NCBI GenBank assembly: GCA_029288725.1
Contig: JARIGS010000024.1
Span: 1 to 47,809, forward strand
Length of the DNA: 47,809 nt
From: Candidatus Nomurabacteria bacterium
GTDB taxonomy: Bacteria > Patescibacteriota > Minisyncoccia > Phycocordibacterales > UBA9973
Direction of reading: 5' to 3'
Numbering within the stretch: the stretch's first letter is position 1; each line of letters starts with the position of its first letter. Below are positions 1-47,809 of this stretch, piece by piece. Position numbers and translations under genes: made by a program. Under the pieces are notes generated by a model. That model ran no database searches and was not told where the DNA came from. It worked only from the letters and a program-made list of their open reading frames with translations.

Positions 1-510
1 CGGGGAAGCGTACGCTTCCCCGCGCACTTCATCCTCCTCGCTGCTATGAATCCCTGTCCGTGTGGCTATCGCGGCAGCACGATCAAGTCATGTAGTTGTA
101 CTGGTCACGAACTTGCTCGCTACAACAAAAAACTTTCCGGACCAATTATGGATCGTATTGATCTCTGGGTCCCCGTACAACACATCGAATACGAGTCACT
201 GCACGAAATTGGTACCATCAAGGAAAGTGCCGCAATGCAAGTTCGCGTACAGGCATTGCGCAGAGTGCAATACGATCGCACCGGCAGACTGAACAGCACA
301 ATGTCTTCACAGGAAGTGCGGACCAAAAGCAATCTCACCGATAACGCGAAAAAACAATTGCAGCAATTTGCCGCGACGCTAAAACTTTCTCCGCGCTCAT
401 ATCTGCGCACTATCAAAGTCGCACGCACTATCGCCGACCTTGATCATTCCGACGCGATCGAAGAGCGACACATTCTTGAAGCACTGCAGTATCGTCCAAA
501 ATTGGAATAG
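1..510 (+). CDS. comM: ComM/YifB-family Mg-chelatase-like AAA+ protein, C-terminal fragment (5' end outside window)
   Basis: Frame 1 is open from nt 1. It carries the ...LLAAMNPCPCGYRGS...CSC... motif and the C-terminal helical domain typical of YifB/ComM. Stop TAG at 508-510. Confidence 0.75.
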   Translation, partial: RGSVRFPAHFILLAAMNPCPCGYRGSTIKSCSCTGHELARYNKKLSGPIMDRIDLWVPVQHIEYESLHEIGTIKESAAMQVRVQALRRVQYDRTGRLNSTMSSQEVRTKSNLTDNAKKQLQQFAATLKLSPRSYLRTIKVARTIADLDHSDAIEERHILEALQYRPKLE

Positions 511-511
511 G

Positions 512-727
512 ATGAACATCATTTATACCGATCATGCAAAAGAACGAATGCGACAACGTAAAATTTATCAAAAAGATATCAAGGATGTAATAAGAAAACC
601 AAACATAGAGATATTGAGGAAGGATAACACTACCATACTGCAAAGTGAACTGAACCGCGGCACTCTTGAAATTATCTGCAAGAAAAGTCATACTACCTGC
701 GTAATCATAACTTGTTATCTCTTATGA
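512..727 (+). CDS. DUF4258-like small toxin-type protein
   Basis: 71 aa. The N-terminus MNIIYTDHAKERMRQRKI fits the H-A-x-x-R-M-x-x-R signature of DUF4258. The ATG lies 1 nt after the comM stop. Its stop TGA overlaps the next ATG (ATGA at 724-727). Confidence 0.5.
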   Translation: MNIIYTDHAKERMRQRKIYQKDIKDVIRKPNIEILRKDNTTILQSELNRGTLEIICKKSHTTCVIITCYLL

Positions 728-933
728 AAATAACTCACGACAAAATTGCAGATGCACTCTATATTACCTTTCGCAAGGGGGTTATTGCGAGGACTTCAAA
801 ATTAAAAAACCATGTCGTTATCGACATCGATAAAAACGGTGCGATTCTTGGTGTAGAAATACTTCATGCAAGTACACAAATTGCAAATAAAAAGCCGTTG
901 GATGTTACGGTAAAAATTCCTGCATTGGCATAA
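724..933 (+). CDS. DUF2283-like small antitoxin-type protein
   Basis: 69 aa. MKITHDKIADALYITF fits the Y/H-D-x-x-x-D-x-L-Y-I signature of DUF2283. It is translationally coupled to 512..727. Confidence 0.55.
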   Translation: MKITHDKIADALYITFRKGVIARTSKLKNHVVIDIDKNGAILGVEILHASTQIANKKPLDVTVKIPALA

Positions 934-934
934 T

Positions 935-969
935 AAAAAATCCTCGGGGCTCAGCCTCGAGGATTTTTT
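935..969. terminator. Bidirectional intrinsic terminator between convergent genes
   Basis: AAAAAATCCTCGGGGC-TCA-GCCTCGAGGATTTTTT hairpin with one mismatch, flanked by an A-run and a T-run. Confidence 0.65.
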
Positions 970-971
970 AT

Positions 972-1766
972 TTAGATCGTGTAGTTGGTGCCAAGCGGAT
1001 CGTTGCCCCACGGATTGAAGGCATTGTGAATTTCAAAATGGAGATGGGCACCTGTTACTCGTCCGCTGACACCGGAGAGTCCGATGACCTGAAGCTGTGC
1101 AACACTCTGACCAACCGTTACATTAATTTGTGAAAGGTGAGCATACAATGTTTCAGTACCGTTAGGATGTGCGATGATGATGTAGTTACCGTAGCCACCG
1201 TTGTATCCCTCCTTGGCAAGCGTCACTGTACCGGCTGCAGCTGCATGAACAGCGGTACCGATTGGCGCACGAATATCGACTGCATTGTTGTCATGAATGC
1301 CCTGACTGAGCTGTCCCTCGATTGGCTGCATCCAGTATCCGTCTCTAAGGATGGTAGTAATGGTGGGCAATGCAACCTGCGCACTTTGTGCAGAAGCACT
1401 GACAACTGGATATGCCACTTCGGGAGACTGCAGGTCAGAAGGAGGGAGGGCAATAGTGGCTTCCTTGTCGGCGATAGTGTTTTCACCCTTCACTTTTTTT
1501 ATAATTCCTTTTGGTGCGGCTTTTGTCTTGGTAGTCTTTCCGTGGCTCGCCGAAGCTTTAGCGGAGGAGGTTTTCGCGGGCGCAGATTTTTTAGCGACAG
1601 TTTTTGTAGTCGTTTTTTTTGTTGATGCGCTAACAGAAGAAACTTTTTTTACAGCGGGCTTTGCTGTTTTTGAAGCTGCATGCGCAGTGCCGCCAGTAAG
1701 GCTGATGGCTAGGATAAGTATGACAAGAAATCGTAAACGTTTCCTCGGTGTTTCGGGGGGTACCAT
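972..1766 (-). CDS. Secreted M23 (LytM-type) metallopeptidase
   Basis: C-terminal AVDIRAPIGTAVHAAAAGTV...GYGNYIIIAHPNGTETLYAHL...GAHLHFEI motifs. Signal-like N-terminus MVPPETPRKRLRFLVILILAISLTGGTAHA, then a K/A/T/S-rich linker. ATG 1766 is preferred over the upstream GTG at 1799. Confidence 0.85.
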   Translation of the reverse strand: MVPPETPRKRLRFLVILILAISLTGGTAHAASKTAKPAVKKVSSVSASTKKTTTKTVAKKSAPAKTSSAKASASHGKTTKTKAAPKGIIKKVKGENTIADKEATIALPPSDLQSPEVAYPVVSASAQSAQVALPTITTILRDGYWMQPIEGQLSQGIHDNNAVDIRAPIGTAVHAAAAGTVTLAKEGYNGGYGNYIIIAHPNGTETLYAHLSQINVTVGQSVAQLQVIGLSGVSGRVTGAHLHFEIHNAFNPWGNDPLGTNYTI

Positions 1767-1990
1767 AATTACAAGTACTAATGATATCAAGAAAAGCACG
1801 TCGTTTCATATTTCAACCCGTACAAAACCTATCGTCAATACTTTTTTACTATTTTATCCTGGTATTACAACACATTGACATTTACTCATATTAAACATGT
1901 AATCAAAAATGTATTTCTGTACTTATAAACAAAAGGCGTACTACCATTTTAATTATCCGTCGGTACGCCGTAGCCTTCGTGCAGACTGAC

Positions 1991-1999
1991 TGCTACACT
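1991..1999 (+). promoter_or_regulatory. Extended -10 box TGcTACACT, 6 nt before the uvrD ATG (leaderless geometry)
   Basis: TGCTACACT-acaggc-ATG(2006). No purine-rich SD. Confidence 0.45.
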
Positions 2000-2005
2000 A
2001 CAGGC

Positions 2006-3958
2006 ATGCAATTTCTTGAAGGATTAAATGATGCGCAGCGAAAGGCCGCGATAACAACAGAAGGACCGTTACTTATTGTTGCAGGAGCAGGCGCGGGAAA
2101 AACAAAAACCATTGTCCATCGCATGTGCCATCTCATTGAAAACGGTGTTGCTCCCTCAGCAATCTTGGCGGTGACCTTTACCAACAAGGCCGCAAAGGAG
2201 ATGCGCGAGCGTGTAAGCATGCAGGTGGAGCAGATTCCTGCTGCACTACGCGAGGGCACAATTCCGTTTGTCAGTACGTTTCATAGTTTGGGAGTGTTTC
2301 TTCTGAGAAAGTTCGGCGCCTACGATGGGACTGTGAAACGTTTCACCATCCTTGATGACGCTGATACCATGTCGCTTATTAAGGAATCGTTGCAATACTT
2401 TGGTCTTGATCCGAAACAGAACGAACCGCGTAGCATCCGTTCGCTTATTAGTCGTTCGGCGAATGCATTGCTCACTCCTGAAAAGCTGTTAGGGGAGAGC
2501 AATCCCCACTATCGCATCGCCGGCCAGGTCTGGAAGCGCTATGCATCATTGAAGAAAGAGCAGAAGTCACTGGACTTCGATGATTTGCTGTTGGAAACCG
2601 TGAAACTACTCGAGGAAAACAAAACCGTGCGTGACTGGTGTCATGATACCTGGCAGTACATTCATATCGATGAGTACCAGGACACTAACGAGGTGCAGTA
2701 TCGCATCGCGCGCGCATTGGCCGGCGAACGAAAAAATCTCTGCGTGGTTGGTGACTCCGATCAGAGTATCTATTCATGGCGCGGGGCAAACATCAAAAAT
2801 ATTTTGGAATTCGAGCATGACTATCCGGAAGCAACTGTCGTACTGCTTGAGGAGAATTACCGTTCGACCAAAACTGTGATCGCAGCGGCAAACGAGATCG
2901 TTACTAAAAACAAATACCGCACCCCCAAGGCGCTCTTCACGAACAATGCCGACGGCGAACTTATTTCGGTCTATGCCGCCTACGATGAAAACGATGAGGC
3001 GAAGTTTATCGTTGAACGATGCATTGAGCAGATTGATAGCGGGGTAGCACCGGATGACATTGCAATTTTGTTCCGTACGAATTTTCAATCACGCGCGATT
3101 GAGGAAGCATTCCTTTCGTACAACATTCCATACCAGGTGCTCGGTGTGCGATTCTTCGAGCGTCGCGAAGTGAAGGACGTATTGTCTTATATTCGTGCCG
3201 CACAGAACCCCGACAGTCTTGTCGACATCAAGCGCATCATCAATACGCCAGTCCGAGGCATCGGCAAGGTTACCATTGCAAATTTATTTACTCACGGAAA
3301 AGAATCACTGTCCGGCAAGGCCCTTATCTCAGTCAAAAACTTTTTTGAGCTTCTCGAGCGCATCAGGGATTTTTCTGAACTACACGCTGTTTCAGAAACG
3401 ATTAAGTACATCATCGTCGAGAGCGGTATGCAACGTGCGTATCAGGAAGACAAAGTGGACGGTGAGGAACGATTGGAAAACTTGGAAGAGTTAGTAACCC
3501 TCGGACTTCGTTACGATCATTTTGATGGTACTGATGGATTGGAAAAATTATTGGAAGACGCAACACTGATGAGTGACCAGGATAATCTTGATAAAGAAAC
3601 TAGTAATGGAAAACAGGGAGTGAAGCTCATGACCATTCACGCTGCCAAGGGCTTGGAGTTTGGCACAGTTTTTGTCACGGGACTTGAGCATGGATTGTTT
3701 CCGCATGAACGCGATAGCAAGCTCACTGGTGCTGATGCCGAGGAAGAGCGTCGACTGATGTATGTCGCGGTAACGCGCGCGCGAAAAAAATTGTATCTGA
3801 CCTATGCAAGCATGCGCACGATATTTGGCATGCGCGATGTCCGTTTGCCGTCGGAATTTCTCATGGATGTGCCTGATGAATATATAGAGCGCGAAAGTCG
3901 CAGTGGGGAAGCAGGCTTCGGAAAAGGATTTGGCGGAGACTTTACGGTATTCCTCTAG
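2006..3958 (+). CDS. uvrD: UvrD/PcrA-type superfamily 1 DNA helicase
   Basis: GLNDAQRKA, Walker A AGAGAGKTKT, DEYQDTN, VGDSDQSIYSWRGA, ENYRST and HAAKGLEF..V motifs. ATG 2006 is preferred over GTG 1979 because of the -10 box geometry. Confidence 0.9.
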   Translation: MQFLEGLNDAQRKAAITTEGPLLIVAGAGAGKTKTIVHRMCHLIENGVAPSAILAVTFTNKAAKEMRERVSMQVEQIPAALREGTIPFVSTFHSLGVFLLRKFGAYDGTVKRFTILDDADTMSLIKESLQYFGLDPKQNEPRSIRSLISRSANALLTPEKLLGESNPHYRIAGQVWKRYASLKKEQKSLDFDDLLLETVKLLEENKTVRDWCHDTWQYIHIDEYQDTNEVQYRIARALAGERKNLCVVGDSDQSIYSWRGANIKNILEFEHDYPEATVVLLEENYRSTKTVIAAANEIVTKNKYRTPKALFTNNADGELISVYAAYDENDEAKFIVERCIEQIDSGVAPDDIAILFRTNFQSRAIEEAFLSYNIPYQVLGVRFFERREVKDVLSYIRAAQNPDSLVDIKRIINTPVRGIGKVTIANLFTHGKESLSGKALISVKNFFELLERIRDFSELHAVSETIKYIIVESGMQRAYQEDKVDGEERLENLEELVTLGLRYDHFDGTDGLEKLLEDATLMSDQDNLDKETSNGKQGVKLMTIHAAKGLEFGTVFVTGLEHGLFPHERDSKLTGADAEEERRLMYVAVTRARKKLYLTYASMRTIFGMRDVRLPSEFLMDVPDEYIERESRSGEAGFGKGFGGDFTVFL

Positions 3959-3976
3959 TAGTGCACTATACATATA

Positions 3977-4819
3977 ATGAAAGCAAAGAAACATCTCGGC
4001 CAGCATTTTCTCAAATCACAGAGTGCCCTTATCAAAATTCGTGACGCAGCCCACATCACGAGCGAAGATACCGTCTTGGAGATTGGACCAGGAACAGGGG
4101 CACTGACGACCCTGCTCATTGCCGCAGCCAAGCATGTCATCGCCATCGAAAAAGACACTGAGCTTATTCCACTACTGGAAACAACATTTGCCCAGGAAAT
4201 TGCTGCAGGGAAATTGACGCTCATTGAAGCAGACGTATTGCATTTTGACCCTTGCACGCTGACAGGCCTTGGAATAAAAACTTATAAACTGGTCGCCAAT
4301 ATTCCATACTATATAACAGGCGCCATCATCGAACAGTTTCTTAGCACGCCTTACCAGCCAGAGACAATGGTGCTCCTCATTCAAAAAGAGGTGGCAGAAC
4401 GAATCGTTGCTCGACCCGCCGATGGAACTAGTCGCAGCAAGGAAAGCATCCTCTCAGTCGCGGTCAAAGCCTATGGCGTACCGAAAATCATTGCCAAAGT
4501 ACCACCCGGAGCATTTGTCCCACCTCCGACCGTTGATTCCGCTATCCTTTCTATTGAAAACATTACCCGAAATTTCTTTAATGACTGCGACGAAATGCTC
4601 TTTTTCGCTGTCATGAAGGCTGTATTTGGCAAGAAGCGCAAGCAAATTGGTGGAAGCCTGGCAGAGTTCATCGGCAATAAGGAACAGGCATTGACCGCAC
4701 TTGCTCAATCAGGCATTGATCCTAAGACCCGACCTGAAGACATTACCTTGCAAACATGGAAAAAACTGACGCAAGTGTTGTACAATATAACCAATGAACA
4801 CTTCTCAGGGACCAAGTAA
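3977..4819 (+). CDS. rsmA: 16S rRNA (adenine1518/1519-N6)-dimethyltransferase RsmA/KsgA
   Basis: LGQHFL, EIGPGTGALT and NIPYYIT motifs. 280 aa. Confidence 0.9.
   Translation: MKAKKHLGQHFLKSQSALIKIRDAAHITSEDTVLEIGPGTGALTTLLIAAAKHVIAIEKDTELIPLLETTFAQEIAAGKLTLIEADVLHFDPCTLTGLGIKTYKLVANIPYYITGAIIEQFLSTPYQPETMVLLIQKEVAERIVARPADGTSRSKESILSVAVKAYGVPKIIAKVPPGAFVPPPTVDSAILSIENITRNFFNDCDEMLFFAVMKAVFGKKRKQIGGSLAEFIGNKEQALTALAQSGIDPKTRPEDITLQTWKKLTQVLYNITNEHFSGTK
4779..4786 (+). promoter_or_regulatory. -10 box TGTACAAT inside the rsmA 3' end, 7 nt before ATG 4794
   Basis: TGTACAAT-ataacca-ATG. No SD. Confidence 0.4.
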
Positions 4820-5681
4820 GCAATTCCTCATAAGAGGGGGTATTGCTATTGGTGTTATTGCCATACTATTAATAGTACAGACTGGCTGGTTTAAAAATCT
4901 TTTTCATAAAAAATCAGCAAATAATCAAAACCCGGTAGTAGGCGACCTCATTGCTAAAGACTCAAATGGCAACGGTATTCCTGATTGGGAAGAGCGATTA
5001 TGGGGTCTTGATCCGACCGTGCTCTATACTGACGGTAAAAGTAATATCGAGATTATTAAAGAAAAAAAGCTCGCTCTTGGTATCAAGGATGAGCCCGATG
5101 ACCAGCCTCTTACTCAGACAGACCAGATTGCCCGCAGCCTCTTTAGTCTTTCAGCGGCAGTCGCAGGCTCAGACCAGGTGGATAGCAGTGCTATAACAAG
5201 CGCAGCGGGAAATCTCGGTTCATCGGTAGATATTCAGACTATTAACGATCACTATTCACTAAAAAACCTCAAGACTACCAAGAGTACTCCGCAGTCTATC
5301 CGTACCTATCAATCACAACTTAGCGCTATATTGAGTGCCTATGACAGCAACACTGCTGATATCAATGTGATCGTGCAGGCTTTACAGACAGGGGATTTCA
5401 GCAATGTCGGTCAACTTTCTGCCACGGCCGTAACCTATCGTGGCTTTGCTGACAAGATCAGTCGTCTCACCGTCCCTATCGGTGCAGCTCAGTTTCAGCT
5501 TGATATTATGAATGGCTTCTATGGCATTGCCGACTCGTTTCAATATCTCGTACAGATTCAAGATGACGGTATTTCCGGTCTTTCCGGCATTGTTGCCTAT
5601 CGCAAGTATGACCTGCGGCTTGAAACAGCATTAGTGAATCTACATACTTATTTCGTCCGATACGGTATACTATCTTCGTAA
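4794..5681 (+). CDS. Membrane-anchored hypothetical protein (first gene of the T4SS-like locus)
   Basis: N-terminal TM helix GGIAIGVIAILLIVQTGWF, then a DSNGNGIPDWEE calcium-binding-like (thrombospondin type-3/dockerin-like) motif. The rest is helical and of unknown family. It overlaps rsmA by 26 nt. Confidence 0.6.
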   Translation: MNTSQGPSKQFLIRGGIAIGVIAILLIVQTGWFKNLFHKKSANNQNPVVGDLIAKDSNGNGIPDWEERLWGLDPTVLYTDGKSNIEIIKEKKLALGIKDEPDDQPLTQTDQIARSLFSLSAAVAGSDQVDSSAITSAAGNLGSSVDIQTINDHYSLKNLKTTKSTPQSIRTYQSQLSAILSAYDSNTADINVIVQALQTGDFSNVGQLSATAVTYRGFADKISRLTVPIGAAQFQLDIMNGFYGIADSFQYLVQIQDDGISGLSGIVAYRKYDLRLETALVNLHTYFVRYGILSS

Positions 5682-5682
5682 T

Positions 5683-7710
5683 ATGATGCGATATTTCCTC
5701 ATCCTTAGTCTCATAGTGGCAATCATTGCCGCACCGCTCACTGTCAGTGCACAAACAGCTGGGTACTACACTCCTCAGGTAACCCTGCAATACGGACAGG
5801 ACAACAGCTTTGGTGGATTAAGCTTCAAAGGAGTAGGGTCAGCGCTTGTTTCATGTAGTGGGCTAGGAGATACGGTAGCAAGCGTCATAACAAGTGCGGT
5901 CGATAAGGTCAAAGGAGTCGTTGGCGGATTGATAAGTAAGGGGTTGGACTCTATTACAGGGGGACTGTTTAGTTCATTGTTTGGTGGCGGCAGCAAGCCA
6001 GGCGATAATGCGAGCAGTCCTTCTTATGTTAAAGATACGGCTCTTGAAAATAAGTCCGGCTGTCTCGACGGTATTGCCTATGTCCTTTCCCAACAGGTCT
6101 TGCAACAAATCACCAACCGAACATTGCACTGGGCAAATACGGGCTTTAACGGCAACCCGCTCTATATCAAGGACATTGATTCATACCTCCTTTCAATACG
6201 AAACGAAAAAGTCAGCAGTTTTCTCAATGGAGCTCAAAATAGCAATCCTATCTTTGGCAACGCCCTGCGTTCGGTCATTACCCAGCAAGTCACTGGTTTG
6301 AATGATGGCCAAATAGATGTAGAGCTTAATACCCCCGAAGCAAAAGCATATACATCATTTATGAGCGACTTCAGCAATGGTGGGTGGGACGCATTACTGG
6401 ATCCAAAAAATAATCCTATCGGTGCATTCTTTAATGCTGCGGATGACCTTACCGACAATATCAATACCCAAAAAACCGACACACAAAACGAATTGCAACG
6501 CAATGGAGGATTTCTTGATATGAAAACTTGTGTGGAATATGCGCCCACGGGGGATACCAATGCAGCAATTCAGTCTGGCTTGCATGACCCTGTCTGTCTT
6601 AAGTATGAGACGGTTACACCTGGATCTATCGTCGCTCAGCAAGTATCAAGCATTACTAACTCACCGCAACGCCAGGCAGAACTTGCCACTAGTTTCAACG
6701 AGGCAGTAGGCTCATTCTTTGATGCATTGCTTAATCAGCTCTTTTCTCGCGGTCTTTCCGGTATTAACGGTCAGGCAAACCCTGCCGACATTGGATTGGC
6801 GACCGGCGGGCCAGGAAGCAACACTGTTATCGGCAGCAATGGTCAGGTTCTCGCTGGCATTAATGCCGGAGTAGGGAATATCAATGCTATCGCAGCAGGG
6901 AGCGCAACGGTGGATATCAGTCATCCCCAATTGCTTCGAGCAGTTATTCAGGCCCAGTATGACTACATGAACCGGGCAAGTGACAGTCGCATGGTCCTTG
7001 ACCGCCTCCTCCCTGAAATGGGTCAGCTTGATTACTGCGTACCAGGGCCAAATCCGAGCTGGCAGGATAGCCTCAATGACAATTTGAATACGTACATTAC
7101 TAGTGCCACCGCAACACAGATTAGCAGTGACAGCACCATCAGTAATAGCGGATTATCGTTATACGATAAGGTAAAATTGGGCACTCAGCCAGTAAAGGAT
7201 CGTCAGCTCTCTATTATCGGTAATCCAAGTGCCAAAAGTTATCTTCAGGGCACCGTTAGTGACAACCTTACCCAGGAATTCACTACCAAATTCAGTAGAG
7301 ATGCTATTGGCAATGCCTTTGCTGCAACTACTGTCGGTACAACACAACAGAACTACAATCGTGGGGAAGCAACCGATGCCTACGATGAAGTAGCTGACCT
7401 ACCAACGTTTGCACAAAACGCTACCAAACAGGACCAGCTGTATGCCCAGCATATCGCTACGGCCCAGCAGGATATTCAACAGCTTACTGCTATCAATGCT
7501 CAAGTCCTAAAAATAGTGACCACCGCCAAGGCCCGATATGTTGCCCAACAAAAGGCAGCCGGCACGCCAGTGAACCAGCAGTGTCTTGATGCTTCATATG
7601 TTATCGACAATAGTGCGGTAACAGGCGTATCGCGTCAGGAATCAAACGTGCAAAGTCCGCTCATTCAGCAGACGCTTAATGCCAATAAGTATTTCTATAG
7701 CAACCTATAA
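5683..7710 (+). CDS. Secreted hypothetical protein, 675 aa
   Basis: Signal peptide MMRYFLILSLIVAIIAAPLTVSA/QT. Long uninterrupted ORF starting 1 nt after the previous stop. No family recognised. Confidence 0.65.
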   Translation: MMRYFLILSLIVAIIAAPLTVSAQTAGYYTPQVTLQYGQDNSFGGLSFKGVGSALVSCSGLGDTVASVITSAVDKVKGVVGGLISKGLDSITGGLFSSLFGGGSKPGDNASSPSYVKDTALENKSGCLDGIAYVLSQQVLQQITNRTLHWANTGFNGNPLYIKDIDSYLLSIRNEKVSSFLNGAQNSNPIFGNALRSVITQQVTGLNDGQIDVELNTPEAKAYTSFMSDFSNGGWDALLDPKNNPIGAFFNAADDLTDNINTQKTDTQNELQRNGGFLDMKTCVEYAPTGDTNAAIQSGLHDPVCLKYETVTPGSIVAQQVSSITNSPQRQAELATSFNEAVGSFFDALLNQLFSRGLSGINGQANPADIGLATGGPGSNTVIGSNGQVLAGINAGVGNINAIAAGSATVDISHPQLLRAVIQAQYDYMNRASDSRMVLDRLLPEMGQLDYCVPGPNPSWQDSLNDNLNTYITSATATQISSDSTISNSGLSLYDKVKLGTQPVKDRQLSIIGNPSAKSYLQGTVSDNLTQEFTTKFSRDAIGNAFAATTVGTTQQNYNRGEATDAYDEVADLPTFAQNATKQDQLYAQHIATAQQDIQQLTAINAQVLKIVTTAKARYVAQQKAAGTPVNQQCLDASYVIDNSAVTGVSRQESNVQSPLIQQTLNANKYFYSNL

Positions 7711-7715
7711 CCATT

Positions 7716-8627
7716 ATGACTAAACGCATTCTTACTATCATCCTTGTACTCCTCGCTGTTGCCTTTCTATTACTCGGCGGCATCTGGCTTGTCGGTCGTC
7801 ATGAGGCTCAGAAAAATGGCACAACCCCGCTCACCTTTCGACAATTTCTTGGCCTGGGAACAAGTGCAAAACCGGCTTCGACAGCAGGGGGGACACTGAC
7901 CTCAACGTTTACCAATCCTAATGGCGCTACCGGTAGCGGTACCGCAGATAACGGCATCGGCCAGACTACTATTGGTCCAAATGGCACCATTACTAGTACC
8001 GTAGACAATACTCAAGTCAGCCAATTCACCGGTTCCAGCATTTCACCAACAGATAATGGGCTCATCAATAGTGCAACGATAGGCGGGGGAAGTCCTTTTA
8101 ATGGTTCAGGCACTATCGGCACCGGAACAACATTGCCTAGCGGAACTCCTATTACCGGAGGCACAACAGGAAATGGCAGCACCGCAGGGGCTATCGCGGC
8201 CGGCCTTGGAGGCACCAGTTGCAGCACCGCAGACACTACCATTACCTTTACTGCTTCAGAAATCCAACAGCTAAACGCTCTCCAGGCACAATACAATGCC
8301 ATAGCTGCCAACCTTGCAACCGAAAGTGATGCCGCCAACGAGCTTTCTAACTACAATGACGAGAAACTGCAGGAGGCAAAAATCGCGGAATTGCAGAATT
8401 TCTGCCAAACAAACGTGCCTCTTTTGACCGATCCGGAGCTTCGACGCCATGTTCCTACTCCCTTCTGGCACGATATAAATCAAGACAGTGAAACCTTTAC
8501 CCTCAGTGGTATTACCACACCAGTCGGCGCAGCCTATCAGCCTCTGTTCAATGCGCCTGCTACTGCCTATAGCAATGCCGATGCCGCCTCATTCCTTGAG
8601 CGTATGTTGCGCATTAACTTGTGGTAA
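7716..8627 (+). CDS. Membrane-anchored hypothetical protein with Gly/Thr-rich linker
   Basis: N-terminal TM helix ILTIILVLLAVAFLLLGGIWLV, a G/T/S/N-rich low-complexity stretch of about 170 aa, and a C-terminal globular part. Possible VirB8/PrgL-type scaffold, unproven. Confidence 0.6.
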   Translation: MTKRILTIILVLLAVAFLLLGGIWLVGRHEAQKNGTTPLTFRQFLGLGTSAKPASTAGGTLTSTFTNPNGATGSGTADNGIGQTTIGPNGTITSTVDNTQVSQFTGSSISPTDNGLINSATIGGGSPFNGSGTIGTGTTLPSGTPITGGTTGNGSTAGAIAAGLGGTSCSTADTTITFTASEIQQLNALQAQYNAIAANLATESDAANELSNYNDEKLQEAKIAELQNFCQTNVPLLTDPELRRHVPTPFWHDINQDSETFTLSGITTPVGAAYQPLFNAPATAYSNADAASFLERMLRINLW

Positions 8628-8642
8628 AGCAAGCGTCTGACG

Positions 8643-8651
8643 TGATACACT
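8643..8651 (+). promoter_or_regulatory. Extended -10 box TGaTACACT, 6 nt before GTG 8658
   Basis: The 12-mer cgTGATACACTa is identical to the box at 16698-16709. Confidence 0.45.
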
Positions 8652-8657
8652 ATATGC

Positions 8658-11600
8658 GTGTCTGCACGCCTCTTTCGTAGTATGAAAAAAATACTATCCT
8701 CCTCATTTCGGACGGCTCTACTGTCAGCATTTTTTTTGCTTGCCCTGTTTGCAAAAGTACAATATGCATCTGCCCAAGTTGCCGCAGACGCTCAAAATGA
8801 CTATGCAAATTATTTGAATCTTTTTGATGACGGCCAAAGTGGCCTTTCTATTCCTAGTGCAGGTGACTTAATTCAGGATTCAACCACTAACGCCGTAACC
8901 GGCTTTAAGGTAAATATCGATCTGGGCTTTACAAGTAATGACAGCGATACTTTAAAGAAAAAATGGGAGCATGTAATACAGACAACAGATCAGGCATTTG
9001 TCATACGAGCCTGTGATAGTGCAAATCCAAACAATTGCTGGATTAACACTATTCCGTATAACACCATAACGACTACGAATGGAAGCCCCGATCTTGTGGG
9101 GACCTCAATTAGCCCTTTATACCAGGTTAATACATTTACTAAGGATGTTTACAATAACCCGATCATACTTTCAAATTTTTCAGTGTTCAGTGGCCCAACC
9201 AAAACCGGAAACTTTAATAGCTACCGCTATAACTACACAAGAGATACGAGTGGCAACAAAGACGAGGGGACAGTAAGTGCTTTCAATGGATTACCGTTAA
9301 CAAATGTTAATTCAGTTAACCTTACCGTTTGGTATTGTGCTGATTCTGTATCAAATGAAACTAACGGTGCTCAGGCATACCAAAAAATTGGCAATATTCT
9401 CAATGATAAAATTGCGACATTTGGAACATTATGTAAGGGGAATTCTTATTTTCGCATCGGTGACCCCATTACTATTACTATACCTGCTACTACCCAAGGA
9501 ATTGCGGCACAGGCAAATACCCAACAAACTACCGTTAGCGGAACTACCAATAAAGATAACTTACCAGAATGCGGCGTTGTTCCTGGATTACAGAACGGTA
9601 CTATTAACGGCTGTGCAGCCCAACTTGCATACGGCGTATATTGGCTCACCGCTTGGTTGGCAGGATTATTTGGAGGGCTGTTTGATTTCTTTATTGGATA
9701 CTCACTGAGCGACGCTTCCTATCGCTTCACTTTTGCCGTTACGGGCTGGAAGCTGGTCCGTGATATTTCCAACGTCTTCTTCATTATCATCATGGTATGG
9801 ACCGGCTTTTCTGCCGTATTCAATACCAGTAAGACTTCAATGAAAAGCGTGGTGCCGAACCTTATCATCAACGCTCTGCTCATCAACTTTAGCTTGTTTG
9901 CCACTCGTGTTGTCATTGATATTTCAAATATCACTGCCCGCATGTTCTATAGCCAAATGATCGTATGTGAGCAGGTAAATATTGATGCGAATGGTAATTG
10001 CCCTCCTGCACAAGCGAAACGAAGCTGGGGGGGATACTGGCCATTGTCGGAAAAAATAATCGGTTCATTCAATCCTCAAGCAATATTTAAAACCAGCGTC
10101 CTTCAGCCGCCTAGCAATACAGGGGCAAATACTACGGCAAATTTTAATGCCCAAAATGCTGCAAGCGCCAGTTCCACTAACGCCCGTGATTATGCAACCT
10201 ATTTCGGCATCGTCTGTCTGATTGCAGCATTTATTATGGTGTTTGTCACTATCATGTTCTTCCGCGTCACCTTCCTCTTTTTAGGAAGAGTAATTGGTTT
10301 ATATATTTGTATGATCTTCTCACCGTTTGCCTTTCTTAGCCGAGACATGCCGCTACTCAGTGGTATTTCAACATTACGATGGAGTGACTGGACAGAAGAA
10401 CTCACCAATTACGCCACCCTTGGGCCAATTTTCTTATTTTTCCTGTATATCATTTATATTTTTCTTTCAAGTAATTTTGTCCAACAAGTTGGGTTTAAAG
10501 ATCCATCCGGAAGCTTTTTCGGTACTGTGCTTGCCATTGTTATTCCTATGCTCATTATTTTCTTCCTGCTTCAGGCAGCACAAAAAGCCGCAGAAAAATT
10601 CTCCGGAGATATTGGAAAAAGGATACAGCAATATGGTGAACGGGTAACAGGTGCAGCAACAGGAACAGCGTTTGGTCTCGCAACCGGAGGGGCTGGATTC
10701 TTGGGAAGAAACGTTGCTGGTAGAGCGATGCAAGCATATGGAAATAGCACCACCGGAAAAAAGGTTATGGTTGACGGCAAGGAAGTCGATGAGACTCGAG
10801 CAATGAGACTTGCAGCTCGATCAGCTACCAGTTGGTCTGCCCGTCAGCAGAACAATTTCTTGCGTTGGGGTCAAACATCGAGCTGGAATGCTGGCAATGC
10901 CGGTGTAAAGGTTGGCGGAAAAGAGTACACGTTAAACACAGGAATAAGCAAGGGATTGGGAGCGTTAGGGGTGAAAACTAATAACCTTGCTGAGAAACTT
11001 AGCTATGTTGGAAAAGATGCAGGAAAAGGTGGCATATTGGCAGTCGACAAAAAACGGGTTGAGGATAGGCAAAAAGAGATTGAAAATAGAATTAAATTTG
11101 ACCATCTAAGTGATGATCAAGCAAAGGCGGTCTGGGAACAGTATAAACAAGATCATATCAATAAAGCTTCTGCGACAGCGGCTGAAAAAACATGGCAAGA
11201 TCATGTTAATGAAGAACCTGCGGTTAAATCAGCAGCAGAAAATCTTGCTCGAATTGAGAAAGAAAACACTGACCTTAAGAATGAACGCCTCAATCTTGAA
11301 AGCGAAGAAACTGCTTTGACCAAAAAGGTTGCTGAAGCTTCAACTCCTAGCGAACACGATCGATATCAAAATCAGCTCACTCAAAATAAGAGCAAGCAAG
11401 CTGCTAACAGAACAGCTCTTGCTGCAAATGAAAATAATCGTACAACTGCTGCCGCACAGCTTGATACCGTCCGAACTAGTACTGTTGACGATCTTAAGAA
11501 AGACGGAAAATACCGACAATCTGAAGCTTACGCGAAAGCGCAGGAAAAGAGCACGCAGGAAGAGGAGACTCGCCTCAACAAATATGGAAAAATCAAAAAT

Positions 11601-12266
11601 GGAAAAGCACTTACCGCGGCAATGCGCGCCGAATACGCAGAGGATCTTCGTCAGAAATCTTTCTGGCTTGAAGATGGTAAACCTCGGTATCTCCCAGGTA
11701 GCTTAGGAGCTGCAACAGCAGCAGCTCTCACCGCTGTTCTTCCTGGTTTTGGAGCACTTATCGGTCTGGCTGTTCTTAAAAACATGACTGGCGGTCTTAT
11801 TGATAATAAGTTCGGCACCATTGATAGTAAGGCTACTAAGAAAATCGTTGACGGCTTTAAGTCATCACAAGGAAAAGGAAACAAGGAGGCACGACTTTCA
11901 ACGGAACTTGATGAGATTAATAATCAAATTAAAAAATCAGTGGAGGTACATTTTGGCAGCAATGCACCAAAGGGAGACGCTGACAGCTGGACTACTGACG
12001 TTATTGAACAAGGACTTGCAGGTCATACATTTGTATTACAAAAAGAAGTAAACGCTATCAGAGCAGAAATTGCCGCCGCTAAAGCAGCAGGAGACGAAAT
12101 ACGAGAACGAGAAAAAGCTGTTGAGGCGCGTGTGAAAGAAAAGCAAATAGAAAAATTGAATAAAATAATCGAGGAAAAGAAGCGGGTGCAAAATGAGTTG
12201 GACAAGGTAAAGGCAGCTAATAAACAAGCTGAGGATAATGAGAGGAATAAAAATAAAGAGAGTTAA
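8658..12266 (+). CDS. Giant VirB6/TrbL-like polytopic membrane protein with coiled-coil tail (1202 aa)
   Basis: Signal-like N-terminus and a large extracytoplasmic N-domain. At least 7 hydrophobic helices follow (GVYWLTAWLAGLFGGLFDFFIGY ... FFGTVLAIVIPMLIIFFLLQAA). The K/E/A/Q-rich tail of about 550 aa contains one further hydrophobic hairpin (LGAATAAALTAVLPGFGALIGLAVL). It lies directly upstream of the VirB3/VirB4-like genes. Alternative start at ATG 8682. Confidence 0.55.
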   Translation: MSARLFRSMKKILSSSFRTALLSAFFLLALFAKVQYASAQVAADAQNDYANYLNLFDDGQSGLSIPSAGDLIQDSTTNAVTGFKVNIDLGFTSNDSDTLKKKWEHVIQTTDQAFVIRACDSANPNNCWINTIPYNTITTTNGSPDLVGTSISPLYQVNTFTKDVYNNPIILSNFSVFSGPTKTGNFNSYRYNYTRDTSGNKDEGTVSAFNGLPLTNVNSVNLTVWYCADSVSNETNGAQAYQKIGNILNDKIATFGTLCKGNSYFRIGDPITITIPATTQGIAAQANTQQTTVSGTTNKDNLPECGVVPGLQNGTINGCAAQLAYGVYWLTAWLAGLFGGLFDFFIGYSLSDASYRFTFAVTGWKLVRDISNVFFIIIMVWTGFSAVFNTSKTSMKSVVPNLIINALLINFSLFATRVVIDISNITARMFYSQMIVCEQVNIDANGNCPPAQAKRSWGGYWPLSEKIIGSFNPQAIFKTSVLQPPSNTGANTTANFNAQNAASASSTNARDYATYFGIVCLIAAFIMVFVTIMFFRVTFLFLGRVIGLYICMIFSPFAFLSRDMPLLSGISTLRWSDWTEELTNYATLGPIFLFFLYIIYIFLSSNFVQQVGFKDPSGSFFGTVLAIVIPMLIIFFLLQAAQKAAEKFSGDIGKRIQQYGERVTGAATGTAFGLATGGAGFLGRNVAGRAMQAYGNSTTGKKVMVDGKEVDETRAMRLAARSATSWSARQQNNFLRWGQTSSWNAGNAGVKVGGKEYTLNTGISKGLGALGVKTNNLAEKLSYVGKDAGKGGILAVDKKRVEDRQKEIENRIKFDHLSDDQAKAVWEQYKQDHINKASATAAEKTWQDHVNEEPAVKSAAENLARIEKENTDLKNERLNLESEETALTKKVAEASTPSEHDRYQNQLTQNKSKQAANRTALAANENNRTTAAAQLDTVRTSTVDDLKKDGKYRQSEAYAKAQEKSTQEEETRLNKYGKIKNGKALTAAMRAEYAEDLRQKSFWLEDGKPRYLPGSLGAATAAALTAVLPGFGALIGLAVLKNMTGGLIDNKFGTIDSKATKKIVDGFKSSQGKGNKEARLSTELDEINNQIKKSVEVHFGSNAPKGDADSWTTDVIEQGLAGHTFVLQKEVNAIRAEIAAAKAAGDEIREREKAVEARVKEKQIEKLNKIIEEKKRVQNELDKVKAANKQAEDNERNKNKES

Positions 12267-12268
12267 GT

Positions 12269-12817
12269 ATGGAAAATACAAATACAACCCTACAAGAGAA
12301 TGAGATCGATAAGGCTTTTGAGAGCTTACCTGAAGAAGTTCAGGACTTTCTTAGCAGCCCTTTATTTGAAGCCATCATACTTGCAATACAAGAAAACTTA
12401 TCACTTACCGATAATCAAAGGGATATTGTAAAATATATTGCTTATGAGCTTTTAATGAAAACAATGACTCCTGAAGAGGGCCTTGAATTGCTAAAAAACA
12501 ATGGGCTTACCGAGGATAGCGCTATAAAAACAATGTATGCTCTTGATAGTGAAGTACTAATCCGGGCAGCAAACATCACTGAGTTCTACACCGATGAAGT
12601 AGAAGTTGGGCTAGAAGACGGATCAACAAACGTACCGTCACCCGATATGAAAAATCTCTCTCTTGCTAGTCTAGCCGATCGTCTCAAGCAAGCCTCTATC
12701 GCTGCGCCGGCAAATCGTTCAGAGTATGGATTGAACAAGCCGGTCAGTCCGACTCCGGCAGTCGAAACTAGCTCTCCTGCTATTGACCCATATCACGAAC
12801 CAATAGACAATGAGTAG
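12269..12817 (+). CDS. Acidic cytoplasmic hypothetical protein, 182 aa
   Basis: No TM helix or signal peptide, and E/D-rich. The ATG lies 2 nt after the previous stop. Unknown family. Confidence 0.6.
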   Translation: MENTNTTLQENEIDKAFESLPEEVQDFLSSPLFEAIILAIQENLSLTDNQRDIVKYIAYELLMKTMTPEEGLELLKNNGLTEDSAIKTMYALDSEVLIRAANITEFYTDEVEVGLEDGSTNVPSPDMKNLSLASLADRLKQASIAAPANRSEYGLNKPVSPTPAVETSSPAIDPYHEPIDNE

Positions 12818-12819
12818 AC

Positions 12820-13215
12820 ATGCAATTCAAAGTGCCACAATTTATCGATATCGAGGATAAGGTATTTGGTCCACTAACCTTTAAGCAGTTTGCCTACCTG
12901 GCCGGGGGAGCGGGCTTTGGTTACTTATCATTCAAATTCCTCCCGACAATTGTCGCGCTTTTCTTGGGACCGGCGATTGTTGCATTTGCTGTTGCCTTGG
13001 CATTCATGACTTACAATGACAAGCCTTTCATTCACGTCGTCGAATCATTTATAAAATTCTACACTCGATCCCGCCTCTATCTCTGGCACAAGCAGGTTCC
13101 TCAGGCAATGCCGACCCAGCGTCCTCAGGCGTCTAGCAATGACCGTGGTACACTTACAGAGAGCAAGCTGAAAACCCTTTCCTGGAGCTTGGACGTCATT
13201 GGAAATAAAAAATAA
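12820..13215 (+). CDS. PrgI/VirB3-like small membrane protein
   Basis: FKVPQFIDIEDKVFGPLTFKQFAYLAGGAGFGYLSF followed by a second TM helix. This matches the pattern remembered for PrgI-family proteins that precede VirB4 in Gram-positive-type T4SS. Confidence 0.55.
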   Translation: MQFKVPQFIDIEDKVFGPLTFKQFAYLAGGAGFGYLSFKFLPTIVALFLGPAIVAFAVALAFMTYNDKPFIHVVESFIKFYTRSRLYLWHKQVPQAMPTQRPQASSNDRGTLTESKLKTLSWSLDVIGNKK

Positions 13216-13216
13216 C

Positions 13217-13858
13217 ATGGCTACCCCTATTGGCACCCCTGCCCAACAATTTGTCCCCGTACAGGAAGTACGCGATGGTATCGTAGTAATGAAAGACGGT
13301 AGTCTTTGCACGGTAGTGCTTGTTTCCTCCATCAACCTCAGCCTGAAATCGTATGATGAGCAAAAGGCGACATTACAACAGTTTCAAAACTTCCTCAATA
13401 CTATTGATTTTCCAATTCAAATCGTCGTGCAATCCCGCAAGTACGATATTCGTCCCTATATTTTGACACTTGAAAACCGCCTCAAGGAGCAAACAGAGCA
13501 GCTTTTGCAGGTCCAGACCAAGGAATACATCCAATTCATTGAAACATTTACCGAACAGGTCAATGTCATGCGCAAGTCATTCTTTGTTGTTATTCCTTAT
13601 ATTCCACCGGTATTGACCAAAAAGAGTGGCATTGGAAAATACCTTTCATTCCTCACACCCTCACGCGCTACCGGCAATGAAACCGTCAGCGACTTTGAAG
13701 AGGAGCGCACCCAGCTCGAAGAGCGTGTCAGCGTGGTAGAACAGGGACTAACAGGGGTAGGGTTGCGCCTCGTACAACTTGGCACTCAGGAAGTAATAGA
13801 AGTGTTGTACAAAACATTCAACCCTGGCGAGACTACCGGTCAGCAAACCAACCAATAA
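13217..13858 (+). CDS. VirB4-like N-terminal domain (upstream part of a VirB4 interrupted by one in-frame TAA)
   Basis: VPVQEVRDGIVVMKDGSLCTVVLVSSINLSLKSYDEQKATLQQFQNFLNTIDFPIQIVVQSRKYDI resembles N-termini of Gram-positive-type VirB4/TcpF/ConE-family ATPases. It is in the same reading frame as 13889..15712. Confidence 0.55.
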   Translation: MATPIGTPAQQFVPVQEVRDGIVVMKDGSLCTVVLVSSINLSLKSYDEQKATLQQFQNFLNTIDFPIQIVVQSRKYDIRPYILTLENRLKEQTEQLLQVQTKEYIQFIETFTEQVNVMRKSFFVVIPYIPPVLTKKSGIGKYLSFLTPSRATGNETVSDFEEERTQLEERVSVVEQGLTGVGLRLVQLGTQEVIEVLYKTFNPGETTGQQTNQ

Positions 13859-13870
13859 TACCTTATCTGG

Positions 13871-13878
13871 TGTATACT
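13871..13878 (+). promoter_or_regulatory. -10 box TGTATACT in the 30-nt VirB4 linker, 10 nt before ATG 13889
   Basis: TGTATACT-aaagccatac-ATG. Confidence 0.4.
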
Positions 13879-13888
13879 AAAGCCATAC

Positions 13889-15712
13889 ATGGCACTGTTT
13901 TCCTCCAAACAATCATCCACCAAGACTGACCGTCTGTTGCCAATTTCTGCAGCAGATGTTCAAGAGTGGGAAAGCATGGAATTGTCTGACAAGATCGCTC
14001 CATCGGCAATTGAAATCACTCCGAAATCGATGCGCATCGGCGATAAGATCGTGCGCACTTTTTTCGTCATTTCATACCCTCGTTATCTCAGCGATAACTG
14101 GCTGACCCCCATTATCAATCTCGACAAGATTTTTGACATTGCCATTTACGTCAACCCAATAGAGACGGCAGAATTGCTGAAGCATTTCCAAAAGAAAATT
14201 GCCGAAGTCGAAAGCCAGATCATCGTTCGCCAGCAAAAGGGTCTCGTCCGCGACCCAGTCCTTGATACTGCCCGAGAAGACTTGGAGGAACTGCGCGACA
14301 ACCTTACCCAGGCCCAGGAAAAAATGTTCGATGTCGGCATGTATATCACCATTTATGCTGATAGTGATACAGACTTGTTCAGAACGGAAAGTGAGATCAA
14401 GTCTATGCTTGAATCCAAGCTTATTTACCTCAAGCCATCACTGTTCCAGGAAGAAGACGGTTTCAAGACAGTTGCCCCATTAGGTTCTGACAAGCTCCAA
14501 GTCACTCAAAAGCTCAATTCAGAGCCTATTTCAAGCATGTTTCCTTTTGTGTCATTTGACCTAACGAGCGAAACCGGCATTCTTTACGGCGTGAACCGTC
14601 ACAACTCAAGCTTGGTTATTTTTGACCGCTTCAGTCTCGAAAACTACAATTCCATTATTTTTGCAAAGTCCGGTTCTGGTAAAAGTTATGCTACCAAACT
14701 AGAGATCATTCGTACGCTTATGTTCGATACAGAGGTGATCGTTATTGACCCGGAACGAGAATACGAATACCTAGCAGAGGCTGTCGGCGGGAGATACTTC
14801 AATATCTCACTGTCTTCAGATCACCATATCAATCCATTCGATTTGCCTATTCCGCGCGAGGATGAATCAGCGGCAGACGTATTGCGCAGCAATATCATCA
14901 ACCTTGTGGGACTATTCCGCATCATGCTTGGTGGTCTTACCCCTGAGGAAGATTCTGTCATCGACCGTGCCATTACTGAGACGTATTCATTGAAGGATAT
15001 TTCGGCTGACTCTGACTTCGCGAATATCGAACCGCCATTGCTCTCTGACTTTGAAATGGTGCTGACCGGTATGGAGGGGACTGACTCGATCCTTCAGCGT
15101 CTTACGAAATACACCCATGGTTCATGGGCAAGCTTCATCAACCAGCCAACCAATGTTGATATCAATAAAAAGTTCGTGGTCTTTTCTGTCCGCGACATGG
15201 AGGATGACTTGAAGCCGGCCGCAATGTATATAGTGACGCACTTTATCTGGAATGCAGTCCGCAAGGAGCTTCGCAAGCGCCTACTGGTGGTGGATGAGGC
15301 ATGGTGGATGATGAAATCAGACGATACCGCATCATTCCTGTATTCTATTGCCAAGCGTGGCCGTAAGTATTACCTTGGTCTCTGCACTATCACTCAGGAC
15401 GTTGGTGACTTCATGAAAAGCCCGTATGGTGTACCAATTGTGACCAACTCTTCTATTCAGCTACTCTTAAAACAGTCGCCTTCAACGATTGATATCCTGC
15501 AAAAGACATTTAACCTCACTGACGAGGAAAAATACCTGCTACTTGAATCAGGGGTAGGGGAAGGCATATTCTTTGCCGGATTGAAACATGTCGCCATCAA
15601 GATTATTGCCTCCTATACGGAGGATCAGATCATTACCTCCGACCCATCACAAGTTATTTCCATTAAAAAGGCCAAGCAGGAATTGGCAGAGGGACAGGCA
15701 GGGAATCAATAG
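13889..15712 (+). CDS. virB4: VirB4-family T4SS ATPase (middle and ATPase domains)
   Basis: IAPSAIEITPKSMRIGDKIVRTFFVISYPRYL, Walker A AKSGSGKSYATK, IDPEREYEYLAEAVGG, Walker B LLVVDEAWWMM, and CTITQDVGDF. No N-terminal TM helices. Confidence 0.85.
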   Translation: MALFSSKQSSTKTDRLLPISAADVQEWESMELSDKIAPSAIEITPKSMRIGDKIVRTFFVISYPRYLSDNWLTPIINLDKIFDIAIYVNPIETAELLKHFQKKIAEVESQIIVRQQKGLVRDPVLDTAREDLEELRDNLTQAQEKMFDVGMYITIYADSDTDLFRTESEIKSMLESKLIYLKPSLFQEEDGFKTVAPLGSDKLQVTQKLNSEPISSMFPFVSFDLTSETGILYGVNRHNSSLVIFDRFSLENYNSIIFAKSGSGKSYATKLEIIRTLMFDTEVIVIDPEREYEYLAEAVGGRYFNISLSSDHHINPFDLPIPREDESAADVLRSNIINLVGLFRIMLGGLTPEEDSVIDRAITETYSLKDISADSDFANIEPPLLSDFEMVLTGMEGTDSILQRLTKYTHGSWASFINQPTNVDINKKFVVFSVRDMEDDLKPAAMYIVTHFIWNAVRKELRKRLLVVDEAWWMMKSDDTASFLYSIAKRGRKYYLGLCTITQDVGDFMKSPYGVPIVTNSSIQLLLKQSPSTIDILQKTFNLTDEEKYLLLESGVGEGIFFAGLKHVAIKIIASYTEDQIITSDPSQVISIKKAKQELAEGQAGNQ

Positions 15713-15715
15713 TGT

Positions 15716-15723
15716 TGTATACT
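15716..15723 (+). promoter_or_regulatory. -10 box TGTATACT, 10 nt before ATG 15734
   Basis: TGTATACT-atatacaaca-ATG. Confidence 0.4.
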
Positions 15724-15733
15724 ATATACAACA

Positions 15734-16693
15734 ATGAAACGAATACTCTCCATCGCTATAGGCGCACTATTGCTCTCAGGCATCGCTCTTGTTGCGGCGC
15801 ATGCCCAACTTGCGACGGCCGACCTTAGTCTCTCTACTGTTCCATTAGACCCTCAGCCACTGCAGTCAGTACAGATCCGTCTCCAAAGTTTTGGCTTTGA
15901 CCTCAGTCAGGCAACTATTACATGGAATTACAACGGCACTCCTATTGCATCAGGTACAGGAAGAACGACTGTTACCGTCACCGCACCCGCCAACGGCCAA
16001 GTGGGTACTGTCTCAGCAACAGCGAGCAGTACTGATTTTTCATCAACAACCGCTACCTTATTGCTCCGTCCCGCCAGTGTCGACGTGATCTGGGAAGGAG
16101 CAGACAGTTACACGCCGCCGTTTTATAAAGGCCGTGCCCTTCCAGCCAATAACGGCCTAATCCGTGTTACTGCTATTCCTGCCATTAGTGCTCCCCGCGG
16201 GCTGACCTATACCTGGTCAGAAAATAGCTCAGTATTGCAGAATAGTTCCGGCTATAACAAAAACAGCATCGTATTTCAAAATGATACGCTCAATACCTTG
16301 GAAAACATTGGCGTAACTGCAACAAGTACTAATTTTTCTGGTAATGGGTCAGTGAGCATAGCGCCCGTAAAACCTACGGTCGTTGGATATTTCAATACTG
16401 ATGGCTATATTGATTATGCCAATGGTTCTACTGATAGTTTAAGTACCGCTGATACAGGCACGATCGTCCATTTCGAACCGTACTTCTTTTCCACACCGCT
16501 AAGCATTTCGCACGACCTAACCTTTGCCTATACCGATAGCAGTGGCAATAATATAGAAACTGGCGACACGCAAAATGAACTGCGTCTTTCTCGCCCCGAT
16601 GGGGGAGGACAGTCACAATTTACCCTTGTTATCAATACGATTATGTACAGCCTGCAGAACCTTTCCCGCAAGTTTTCAGTCAATTTCAATTAA
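15734..16693 (+). CDS. Secreted beta-rich hypothetical protein, 319 aa
   Basis: Signal peptide MKRILSIAIGALLLSGIALVAAHA/QL. T/S-rich and Ig-like in character. No family recognised. Confidence 0.6.
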   Translation: MKRILSIAIGALLLSGIALVAAHAQLATADLSLSTVPLDPQPLQSVQIRLQSFGFDLSQATITWNYNGTPIASGTGRTTVTVTAPANGQVGTVSATASSTDFSSTTATLLLRPASVDVIWEGADSYTPPFYKGRALPANNGLIRVTAIPAISAPRGLTYTWSENSSVLQNSSGYNKNSIVFQNDTLNTLENIGVTATSTNFSGNGSVSIAPVKPTVVGYFNTDGYIDYANGSTDSLSTADTGTIVHFEPYFFSTPLSISHDLTFAYTDSSGNNIETGDTQNELRLSRPDGGGQSQFTLVINTIMYSLQNLSRKFSVNFN

Positions 16694-16699
16694 TATTCG

Positions 16700-16708
16700 T
16701 GATACACT
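16700..16708 (+). promoter_or_regulatory. Extended -10 box TGaTACACT, 6 nt before ATG 16715
   Basis: TGATACACT-actact-ATG. Confidence 0.45.
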
Positions 16709-16714
16709 ACTACT

Positions 16715-18442
16715 ATGAAAAAGCTTCTATGGCTCACGGCACTGCTCGGACTTTTCTTCGTATTTCCTCATACTGCATTAGCAGGTAGCGTATACAATTT
16801 TGCTGGCACCTATCCAGCAACCATTACCGTAACTTCAGCAACCTCAGCCAATGTCGCGATTACAGTACCGGGAAGTAGTACTAATAAAAAAGTACTGGCA
16901 TGCATTATCGAAAAATCAAAAATAACCTCTGCAAACTGTGGGTCTGATGCACCTATAGTAAATACTATTTTTAATAAAGAAATACAAAGTCAGAAAAAAG
17001 ATACTGTCCTTTCCTTCAAGCTGAGCAATTTGTCAACATCAAAAACATATGACCTTTTTATTACCGATGATGCAGACCCTACAAAGTATCTATTGCATGA
17101 ATTTACCACTGCCTCCACCGCTTCAAATTACACAGACACTCCAACAACAATGACCGCCAAAGATGGTGATGACATTATCGTTTCCACCACCATTGATCCG
17201 TCGAAATACTCTAATTATCAGGATTTTTCTGCCTCACTTATATATTCAAGATCAAATGACCTTAGTAGCCCCATTAATGGAGGTGCAATTAGTGGAAAGC
17301 AGAGCAGTGATCCAAATAGTGCCGTTGGGGCAAATGCAACAAACACCCCCGGAACTTTCTTTTGGAGACTTAAAAATCTAAGTCCTAGCACTATTTACTA
17401 CTATCAAATAACCGTTACACCTCCTGGAGGAACGGGGATTAAAAGCACCATCAATAACTTCAACAGCTCGAGCGGTGTCACCATCGCTCCTGGCAGTGAC
17501 GCTGCTCAGGCAGACCTTAACCAGCGAAGTTATACCTTATTACTAGATCCTACAAAAAAAACAATTTTGCCCGATCCTGATCTGTGTGCTCAGGAGCGTG
17601 CTGCCGGACAACATCCACAGTTCTGTGATATGAATGATGTTCTTAACTATGCATTGAAACTCATGATTGGTTTATCGGCAGTATTTCTGGTATTCCGTTT
17701 AATGTTTGAAGGGTACAAGTACATGGTCAGTGACGTACCATTCCTGAAAGCCAGTGCGAAATCAGGGTTCTTTACCGCCCTTACAGGCCTCCTGCTCGCA
17801 ATGTCTTCATATTTAATTCTTAATACTATTAATCCAAAATTGGTCAGCAATACCATCAATGTTAGCCAGCTAAGTATTAGTGTAGATGGTGATGCTAATA
17901 CTCCGACAACATTCGTTCCTAATGGACAAATGCCTACCGGAGTAATATGCCCTAGCAGCGGAAGATCCGCTTCAGTGGCAGGAGTAGCGCAAAGTTTCGT
18001 AGGAAAAGTTACCTATAAGTATGGCGGAAAAAGTGCCGCTGCTCAATCTGACGGCAAAGCAGCTCTTGATTGTTCCGCGTGGACAAACACAGTACTGAAA
18101 TGTTCAGGTTTCACTACGCCAGGAGATTATAAAAATAGCGGTTCTGCCGATATTTTTTCAGGAGCAGAACAGGTAGATATGTCTAAAAATTTTACCACCA
18201 GCGGTAGTGACGTGCTGATTAATGGTAAGAAGTTAAATCCGGGAGATTTAGTAGGATGGCCACAGACAAGTACCTATGGACATGTTATTTTGTATGTTGG
18301 CAATAAAACATTTATGGATTCACATTCAGGTGGTGGCAGCGGTGGTGCAATAGGAACATATTCTGCGGCGCAAATACAAAAACTATTTGGCGGATCAAGT
18401 CCTTCAAAAACCATTACGGCAGTAAAAAGAATACCTTTATAG
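16715..18442 (+). CDS. Tripartite surface protein: secreted N-domain + VirB2-like pilin two-helix module + NlpC/P60- or CHAP-type cell-wall hydrolase
   Basis: Signal peptide MKKLLWLTALLGLFFVFPHTALA. Two adjacent hydrophobic helices LKLMIGLSAVFLVFRLMF and FFTALTGLLLAMSSYLILNTI, separated by a short loop as in TrbC/VirB2-like pilins. C-terminal cysteine-peptidase signature DCSAWT...GHVILYVG...DSHS. Confidence 0.6.
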   Translation: MKKLLWLTALLGLFFVFPHTALAGSVYNFAGTYPATITVTSATSANVAITVPGSSTNKKVLACIIEKSKITSANCGSDAPIVNTIFNKEIQSQKKDTVLSFKLSNLSTSKTYDLFITDDADPTKYLLHEFTTASTASNYTDTPTTMTAKDGDDIIVSTTIDPSKYSNYQDFSASLIYSRSNDLSSPINGGAISGKQSSDPNSAVGANATNTPGTFFWRLKNLSPSTIYYYQITVTPPGGTGIKSTINNFNSSSGVTIAPGSDAAQADLNQRSYTLLLDPTKKTILPDPDLCAQERAAGQHPQFCDMNDVLNYALKLMIGLSAVFLVFRLMFEGYKYMVSDVPFLKASAKSGFFTALTGLLLAMSSYLILNTINPKLVSNTINVSQLSISVDGDANTPTTFVPNGQMPTGVICPSSGRSASVAGVAQSFVGKVTYKYGGKSAAAQSDGKAALDCSAWTNTVLKCSGFTTPGDYKNSGSADIFSGAEQVDMSKNFTTSGSDVLINGKKLNPGDLVGWPQTSTYGHVILYVGNKTFMDSHSGGGSGGAIGTYSAAQIQKLFGGSSPSKTITAVKRIPL

Positions 18443-18454
18443 TACAATAACTCT

Positions 18455-19717
18455 ATGCGTCGCATTCTAATCATCATTGTCATAGTACTACTCATAGGGG
18501 CAGGGGTATGGTATTTCTATGTCCGTCCACGCCAACAGGCAGGCGTATCGCCGGTACCTAACGTACTGAAGGTCTTTTTTCCAAAAACTACGACTAACAA
18601 TACTGGGGCATTTGGCACCGATACTGACCCCAACGGGGCAGGAAACAATGCCCCTGCTGCAGTTTCACCTTTCAAGCAGCTAACGACTCGCCCCGTAGCC
18701 GGATTCACCATCTTTTCTCTTACTAATACTGTCTCAGTACCAAGCACCGCTTCAAGCACGACAGGACAAGCATCTAAACCAACCGTTCAGACGGTCACCG
18801 ACCACTACCTGCGCTATGTCTCCCGGGTCAATGGATACGTATATGAGATCAAAAATGACAGTGTGCCGCTGCAGATCAGCAATGTATTTATTCCTAATAT
18901 ATACGAGGCATTTTTTGCTGATGGTAATACTACCGCTATCCTTCGCTTTTTGCGTCAGGATAATCACACCATTGCAACATACAGCGTTCCAATTCCCGCA
19001 TTGAATCCTGATGGTACTCGTACTCAAAAATCTGGAACGTATTTGCCTGACAATATTTCCGCATTGGCCATTTCGCCTGACCAAAAACAGATCCTTCGCA
19101 TCACTACCGACCAAAATGGCGCAGTGATTACTAGCTCAAACAGCACGGGCGGGGGGATAAAGACCCTGCTTCGCTCTCCATTTGAACAATGGTTGCCACA
19201 ATGGACAAGTTCTAATGTATTTCTCCAAACAAAAGCGGCCTCTGTAGCAAATGGTTTTCTATACAACATCGACCAGACTACGGCTCGTTTGCGACGAGTA
19301 GTGGGAAATGTAGCGGGACTCACTACGTCAGTCAGCCCTAAGGGTACATATGTGCTCTATTCCCAAAGTACTGCTAATGGATTTACTACCAGTAGTTTCA
19401 ATACCAAAACAAACGTTACCAACAGCATCAGTCTTAGTATTTTGCCTGAAAAATGCACCTGGCTACAGAATGAAGACCTGATCTGTGCAGGAAACAATAC
19501 TGTTGCAGCGGGAACTTATCCTGATGCCTGGTATGCTGGCACAACTCATTTCTCAGACCAGCTCTATCACATCGCTACTGCCTCAAATACTTACAGCGTG
19601 CTCTTTGACGGTCAAAACCAAAACTTCGACATGACCAATCTTCAGGCAGACGAATCACAAGGATTACTCTATTTCATCGACAAGAATACGGGGTTGCTGT
19701 GGCAGTACAAATACTAA
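18455..19717 (+). CDS. Membrane-anchored hypothetical protein, possibly beta-propeller-like, 420 aa
   Basis: N-terminal TM helix ILIIIVIVLLIGAGVWYFYV. Repeated segments of the ISPDQKQIL / VSPKGTYVLYSQS type are reminiscent of TolB/PD40 blades. TACAAT box 6 nt before the ATG. Confidence 0.55.
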   Translation: MRRILIIIVIVLLIGAGVWYFYVRPRQQAGVSPVPNVLKVFFPKTTTNNTGAFGTDTDPNGAGNNAPAAVSPFKQLTTRPVAGFTIFSLTNTVSVPSTASSTTGQASKPTVQTVTDHYLRYVSRVNGYVYEIKNDSVPLQISNVFIPNIYEAFFADGNTTAILRFLRQDNHTIATYSVPIPALNPDGTRTQKSGTYLPDNISALAISPDQKQILRITTDQNGAVITSSNSTGGGIKTLLRSPFEQWLPQWTSSNVFLQTKAASVANGFLYNIDQTTARLRRVVGNVAGLTTSVSPKGTYVLYSQSTANGFTTSSFNTKTNVTNSISLSILPEKCTWLQNEDLICAGNNTVAAGTYPDAWYAGTTHFSDQLYHIATASNTYSVLFDGQNQNFDMTNLQADESQGLLYFIDKNTGLLWQYKY

Positions 19718-20437
19718 CTATTGAGCAATCATTTTGCTTCGCACGGTCTTTCGTAGGTAGAGTTCCTGCAAGATAGAGAAGAGATTTGCCACCGTCCAAT
19801 ACAGTGATACGGCAGAGGCAAGACGGCTCGCGATAAAGATAATAAGGATAGGGAGGACGTATTTGGTTTGTACGGCCAATGATTGGGCGAACTGAGCCTG
19901 CATATTAGTATCACCACTGCGTCCTGGAGGGGTAGGCTGAGGGGCAAGAAAGGCCTGAATAGCCTGTGTAATACCAGCAAGCAGTGCCAGAGGGAAAAAT
20001 GGCTTAGTAATATCAATAAGCCCGAGGAAGGTATTTTTAAGATTGTCAGTACTAAGGAAACTGTAGAGGTGTTGTGGCTGCACGACACCATGTGAGAATG
20101 AGAAATATAATGCAAAAAGGATAGGAAGCTGGATGATCAAATAAAGACAGCCAGAAAATGGATTAATCTTTTCTTCCTTATAAAGGGCAAACGTAGCCTG
20201 AGCTTCCTCTTCCTTGGAAAGGCCTTTATTCTTAATCTCCTGAAGCTTTGGCTCCAAGGCACGCATTTTGTATTGTCCAACGATGCTTTTCTTACTAAGC
20301 GGAAACAATACCAAGCGGATGATGATGGTAAGAACAATCACCGCCAAACCAACATCCTGGGCAGTAATGTGCTGGGCGATAAATATGAGAGCGTTATAAA
20401 TTGGCTGGTAAATGACAATATTCCAAAGTGTTTGCAT
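19718..20437 (-). CDS. yidC: Membrane protein insertase YidC (short form)
   Basis: 239 aa polytopic protein. Conserved position downstream of yidD-rnpA-rpmH. Motifs of the PIYNALIF...LFPL...KMRALEPKLQEIK type. Confidence 0.85.
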   Translation of the reverse strand: MQTLWNIVIYQPIYNALIFIAQHITAQDVGLAVIVLTIIIRLVLFPLSKKSIVGQYKMRALEPKLQEIKNKGLSKEEEAQATFALYKEEKINPFSGCLYLIIQLPILFALYFSFSHGVVQPQHLYSFLSTDNLKNTFLGLIDITKPFFPLALLAGITQAIQAFLAPQPTPPGRSGDTNMQAQFAQSLAVQTKYVLPILIIFIASRLASAVSLYWTVANLFSILQELYLRKTVRSKMIAQ

Positions 20438-20443
20438 TCGTTG

Positions 20444-20452
20444 AGTATAGCA
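20444..20452 (-). promoter_or_regulatory. Extended -10 box TGcTATACT, 6 nt before the yidC ATG
   Basis: The minus strand reads TGCTATACT-caacga-ATG(20437). Confidence 0.45.
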
Positions 20453-20454
20453 CG

Positions 20455-20721
20455 CTAAGGAAGATCCACCTGTGGGTCATTGCCAGGATGGCAGCGTCCG
20501 ATCCGATCAAGAGTTTTATGAAAAGCCTTAAAAAATCCATATTTTTCAAACGTTTCTATGGCATACGCAGAGCACGTAGGGTAAAAAATACAGGTTGGAC
20601 GGCTGTATCCTGGCAAAAATCGCAATATTCCGACAGTAGGGGAAAATATCAGGCGATATACCTGAATAAGCCCTATTGCTATATAGTTGGGTATTCTAAC
20701 GACTTTTTTCCAAAAGGGCAT
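20455..20721 (-). CDS. yidD: Membrane protein insertion efficiency factor YidD
   Basis: FYPTCSAYAIETFEKYG...RIGRCHP signature. 88 aa. Confidence 0.85.
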   Translation of the reverse strand: MPFWKKVVRIPNYIAIGLIQVYRLIFSPTVGILRFLPGYSRPTCIFYPTCSAYAIETFEKYGFFKAFHKTLDRIGRCHPGNDPQVDLP

Positions 20722-21034
20722 AAAAATTGGCCTTTATTTCATTAAATGACATACCGTAGATATGTTTTGACACGTATACCATGCCCTGCAACGGCATATT
20801 GTCTTTATTTTTAAGCATATATTGCCGAAAGAGGGAATACAGTTGGCGACGTGCTTTATTGCGTAATACTGCCTTTTTTTGGTTTTTTGAGCCGGTAACG
20901 ACGCTTAAAGCACTGTTAGTGGGGGTTTTTCTATATTTTAGCGTACCGATACGGTTAAAAACGACCTTTGTAGTGGGGTCTGCAAGGAAAATAGTGATTT
21001 GTTGACGGTTGAGCCGCTGGTTTGACGGCAACAT
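20696..21034 (-). CDS. rnpA: RNase P protein component
   Basis: 112-aa basic protein directly downstream of rpmH. It overlaps yidD by 26 nt, which is the canonical synteny. Confidence 0.75.
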   Translation of the reverse strand: MLPSNQRLNRQQITIFLADPTTKVVFNRIGTLKYRKTPTNSALSVVTGSKNQKKAVLRNKARRQLYSLFRQYMLKNKDNMPLQGMVYVSKHIYGMSFNEIKANFYALLEKSR

Positions 21035-21037
21035 AGA

Positions 21038-21175
21038 CTACACAGTGGTAAGCTGGGCACGTCCCTTACGACGTCGTGCGAGCAACACTTTTCGGCCGGT
21101 AGCACTTGCACTGCGGACCAAAAATCCGTGTGTTGTTGCTCGTTTCTTCTTTTTTGGCTGATATGTTTGAGACAT
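21038..21175 (-). CDS. rpmH: 50S ribosomal protein L34 (not in the supplied ORF track, 45 aa)
   Basis: Hand translation of the minus strand gives [45 protein letters not shown], followed by a stop. Confidence 0.9.
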
Positions 21176-21305
21176 AGAGTAGGCGTACTATACACAAAAA
21201 CGGTTGATTAATCAAGTAGTTAATTTAAGGACCATTTCTGGTATAATCCACTCTATCCACATCTTTTCCCCATACATGTAAACATGTTGAAGTGGCGGAA
21301 AAACC

Positions 21306-21313
21306 TGTATGAT
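21306..21313 (+). promoter_or_regulatory. -10 box TGTATGAT, 6 nt before dnaA ATG 21320
   Basis: TGTATGAT-acattc-ATG. A second strong box TGgTATAAT lies at 21239-21247. Confidence 0.4.
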
Positions 21314-21319
21314 ACATTC

Positions 21320-22672
21320 ATGGACAGCAACCTCACTCAACTTTGGAATACTTGCCTCGGCGTGATTGAATCACAGCTGACAAAAGCAACGTTCAATACC
21401 TGGTTTAGAAACACCGGTATCAGCAAAGAGGAGGATGGGGTGATCTATATCGGCGTACCGAACGAATTTGTTCGTGAATGGTTGGTAACGAAATACCAAA
21501 AACTCATTCTCAAAACAATTGTTGAAAATCTCAGTCATATCAGGGCAATAGAATTTGTTATTAGTAGCCTTCCGACACCAACGGTGAGTGAGAAGAATCT
21601 TTTTTCTACCGCTTCCCAGACTTCTGCACTGCCATTGCAGAATGTCTTCATCAATCGCGATGACAATCTTAATCCTCGCTATACATTTGACCGTTTTGTC
21701 GTCGGTCCTTTCAATGAATTGGCATATGCGGCCGCTCAGGCTATTGTGAAGCGTCCTCAGCACGCTTTTAATCCATTGTTTATCTATGGAGCCAGTGGCA
21801 TGGGGAAGACGCACCTCATTCAGGCAATTGGTAATGAAATCAAGAAGGACTCTCCGGAGAAGCGCGTACTTTATACTACGCTTGAAAAGTTTATGAATGA
21901 GTATGTCATTTCCGTTCAGAACAATCGTCAGCAGATCTTTCAGGATAAGTACCGCAAATTCGACATTCTCATTATCGACGATATTCAGTTCATTGCAGGC
22001 AAAGAGGGGACACAGAATGCATTGTTCCATATTTTCAATACGCTGTACGAGCAAAACAAACACATTATTCTTTCATCTGATAAGCATCCAAACCATATTA
22101 TCGGCCTTGAAGACCGCCTAAAGACTCGATTCAATGCCGGCATGACCCTTGATATCCAGGAGCCTGACCTCGAGTCACGATTGGCAATCATTAAGGAAAA
22201 AACCTATCAAACACCGTATCCTATTGATGCGGAAGTGATTACCTATATTGCCAGTGCGGTAACGGGCAGTATTCGCGAACTTGAAGGAGTGCTCAATATG
22301 ATTGCCATGCATTCTGAAATGAAACAGAAAGCGATTGGCCTTACGGATGTAAAGCTACTGATCAAAAACAGCGTAAAGCCAAAACGCACTATATCGATTG
22401 ATTCAGTGGTAAAGACCGTTTCCGAATACTACAACCTCGATGAACGGGTTATTTATGAAAAAACCCGCCGCAAGGAAATAGTCCGCGCCCGGCAGATCAT
22501 CATGTTTGTTCTGCGTGAGGATTTCAATGAATCATATCCTTCAATTGGCGCAAAATTAGGAGGAAAAGATCATACCACCGTTATTCACTCATATGAAAAG
22601 ATTAAAAGCGAATTATCGAACGATCCTCATCTGATGAAAGAATTGGAAGATATCCGCATCTTGTTCAAATAA
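21320..22672 (+). CDS. dnaA: Chromosomal replication initiator DnaA
   Basis: Walker A GASGMGKTHL, LIIDDIQF, the sensor region, and the C-terminal DnaA-box-binding helix GGKDHTTVIHSYEKI. Start 21320 is favoured by promoter geometry. ATG 21284 is the alternative. Confidence 0.92.
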   Translation: MDSNLTQLWNTCLGVIESQLTKATFNTWFRNTGISKEEDGVIYIGVPNEFVREWLVTKYQKLILKTIVENLSHIRAIEFVISSLPTPTVSEKNLFSTASQTSALPLQNVFINRDDNLNPRYTFDRFVVGPFNELAYAAAQAIVKRPQHAFNPLFIYGASGMGKTHLIQAIGNEIKKDSPEKRVLYTTLEKFMNEYVISVQNNRQQIFQDKYRKFDILIIDDIQFIAGKEGTQNALFHIFNTLYEQNKHIILSSDKHPNHIIGLEDRLKTRFNAGMTLDIQEPDLESRLAIIKEKTYQTPYPIDAEVITYIASAVTGSIRELEGVLNMIAMHSEMKQKAIGLTDVKLLIKNSVKPKRTISIDSVVKTVSEYYNLDERVIYEKTRRKEIVRARQIIMFVLREDFNESYPSIGAKLGGKDHTTVIHSYEKIKSELSNDPHLMKELEDIRILFK

Positions 22673-22859
22673 TTGTGGAAAACCAGTGAGTATACCTATG
22701 AAAAGTTTTAGTAAAAAATCCTTAATGAAAAATCGTGCACATTCGGGAAACATAATCCACAGCAACGGAAACAGAAATAAATTATTTCTAAAGGATAAAA
22801 AAGACTTTTCCACAATCCACACCCTATATAGCACTATCTCTAATGAAAAATAAAAATAT
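22673..22859. other. Candidate oriC (DnaA-box cluster plus AT-rich tract) in the dnaA-dnaN spacer
   Basis: TTGTGGAAA (22673-22681, complement of TTTCCACAA), TAATCCACA (22753-22761), TTTTCCACA (22806-22814), and CAATCCACA (22813-22821). An AT-rich tract ctaatgaaaaataaaaatata follows, up to 22859. Confidence 0.5.
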
Positions 22860-23957
22860 ATGAATATAACTTGTACAACAGAAAAGTTGAAAAACGCCGT
22901 AAGTCTCGCTGAACGAATGACAGGGAAAGCGCTGACATTGCCGACACTTCACGCAATCCTTCTTACTGCATCAGGAAACACTATCAAGGTGCGGGCTACC
23001 AACCTCACGCTCGGTATTGAAATAGAGATTCCGGCTACCATTGTGGAAGAAGGCACAGTGCTGATCAAAGGTGAGGTGCTTTCAAGCGTGTGTAATCATT
23101 TGAGCGATGCCTCAGAAGTGCGCCTGACGCTTGATAATGACAATCTGACCATTCAGACCCCTCAGCATAAAACCGTGATCAAGTGTCTTCCCGCGGATGA
23201 ATTTCCAACCCTACCAACTGTTGAAGGCGAACAGATAGAGTTAAAAACGTCCGTACTACAGGAAGGCATTCGTTCAGTGTACTTCTGCGCGGCGATGACC
23301 GATATCAAGCCGGAAATTGCCAGTATCTTTATATACAGTGAGGAAAATAGTCTGAACTTTGTGGCAACTGACTCATTTCGTTTGGCCGAAAAGAAAATCC
23401 CGGTAAAGGGCATAGCGGAAATTTCAAAGATTCTCATTCCGTACAAGAACATCGCTGACATCCTCCGCGTATTGGATGTCGCTCCTGACACTGTGCGCAT
23501 TACCTATAGCCGCAATCAGATCGCTTTATTTGCCAATGGTCTCTACCTTACCTCACGATTGATCGACGGAGGATTTCCACAGTATCAGCTTATTATCCCC
23601 AAGGAGGCACTTACCAAGGTCGTAATGCTGAAACAGGAATTGCTGAATACCCTTCGTCTCTCTACAATATTTGCCGATAAGTTTTTCCAAGTCACCTTTG
23701 CCATTCCTGAAGACAAGAAGTCCATTACCATCAGCTCAAAGAATAGTGACGTTGGGTCATCAGTTTCTACCGTTGATGCAGCCATTGAAGGCAATCCTAT
23801 TGAAGTAGAATTCAATCTCAAATATTTCCTCGATGTCTTCCAAGCTCTTTCAGGTGATAGTGTTGCCGTCTCATTTACCCAGCCTAACAAGCCCATTGTC
23901 ATACAGAGTGTGAACGACGCGTCATTCCTGTATCTCTTGATGCCGGCAAACCGCTAA
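22860..23957 (+). CDS. dnaN: DNA polymerase III beta sliding clamp
   Basis: 365 aa. Position after dnaA. Motifs ATDSFRLA and LIDGGFPQYQ. Confidence 0.9.
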   Translation: MNITCTTEKLKNAVSLAERMTGKALTLPTLHAILLTASGNTIKVRATNLTLGIEIEIPATIVEEGTVLIKGEVLSSVCNHLSDASEVRLTLDNDNLTIQTPQHKTVIKCLPADEFPTLPTVEGEQIELKTSVLQEGIRSVYFCAAMTDIKPEIASIFIYSEENSLNFVATDSFRLAEKKIPVKGIAEISKILIPYKNIADILRVLDVAPDTVRITYSRNQIALFANGLYLTSRLIDGGFPQYQLIIPKEALTKVVMLKQELLNTLRLSTIFADKFFQVTFAIPEDKKSITISSKNSDVGSSVSTVDAAIEGNPIEVEFNLKYFLDVFQALSGDSVAVSFTQPNKPIVIQSVNDASFLYLLMPANR

Positions 23958-23960
23958 TCC

Positions 23961-24212
23961 ATGTCGCTGTTTCATGACATTCTAAGCCAATTACAGGAAA
24001 AGATTGCCAAGGAAACGGCTAATACTGAAGCAGCAGCACAGGTAATAAGCGGTGTATTGCACACTACGATCACTAAGGAGCAAGTTTCGATCCACGGCAC
24101 CACCCTCCGTCTGAAAGTCTCTCCTACCCTCAAAATGGCCCTCATGCTGCAAAAGGAAAAGTTACTCACGGCATTACGAACAGCTGGCTTTGATATCAAC
24201 ACAATCCAATAA
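23961..24212 (+). CDS. Small DUF721/DciA-like protein
   Basis: 83 aa. The C-terminal pattern VSIHGTTLRLKVSPTLKMALMLQKEKLLTALRTAGFDINTI resembles DUF721 (DciA). Position directly after dnaN. Confidence 0.4.
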   Translation: MSLFHDILSQLQEKIAKETANTEAAAQVISGVLHTTITKEQVSIHGTTLRLKVSPTLKMALMLQKEKLLTALRTAGFDINTIQ

Positions 24213-24245
24213 AAAATCCCAGGAGCTGAGATCCTGGGATTTTTT
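24211..24245. terminator. Bidirectional intrinsic terminator
   Basis: AAAAAATCCCAGGA-gctgaga-TCCTGGGATTTTTT, a 14-bp stem between convergent genes. Confidence 0.7.
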
Positions 24246-24255
24246 ATTTTAGTTG

Positions 24256-26751
24256 CTATTGAAACGTTACAGTTTTACTGATAGTGCTTTTTGCGTACAC
24301 ACTATTGGTCGCATTGAACGTGATGGTGTGCTTGCCCGCTGTATATCCATAATCGGAAGGAGTGAAGACAAAGTGATACGGCGAGGGAAGGGTGGCAATG
24401 AAGTTGCCGTCTATCAGTACATCAACGCTAGTAAGCGGGTACTGGCTGGTGGTAGTGACCGATATTTCAGCATTGTCTCCGAGGTTCATAGTGTCATTAA
24501 TGCCGCTAAGCGTGAGAGTAGATGGGGTTGTGGCGCCATTTGCATCGTAGGTTGAAGGGACATCTGCCGTACTGACATTTGGATACTTGCTTGCATTGTT
24601 TGCCCACCAGGTTTGGACTGCTGGTTCCCAAAGACGGTATTCTGGATCACTACTTGGATTGCTTGGTACTGGACCGCGAGGATCACTCTTGTTTACCCAG
24701 TACAATATGTCATGCACATCGGTAATTACTTTTTCCTCAATCGCTTCTGGCGGCGTACTGTCAGTAGCACGAAGACCGGTGATTTTATCAATTTTGACAC
24801 TTTCATTGCCGGACCAGATACCACGGAGGATTGGTTTCAGTGTGGAATAAGTAGGATCAGGCACTGGTTGCTCAAACGGTACTTGCGGATATTTTGTTAA
24901 TGCATATTGCATGAAGGCTTTCCATGTTGGTCCGGAAATTGCGGAACCACCACTTCTCATCGGAGTGTTGTCATTGTTTCCTGACCAGACGCCGACTGAC
25001 ATGTTTGGGGTATATCCCACGGTCCACGCGTCGCGGTCATTGTTGGTGGTACCGGTTTTTACCGCTACACCAGGAATGGTGATAAGCGTTGTGCCGAAGG
25101 TAGGAATACGTGCCTGAGCATCGGCGAGCACATCGTTCATCGTCAGTGCAATATTTTTATCCATCACTGTGGTTGGATTCGGCTGATATTGCTCAAGAAC
25201 ATTTCCTTGGTGATCATCAACTTCAAGAATGCCGGTGGTCGGATTGCGTACACCACTATTGGCAAAGACACCATAGGCACCGGTCATATCCAGCAGGGTA
25301 ACTTCACCGCCTCCCAATACGAGGGAGAGCCCGATTTGTGAAGGATCAGTAAGGGTGGTAATGCCCATTGAGTGTGCAGTATCAACGGCATTCTGGACAC
25401 CAACAAGGTATTCAAGTTTCACGGAAGGAACGTTACGAGATTCGGCGATTGCACTGCGCAATGAGATCGGACCCTTGAACTTGTTATCAAAGTTTGAAGG
25501 GTGGTAACAGTCCTTTGCGCTGTATCCCGCCAATGGCTGTTCACTAGCGGAACAGTCGGTCGAGAACTCTGTCGGCACATCAAAGACAACAGTGTCAGGT
25601 GTATAACCCTTCTCAAATGCCGTTGCATAGACGAATGGCTTGAATGATGAACCTGGCTGACGTTGTGCGGTAGCAACGTTGTAGGCACCATCGATAGTTT
25701 TATCGAAGTAGTTACGAGAACCAACCATCGCTAGAATCTGACCCGTAGTTGGATCAATCGCTACCAAACCAGAGTTTGAGGCATTATATGCCTTATCATT
25801 GGCAGCAACCTGTGTTGCGACGATACTCTCGGCTTTTTGCTGGAGATCATAGTCCAGCGTAGTCTTGATGGTATATCCACCATTCTCCATTACGTCCTTG
25901 CCATACTTTTGTTCCAATTGATCAAGGAGATAGAAGACAAAGTGGGGAGCCTTGATGCCGTTTACGCCGCCATTGCTAAATGCCACCTGTTCGTTTTTTG
26001 CGGCATTCATCTGGTCAGTGGTGATGTACCCATATTCGTTCATCTTTTCCAAGACAAGATTTTTACGGGCATCCAGGGCACTCTTGTGAAGGCCAAATGG
26101 AGAGTAGTATGTCGGAGCTGGAAGCATGGCTGCAAGGTATGCGGCTTGTGCTACGTCGATATTCTTAACCGGCGTACTATAGAAGGCCTCAGATGCGGCT
26201 TCCATACCATAAATAGTGCCACCCATTGGTGCGTCATTAAGATAGATGCCCAGAATCTGCTGCTTGCTGAACTGTCGTTCCAAACGCACTGCCAATACCC
26301 ACTCTTTCAGCTTACGAACAACTGACTTGTCACCATTCAAGAGGGTGTTCTTGATGATCTGCTGAGTGATAGTAGATCCTCCCTGCGCATAGCCGACATG
26401 GGTGATATTGATGAATATTGCACGCAAAATAGACGTCGGACGAATACCGATATGTTGGTAGAAGTCATGGTCTTCAATAGAGACAACGGCATTTTGGATA
26501 TTGTCTCCCATATTTGGCAGGTCGACCTCGGTGCGGCGGACGGACTGGTGCACGTCATACAGCACAATCTGACCAGTACGGTCAGTAATTTTTGAAGAAT
26601 TGGCAATTTGTCGAGCTTCAAATGTTGAGATATCAGGTAATTTAATAAAGCTTGCCCATACCAGTACGCCTCCAACTACGATAAAAAAGAAAGCGAGCAG
26701 CCCAAGCACTATTTTTTTCCAAGGAATATGACGTTTTTTATGTTCTTGCAT
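24256..26751 (-). CDS. Class A penicillin-binding protein (glycosyltransferase + transpeptidase) with C-terminal Ig-like extension
   Basis: GT51 motifs SIEDHDFYQH, GGSTITQQ and RKLKE. Transpeptidase motifs SSFKP, SRN and KTGTT. N-terminal TM helix. ATG 26751 is preferred over 26826, which would overlap tyrS. Confidence 0.88.
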   Translation of the reverse strand: MQEHKKRHIPWKKIVLGLLAFFFIVVGGVLVWASFIKLPDISTFEARQIANSSKITDRTGQIVLYDVHQSVRRTEVDLPNMGDNIQNAVVSIEDHDFYQHIGIRPTSILRAIFINITHVGYAQGGSTITQQIIKNTLLNGDKSVVRKLKEWVLAVRLERQFSKQQILGIYLNDAPMGGTIYGMEAASEAFYSTPVKNIDVAQAAYLAAMLPAPTYYSPFGLHKSALDARKNLVLEKMNEYGYITTDQMNAAKNEQVAFSNGGVNGIKAPHFVFYLLDQLEQKYGKDVMENGGYTIKTTLDYDLQQKAESIVATQVAANDKAYNASNSGLVAIDPTTGQILAMVGSRNYFDKTIDGAYNVATAQRQPGSSFKPFVYATAFEKGYTPDTVVFDVPTEFSTDCSASEQPLAGYSAKDCYHPSNFDNKFKGPISLRSAIAESRNVPSVKLEYLVGVQNAVDTAHSMGITTLTDPSQIGLSLVLGGGEVTLLDMTGAYGVFANSGVRNPTTGILEVDDHQGNVLEQYQPNPTTVMDKNIALTMNDVLADAQARIPTFGTTLITIPGVAVKTGTTNNDRDAWTVGYTPNMSVGVWSGNNDNTPMRSGGSAISGPTWKAFMQYALTKYPQVPFEQPVPDPTYSTLKPILRGIWSGNESVKIDKITGLRATDSTPPEAIEEKVITDVHDILYWVNKSDPRGPVPSNPSSDPEYRLWEPAVQTWWANNASKYPNVSTADVPSTYDANGATTPSTLTLSGINDTMNLGDNAEISVTTTSQYPLTSVDVLIDGNFIATLPSPYHFVFTPSDYGYTAGKHTITFNATNSVYAKSTISKTVTFQ

Positions 26752-26757
26752 ATAGGT

Positions 26758-26766
26758 ATCATAACA
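26758..26766 (-). promoter_or_regulatory. Extended -10 box TGtTATGAT, 6 nt before PBP ATG 26751
   Basis: The minus strand reads TGTTATGAT-acctat-ATG. Confidence 0.45.
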
Positions 26767-26818
26767 AAAATATGGATATAACGCTTTAGACGGAGGGAGG
26801 TCCGACCTCCTGAAAACA

Positions 26819-26827
26819 TGGTACAAT
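26819..26827 (+). promoter_or_regulatory. Extended -10 box TGgTACAAT, 8 nt before tyrS ATG 26836
   Basis: TGGTACAAT-caccagta-ATG. Confidence 0.45.
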
Positions 26828-26835
26828 CACCAGTA

Positions 26836-28041
26836 ATGAACGAAAAACTCAGCAAAAGTGAATTAACGGAAATTTTATTGAATAAAGGTGTGGCGGATAT
26901 TTTGCCAAGTAGGGGATTCTTGGAAAAGGAATTGGCCTCAGGGAAAACACTGACTATTTATGCTGGGTTTGACCCAACCGCACCGACATTGCACATCGGC
27001 CACACTATTCAATTGCGCAAACTGCGTCATTTTCAGGATCTGGGGCACAAGATTATTTTCTTGGTTGGGGACTTTACTGCTCGCATCGGTGATCCAACCG
27101 ACAAGGGAACAGCGCGCAAGCAGCTGACTGAAAAGGAAATCAAGGTAAACCTCAAGCAGTACAAAAAGCAGGCAAGCAAGTTTATTCGCTTCACCGGCAA
27201 ACACGCTGCACAAATAAAGTTTAACAATGACTGGTTGGGCAAGATGAAATTTGCCGATGTCTTGGCGCTTGCCTCAAATATGACCGTTGATCAGATGCTC
27301 AAGCGTGACATGTTCGTCCGTCGTATGGAGGAAGAGAAGCCGATCTATATTCATGAATTCATGTATCCTTTGATGCAGGGCTATGACAGCGTGGCAATGA
27401 ATGTCGATGGAGAAGTGGGTGGCAACGATCAGTTGTTTAATATGATGGCAGGCCGCACCTTGCTGAAACAATTGAAACATAAGGAGAAATTTGTCATTAC
27501 GACAAAGCTACTGGAAGACAATAACGGTAAGAAAATGGGTAAGAGTGAGGGTAACATGGTCAGTCTTATTGATACGCCTGAACACATGTACGGCAAGATC
27601 ATGAGTTGGACTGATGGTTTGATCGTTCCTGGATTTGAACTCTGTACTGACTACACCCCGTCACAGATAGCGGTCATTGCTGATGAGTTGGCAAAGGGTA
27701 TCAATCCTCGCGATATCAAAATGCGTTTGGCGTATGAAATCGTTCGCTCATGCACTGATGAAAAAAGCGCACAGCGTGCCGAAGAAGCATTTGTGAAAAC
27801 TTTCCAAAAGAAAGAGTCACATGAAAGCATTCACGAAATCCCTGCCAATGGCCGTACCCTCGAAGCAATTCTTATCGAAGAATCACTCACTGGCTCAAAG
27901 TCAGACCTCCGCCGATTGGTTGAAAGCAAAGCGGTCACTAATTTTGAAACAAAAGAAGTCATCACTATCGAGGCAGTAAAAAAACCAGCGATTGCTGGAG
28001 TGTACAAGATTGGCAAAAGCCGTATTGTCCGAATTGGTTAG
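26836..28041 (+). CDS. tyrS: Tyrosine--tRNA ligase
   Basis: HIGH motif (LHIGHTI), KMSKS-type motif (KMGKS), and a C-terminal S4-like domain. Confidence 0.9.
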   Translation: MNEKLSKSELTEILLNKGVADILPSRGFLEKELASGKTLTIYAGFDPTAPTLHIGHTIQLRKLRHFQDLGHKIIFLVGDFTARIGDPTDKGTARKQLTEKEIKVNLKQYKKQASKFIRFTGKHAAQIKFNNDWLGKMKFADVLALASNMTVDQMLKRDMFVRRMEEEKPIYIHEFMYPLMQGYDSVAMNVDGEVGGNDQLFNMMAGRTLLKQLKHKEKFVITTKLLEDNNGKKMGKSEGNMVSLIDTPEHMYGKIMSWTDGLIVPGFELCTDYTPSQIAVIADELAKGINPRDIKMRLAYEIVRSCTDEKSAQRAEEAFVKTFQKKESHESIHEIPANGRTLEAILIEESLTGSKSDLRRLVESKAVTNFETKEVITIEAVKKPAIAGVYKIGKSRIVRIG

Positions 28042-28154
28042 AGTTTGAAGAGCTCTCCGAGCATAGTGCTCCAGGTTTTCTGCAAATAGTTCACAATCAG
28101 AAAAGCCGGAATAAAAAGCACGGTCAAAAATACAAAAAAGACCAATTTGCCCAT
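28038..28154 (-). CDS. Possible 38-aa single-pass membrane peptide (below the ORF-track cutoff)
   Basis: Hand translation gives MGKLVFFVFLTVLFIPAFLIVNYLQKTWSTMLGELFKL. AATACT lies 7 nt upstream of the ATG. It overlaps the tyrS stop by 4 nt. Confidence 0.25.
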   Translation of the reverse strand: MGKLVFFVFLTVLFIPAFLIVNYLQKTWSTMLGELFKL

Positions 28155-28262
28155 AAAGGTAAGTATTTTGCCCGCTTCATCCATACCCGCTATCCTAGCC
28201 GTAAGGCCCTATATTGTAAAGTCACGGTTTTTGTTGTCTGTCACAGATTGGAAAAAATCTCG

Positions 28263-28271
28263 TGGTACTAT
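28263..28271 (+). promoter_or_regulatory. Extended -10 box TGgTACTAT, 8 nt before ATG 28280
   Basis: TGGTACTAT-agtcctat-ATG. Confidence 0.4.
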
Positions 28272-28279
28272 AGTCCTAT

Positions 28280-29179
28280 ATGACAATAGTGGTAGTAGGG
28301 GGAAGCGGTTTTATTGGCAGCATGGTGACGCAGCGTTTATTGGGGCAGGGGCATACCGTGGTGGTAGTGGCATTGACTGCTCCTCGCTTTACCCATCAGA
28401 ACCTCTTCTTTATTCAGTGCGATGTTGCTCAGCAACCTCTGCCGTATAACATTCTCGAACACACCGATGCGGTGATCAATCTCGCAGGCGCACCGATTAA
28501 TAAGAAGTGGACCCCTGCTTACAAGCAGCTTATCCGTGACAGTCGCATCAAGAGCACTGAATCAATCGTTAGTGCTATCGCATCCGCTAAAAGTCGCCCA
28601 GCAGTATTTATTTGTGCTTCAGCAACTGGTTTCTACGGGGATACCGGCGAAACTATGGTTGATGAACAGGCGACAGAAGGCAAGGGCTTTCTCGCAGAAG
28701 TGGTAACGGAATGGGAAGCATCAGCACGCAAGGCTACTGAATATGGTGTGCGTGTAGTCTGTGTCCGTACTGCACCGGTTATCGGTCACGGCGGATTGAT
28801 GCATACCCTGAAAGACGCTGCACGATTTGGCGTTATTCCACGATTGAACAAAGACGATTACTGGTTCTCTTGGATTGCCGATATTGATATCGTGAATGCC
28901 TATCTTTTTGCACTAGAAACGAGCACGCTACAGGGAGTGGTAAATGCGGTAGCGCCTGAACCGATACTCTACAGTGAATTTTTGAAAACAGTAAAGACAC
29001 TCTGGAAGCATCGTCTCGTCATTACTTTGCCGCACTGGCTTGCCAAGAAAATCCTTGGGGACGGTGTTGAGGAATTAACCTACAATAACCGAGTGTCACC
29101 AAAGCGTCTGCTCGACAAGGGCTTCACTTTTATTTATCCAACTATCGAAAGCGCAGTTGCTGCCTATGGAAAGAAATGA
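28280..29179 (+). CDS. TIGR01777/YfcH-type NAD-dependent epimerase-family protein (SDR fold + DUF1731)
   Basis: Rossmann motif VVGGSGFIGS. C-terminal RVSPKRLLDKGFTFIYPTIESAV is typical of the DUF1731 tail. Confidence 0.75.
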   Translation: MTIVVVGGSGFIGSMVTQRLLGQGHTVVVVALTAPRFTHQNLFFIQCDVAQQPLPYNILEHTDAVINLAGAPINKKWTPAYKQLIRDSRIKSTESIVSAIASAKSRPAVFICASATGFYGDTGETMVDEQATEGKGFLAEVVTEWEASARKATEYGVRVVCVRTAPVIGHGGLMHTLKDAARFGVIPRLNKDDYWFSWIADIDIVNAYLFALETSTLQGVVNAVAPEPILYSEFLKTVKTLWKHRLVITLPHWLAKKILGDGVEELTYNNRVSPKRLLDKGFTFIYPTIESAVAAYGKK

Positions 29180-30023
29180 TGTCGTAATACCAGGCTGGGA
29201 GCAGTATCGACTACTCGACAGCGGAGAGGGGAGAAAGCTCGAGCAGTTTGGCAGCATCGTGCTTGATCGTCCCGACCCTCAGGCATTATGGAAAAAAAAT
29301 AACCCGGAACAGTGGTTCAATGCCCAGGCTCAATTTTTATGGGCAGAAAAAGGTGACCGATGGAGCGTCACCAAAGGCGTGGCAGAAGAATGGCCAATCC
29401 AATGGCACAATGTCACTATGACACTATCATTCAAAGGGTTTAAGCACATTGGGATATTTCCTGAGCACACCGCTCAATGGGAAGAATTGCAGGAACTTGG
29501 CAAGAAGCGTCCTGGGCTGAAGATGCTTAACCTTTTCGGGTACACGGGCGGAGCAAGCATTGCTGCCGCACAGGCTGGCATGCAGGTTACTCATGTCGAT
29601 GCTTCAAAGCAAACCGTGCAGACGGTAAAGGAAAACGCCCTCGCGTCAGGCTTGGATGACACTGCGATCAGAACAGTGGTGGAAGATGCGTTGAAATATA
29701 CAAAGCGCCTGGCCCAGCGCGGAGAAACATTTGAAGTGATCGTGATGGACCCGCCGGCTTTTGGTCGAGGACCAAAAGGGGAAGTATGGAAGATCGAGGA
29801 AAAATTACAGGAGCTGATGGAAGTGCTGCCACAATTGCTTTCAGCTGAGGCAGCACTCGTCATCATCAACGGCTACGCTGCCGGCTTCAGTGCCCGTACC
29901 TTTGGTGAACTTCTTCGCGATGTCATGTCTGCCGGCACTATTTCTTATGGCGAAGTTGGCATTGCCCAACAGGGTACCGATCGTATTCTAACAACGGGCA
30001 TATACGGTAAATGGCAGAAATAG
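29157..30023 (+). CDS. Class I SAM-dependent methyltransferase (RlmI/RlmK-like catalytic domain)
   Basis: LNLFGYTGGASIAAA (SAM-binding) and VIVMDPPAFG (D-P-P-x-F) motifs. Confidence 0.7.
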   Translation: MLPMERNDVVIPGWEQYRLLDSGEGRKLEQFGSIVLDRPDPQALWKKNNPEQWFNAQAQFLWAEKGDRWSVTKGVAEEWPIQWHNVTMTLSFKGFKHIGIFPEHTAQWEELQELGKKRPGLKMLNLFGYTGGASIAAAQAGMQVTHVDASKQTVQTVKENALASGLDDTAIRTVVEDALKYTKRLAQRGETFEVIVMDPPAFGRGPKGEVWKIEEKLQELMEVLPQLLSAEAALVIINGYAAGFSARTFGELLRDVMSAGTISYGEVGIAQQGTDRILTTGIYGKWQK

Positions 30024-30026
30024 CTG

Positions 30027-30035
30027 TGCTATACT
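30027..30035 (+). promoter_or_regulatory. Extended -10 box TGcTATACT, 7 nt before ATG 30043
   Basis: TGCTATACT-ttcgtcc-ATG. Confidence 0.45.
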
Positions 30036-30042
30036 TTCGTCC

Positions 30043-30486
30043 ATGGCAGCAAAAAAAACGACACCGTTATACTCCTTTCCCGGTGATCTGAAAGTAAAAA
30101 AAGGAATTAATGGTTTTGGATTATTTGCGATGGTACCGATTAAAAAAGGTGACTGTATCATCGAATATGTCGGCGACATTCTAACGACTGATGAGGAAGT
30201 GAATAAGCGAGGAGGACAGTACCTCTTTGAAGTTTCAAAGAATAAAACGATCGACGGTTCAGTGCGCTGGAATACTGCACGCTATATCAATCACGTCTGC
30301 AGCAAGCAGAACTGTGAGGTGGATATTGTGAAGACTCGGGTATTTATTTATGCAAAGCGCAATATCAAACCAGGCGAGGAGCTTTTCTATGACTACGGTA
30401 AGGAGTTCTTTAATGAATACATCAAGCCAAAGGGCTGCCGATGTGAGAAGTGCACGCTAAAAAGAGAGAAGGAGAAAAAGGGGTAA
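30043..30486 (+). CDS. SET-domain protein (putative lysine methyltransferase)
   Basis: GFGLFAMVPIKKGDCIIEYVG, ARYINHVC, GEELFYDYG, and a post-SET-like CRCEKC cysteine cluster. Confidence 0.8.
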   Translation: MAAKKTTPLYSFPGDLKVKKGINGFGLFAMVPIKKGDCIIEYVGDILTTDEEVNKRGGQYLFEVSKNKTIDGSVRWNTARYINHVCSKQNCEVDIVKTRVFIYAKRNIKPGEELFYDYGKEFFNEYIKPKGCRCEKCTLKREKEKKG

Positions 30487-30495
30487 AGAAATAGA

Positions 30496-30578
30496 GTCTC
30501 ACGAAAAGCGCAGGCAAATTTTGACTGAACAAGCCCGTCGGGTTGGAAGAAAAATTTGCCTGCGCTTTGAGATGAGAC
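30496..30578. other. Long imperfect hairpin (18 + 6 bp) of unknown function in a 3' intergenic region
   Basis: 30505-30522 pairs perfectly with 30551-30568. 30496-30501 pairs with 30573-30578. The 28-nt apical region contains a small CCC-gtc-GGG stem. Confidence 0.4.
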
Positions 30579-30598
30579 AGCACACTCTATATAAATGC

Positions 30599-30631
30599 GA
30601 AAGGGGGCACGCCTACGGCGTGCCCCCTTTC
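30599..30631. terminator. Strong GC-rich bidirectional intrinsic terminator
   Basis: GAAAGGGGGCACGC-ctacg-GCGTGCCCCCTTTC, a 14-bp stem between convergent genes. Confidence 0.7.
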
Positions 30632-30644
30632 TGTTTGGTGTTAT

Positions 30645-30869
30645 CTAGTACTCACTACCATCACTGTACTCGCTTTGTGCAGTGCGGAATTCATCCATAA
30701 ATTCTTCTTCTTCGGTAGGTTCTCGGTTTTCATCTTCCTCTTCTTCAATAATAAGAGGATCATCGATAACTTCAGCCTCTTCGACAACAACGTCGCCGTT
30801 ATCGTCTACCTCACTAAATCCTTCCAGTTCGCCCCCTTCCTCTACTAACACTTCTTCGTTTTCATCCAT
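30645..30869 (-). CDS. Hyper-acidic 74-aa protein
   Basis: MDENEEVLVEEGGELEGFSEVDDNGDVVVEEAEVIDDPLIIEEEEDENREPTEEEEFMDEF... A terminator lies 14 nt after its stop. It is co-directional with ruvB-ruvC. Confidence 0.5.
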   Translation of the reverse strand: MDENEEVLVEEGGELEGFSEVDDNGDVVVEEAEVIDDPLIIEEEEDENREPTEEEEFMDEFRTAQSEYSDGSEY

Positions 30870-30957
30870 ATCTATGAATTCAAATAATTTAATTAATTTT
30901 TATAGCATTATTTGTATCAGATACCGTTTTACTTGGCAATACCTTTTTAGAAGTTTT

Positions 30958-31458
30958 TTAGAAAAATGAGTTCAGGCGAAGGGTACCGGCCGCAGCCATA
31001 CCGAGAGCAATGGCATCAATTTCGTCATCGAGCTTCTTGGCAATGTCTATTTTAAGGGTTAGTGCCACCATTTTCTGAACTGCAACCTTGTCAGCATTGC
31101 CTGTACCAGTCATAGCCTGCTTCACTTCCTGAGGTGACAGCTCTATCAACGGCAGGCCATGCAATCCTGCCAAAAGTACGATAATCCCGCGAGCCTCCGC
31201 TACGGCAATAACGGTCTTTTTATTAACGGAAAAAAACAATGTCTCAAGCGCAATGGCATCAGGTTTCCATTCTGTCATGACCGCTTCCAGGGTGCGATAG
31301 ATTTGGGCCAGGCGTTCAGCGTGTGTTTCCTTCTTGTTCGTCTGAATGCATTGTGAGTGTGTTACGACAGTAGTTGCGCCAACCGTAATGATGGCAACAC
31401 CACAACGATCAAAGCCAGGATCAATTGCCAGAATAGTTTGTTCGTTATTATTTTTCAC
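30958..31458 (-). CDS. ruvC: Holliday junction resolvase RuvC
   Basis: ILAIDPGFDRCGVAI, and acidic catalytic residues in the conserved spacing (ETLFF..., DDEIDAIA). It overlaps ruvB by 11 nt. Confidence 0.85.
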   Translation of the reverse strand: MKNNNEQTILAIDPGFDRCGVAIITVGATTVVTHSQCIQTNKKETHAERLAQIYRTLEAVMTEWKPDAIALETLFFSVNKKTVIAVAEARGIIVLLAGLHGLPLIELSPQEVKQAMTGTGNADKVAVQKMVALTLKIDIAKKLDDEIDAIALGMAAAGTLRLNSFF

Positions 31459-32419
31459 GAATGTATGATTTACCCTGATCAGTTAGCTGGCGGCCACGAG
31501 GGGTGCGCTCTAGCAATCCAAGCTGGATGAGATACGGCTCTGTTACGTCCTCAATGGTGCCTTCGTCCTCCCCGGTAGCAGCTGCCAAATTTTTCACCCC
31601 GACTGGGCCACCGCTAAATTTGTCGCGAATAGTTTTCAATAGCGTGATGTCGTGTGCGCTAAGTCCATTCTCATCAAGGCCAAGCAGGACAAATGCCTGC
31701 TGTACGCTTTCTTCATCAATTGCCTGATCGTGCATCTGGGCATAGTCACGCACGCGACGGAGGAGATAGTTGGCAATGCGGGGAGTCTTGCGACTGCGCG
31801 CAGCAATAGCTGTGTGGGCATGATCAGGCAGGTCAATGTCGAGCAATTGGGCTGATCGTCCAAGGATGCGGGCGATTTCCTCATCAGTATAAAATTCCAA
31901 ACGATAGGTACCTCCGGAGAAGCGGGAACGCAATGGAGCAGAGAGCATGCCAAAACGAGTAGTGGCACCGACGAGCGTAAATGGCGGCAAATCAAGCTGC
32001 ACGGTTCGAGCTGAGGGACCCTTACCAATCATGATATCCATCTTGCCCGTTTCCATAACAGGGTAGAGCACCTCCTCGATTGTTTTGTTGAGGCGATGAA
32101 TCTCATCGATGAACAGCATATCGCCTGGTTGGAGATTGGTGAGGATTGCTGCAAGATCGCCCACGCGTTCGATTGATGGACCAGAAGTAATTTTGACCTG
32201 GGCGTTCATTTCCTTGGCAATGACATGGGCAAGTGTGGTCTTTCCCAAGCCCGGTGGACCGTAAAACAGCACATGTTCCGGTGCCTGGCCGCGACTTTTA
32301 GCCGCGCCAATGAGGATCGACAGGGCGCGTTTGATCTGTTCCTGTCCAACATAGTCCGTAAAGGTCGTCGGGCGGAGCAGGGAATCGCTAAATTGTTCTT
32401 CGGGCAGGGTACTTGACAT
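31448..32419 (-). CDS. ruvB: Holliday junction branch-migration ATPase RuvB
   Basis: Walker A GPPGLGKTTLA, Walker B LFIDEIHRL, sensor TTRFGMLSAPLRSRF, and a C-terminal winged helix. Confidence 0.92.
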   Translation of the reverse strand: MSSTLPEEQFSDSLLRPTTFTDYVGQEQIKRALSILIGAAKSRGQAPEHVLFYGPPGLGKTTLAHVIAKEMNAQVKITSGPSIERVGDLAAILTNLQPGDMLFIDEIHRLNKTIEEVLYPVMETGKMDIMIGKGPSARTVQLDLPPFTLVGATTRFGMLSAPLRSRFSGGTYRLEFYTDEEIARILGRSAQLLDIDLPDHAHTAIAARSRKTPRIANYLLRRVRDYAQMHDQAIDEESVQQAFVLLGLDENGLSAHDITLLKTIRDKFSGGPVGVKNLAAATGEDEGTIEDVTEPYLIQLGLLERTPRGRQLTDQGKSYIREK

Positions 32420-32492
32420 TTTGTTTATAGTATGCTATCCTATTACTAGTTCAATAACAACTACATTCTACTACACATCGCAGTAAGTGTGG

Positions 32493-32640
32493 AAAGAAGG
32501 TACTAATCTCTAAGCAGTCAGCCACAGGTTCTAAGTATTTGCGCAGGACGTTTTGGTTTCGACTGGGGCTATCCTATAATTATGCTTTACTTATACGTCA
32601 CAGCACGTATAAGGACTGTTTGGAGATTAGTGCTTTTTTT
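32493..32640 (+). ncRNA. Candidate structured ncRNA (unknown family) closed by a 27-bp helix
   Basis: 32493-32519 pairs with 32614-32640, giving 22 Watson-Crick pairs plus 5 G-U pairs in the plus-strand sense only. An internal 9-bp hairpin lies at 32590-32613. The 3' arm ends in T7. A possible TATAGT -10 box lies at 32426-32431. Confidence 0.35.
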
Positions 32641-32642
32641 AT

Positions 32643-33242
32643 TTATAAAATGGGGTCTGACCCCTTTTTATTTTTCCTTAATTTTTCCTCCAGATTTTTA
32701 TCATTTACAAGATAAAGGTAGTTTATTGGCAATTCAATTGGTATTGGTGAGAGCATGTTCTTTTGGTGAGTATCTCCATATGAACGTATCCAAACACTAG
32801 ACCATCGCCAGTCCTGAGCTTTTTCAACTAACCCTGCCCGTACCGCATTTCCGTCAACGTACATCAATACCTGCAACAAGTGCCGCTCATCCTTAAGAGG
32901 GAATGATTTATATCTCCCCTGAAACAAATGACCTGTTCCTATTGTGTTATGTTTTCTATGCCACCGCTGGATAAAGGTGGTCGAAAGCCAATGCATGAAT
33001 TTTGACAATTCATGATCTTTCCGAGAATACACTACAAGATGGAAATGGTTTGTCATGGTAGTTTCGCTTAGAATATCTATGGCAAATTTTCGCGCAGCTT
33101 CTATAAGTACACATTCAAAAAGCGCATAATCAGCATCTTCCTGAAATATTTTGAATCGTGCATTTGCACGATTAAGCACATGGTAAAATTTTCCTCCTAG
33201 AGCTTCTCTCGGTTTTCGGGGCATTGCTTTATCATTGCACAT
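32643..33242 (-). CDS. IS200/REP-associated (Y1, HUH) tyrosine transposase-like protein
   Basis: YHVLNRAN..., HUH motif NHFHLVV, GHLFQGRYKS, and the tyrosine motif YVDGNAVRAGL. The last 8 codons are encoded by the left palindrome. Confidence 0.75.
   Translation of the reverse strand: MCNDKAMPRKPREALGGKFYHVLNRANARFKIFQEDADYALFECVLIEAARKFAIDILSETTMTNHFHLVVYSRKDHELSKFMHWLSTTFIQRWHRKHNTIGTGHLFQGRYKSFPLKDERHLLQVLMYVDGNAVRAGLVEKAQDWRWSSVWIRSYGDTHQKNMLSPIPIELPINYLYLVNDKNLEEKLRKNKKGSDPIL
32645..32675. repeat. Left copy of the 31-nt GGGGTCTGACCCC-containing palindromic repeat
   Basis: ATAAAAtGGGGTCTGACCCCTTTTTATTTTT. 30 of 31 nt are identical to 33258-33288. Confidence 0.8.
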
Positions 33243-33246
33243 GTCG

Positions 33247-33295
33247 ATAAAGTAAAAATAAAAAGGGGTCTGACCCCTTTTTATTTTTACTTTAT
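33247..33295. repeat. Right copy: 49-nt perfect palindrome centred on 33271, also the likely pilB terminator
   Basis: ATAAAGTAAAAATAAAAAGGGGTC-T-GACCCCTTTTTATTTTTACTTTAT. It overlaps the pilB stop codon at 33292-33294. Confidence 0.8.
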
Positions 33296-34995
33296 TTCTG
33301 CTCGCTCAAATCGACGACAGATTGTACTTCGGCAAAGTCAGTGATGCCCTGAAGAATTTTGACGATACCGTCCTCGCGCATGTCGAGCGTGCCCTGCTTG
33401 TCGGCAATGGCCTTGATGTCGCGCTCAGTCGGATTGGAAAGAATGATGTGCTCGATATTGGCATCCATCTGTACGACTTCAAAAATGCCGAGACGTCCCT
33501 TGTAGCCGGTCTTGCCGCACTTGTCACAGCCATCGGCTGTCCAGACGGTGGTGGCATCAGGCTTCACGCCAAACTGTTCCATGTTCTTGCCATTGGCAAC
33601 GGCGGTATTCCAAATTTCGGTTACCGTCTTTTTTTCGTCTTCAGTAATCGGTCGTTCATGCTTGCAGTTCGTACAGAGCTTTCGGACCAGACGCTGAGCG
33701 ATAGAAAGTGATAGTGCTGATACGAGAATCTTTGGGTTAACTTCGAGGTCGATGAGGCGAGGAATAACACCAGAGGCATTGTTAGTGTGGAGTGTTGAAA
33801 ACACGATGTGGCCGGTCAACGCTGACTCAACAGCAATCTTTGCTGTCTCTGAGTCACGGATTTCACCGACCATGATGATGTCCGGGTCCTGACGCAATGC
33901 TGAACGAAGGCCCTCAAGAAAGGTATAGCCTTTTTTGTGGTCAACTTGAGTTTGAGTGATGCCGGCAAGGTGATATTCGATCGGGTCTTCAATGGTAATA
34001 ATTTTTAATTCAGGAGAAAAAATCTGCTGCAAGAATGCATAAAGGGTTGTGGTCTTACCGGAACCGGTCGGACCGGTCAGCAATACCATGCCATTGGGCT
34101 TGTTGATACCACGAAGAAAAATATCGAGCAGGGGAGCGGAAATGCCCAGCTCATTGAGCTGCACGCGAATGGACTTGGGATTCAAGATACGAAGCACGAT
34201 GGACTCGCCGTATGCACCGGGAATCATTGAGGTACGAAAACTGATCTCGTCAGTTCCCAGGAAAGCGCTGAAGCGTCCGTCTTGTGGTACAGCACTGATG
34301 GTGAGTTTCAGACCAGAGAGCAGCTTGATACGAGTATTGATCTGCTTGTATGTATTCATGCTAAAGGTGGTGATGATGTGCAGTACGCCGTCCAAACGAA
34401 AGCGCAGCTCAACATGATCTTCCATCGGCTCAACGTGGACGTCAGAAGCACCGATACCAATGCCGGCCCCGAGGATGATTTCCAAAATGCGTGACAGATG
34501 ATGGGCTTCGCCGCTTTCATTGATAGCGTCATTGATCGCTTTCACGGCATCATCTATCGTCTTAACGGTCTTACTAAGCTCAAGCAGGACATCAGGGGAA
34601 ATATCCAATCCTCCCGCTCGAGAGCGAGTTGCATAGGACAGGTCGGTATAGTGACTCCACACCTTCTCAATACTTTTTTCACTGGCCATGACCATCACCA
34701 CTTCGTAGCCGCTGCCTTCAAGAAATTTTTTCGCCTCAATTGCACCGTTTGCATTGGGGGAGCGCACTGCCAAATACAGTTTCTTGTCGATTAATTTGTA
34801 CGGACCGACATCGAATGTACGTGCCTGCTCTTCGGTCAAAAGGCGAATAGCGTCATTGTCGATAGGCTGAGAAAGCAGATTGACGTATGTCAGGCCATAT
34901 TTCTGTTCCGCCAGCATCGATACCACATCTTCCTCTTCCGCCTCACGCAAATTGTTGATTCTTTTGATCTGATCAGATTCGTCAAATTGGACCAT
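33292..34995 (-). CDS. pilB: GspE/PilB-family type IV pilus / type II secretion assembly ATPase
   Basis: N-terminal T2SSE_N-like domain, Walker A LLTGPTGSGKTTT, Asp and His boxes, and a tetracysteine motif CTNCK...CDKCGKTGYKGR. Confidence 0.88.
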   Translation of the reverse strand: MVQFDESDQIKRINNLREAEEEDVVSMLAEQKYGLTYVNLLSQPIDNDAIRLLTEEQARTFDVGPYKLIDKKLYLAVRSPNANGAIEAKKFLEGSGYEVVMVMASEKSIEKVWSHYTDLSYATRSRAGGLDISPDVLLELSKTVKTIDDAVKAINDAINESGEAHHLSRILEIILGAGIGIGASDVHVEPMEDHVELRFRLDGVLHIITTFSMNTYKQINTRIKLLSGLKLTISAVPQDGRFSAFLGTDEISFRTSMIPGAYGESIVLRILNPKSIRVQLNELGISAPLLDIFLRGINKPNGMVLLTGPTGSGKTTTLYAFLQQIFSPELKIITIEDPIEYHLAGITQTQVDHKKGYTFLEGLRSALRQDPDIIMVGEIRDSETAKIAVESALTGHIVFSTLHTNNASGVIPRLIDLEVNPKILVSALSLSIAQRLVRKLCTNCKHERPITEDEKKTVTEIWNTAVANGKNMEQFGVKPDATTVWTADGCDKCGKTGYKGRLGIFEVVQMDANIEHIILSNPTERDIKAIADKQGTLDMREDGIVKILQGITDFAEVQSVVDLSEQK

Positions 34996-35036
34996 AGTGT
35001 AATAAGTATAGCGTACTTTAGGGTATAAAAATAAAA

Positions 35037-35064
35037 AACACGCCTATTTTAAAATAGGCGTGTT
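35037..35064 (-). terminator. Intrinsic terminator of gene 35074..36177
   Basis: 28-nt perfect palindrome AACACGCCTATTTT/AAAATAGGCGTGTT, followed on the minus strand by a T-run. Confidence 0.65.
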
Positions 35065-35073
35065 GAATAAATT

Positions 35074-36177
35074 TTAGTTGTGCGTTCTTGGCTTAACGGG
35101 TTTTCTGCCGTTGTCTCTCGTGGTGTCTTGCCTTAACGATGAGGCGCGACTAGTAGTGGTTGGAAAGGGTGCTATCACAGTAGCCTTATCGGTAGATTTT
35201 GTTTGGGTTGAAGCGGGGTCAGAGCCTATTGAAATGTTTAATTTTTCAGACAATACTCTTTTCACTTCATTTACATTAAACACGATACCATATGCTGAAA
35301 GTTTTCTTACATCCCAGCGATTAAGGTTATTATTTACGCTCTTGTCGCCATTAATTTGCAGCCCCTTGTCTTTACTCATTGCTTCCAATGTTTCCTTGTT
35401 AAAGTAAACAAAAGGATCTATTGATATACCCTGAACCAGAATGACATTTTCAGGATCGCCATCCCTTATTTTCATTGGAATGGCTTTGCTAAATTTTTTA
35501 TAGATAGCAACATCATCTGTTATATAAATACATTGACCATTAAAATCGTAGAATATATACCAGATTTTCCCATTGTTGTCCTTAATGAAGTTTTCGATAG
35601 GGTGCATAGTTAATACTCCTTCACCCCCATCAACATCTTTCCGGATATCAGATAATCGTGGTAAAGGAGGTTCTTTCAACAAAAGCTTGTTCAATAGCAA
35701 TTTCATTGCTTCCGCAGACTTGCTATGCAACTTGATGTTAGAACCATACGCAATACGATAGGCATTGATCTTTTCAAAATCAATGCCTGATTTAAGAGCA
35801 ATTTCCTTTGTTGCCTCGTTCGTAAAATTTACGAACGGGCGAGCAGACATCGATTGAAGCTCCACCCCATGGCCAATTGAATCAGCGGTAATATATTCGG
35901 GCAAGGAATTCCTTGCCGCAATATATGCTTCTTCATTATCGGTAAAATCAAGAGTTTTGTTGGAGTAATCGTAGAAAAAGGGATAATTTTTTCCATCACC
36001 TTTTGCAATATTATCAATAGGACGTAACACTAAAAAAGTGCGTACCCCCTTAACACCCTTCCTGGTCGTATCCGAATCATCTCGAACGATCCTGGTTGAA
36101 GTTTTTGGTGGATGAACGCGACATCCGACTTGTAGTAAACCAGTCACTACAAATAACAAGATCAGTATCTTTTTCAT
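35074..36177 (-). CDS. Hypothetical lipoprotein with internal two-fold domain duplication
   Basis: Lipobox-type signal MKKILILLFVVTGLLQVGC. Two modules of about 125 aa align by eye (RPIDNIAKGDGKNYPFFYDY / HPIENFIKDNNGKIWYIFYDF; ARPFVNFTNEATKE / IDPFVYFNKETLEA). The tail is S/T/R-rich. Confidence 0.6.
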   Translation of the reverse strand: MKKILILLFVVTGLLQVGCRVHPPKTSTRIVRDDSDTTRKGVKGVRTFLVLRPIDNIAKGDGKNYPFFYDYSNKTLDFTDNEEAYIAARNSLPEYITADSIGHGVELQSMSARPFVNFTNEATKEIALKSGIDFEKINAYRIAYGSNIKLHSKSAEAMKLLLNKLLLKEPPLPRLSDIRKDVDGGEGVLTMHPIENFIKDNNGKIWYIFYDFNGQCIYITDDVAIYKKFSKAIPMKIRDGDPENVILVQGISIDPFVYFNKETLEAMSKDKGLQINGDKSVNNNLNRWDVRKLSAYGIVFNVNEVKRVLSEKLNISIGSDPASTQTKSTDKATVIAPFPTTTSRASSLRQDTTRDNGRKPVKPRTHN

Positions 36178-36256
36178 TTTCAATGAGTTTTTAGTTTTTT
36201 TCACCATATCACTTTTAAATGATTTTGTCAATGTCGTTGTGGGTTCTAGATCTAAA

Positions 36257-36284
36257 ATAGCCGCTTCAATAATGAAGCGGCTAT
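36257..36284 (-). terminator. Intrinsic terminator of gene 36311..36790
   Basis: ATAGCCGCTTCA-ataa-TGAAGCGGCTAT, a 12-bp stem. Confidence 0.6.
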
Positions 36285-36310
36285 GGTTACTACGTACACT
36301 GAAAGAGTGG

Positions 36311-36790
36311 TCAAAATTTTACATTGCCTGGAACGTTTATGATTTCATACTGCTTGTAAGCAGGCCCGCCATCGGCAGAAGAGGCAAGTAACACATACCC
36401 GCTACTTTGAATCATTGCATTGGCGTTTGTACGGAGCGTGGCAGTATTGCCATACACGTTTGAGCCAAATGCGAGGGAGTCGCGCTTGGTAATAGGGTTG
36501 TAATAGATGTTTCCATCAGCGCCTATTTCGTCTCCACTGGCACGGTTAACGTACACCGGATAGTAGTTGAAAGAGTTGTTGGACGCTATTGGTGACTTGA
36601 GGAGCATGTATGATCTTCCTCCAACTGGCATAGGTCCGGAATAGGGATCCGATGACTGCGGTAAAAATTGGTGTGTTACCACCGGTGCAGAAGTAGAGGA
36701 CTGGTCTGACCCATCTGTCTTTTCCTTTTTACAGGAAGTAAAGATGATACTACAGACAATAAAGCCGAGTAGGATGTTTTTGATACGCAT
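36311..36790 (-). CDS. Hypothetical small lipoprotein, 159 aa
   Basis: Signal MRIKNILLGFIVCSIIFTSC followed by KKEK. No family recognised. Confidence 0.6.
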   Translation of the reverse strand: MRIKNILLGFIVCSIIFTSCKKEKTDGSDQSSTSAPVVTHQFLPQSSDPYSGPMPVGGRSYMLLKSPIASNNSFNYYPVYVNRASGDEIGADGNIYYNPITKRDSLAFGSNVYGNTATLRTNANAMIQSSGYVLLASSADGGPAYKQYEIINVPGNVKF

Positions 36791-36821
36791 AATATTCAAT
36801 TGTTATAGAAGTGAAACAAAT

Positions 36822-36877
36822 ATTTTTTTGAATATAAACACATGTTTAAACAAAAGTCAATTTTTTTGAATGTGAAC
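36822..36877. promoter_or_regulatory. Two 18-nt direct repeats in the divergent promoter region
   Basis: ATTTTTTTGAATATAAAC (36822-36839) and ATTTTTTTGAATGTGAAC (36860-36877). 16 of 18 nt are identical, spaced 38 bp start to start. Confidence 0.4.
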
Positions 36878-36972
36878 CGTCGAGTGTTTATGCATAGGGA
36901 CTGCCATTGACAAGTAAGTCAAGTTATGCTAAGGTTTTAAAAAACAAGTTATTTAAGAAAACACAGAAAACT

Positions 36973-38148
36973 ATGAAAAGAAGCTTATTAACGGGTGCGA
37001 TGGTGTTCATAGGAAGCATCTGCACCAATGTGACCATTGCCCAAGTCCACGAGTATGAAGGTCACGGTATGTCTACCATTAAAGCGCAAAGAGAAACAAA
37101 TCCAGAGATTATAAAATCTAATTGTAAAAAAGTAATTTTTGGAACCACCTCTGAAGCATTTACGGTAATTAGGAGTGACCTTAAACATGTTACCCAGCAG
37201 CAGATACTTGACGCCATAGTTCAAAATATTGCTGACCAAATGGATGAAGATTTTCTCCCTAACCATCCCGATGAGTACAGTATCGAATGGGTAACCTACA
37301 AAACCAATTCAGAAGAATGGAAGAAATTTTGCGCGGAAAATGAAGATAGCTATGTTAAGGATCAGGTAGGAGAATTAAAGTTCGATTACGGTGACCCGGC
37401 ATCTTCATGGGTAAGTAGGCACAAGACCTGTCGTATCGTTGCTGTTATTACCCATGTTACAACGGGTAAAACAGCAAGGATATTCGCTGATTGCCTGAAT
37501 GGTTTTCGCCCTCTTGATGAAACGATTACCAAGAGAGATGTTGACCGCGGACCAGGTGTTGTAACACCGAACTATCGTGGTGACAACAGTAATTGCTTTA
37601 TCGAAAGCTTTACTGCAAGCCGTCTCAAGATAAGACGGGGTAGGTCAGTCACGTTAAATTGGGAGGCTACTTGTAGCCCGTTAACGCTAAAGGAATCTAA
37701 TTCGTTAGAGGCAGATGCGGTCCGTCAGTTGATTAGGAAAAATTTACCCGCTGTCAGCGGTAACGGCCTGTCTGTTACTCCGATGGATAGGATAAATTAT
37801 TACATGCTTACCACACCGGAAGGTACGGGCAAATATGTAAAGATCAAAGCCAAAACTTTTGTTGGAGAAAATTGGGCATGGATAGGTCCCTTGGGGGCCG
37901 GTGTTATTGCTACAGGAACAGTCCTGTTAGTAGATGCTTTAAAGAAAGGTCCAGTTGTTGTAGATAACACGTACCCAAACAATTTCCAAGGTGGTTCTGG
38001 GCCATCAGGAACGTCTGGAGGCACAGGTAGTCAAAAAACCACCTCGGTACCGCCACCTATGGTTGGTACCCAGAGCGTGCCGAGTATCCCGGTTGTTTCA
38101 ACGATGCGCCCGCCAGTAGTTACAGTACGGTACATTATCCATTTTTAA
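36973..38148 (+). CDS. Hypothetical secreted protein with C-terminal TM anchor and G/S/T/P-rich tail
   Basis: Signal MKRSLLTGAMVFIGSICTNVTIAQV, C-terminal helix WAWIGPLGAGVIATGTVLLVDAL, then GGSGPSGTSGGTGSQ. ATG 36973 is preferred over TTG 36907. Confidence 0.6.
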   Translation: MKRSLLTGAMVFIGSICTNVTIAQVHEYEGHGMSTIKAQRETNPEIIKSNCKKVIFGTTSEAFTVIRSDLKHVTQQQILDAIVQNIADQMDEDFLPNHPDEYSIEWVTYKTNSEEWKKFCAENEDSYVKDQVGELKFDYGDPASSWVSRHKTCRIVAVITHVTTGKTARIFADCLNGFRPLDETITKRDVDRGPGVVTPNYRGDNSNCFIESFTASRLKIRRGRSVTLNWEATCSPLTLKESNSLEADAVRQLIRKNLPAVSGNGLSVTPMDRINYYMLTTPEGTGKYVKIKAKTFVGENWAWIGPLGAGVIATGTVLLVDALKKGPVVVDNTYPNNFQGGSGPSGTSGGTGSQKTTSVPPPMVGTQSVPSIPVVSTMRPPVVTVRYIIHF

Positions 38149-38186
38149 TGGAAAGCAAAGTAGTACTTGCGATAGTACAAAAAAAT

Positions 38187-38217
38187 GGGAATAATGGTCT
38201 TAAAGATCATTATTCCC
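38187..38217 (+). terminator. Intrinsic terminator
   Basis: GGGAATAATGGTCT-taa-AGATCATTATTCCC, flanked by an A-run and a T-run. Confidence 0.65.
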
Positions 38218-38264
38218 TTTATTCTTTAGTATCTTACTAAGTCGGTAGGAGACTAAAGAGTGAA

Positions 38265-38293
38265 TTGACTTTTTTACTATATTATGTTATGGT
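38265..38293 (+). promoter_or_regulatory. Canonical sigma70-type promoter (-35 TTGACT, 17-nt spacer, extended -10 TGtTATGGT)
   Basis: TTGACT at 38265-38270 and TATGGT at 38288-38293. The leader to ATG 38335 is about 35 nt. Confidence 0.5.
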
Positions 38294-38334
38294 AACAAAG
38301 TTAAAGTAAGTATTATAAAGTGAAAGAGATGAGT

Positions 38335-40329
38335 ATGAAAAAAATAATTATATCAATGCTAGCAATAGCTTTCAGTATGATGTTGTTCTCAGCAACAGCA
38401 TTTGCTGACGCGAGTTTGAACTCACCGGGGGCAATGCCAACGGTTACTGTAACAAACGCAACAACCCAGCCTTGTAACTTCGGGGCTATCGATGGTTGTT
38501 GGAAATCGAGTACGACTGCAAGTCCAGGCGACATAATTGCCGTACATTTGTATTTCAAAAATACTAGTAACGAAACAGCAAACAACGTTATGTTGAGTGT
38601 TCAGCCGTCTCGTAGTGGAGCAAACGTCACCTTTAATGGTGGGGTAGCTGCAACGAACGCTCCACGTGCGACAGGCACCGCATATGCCACCCTGTCTCAG
38701 GTAACGTCTATTACTTCAATGCCTCAGTCAGGTCCGTATCAGGCAGATTGGTATCCAAGTGCAAATAGTGCACCGCAGCCAGTTGATACTGACCAGTTGT
38801 TTGGAAGCGGATTTCCTATAGGCAATCTTGCTGCAGGTCAGCAGGGAGTCCTTGTGGTTCGCTTCATGGTAAACGGTTCAAGTACTAATCCTGGTACTTG
38901 TACTATCAACAGTTTCACTGCAAACCCTTCAAACATTCAGAGTGGCGATGCAAGTACATTGTCTTGGAACACTTCTAACTGTGATTACGTAAACATCACT
39001 TCAGCAGGAAGCAACTTGGTTGCAACCGGCAGTCAGACTGTCTATCCATCAAGTACTCGTACCTACACCCTTACTGCATACCCAAGTGGCGTAACTGCGA
39101 CTACTACGGTAACAGTAGGGAATGGTGGCAATAACAACAACAGTTGTTACATCAATTCATTCTACGTTGATAGCAACAGTATCAACCAGGGCCAGACTAC
39201 GACATTGCACTGGAATACCAGTGGTGCAAACTCTGTCTACCTTACTGGATTCGGTAACGAAAACAGTAGTGGCAGCATGAGTATCAGTCCTTACCAGACC
39301 ACAACCTATACGCTTACGCTGAACGGTACTAACTGTTCAGGCGTGTCACAGTCAGCATATGTGAACGTCAATCAGGGCGGATACACTGGTGGCGGTACAT
39401 ACTACTCTCAGCCACAGGCTATTACGACAGTAGCAAGTGTCCTCGGTGGATACTCTGCTCAGCTCAACGGTATTGCGGTACCAAATACCAGCTATGGTTC
39501 TACCAATGCATGGTTCGAATACGGCAATACTAGTTCATTGGGCAATCGTACCAATGCTCAGGTAGTGAACTCATACGGTAGTTATCCATATAGTGATACC
39601 ATCAGCGGACTTGTTCCTGGTGCAACGTATTACTATCGTGCAGTAGTGCAAAACCAGGGTGGTCTTGCCTACGGTAGCGTTGTGTCATTCCGTACTACGG
39701 CAAACACCACTACCTATACGCCACCAACACGCGTGATCGTGCAGTCACAGACTGTCACTCGTTCTGCGAACACCGGCTTGGTAGCAAAGAGCCAGCCATC
39801 ACTCTTCAAGCTTGAAGTTGATAGTAACTTTGATCACATGTGTATCGGCGGAGACGTTGATTACACTGTGAACTACCAGAACATCAGTACTCAGGTATTG
39901 CAGAACAGTGTGCTCCGCATTACCTTCCCTGGTGAGCTAACCTACGAGACAAGTTCTCGTGGTGACTATGATGTCACTGATCGTACCCTCACTATCGCTC
40001 TTGGCGATGTGCAGCCAGGTGAACAGGGCAGTGTTACCGTACACGCTCAGGTGAACAACCAGGCAGTACAGGGCAAGCTTGCTGTGATCACTGCAACGAT
40101 GGTGTACACCAACCCTGTCTCTCACGCTCAGGAAAACGCAATCGCGTACTCTTTGATCACAGTCTCAAATGACTGTCCAACAGTACTCGGTGCAAGTGTC
40201 TTCGGATTTGGATCATTCCTTCCACAGACATTGCTTGAATGGCTTCTACTCATCCTCGTCATTCTTGCACTCATTGTCCTCGCTCGAACCCTCTCTAAGA
40301 AGAAGGAAGAGCCCGCAAAGACTGCGTAA
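38335..40329 (+). CDS. Surface-anchored adhesin-like protein (CARDB/DUF11-like, tandem Ig-like and FN3-like modules, C-terminal TM anchor)
   Basis: Signal MKKIIISMLAIAFSMMLFSATAFA. Tandem modules CTINSFTANPSNIQSGDASTLSWNTSNCDYVNIT and CYINSFYVDSNSINQGQTTTLHWNTSGANSVYLT. DUF11-like TLTIALGDVQPGEQGSVTVHAQV. C-terminal helix LLEWLLLILVILALIVLA followed by KKKEE. Confidence 0.7.
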   Translation: MKKIIISMLAIAFSMMLFSATAFADASLNSPGAMPTVTVTNATTQPCNFGAIDGCWKSSTTASPGDIIAVHLYFKNTSNETANNVMLSVQPSRSGANVTFNGGVAATNAPRATGTAYATLSQVTSITSMPQSGPYQADWYPSANSAPQPVDTDQLFGSGFPIGNLAAGQQGVLVVRFMVNGSSTNPGTCTINSFTANPSNIQSGDASTLSWNTSNCDYVNITSAGSNLVATGSQTVYPSSTRTYTLTAYPSGVTATTTVTVGNGGNNNNSCYINSFYVDSNSINQGQTTTLHWNTSGANSVYLTGFGNENSSGSMSISPYQTTTYTLTLNGTNCSGVSQSAYVNVNQGGYTGGGTYYSQPQAITTVASVLGGYSAQLNGIAVPNTSYGSTNAWFEYGNTSSLGNRTNAQVVNSYGSYPYSDTISGLVPGATYYYRAVVQNQGGLAYGSVVSFRTTANTTTYTPPTRVIVQSQTVTRSANTGLVAKSQPSLFKLEVDSNFDHMCIGGDVDYTVNYQNISTQVLQNSVLRITFPGELTYETSSRGDYDVTDRTLTIALGDVQPGEQGSVTVHAQVNNQAVQGKLAVITATMVYTNPVSHAQENAIAYSLITVSNDCPTVLGASVFGFGSFLPQTLLEWLLLILVILALIVLARTLSKKKEEPAKTA

Positions 40330-40348
40330 TTGAACACGCATTCGTACC

Positions 40349-40379
40349 AAAAGGCCGACCACGTAGTGGTCGGCCTTTT
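40349..40379 (+). terminator. Intrinsic terminator
   Basis: AAAAGGCCGACCA-cgtag-TGGTCGGCCTTTT, a 13-bp stem. Confidence 0.7.
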
Positions 40380-40380
40380 G

Positions 40381-40389
40381 TGCTAAAAT
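40381..40389 (+). promoter_or_regulatory. Extended -10 box TGcTAAAAT, 6 nt before tsaE ATG 40396
   Basis: TGCTAAAAT-cactct-ATG. Confidence 0.45.
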
Positions 40390-40395
40390 CACTCT

Positions 40396-40827
40396 ATGGA
40401 ACGCACCTATATCGAATCCGACACAGCCGCAATAGCCAAGGAAATCCTTAGTCTACTTGCTCCAAATAATGCAGGGGCAACGGTGGTGGCCGTTGAGGGG
40501 GATTTGGGAGCGGGCAAAACTACCTTAACCAAGGCATTGGCACACGAGCTTGGTGTAGCCGAGACAGTCGTTAGTCCAACCTTTGTCATTGCGAAATTCT
40601 ATCCTACCAACCATGCCTCATTTGATACACTCGTGCATATGGACGCATACCGAATCGAATCATTGGATGAACTCGGTCCTTTGGGTTGGGAGACGGTACT
40701 ACAGCAGCCCCGCACGCTCGTGATCGTTGAATGGCCTGAAAAAATTAGCGACGCAATTCCTGAAGATCACTACCATTTTGCCATTTCCCATGATGGTGAC
40801 CAACGCAGCATTAGCCGGAAAAAATAG
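40396..40827 (+). CDS. tsaE: tRNA t6A37 biosynthesis ATPase TsaE (YjeE)
   Basis: GDLGAGKTTLTKALAHELG and VVSPTFVI motifs. Confidence 0.85.
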   Translation: MERTYIESDTAAIAKEILSLLAPNNAGATVVAVEGDLGAGKTTLTKALAHELGVAETVVSPTFVIAKFYPTNHASFDTLVHMDAYRIESLDELGPLGWETVLQQPRTLVIVEWPEKISDAIPEDHYHFAISHDGDQRSISRKK

Positions 40828-40828
40828 T

Positions 40829-43183
40829 ATGAAAAAAACCACTACCAAAAAAACAGTCGTTCTCCTCGACTCACATGCCATCATTCACCGTGCCTATCAT
40901 GCGTTGCCGAGCTTTGCGAATAGTGAGGGCGTACCAACTGGTGCACTCTATGGATTGCTCTCGATGATCATTCGCATCATCGAAGAATTGAAGCCGGATT
41001 ACATTGTGGCCGCATACGACTTGCCCAAGCCAACCTTCCGTCATCACGCCTATGAGCAGTACAAGGCTGGTCGGGTAAAGGCCGAGGATGACCTCGTAAA
41101 GCAGATCATCACTTCACGCGAGGTCTTTGCCGCGCTCGGTATCCCTGTGCTCGATGCAGAAGGATTTGAAGCCGATGATGTCATCGGTACATTGGTGGGG
41201 AAATTAAAAACAATTGATGATGTTGCAATCGTCATTGCCTCTGGTGACATGGACACCCTCCAGCTCGTTGACGGTCAGAAAGTCCAGGTCTTTACCCTTA
41301 AGAAGGGCATTACCGATACCATTCTCTATGATGAGGCAGCAGTGAAGGAGCGTTACGGATTCAGCCCATTGCAGCTCATTGACTACAAGGGCTTGCGCGG
41401 CGATCCATCCGACAACATCATCGGCGTGCCCGGCATTGGCGAAAAGACTGCCACCACCATCATTCAGGAATTCGGTTCAATCGAAAAGCTCTATGCTGCA
41501 CTGGAGAAGGATCCTGCCAATGGCAAAAAGGCCGGTCTGACTGACCGTATCGTGAAGATCCTACTTGACCACAAGGACGACGCGTTCTTTTCAAAGACCC
41601 TGGCAACCATTCGCTTCGATGCACCGATCGTCTACGAATTACCGGAAAAGACATTTGCAGAAAGTGTGAACGAGGAGGCAGTACTCGGCCTCATCGCTAA
41701 ATACGAATTCTCCAGTCTTATCGCACGAGCCAAGCGGGTGTTCCATTTTGATACTGTTCAGCCGACTGAAGATATTGACCCTGATATGCTGCGTAGGGCT
41801 TCTATTGGTTTGTGGGTACTGTCTTCGGAACATACCAATCCGACCTATGAGCAGATCCTTGAGCGTACTCACAAAAAGACCCTGGCTGAAGCCATGACCA
41901 CCATTCAAGAGGAATTGCAGCGACGCGAACTGTTGCCGTTGTTTGAAACCATAGAGGAACCGCTTATTCCCATCATTGCTGAAATGGAACACTTCGGCAT
42001 CATGATTGACCAGGATTATTTCCGTACCCTGCAGGCACGCATGAAGGAACAGTTGGCCACTATCGAAAAAAGCATTACCGAGCAGACGGGGGTGACTATT
42101 AACCTGAACTCACCAAAGCAGATGTCTGAATTACTATTTACCACTCTTGGTCTTGCGCCAAAAGGCAAGCAGAAGGCCAGTGGTGCCTACACCACCAACG
42201 CCGAACAGTTGGAGGAACTGCGTGACGCCCATCCGATCATTCCGATGATTTTGGAATACCGTGAAGTTCAGAAACTCCTCACCACCTATGTCGAGGCATT
42301 ATTGGGGCATGTCAAAGAAGATGGGCGCGTGCACGCAACCTTTTTGCAGCACGGCACGACGACTGGACGATTTTCATCCACCAATCCCAATCTTCAAAAC
42401 ATTCCTATCAAGGGAAATTCCGGCAAGGAAATCCGTCATGGCTTTATTGCCGCACCGGGTAATGTCTACATCGGCAGTGACTACTCACAGATAGAGCTCC
42501 GTGTCCTCGCCATGCTGTCAGGAGACGAGCAGCTGATAGAGACGTTTCGCAAGGGGGAGGACATTCACATGTCAGTGGCATCAGCGATGTTCCACGTGCC
42601 GTTTGATGAGGTTACCAATGACATGCGCCGCAAGGCCAAGGTCATTAACTTCGGCATTCTCTATGGTATGGGTATTACTGCCCTGCAGAAAAATCTCGGC
42701 ACGACCCGTGCCGAGGCTCAGGCGTTTTACAACAGTTATTTCGAGGCCTTTCCCAAGATTCATGACTATCTGGAATCAACCAAGGAATATGCAAAAAAGC
42801 ACGGCTACACCGAAACGCTGTTCGGTCGCCGTCGCTATTTCCCCGGTATCAATGCCAGTGCGCCATTTCTTCGTGCTATGGCAGAACGCATGGCGACCAA
42901 TGCGCCCATTCAGGGCACCAATGCCGATATCGTGAAGATTGCCATTAAGCTTATTGATGATGACCTTCGTGTGGCCAAACTTATCGATAAGGTTCACCTT
43001 GTTTTGCAAATCCATGACGAATTGGTGTACGAAGTAGAGGAGAGCGCACAGGCTAAGGCCGAAGCCATTATTAAAAACGCCATGAATAATGTCTTTGATC
43101 GCGCCCCATTTCTTGTGACGGCGCCACTTGTGCCACTGGCGGTATCAATCGGCACCGGCAAGCGATTGGACGATTTGAAATAA
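40829..43183 (+). CDS. polA: DNA polymerase I
   Basis: 5'-3' exonuclease N-terminus (LLDSHAIIHRAYHA, GDPSDNIIGVPGIGEKTA). Polymerase motifs A DYSQIELRVLA, B RRKAKVINFGILYGM, and C QIHDELVYE. The ATG lies 1 nt after the tsaE stop. Confidence 0.92.
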   Translation: MKKTTTKKTVVLLDSHAIIHRAYHALPSFANSEGVPTGALYGLLSMIIRIIEELKPDYIVAAYDLPKPTFRHHAYEQYKAGRVKAEDDLVKQIITSREVFAALGIPVLDAEGFEADDVIGTLVGKLKTIDDVAIVIASGDMDTLQLVDGQKVQVFTLKKGITDTILYDEAAVKERYGFSPLQLIDYKGLRGDPSDNIIGVPGIGEKTATTIIQEFGSIEKLYAALEKDPANGKKAGLTDRIVKILLDHKDDAFFSKTLATIRFDAPIVYELPEKTFAESVNEEAVLGLIAKYEFSSLIARAKRVFHFDTVQPTEDIDPDMLRRASIGLWVLSSEHTNPTYEQILERTHKKTLAEAMTTIQEELQRRELLPLFETIEEPLIPIIAEMEHFGIMIDQDYFRTLQARMKEQLATIEKSITEQTGVTINLNSPKQMSELLFTTLGLAPKGKQKASGAYTTNAEQLEELRDAHPIIPMILEYREVQKLLTTYVEALLGHVKEDGRVHATFLQHGTTTGRFSSTNPNLQNIPIKGNSGKEIRHGFIAAPGNVYIGSDYSQIELRVLAMLSGDEQLIETFRKGEDIHMSVASAMFHVPFDEVTNDMRRKAKVINFGILYGMGITALQKNLGTTRAEAQAFYNSYFEAFPKIHDYLESTKEYAKKHGYTETLFGRRRYFPGINASAPFLRAMAERMATNAPIQGTNADIVKIAIKLIDDDLRVAKLIDKVHLVLQIHDELVYEVEESAQAKAEAIIKNAMNNVFDRAPFLVTAPLVPLAVSIGTGKRLDDLK

Positions 43184-43188
43184 CCATT

Positions 43189-43194
43189 TAGAAT
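43189..43194 (+). promoter_or_regulatory. -10 box TAGAAT, 6 nt before ATG 43201
   Basis: TAGAAT-aaacat-ATG. Confidence 0.4.
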
Positions 43195-43200
43195 AAACAT

Positions 43201-43638
43201 ATGGAAACAAAATCCTCAATACACCTGACCCTGGCTCATTCCTACCTTTCCTATTTTATTTTCAGCGTGGTTGGCCTGTTGGCAGACAGCTTCTTTTCAT
43301 TTGAGGCGCCGTTACCACATGGTCAATGGATTGCCATAGTGTGCTTCATCCTCGGACCAATGCTCATCTGGTGGGCCCAGTATACTTCCGCCGTTAAGTC
43401 CGACAAGCCGTATTTTGAACGCGGACCATACTGTCTGATGAGAAACCCGACCCATATCGGTATTATGATCCTCGTGGCAGGATACACCGCAATCAGCGGA
43501 TCAATTATTTTCCTAGCCGTAACTATTGTTGGCTATCTGGTTTCAAATGTCTTTTTCAAAAAATACGAATCATTGCTCCATATAAAATACGGTGACCTTT
43601 ATAAGAAATATAAGGCCAAGGTGCCAAAAATTTTCTAA
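43201..43638 (+). CDS. ICMT/PEMT-family membrane methyltransferase-like protein
   Basis: Four hydrophobic helices, and GPYCLMRNPTHIGIMI resembling the G-x-Y-x-x-x-R-H-P-x-Y-x-G motif. Confidence 0.55.
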   Translation: METKSSIHLTLAHSYLSYFIFSVVGLLADSFFSFEAPLPHGQWIAIVCFILGPMLIWWAQYTSAVKSDKPYFERGPYCLMRNPTHIGIMILVAGYTAISGSIIFLAVTIVGYLVSNVFFKKYESLLHIKYGDLYKKYKAKVPKIF

Positions 43639-44264
43639 TGCTTACTATTGTTGTTGCCGATACTAAACCGTTTCGCAGTAGTCGCATTGGTGATGTGATG
43701 AAACAGCACAGCGGGGGAGAGGTCATCATCATTGATGACACCCTCGCCACTATCGCTGACCTTGAGCAGTATCTCTATCCGTCACTCTTCACATTCGGTA
43801 CCCCGATTGTGCATATGCGTTTCATGCTCGAGGCGCGAGAGAAGGACCTTACACCAACGTTGGTGAAAAAACTCCTTGCCAGTCCCACAATGTTTCTTTT
43901 TGAGGAATTGTCACTTTCGAAATCACTGCTGACGAGTATGAAAAAACTCGGGGCTGATATCCACGAACAGGCTTCTACCAGCAATGCTTCGGCCAAGAGC
44001 AATCTCTTTGGCGTGACGTCACTCATTACTATGCGAAATAAAAAAGACCGCTGGCTAGCCTATCAGCAGGCAATCTCTCACTATCCGATCGAAGCAATTC
44101 TCGGCATGCTGTATTGGAAGATCCGCGACATGGCCATCAAGGAAAAGGATTCCCAGGGAACATATCATACCCTCTACACCGCCATGCTCGTTGCTCATGC
44201 CCAGGCATGGCAGCAGGGTACGCCGTTGGCACTCGCCATAGAGAAAGTGCTGCTTACCCACTAG
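43638..44264 (+). CDS. Hypothetical protein (weak resemblance to DNA polymerase III delta/HolA)
   Basis: 208 aa, TAATG-coupled to the upstream gene. A ...LYPSLF... segment and a C-terminal helical region are vaguely HolA-like. Not secure. Confidence 0.5.
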   Translation: MLTIVVADTKPFRSSRIGDVMKQHSGGEVIIIDDTLATIADLEQYLYPSLFTFGTPIVHMRFMLEAREKDLTPTLVKKLLASPTMFLFEELSLSKSLLTSMKKLGADIHEQASTSNASAKSNLFGVTSLITMRNKKDRWLAYQQAISHYPIEAILGMLYWKIRDMAIKEKDSQGTYHTLYTAMLVAHAQAWQQGTPLALAIEKVLLTH

Positions 44265-44281
44265 CTGGTATACCAAAAAAT

Positions 44282-44304
44282 AAAGACCCTTTAGGAGGGT
44301 CTTT
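44282..44304. terminator. Bidirectional intrinsic terminator
   Basis: AAAGACCCT-ttagg-AGGGTCTTT, flanked by A7 and T-rich tracts. Confidence 0.6.
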
Positions 44305-44434
44305 TATGATTGAGGAAGGTATTATTAAGATTTGTTTTTTTTGAAAGATCTTTCGGAGAGGAACAGTTTGTAGTGGCACGCACTGATGAGGTGTATAAGC
44401 CGGAAGATCACTTAGCTATAGTGTAGTAACAAAC

Positions 44435-44959
44435 CTATGCCTTCGCAACGTCACTGTGGGGATAACGCATTGCGAGGACGGTAATGAGTATCCCTGAAAG
44501 CAATACCACGGCAGACATGAAAGGAATGGTCACAAAGCCAAATTGGGACACATAGACATTCAGACAGCTTACACCGCTGGTACCGCAGACATCGATGCCG
44601 CTTTGGGGGAAGATGCTAATGTAGTTATGGAACAATGCGATAAGGAAACCGGCGCTGCTGAGCAGAAGGATTTGGCGCTGCAAGAGCTTGCTTTTGCGAA
44701 GATCGTCAGTGAAGAGCAGAATGGCGATAGGGAAAATGCAGAGGCGCTGGTACCAGCAAAGCAGGCATGGCGCATAGTCGAAGTAATTTGAATAGATCAA
44801 ACTGCCGATTACTGCTCCGGCAAAGACGATGCGAAGGATGATGCCAGCATGATCTGCCACCCATCCGGCAATAGGGTTGTCGGTAAGCCATGCGACGACA
44901 AGAATAATAAGAGCGACAAGGAGGATAAGAGTGCCAATGGCAACAATAAGGTCAAACAT
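44435..44959 (-). CDS. DsbB/BdbC-family disulfide bond formation protein
   Basis: Four or more TM helices, CLLCWYQR motif, and a second cysteine pair CGTSGVSC. Confidence 0.8.
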   Translation of the reverse strand: MFDLIVAIGTLILLVALIILVVAWLTDNPIAGWVADHAGIILRIVFAGAVIGSLIYSNYFDYAPCLLCWYQRLCIFPIAILLFTDDLRKSKLLQRQILLLSSAGFLIALFHNYISIFPQSGIDVCGTSGVSCLNVYVSQFGFVTIPFMSAVVLLSGILITVLAMRYPHSDVAKA

Positions 44960-44973
44960 ATGAGAATAGAAGA

Positions 44974-45354
44974 TTAATTGGTTGGTGCAACGCAGCCAGT
45001 CTTTGCTGCAAGCTGGGCAAAGGTGTGTTCACCGGTTTCGCGAGTGCCATCAGGGAAGACCCAGGTTGGGTAACCGGTAATGTTGAGACTGTTGCAGAGG
45101 TCATTCTGTTTCTGGTCCTTAGTCTGGCATTCTACATAAGGAAGTAGCTTTTCTGACTTGCCGAACAGTGCCTTCTGAGCCTGGCAGTGTGGACACCACC
45201 AGGCACCGTAGAACTTCGTACCGCTGTCGGTGATGCACTGCGCGAAGCTGTCGTACTTGCCTGGCTTCTTTGCTTCAACTACCAATAATGCAACGATTGC
45301 ACCGATAACAACGACGGTAACAATGATCCATATCCATGTATTTTTTTTCTTCAT
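44974..45354 (-). CDS. Membrane-anchored thioredoxin-fold oxidoreductase (VKOR-partner-type Trx-like domain)
   Basis: TM anchor WIWIIVTVVVIGAIVALLVV. FYGAWWCPHCQAQKALFG ... PYVEC ... GYPTW. ATG 45354 is preferred over the 31-codon extension. Confidence 0.75.
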   Translation of the reverse strand: MKKKNTWIWIIVTVVVIGAIVALLVVEAKKPGKYDSFAQCITDSGTKFYGAWWCPHCQAQKALFGKSEKLLPYVECQTKDQKQNDLCNSLNITGYPTWVFPDGTRETGEHTFAQLAAKTGCVAPTN

Positions 45355-45361
45355 ATACGTA

Positions 45362-45802
45362 TTACCGTACCGCGCGCAGGCATTTTCTGCAAGTACCAAC
45401 AAAGGCCAGTTGGTGACTGTAAATCTTCTTGAACAGACGAGAGACATTTATGGCTTGCTGATCAAGGCTTTTTATACAGAAGGGAATTGTTTCGACGGTA
45501 TTGCACGAATCGCACATAATGTGGTGTACATGGATCTTTGGTCGATTAAGCTCATAGAGCGCCTTTTTCTTGTCAGCGGTAATAGCCTGGACGAGCTCCG
45601 CCTCGACAAATGCATTAAGGGCACGATACAGCGTGGCCAGGTCGGCACCAAGCTTTTTAGTCTTGCGTTGCAGCGTGGAAACAGGGAGAGGGGCAGGGGA
45701 AATCGAGAGGATTTCCAATAACAGCAATCGTAACGGCGTCTTCTTGAAACCGTGCTCCTCAAGCAGAGCGGCTGCGTCAACTGGTTGCATTTGCTTCTTC
45801 AT
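45362..45802 (-). CDS. Fur-family metalloregulator, probably Zur
   Basis: Winged-helix N-terminus (TPLRLLLLEIL...TLYRALNAFVEAELV), HVHHIMCDSCN, and a C-terminal CRKC. It is divergent from a ZIP transporter gene. Confidence 0.8.
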   Translation of the reverse strand: MKKQMQPVDAAALLEEHGFKKTPLRLLLLEILSISPAPLPVSTLQRKTKKLGADLATLYRALNAFVEAELVQAITADKKKALYELNRPKIHVHHIMCDSCNTVETIPFCIKSLDQQAINVSRLFKKIYSHQLAFVGTCRKCLRAVR

Positions 45803-45820
45803 ATCTGTAGTATATACAAA

Positions 45821-45835
45821 TGCAAATGATTTGCA
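45821..45835. promoter_or_regulatory. Perfect 7-1-7 palindrome TGCAAAT-G-ATTTGCA, candidate Fur/Zur box
   Basis: It lies between the -10 box of the regulator gene (45809-45814, minus strand) and that of the ZIP gene (45858-45863). It extends to 12-1-12 with one mismatch (45816-45840). Confidence 0.55.
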
Positions 45836-45869
45836 ATTGTCAGGATATCAGTTATAGTACAATAAAAAC

Positions 45870-46610
45870 ATGGTAATACTTATTAGCATTTTCGCATTCA
45901 TCGCAACACTCCTTGGAGGATTGTTCGCAATACGTTTCAAGGACAAGCTGCACTTGATCCTCGGCTTTAGTGCCGGTGCCGTATTGGGGGTGGCATTTTT
46001 TGATCTGATGCCAGAAGCACTGGGGCTGGGCAGTCAGCACTATGGTTTTACCAATATGATTGCATTTGTGGCAGCGGGATTTTTATTCTTCATGCTGCTT
46101 GATCGCTTTGTTATTCTTCATGCCCATTACACAATGCATGATCATGATGCCGTAGAGCCCGCTACTGCCACTACTGTCCGAGGGAAATTGGGCGCAACGA
46201 GTCTGTCTCTTCACAGCTTTCTTGATGGTGCCGCTATTGGCTTGGCATTCAAGGTATCACTAGCAGTCGGTATTGTAGTAACCACTGCAGTATTGGTGCA
46301 TGATTTTTCTGATGGTATCAATACCGTAAATATTGTGCTGAAAAATAAGGGCATGCGTGGCGAGGCATTGAAGTGGCTATTCATTGATGCACTGGCACCA
46401 GTCCTCGGCGCTGCGTCAACACTATTCTTCACCGTTCCTGAATCTACGCTTGGTCTTATATTGGCATTATTTTCCGGATTCTTTTTGTACATCGGTGCCA
46501 GCGACTTACTCCCTGAAAGTTATCATAGTCATCCGACCAAATGGACAACAGTAATGACCGTTGTTGGGGCAGGAGTGCTTTTTCTCGCAATACGTTTGGC
46601 AGGGGTATAA
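45870..46610 (+). CDS. zupT: ZIP-family divalent metal (zinc) transporter
   Basis: About 8 TM helices. HSFLDGAAIGLAF and HDFSDGINTV motifs. Confidence 0.85.
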   Translation: MVILISIFAFIATLLGGLFAIRFKDKLHLILGFSAGAVLGVAFFDLMPEALGLGSQHYGFTNMIAFVAAGFLFFMLLDRFVILHAHYTMHDHDAVEPATATTVRGKLGATSLSLHSFLDGAAIGLAFKVSLAVGIVVTTAVLVHDFSDGINTVNIVLKNKGMRGEALKWLFIDALAPVLGAASTLFFTVPESTLGLILALFSGFFLYIGASDLLPESYHSHPTKWTTVMTVVGAGVLFLAIRLAGV

Positions 46611-46623
46611 TATCCAACGCTCA

Positions 46624-46651
46624 TTGACTTTTTTAAATATTGTGATATTTT
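46624..46651 (+). promoter_or_regulatory. Canonical sigma70-type promoter (-35 TTGACT, 16-nt spacer, TGaTATTTT)
   Basis: It shares the 12-mer TTGACTTTTTTA with the promoter at 38265. The leader to ATG 46696 is about 40 nt. Confidence 0.45.
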
Positions 46652-46695
46652 GAATAAAAATCATATTCATTCACACATAATAAAAAAACGTAAAA

Positions 46696-47073
46696 ATGAA
46701 ATTAGGCGATTACCTTTTGGTGGCTTTAATCGGATGCCTTATCGTTGTGTTGGGCATAGTGCTTTACCGCGATAATAAATGGCCATTTTCTCATTCAGTA
46801 AAAAATTCAGTAAAAACAAAATCTGTTTCAGTAAACATTACGGTTAAAAAAGATTCAGCCCACATTATTCGTAGTTTGCGGAAAAAAGTCGATAGCCTGC
46901 AATTTTTGCTCACTAGTCGTCCCATGCCTGTTTCAAAGGAATACTTTGACAGCAGGATGGATAGCCTTTTGAGTAAACTTGGAACAGTGCAGCCGATTGT
47001 TGCTCCGAAGAAGAAAGTAAAAAGAATCCGCCATCGCAAATCACATGATGACTGCAGCTGTGGTATTCAGTAA
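46696..47073 (+). CDS. Hypothetical single-pass membrane protein, 125 aa
   Basis: N-terminal TM helix YLLVALIGCLIVVLGIVLY and a basic C-terminus. AT-rich codon usage. No family recognised. Confidence 0.5.
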   Translation: MKLGDYLLVALIGCLIVVLGIVLYRDNKWPFSHSVKNSVKTKSVSVNITVKKDSAHIIRSLRKKVDSLQFLLTSRPMPVSKEYFDSRMDSLLSKLGTVQPIVAPKKKVKRIRHRKSHDDCSCGIQ

Positions 47074-47078
47074 AAACC

Positions 47079-47108
47079 AAAGCCTTGCCGGTAAACCGGC
47101 AAGGCTTT
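47079..47108. terminator. Bidirectional intrinsic terminator
   Basis: AAAGCCTTGCCGG-taaa-CCGGCAAGGCTTT, a 13-bp stem followed by a T-run. Confidence 0.7.
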
Positions 47109-47113
47109 TTTAG

Positions 47114-47599
47114 TTATATAGAAAGCATTCGAAATAATGCGATGCCTGCTGCAACGGAAACATTGAGTGATTCCTTCATGCCCCGCATCGGAATTTCGGC
47201 TACAATATCTACTTTGCTAAGAATATTTTTCGGTACCCCCTCAACTTCATTGCCGAGAATAAAAGCGACTGGTTGCTTTATCTTTACCTTCTTATAATCA
47301 ATAGCATCTGGTGACTGTTCGATAGCAATGATCTGAACACCAGCCTTTTTTAGTTTGGTAATGAGTGGCGCAAGAACGGTAACCTTCTTCCAAGGTATGG
47401 TTTTTTCCGCACCAAGGGCAGTCTTGGCGATGGCACTATTGGGACGGTTAAATTGATCCAATGGCGCAGGACTAATGCCAACAATATATATGAAGTCGAT
47501 ACCGCAGGCATCGGCGGTACGAAATAATGATCCAACATTTTGGGCACTGCGAATATCAGGGAGTATCAATATTCGGCTTGGCGTATCCGTTGTTTTCAT
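47114..47599 (-). CDS. SpoU/TrmH-family RNA 2'-O-methyltransferase
   Basis: NVGSLFRTADACG, ILGNEVEGV and IPMRGMKESLNVSVAAGIALF motifs. ATG 47599 is preferred over 47659. Confidence 0.8.
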   Translation of the reverse strand: MKTTDTPSRILILPDIRSAQNVGSLFRTADACGIDFIYIVGISPAPLDQFNRPNSAIAKTALGAEKTIPWKKVTVLAPLITKLKKAGVQIIAIEQSPDAIDYKKVKIKQPVAFILGNEVEGVPKNILSKVDIVAEIPMRGMKESLNVSVAAGIALFRMLSI

Positions 47600-47661
47600 G
47601 TATTCTGCATGGTATAGTTTTTGTCGCAATTTGCAACTCGTAATTTGTACAATAACCACAT

Positions 47662-47734
47662 GCCCTTATAGCTCAGTCGGTAGAGCAGCTCCCTTTTAAG
47701 GAGACGGTCCCTGGTTCGAGCCCAGGTAGGCGCA
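47662..47734 (+). tRNA. tRNA-Lys (anticodon UUU)
   Basis: Hand-folded cloverleaf. Acceptor GCCCTTA/TAGGCGC (one C-C mismatch at 3:70). D arm GCTC-AGTCGGTA-GAGC. Anticodon arm GCTCC-CTTTTAA-GGAGA. T arm CCTGG-TTCGAGC-CCAGG. CCA is not encoded. Confidence 0.8.
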
Positions 47735-47809
47735 CCCCAATCTTCGATGCCTTTCAAAGAAGTGATCTGACTTTAGGTTTGTTCGGTGCCAACAGCGGTA
47801 CGTTAGGTA

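Follow-up and report, generated by a model that had tools for sequence, protein, structure and literature searches.

The locus described here lies in a 47,809-nucleotide stretch of DNA from a Candidatus Nomurabacteria bacterium, referred to below as the window. Between rsmA and yidC, ORF calls delimit a block of 12 genes (4794-19717), all on the + strand and separated by gaps of 1-30 nt; g1, the first of them, shares 26 nt with the end of rsmA (Table 1). A sequence-only reading of the same DNA had already described this tight, co-directional packing, and the spacing suggests an operon-like organization. The GC content of the block is that of its flanks. The earlier count of eleven genes must be corrected to 12, because the N-terminal piece of VirB4 and its ATPase are separate genes: a TAA codon (13856-13858), read directly in frame, interrupts the single VirB4 gene proposed at 13217-15712. 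The flanks are core genes as proposed, with RsmA on one side and YidC, YidD, RnpA, RpmH, DnaA and DnaN on the other, recognized by Pfam or by in-frame reading; PF00398 (RrnaAD) is found in the orthologous rsmA slot of related loci. Three DnaA-box-like 9-mers occur at 22674-22814 and another at 21253, and the cumulative GC skew reaches its minimum at ~18-24 kb. The dnaA-dnaN spacer probably contains oriC.

Table 1. Genes of the rsmA-yidC interval and of its flanks (positions in the window)
Feature	Position	Strand	Description
rsmA/ksgA	3977-4819	+	Upstream housekeeping flank; ORF and translation, synteny in related loci
g1	4794-5681	+	295 aa, one N-terminal TM; no known family
g2	5683-7710	+	675-aa secreted protein; no known family or fold
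g3	7716-8627	+	303 aa, N-terminal anchor; fast-evolving slot
g4	8658-12266	+	1202-aa polytopic protein, "extended VirB6"-like
g5	12269-12817	+	182-aa acidic cytoplasmic protein
g6	12820-13215	+	PrgI/VirB3-like small membrane protein; PF12666
g7a	13217-13858	+	TrsD/TraD-like detached VirB4 N-terminal domain; NF041427
g7b	13889-15712	+	VirB4 ATPase core, MPF_FATA/CD1110 type; NF045971
g8	15734-16693	+	319 aa, signal peptide or anchor; ~3 predicted Ig-like repeats
g9	16715-18442	+	VirB2-like hairpin and NlpC/P60 head
g10	18455-19717	+	420 aa, N-terminal anchor; probable TolB-like (PD40) beta-propeller
Downstream housekeeping flank	19718-23957	yidC, yidD, rnpA, rpmH (-); dnaA, dnaN (+)	Pfam
yidC	19718-20437	-	Downstream flank; Pfam match
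rpmH	21038-21175	-	Downstream flank; read in frame

The motor of the system is a two-piece VirB4. The 607-aa product of g7b matches the NF045971 model (conju_CD1110) at 1e-114, with 384.5 bits for a cut-off of 325, as well as PF19044 (2.4e-25); in the PDB it matches the VirB4 C-terminal domain 4ag5 (2.5e-42) and TrwK (8e-8). The 213-aa product of g7a is matched by NF041427 (TrsD, 3.8e-7) and by the N-terminal region of NF045975 (VirB4_plasma, 2.2e-12), and its orthologs bear PF26593 (TraC-like). The assignment of this region to VirB4 is maintained, but not as a single gene. All 80 related loci show the same split, with each of the three relative frames represented, and the Walker A (AKSGSGKS) and Walker B (LLVVDE) motifs are intact in every one of the 80 g7b orthologs. 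The pair represents an ancient two-gene state rather than a pseudogene. The adjacent g6, present in 76 of the 80 loci, carries a hydrophobic hairpin at residues 36-66, and its identification as PrgI/VirB3-like is upheld by PF12666 (1.4e-10, 42 bits for a gathering cut-off of 27).

The case of the VirB6/TrbL-like protein g4 is more indirect. In its predicted topology, a signal peptide is followed by ~290 aa of ectodomain, in which a Cys pair is conserved; the TM core spans aa 320-650, and the long, charged coiled-coil tail contains a single further TM segment (1016-1041). Neither g4 nor 39 of its orthologs gave a Pfam or NCBIfam match, so that the proposed VirB6/TrbL identity lacks a direct profile match; it is nevertheless favored by homologs and by structure. 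Homologs of the core show weak matches to PF04610 (TrbL) and PF19590 (TrbL_3), namely P0028 (5.9e-19), P0051, P0054 and P0056, and P0028 occupies the identical genomic slot. In addition, the AF2 model of the core (pLDDT 79.8, pTM 0.75) finds TrwI/VirB6 of R388 as its top three PDB fold matches with Foldseek (TM 0.36-0.50), the best being 8rt9_F (E 0.038, probability 1.0, TM 0.50). Together, these TrbL matches, flagged as weak, and the fold match point to a VirB6-like protein.

The fusion of a VirB2-like module to a wall hydrolase, proposed for g9, is borne out. From the N-terminus, this protein comprises a signal peptide, a variable beta-rich ectodomain, a two-TM hairpin (~aa 270-385) and, at aa 432-539, the NlpC/P60 head (1.4e-9). 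The head has the Cys motif DCS (452-454) and the His motif GHV (522-524), and the profile of the protein finds PDB structures of NlpC/P60-type hydrolases. The two-helix module itself stays below threshold for T4SS_pilin (E 0.011, 16 bits for 26.6), and the orthologs carry PF18895 in 39 of 46 cases and TrbC/VirB2 in 16 of 46. Between close relatives, the head is exchanged among P60, VanY, SLT, YkuD and M15 types. These features suggest a VirB1 analog joined to a pilin-like stem, even if the hairpin, placed between two large ectodomains, may be a membrane anchor only and not a polymerizing pilin.

The remaining proteins had been read as an acidic cytoplasmic product (g5) and a series of unfamiliar proteins with a signal peptide or an anchor. 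Both descriptions stand: g5 has a pI of 4.1 and no TM segment, and each of the others has one N-terminal hydrophobic segment. The block encodes five extracytoplasmic partners (g1, g2, g3, g8 and g10). The best conserved of these is g8, found in 78 of the 80 loci. It is predicted to contain about three Ig-like beta-sandwich repeats; weak matches among 43 orthologs are to Ig_3 (8), BiPBP_C (6) and PKD (3), and Ig, Ig_3 or PKD_3 is marked on 3 of the 120 listed among its 132 homologs. No significant PDB sequence match to g8 was obtained. The g10 family extends over 2,618 clusters at 50% identity. All 12 weak PDB matches of its profile are TolB (best E 0.01), PD40 is found in 7 of 46 orthologs and PG_binding_1 in 2, making a TolB-like (PD40) beta-propeller probable. 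The g1 protein (TM at aa 8-37, helical ectodomain, conserved D..DWEE..LW motif) has counterparts, ~27% identical, at the equivalent place of 35-37 related loci, and Pfam and NCBIfam profile searches returned no known family. The g2 protein has conserved Cys pairs and a C-terminal half modeled as a long bundle of helices into which five beta strands are inserted (AF2 pLDDT 69.6 overall, >85 for residues 410-675); no PDB fold or sequence match was found, and none of its 86 homologs is annotated. The g3 slot evolves rapidly. Its protein has an anchor at the N-terminus, a low-complexity region rich in Gly, Thr and Ser, and a helical part at the C-terminus; homologs can be detected in just the 6-7 closest relatives, the slot elsewhere holding variable ORFs of 270-700 aa, or none. 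The slot of g5 is kept while its sequence is not, other species having a variable ORF of 150-400 aa.

The proposed comparison of the rsmA-yidC interval was carried out with 80 related species-level genomes (Paceibacteria, Patescibacteria/CPR). All 80 species share the collinear order uvrD-rsmA-[12 genes]-yidC-rnpA-dnaA-dnaN, a recurrence far beyond chance, and the slot between rsmA and yidC/dnaA holds the locus in every informative case. In these same loci, the median amino-acid identity of VirB4 (77%) exceeds that of DnaA (56%), DnaN (48%) and YidC (44%). The VirB4 protein is 73-93% identical to its counterparts in the 80 CPR genomes and only 27-35% to the best plasmid VirB4. The constant slot, a VirB4 more conserved than DnaA and Walker motifs kept in 80 of 80 orthologs argue together for vertical inheritance.

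The genes of DNA transfer are missing from this picture. Profile searches of the window detected neither VirD4 nor any relaxase or integrase family, and the block is not bracketed by att-like direct repeats, in agreement with the earlier reading; nor does a tRNA adjoin it. In the relatives, the intervals measure 12-18 kb, which leaves no space for a coupling protein (T4CP) or a relaxase. No VirB8/NTF2-like component was identified among the locus proteins, and Pfam and NCBIfam revealed no DNA-binding or nuclease component among the 12. According to a 2025 survey (PMC12102498), the majority of Patescibacteria genomes have VirD4 homologs, mostly encoded far away from virB4. As the window covers just 47.8 kb of the genome, a distant T4CP or relaxase may exist elsewhere in it.

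[quoted passage not shown] It is best explained as an origin-proximal, vertically inherited descendant of an MPF_FATA (monoderm) conjugation system that has lost the DNA-processing half. The idea of a domesticated, minimized T4SS, and not of an ICE or plasmid remnant, is supported by the 80-species collinearity, the intact Walker motifs, the flank-like GC content and the lack of transfer genes in the window. The locus is, however, no new kind of system, the phylum-wide interpretation having been published already (PMC12102498, PMC10633639). It is a rediscovery, since Wang et al. 2023 (Cell) and Quiñonero-Coronel et al. 2025 (Microb Genom 11:001409, PMC12102498) had described the system; the 2023-2025 papers already cover its position close to the origin, the separation of TrsD and the absence of a relaxase.

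In the latter survey, VirB4 of Patescibacteria forms a clade within MPF_FATA; TrsD, PrgI, VirB6, VirB2-like pilins and VirB1 are found near virB4, relaxases are absent, and the Paceibacteria locus lies near dnaA, dnaN, ksgA, rnpA and rpmH (PMC12102498). The present locus shares all of this, including the separate TrsD-like gene directly upstream of an MPF_FATA VirB4, the VirB1-type hydrolase, the absence of a nearby T4CP and the position beside ksgA (rsmA), and differs in nothing essential. Two points seen here in Paceibacteria are absent from the main text of that article: the pilin-like module and the hydrolase, with its exchangeable head, in one polypeptide, and the class-wide conservation of the "grey" neighbors g1, g2, g8 and g10. 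Both points, together with the Ig-like repeats of g8 and the probable TolB-like propeller of g10, are additions of the present analysis. The T4SS of Southlakia epibionticum ML1 (SEML1_0006-0019; Wang et al. 2023, PMC10633639) is likewise chromosomal and Gram-positive-like, with pilin-like subunits, hydrolases downstream of virB4 and no recognizable coupling protein or relaxase in the cluster; judging by its low locus-tag numbers, it may lie close to the genome start. It belongs to another class (Saccharimonadia) and encodes six small, divergent VirB2-like pilins in an array, whereas a single, hydrolase-fused module is found here. Its genes were shown by Tn-seq to be essential for epibiotic growth, comEC being dispensable (PMC10633639, PMC12857230).

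Among conjugative systems, the closest in organization is the CTn2/CD1110 monoderm type, exemplified by C. botulinum pCDC3875, with the order VirB6/TrbL - PrgI - VirB4 - small protein - wall hydrolase. The order here (VirB6 - x - PrgI - VirB4 - x - hydrolase - x) is collinear with it, and VirB4 passes the CD1110 model. The TrsD/TraD-containing pGO1/pIP501 type is also close, the detached VirB4 N-domain being known from the pGO1 subclass (PMC12102498). The pCDC3875-type modules are mobile and include VirD4, the relaxase type of the plasmid being MOBP, whereas the present locus is fixed in the chromosome and neither was found in the window; moreover, these modules lack the fusion of hydrolase and pilin-like hairpin, and no equivalents of g1, g2, g8 and g10 were recognized. 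R388 Trw (MPF_T; cryo-EM structures 7o3v, 8rt9 and 7o41) is matched through TrwI, the best of all PDB chains for the g4 core model, and through TrwK, to which g7b aligns; g4 is ~4x the size of TrwI, with extra ectodomain and coiled-coil regions. R388 is a diderm system, and of its outer-membrane core (VirB7, 9 and 10), VirB5, VirB8, VirB11 and VirD4 none was found here.

On this basis, a working model can be proposed. The g4 and g6 proteins would form the membrane translocon at which a VirB4 hexamer docks. Both ends of g9 would lie outside the cell, its enzyme head opening the cell's own wall locally and possibly that of the host, while VirB4 may drive the assembly of the g9 hairpin into a short stalk or pilus. 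The Ig repeats of g8, the propeller of g10 and the helical g1 and g2 would make up a wall-spanning, host-facing part, which may stand in for the missing VirB8-type scaffold and adhesins.

What such a machine carries is a matter of graded likelihood, and the functions first suggested (effector delivery, appendage, host contact, DNA uptake) are the candidates of the literature itself. The export of protein effectors at the host contact site is a serious candidate, though one held at somewhat under an even chance; a conduit or pilus taking up host molecules, including nucleic acid, is nearly as likely. A dedicated DNA or nucleotide uptake device feeding a nucleotide-auxotrophic cell, comparable to H. 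pylori ComB or archaeal Ced, is rather unlikely. ComB import is not known to need a coupling protein, which counts in favor of this reading. So do the lack of nucleotide synthesis in Patescibacteria, the naming of uptake as a candidate role by reviewers (PMC11665869, PMC12857230) and the contrast in Southlakia between a dispensable ComEC pathway and an essential T4SS (PMC12857230). A weak similarity of VirB4 to the CedB (2.3e-9) and CedD (2.4e-5) models also speaks for it, but these matches stay far under the family cut-offs (36 bits for 700 and 23 bits for 600) and extend over the shared P-loop region only, and the 12 proteins include no recognized DNA-binding or nuclease component.

An organelle for surface attachment or wall remodeling, without translocation, in which VirB4 would assemble a pilin-hydrolase stalk, is also improbable, and a role at host contact limited to appendage or adhesion is put no higher. 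VirB4 is the pilus-biogenesis ATPase of other T4SSs (PMC12102498), no T4CP is nearby, wall enzymes sit on a pilin-like protein, and extracytoplasmic products that look structural (Ig repeats, propeller, helical bundles) account for half of the genes. The VirB6-like channel protein is nevertheless retained and conserved, the Ptl and Brucella VirB systems still secrete proteins without a T4CP (PMC12102498), and a separate type IV pilus system (PilB, 33292-34995) already serves adhesion and motility. Finally, an ordinary ICE or decayed plasmid module near the origin, with coupling protein, relaxase and att sites outside the locus, is extremely improbable: a Firmicute-like core gene order, a VirB4 of the conjugative CD1110 family and a sequence covering just 47.8 kb of the genome speak for it, but the 12-gene block recurs in the same slot of 80 species within short intervals, integrase, att-like repeats and adjacent tRNA are all absent, the block and its flanks have the same GC, VirB4 shows stronger conservation than DnaA and at most 35% identity to its closest plasmid relative, and all reading frames and catalytic motifs are kept. 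Conjugative DNA export as the role of the system is very improbable. The preferred reading remains the domesticated, non-conjugative T4SS. Nearly all ultrasmall CPR bacteria carry such an origin-side, T4SS-like machine, and it is biologically important.

[quoted passage not shown] The upstream flank consists of UvrD and RsmA and the downstream flank of YidC, YidD, RnpA, DnaA and DnaN, all recognized with Pfam, while RpmH was read directly. A sequence-only reading of the same DNA had described this co-directional block and its core-gene flanks correctly. Its count of eleven genes has to be raised to twelve, as VirB4 is encoded by two ORFs. Searched with the VirB4 core, the species-representative genomes yielded at least 596 relatives, of which the 80 best were used as related loci. 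The comparison of the rsmA to yidC synteny that this reading had proposed was run on them, and the order uvrD-rsmA-g1-g2-(g3)-g4-(g5)-g6-g7a-g7b-g8-g9-g10-yidC-(rnpA)-dnaA-dnaN recurs across the 80 loci.

Coordinates of the features discussed in the text
Feature	Position (nt)	Strand	Remark
ComM/Mg-chelatase-like gene and M23 peptidase	46-510, 972-1799		upstream of uvrD
42-nt palindrome, first copy	932-973
uvrD-rsmA-T4SS block	1979-19717
22-nt direct repeat	4773, 13800, 15710		upstream of g1, g7b and g8
T4SS locus	4794-19717	plus
g4	8658-12266	plus	1202 aa
g4 tail	10600-12266	plus	aa 650-1202
g6	12820-13215	plus	PrgI/VirB3; PF12666, 1.4e-10
VirB4 region (g7a and g7b)	13217-15712	plus
g7a	13217-13858	plus	213 aa
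In-frame TAA	13856-13858	plus
g7b	13889-15712	plus	607 aa
g9	16715-18442	plus
Cumulative GC skew minimum	about 18-24 kb
RpmH	21038-21175	minus	read directly
dnaA	21284-22672
dnaA-dnaN spacer	22673-22859		187 bp
42-nt palindrome, second copy	24208-24249
SET-domain protein	30043-30486	plus	147 aa; PF00856, 2e-24
IS200-like Y1 transposase	32643-33242	minus	PF01797, 1.5e-13
PilB-type type IV pilus ATPase	33292-34995	minus	T2SSE, 7.6e-118
Low-GC segment	35074-38148		three ORFs (385, 162, 413 aa)
Surface protein	38320-40329	plus	669 aa
Sole tRNA of the window	47.6 kb

The locus is not mobile. In the 32 loci that cover it fully, the rsmA-yidC interval measures 12.2-18.3 kb, contains no additional conserved gene and lacks both a coupling protein (T4CP, VirD4) and a relaxase. 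No T4CP or relaxase domain was found in the large unassigned ORFs of the relatives, whether in the g3 and g5 slots or after g10, and the 46 window proteins scanned include no VirD4-type ATPase, relaxase or integrase. No pair of direct repeats brackets the locus, the only tRNA of the window lies far downstream, and the GC content is that of the surroundings. A conjugative module or an ICE would be recognized by a relaxase with a T4CP (VirD4 or TcpA), which are missing from the window and from the 32 intervals, and by an integrase, att repeats and a patchy distribution; here the position is fixed in 80 species. The earlier failure to see VirD4, a relaxase, an integrase or att-like repeats thus holds within the window, and the proposal of a domesticated, non-conjugative apparatus derived from a T4SS is supported by the fixed slot, the intact motifs and a region free of DNA-transfer genes. 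A pair of nearly identical 42-nt palindromes (AATAAAAAATCC...GGATTTTTTATT), each located between convergent genes, bounds the 23-kb origin region. Both copies are self-complementary, with the A-tract/hairpin/T-tract form of bidirectional intrinsic terminators, and both lie outside the locus; they were rejected as att-like sites. In a distant relative (L082, a 1.08-Mb contig), synteny with the window reaches beyond the locus, and the ComM/Mg-chelatase-like gene and the M23 peptidase are conserved there as well (L082:2154-4281).

The in-frame TAA interrupts the VirB4 region, and after a spacer of 30 nt the second ORF starts with an ATG at 13889. The first product, g7a, matches the TrsD/TraD family (NF041427, 3.8e-7) as well as the N-terminal part of models for the entire VirB4. 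The second, g7b, is the ATPase: it matches NF045971 (conju_CD1110) at 1e-114 with 384.5 bits for a cut-off of 325, and PF19044 at 2.4e-25, and it aligns with the solved VirB4 C-domain of PDB 4ag5 (2.5e-42) and with TrwK. These matches place VirB4 in the monoderm mating-pair class, MPF_FATA. Its Walker A (AKSGSGKS) and Walker B (LLVVDE) motifs are conserved in 80 of 80 orthologues. The identification of VirB4 made from the sequence alone was consequently right, its description as a single gene was not. A pseudogene or a recoding site can be ruled out, since g7a and g7b are separate ORFs in all 80 related loci fetched, in all three relative frames, and fused in none; VirB4 has accordingly been divided between two genes for a long time. 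A DNA-import ATPase of the ComB/Ced family is not indicated either: g7b reaches 36.4 bits for a cut-off of 700 and 23.2 bits for a cut-off of 600 with the CedB and CedD models, in the shared P-loop region only.

The best 80 of the at least 596 VirB4 relatives all belong to Patescibacteria of the Paceibacteria/'Nomurabacteria' type, with 73-93% amino acid identity, and among more than 5,000 plasmid VirB4 matches the best reach only 27-35% identity. These similarity data agree with a grouping of this VirB4 with those of Patescibacteria rather than with plasmid or ICE VirB4 proteins. Across the 80 loci the median identity amounts to 77% for the VirB4 core, 56% for DnaA, 51% for UvrD, 48% for DnaN and 44% for YidC. 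The loci were ranked by their VirB4 similarity, and this inflates the conservation of VirB4 somewhat, but the gap to the other proteins is large.

The profile-HMM searches suggested for the locus thus yielded PrgI, a CD1110-type VirB4, TrsD and NlpC/P60. The PrgI/VirB3-like protein that had been proposed is g6, encoded immediately upstream of g7a with a Pfam score above the cut-off. The VirB6/TrbL-like nature of g4 had been proposed as well, and here direct profile support is lacking: g4 matches no Pfam or NCBIfam model, none of 39 g4 orthologues scanned with Pfam matched TrbL/VirB6, and a PDB profile search gave compositional matches to TolA and coiled coils, plus TrwI at an E-value of 4.4. 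The indirect support is more favorable. Homologues of the g4 membrane core carry precomputed weak matches to TrbL (PF04610) and TrbL_3 (PF19590), one of them in the identical genomic slot of a 1.08-Mb contig. The AlphaFold2 model of the core (pLDDT 79.8, pTM 0.75) has TrwI, the VirB6 of R388, as its top three PDB matches (best E-value 0.038, probability 1.0, TM 0.36/0.50), and in a clostridial conjugation module the gene annotated as VirB6/TrbL occupies the position, with respect to PrgI and VirB4, that g4 has here. Because of these TrbL-marked homologues, the TrwI-like model of the core and the gene position, g4 is likely, though not proven, to be the VirB6-type channel. Its tail of about 550 residues is Gly-rich and then becomes a Lys/Glu/Ala-rich coiled coil with an extra transmembrane segment (aa 1016-1041), a layout similar to that of an 'extended VirB6'; the orthologues of g4 are between 411 and 1305 aa long.

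The fusion of a pilin module to a wall hydrolase, of the NlpC/P60 or CHAP type, had also been put forward, for g9. The hydrolase is directly detectable as an NlpC/P60 domain (1.4e-9) with its catalytic Cys (DCS, 452-454) and His (GHV, 522-524) motifs, and the PDB profile matches of g9 are NlpC/P60 hydrolases. With a peptidoglycan-cleaving domain and its catalytic residues encoded in the cluster, g9 is predicted to be a VirB1-type hydrolase. The two-helix hydrophobic hairpin upstream of this domain is sub-threshold in g9 itself for the T4SS_pilin family PF18895 (16.2 bits for a cut-off of 26.6), and it aligns with the corresponding module of the orthologues, so that the pilin half of the claim stands through the relatives. 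Among 46 g9 orthologues taken from the fixed slot between g8 and g10 in L001-L080 and a further relative, L083 (such as L001:7655-9292, L004:12899-14443, L040:12809-13804 and L026:12781-14151), PF18895 is found in 39 (9.2e-10 at best, with several over the cut-off of 26.6 bits) and TrbC/VirB2 (PF04956) in 16. Of the four similarities on which the T4SS assignment had been staked, those to VirB4 and PrgI are direct matches, that to the pilin is present through the orthologues, and that to VirB6 is likely, through weak matches of homologues and a model.

While the hairpin is constant in these 46 proteins, the C-terminal 160-280 residues fall into 13 mutually unrelated clusters, and the N-terminal ectodomain is variable too. 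By Pfam, the heads are NlpC/P60 in 15 orthologues, VanY in eight, Amidase_5 in seven, YkuD and SLT_2 in three each, SLT, Peptidase_M15_4 and CHAP in two each, and SLT_4 and SLT_3 in one each, several others being without a Pfam label. The exchange is visible between close neighbors: L001, the closest relative of the window with a VirB4 93% identical, bears a VanY head versus NlpC/P60 in the window, and the alignment of the two proteins is good up to the end of the hairpin (...ILNTINPKLVS..INV.QLSI), with homology lost directly after it. SLT-type heads occur in relatives at 85-89% VirB4 identity. Judging from these alignments, the pilin-like module and the wall enzyme of Paceibacteria are one protein whose head is exchangeable.

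Hydrophobicity analysis confirms that g1, g2, g3, g8 and g10 each have one N-terminal hydrophobic segment, the anchor or signal peptide noticed before, and that g5 is an acidic, soluble protein, described earlier as cytoplasmic. Direct Pfam and NCBIfam scans gave no significant family for g1-g5, g8 and g10, as had been anticipated for the five anchored proteins. By tblastn and ORF-level comparison, g1, g2, g8 and g10 keep their order in the majority of the 80 loci, at a median identity of 27-30%; g3 and g5 occupy conserved slots with sequences that diverge beyond recognition outside the closest relatives. The orthologues of g8 show weak but repeated matches to Ig_3, PKD and BiPBP_C, and a few database homologues carry Ig-type marks, so that g8 is likely to contain about three Ig-like repeats. 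For g10, all 12 weak PDB profile matches are to TolB (best E-value 0.01), seven orthologues have a PD40 propeller repeat, and two have gained a PG_binding_1 domain (5.4e-11; alignment A3 of L016, L034 and others), which fits a role at the cell wall. This protein, whose family comprises 2,618 clusters at 50% identity, is likely a membrane-anchored, wall-associated beta-propeller. The AlphaFold2 model of g2 (64 homologues) shows a long helical bundle of high confidence with a five-strand insert in its C-terminal half and matches nothing in the PDB; axonemal proteins, SmhA and flagellins, retrieved on account of their long helices, were rejected as its fold family (probability at most 0.06 at full length and at most 0.33 for short fragments). 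PDB profile searches with g1, g2 and g8 gave nothing usable, and no sequence-level match to a VirB8/TcpC NTF2-like scaffold was obtained among g1, g2, g8 and g10.

One of the plasmid VirB4 matches is on the Clostridium botulinum plasmid pCDC3875, whose core, VirB6/TrbL-PrgI-x-VirB4-x-SLT hydrolase, is collinear; a VirD4 gene lies ahead of it, and the replicon is typed MOBP. The locus of the window corresponds to this type of architecture without its DNA-processing and coupling functions, and with the addition of the split VirB4, the pilin-like stem on the hydrolase and the class-specific envelope proteins. Wang et al. (2023, Cell, PMC10633639) reported in Southlakia epibionticum a T4SS of an unusual, Gram-positive-like kind that has pilin subunits but lacks a recognizable coupling protein or relaxase, and that is essential for epibiotic growth by Tn-seq in this sole species. 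In their survey of 3,035 genomes of Patescibacteria, Quiñonero-Coronel et al. (2025, PMC12102498) found VirB4 in 2,417, as a monophyletic clade nested in MPF_FATA. Its most frequent companion is TrsD, the detached VirB4 N-domain, and PrgI/VirB3, VirB6 and VirB2-like pilins are encoded nearby, with VirB1 homologues associated particularly in Paceibacteria. Relaxases are almost absent, T4CP homologues are usually distant from virB4, and the Paceibacteria neighborhood is rich in dnaA, dnaN, rnpA, ksgA and rpmH (PMC12102498). The window shares these traits: a separate TrsD-like gene adjoining virB4, a PrgI/VirB3 homologue and, via the orthologues, a VirB2-like pilin near it, and a relaxase- and T4CP-free cluster at a chromosomal site near dnaA. 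Since these two studies describe the system, every element of what had been observed and concluded from the sequence alone is already in print, and the window is another instance of it. The main text of PMC12102498 mentions neither the pilin-hydrolase fusion nor the swapping of its heads, which may go beyond the published papers. Candidate roles listed in a 2025 FEMS review and a 2024 PNAS perspective (PMC12857230, PMC11665869) are effector delivery, a pilus-like conduit and the uptake of host molecules.

Profiles and sequence provide a two-piece VirB4 with intact motifs, PrgI/VirB3, a hydrolase on a two-TM hairpin and extracytoplasmic partners. By reference to established T4SS biology, VirB4 would dock on VirB3 and VirB6 and power assembly and translocation, g9 would sit with both ends outside the membrane and open the wall, and g8, g10, g2 and g1 would form a wall-spanning, host-facing part. 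Protein export is a substrate option that can be held tentatively, an uptake conduit, for nucleic acid included, is a more doubtful one, an appendage without a substrate is unlikely, and conjugation is highly improbable. The variability of g9 could be read in two ways. Replacement might be neutral, any wall enzyme serving the VirB1 role on the cell's own wall and the heads being swapped without consequence. At least as much probability is given to this explanation as to a second one, itself rather improbable, in which g9 would be the business end of the machine and g1, g2, g8 and g10 a Paceibacteria-specific extracellular conduit without counterpart in any characterized T4SS. The conserved VirB2-like stem would then carry its peptidoglycan-active head at the surface of the cell or on a stalk assembled by VirB4; selection for one type of head or another would come from the wall chemistry of the host bacterium being breached, and the head type would therefore determine host range.

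Only a few kb separate the locus from the likely origin; the distance from the locus end to the start of dnaA is 1.6 kb. The dnaA-dnaN spacer contains three DnaA-box 9-mers with one mismatch each, and a fourth lies just upstream of dnaA. This cluster and the minimum of the cumulative GC skew suggest that oriC is in the spacer. If so, the uvrD-rsmA-T4SS block would be transcribed towards the origin, head-on to replication. Its orientation relative to dnaA is alike in essentially all 80 related loci, and a head-on orientation is unusual for a long, presumably important operon. A consensus scan of the block gave no promoters above the shuffled expectation and no strong plus-strand terminator inside it, compatible with one long transcript. 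The 22-nt direct repeat was considered as an internal promoter or regulatory motif; it is not conserved at these positions in relatives and is treated as due to chance.

The remainder of the window is housekeeping, with PBP1, an aminoacyl-tRNA synthetase, RuvC, RuvB, PilB, PolA, DsbB and others. The PilB-type ATPase shows that the genome has a separate pilus system; the transposase gene lies directly downstream of it. The low-GC segment, the lowest of the window at 0.39 versus about 0.45 overall, encodes three orphan proteins with no Pfam family, two of them with lipoprotein-like N-termini (...LLQVGC, ...IFTSC), and may be a small acquired islet. The surface protein encoded after this low-GC segment, with a signal peptide, a C-terminal TM anchor and repeated beta-rich modules (DUF11 and a purple-acid-phosphatase N-terminal-like fn3 domain), is a possible adhesin. 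A predicted lysine methyltransferase of the SET-domain type is present in this minimal bacterial genome.

Patescibacteria, which account for much of the diversity of bacteria, have very small genomes and a life attached to other microbes. The window adds one more example of a known system rather than a discovery, and by itself it does not make the question of function more testable, important as the system is biologically. It does offer two handles on the role of the machine, namely the class-wide accessory envelope proteins and a pilin-like protein with a head swapped between close relatives, the swapping being a modest new lead. Kept beside the origin by almost all lineages, and indispensable in the only species examined for it, this T4SS-derived machine is probably central to the exploitation of the host.
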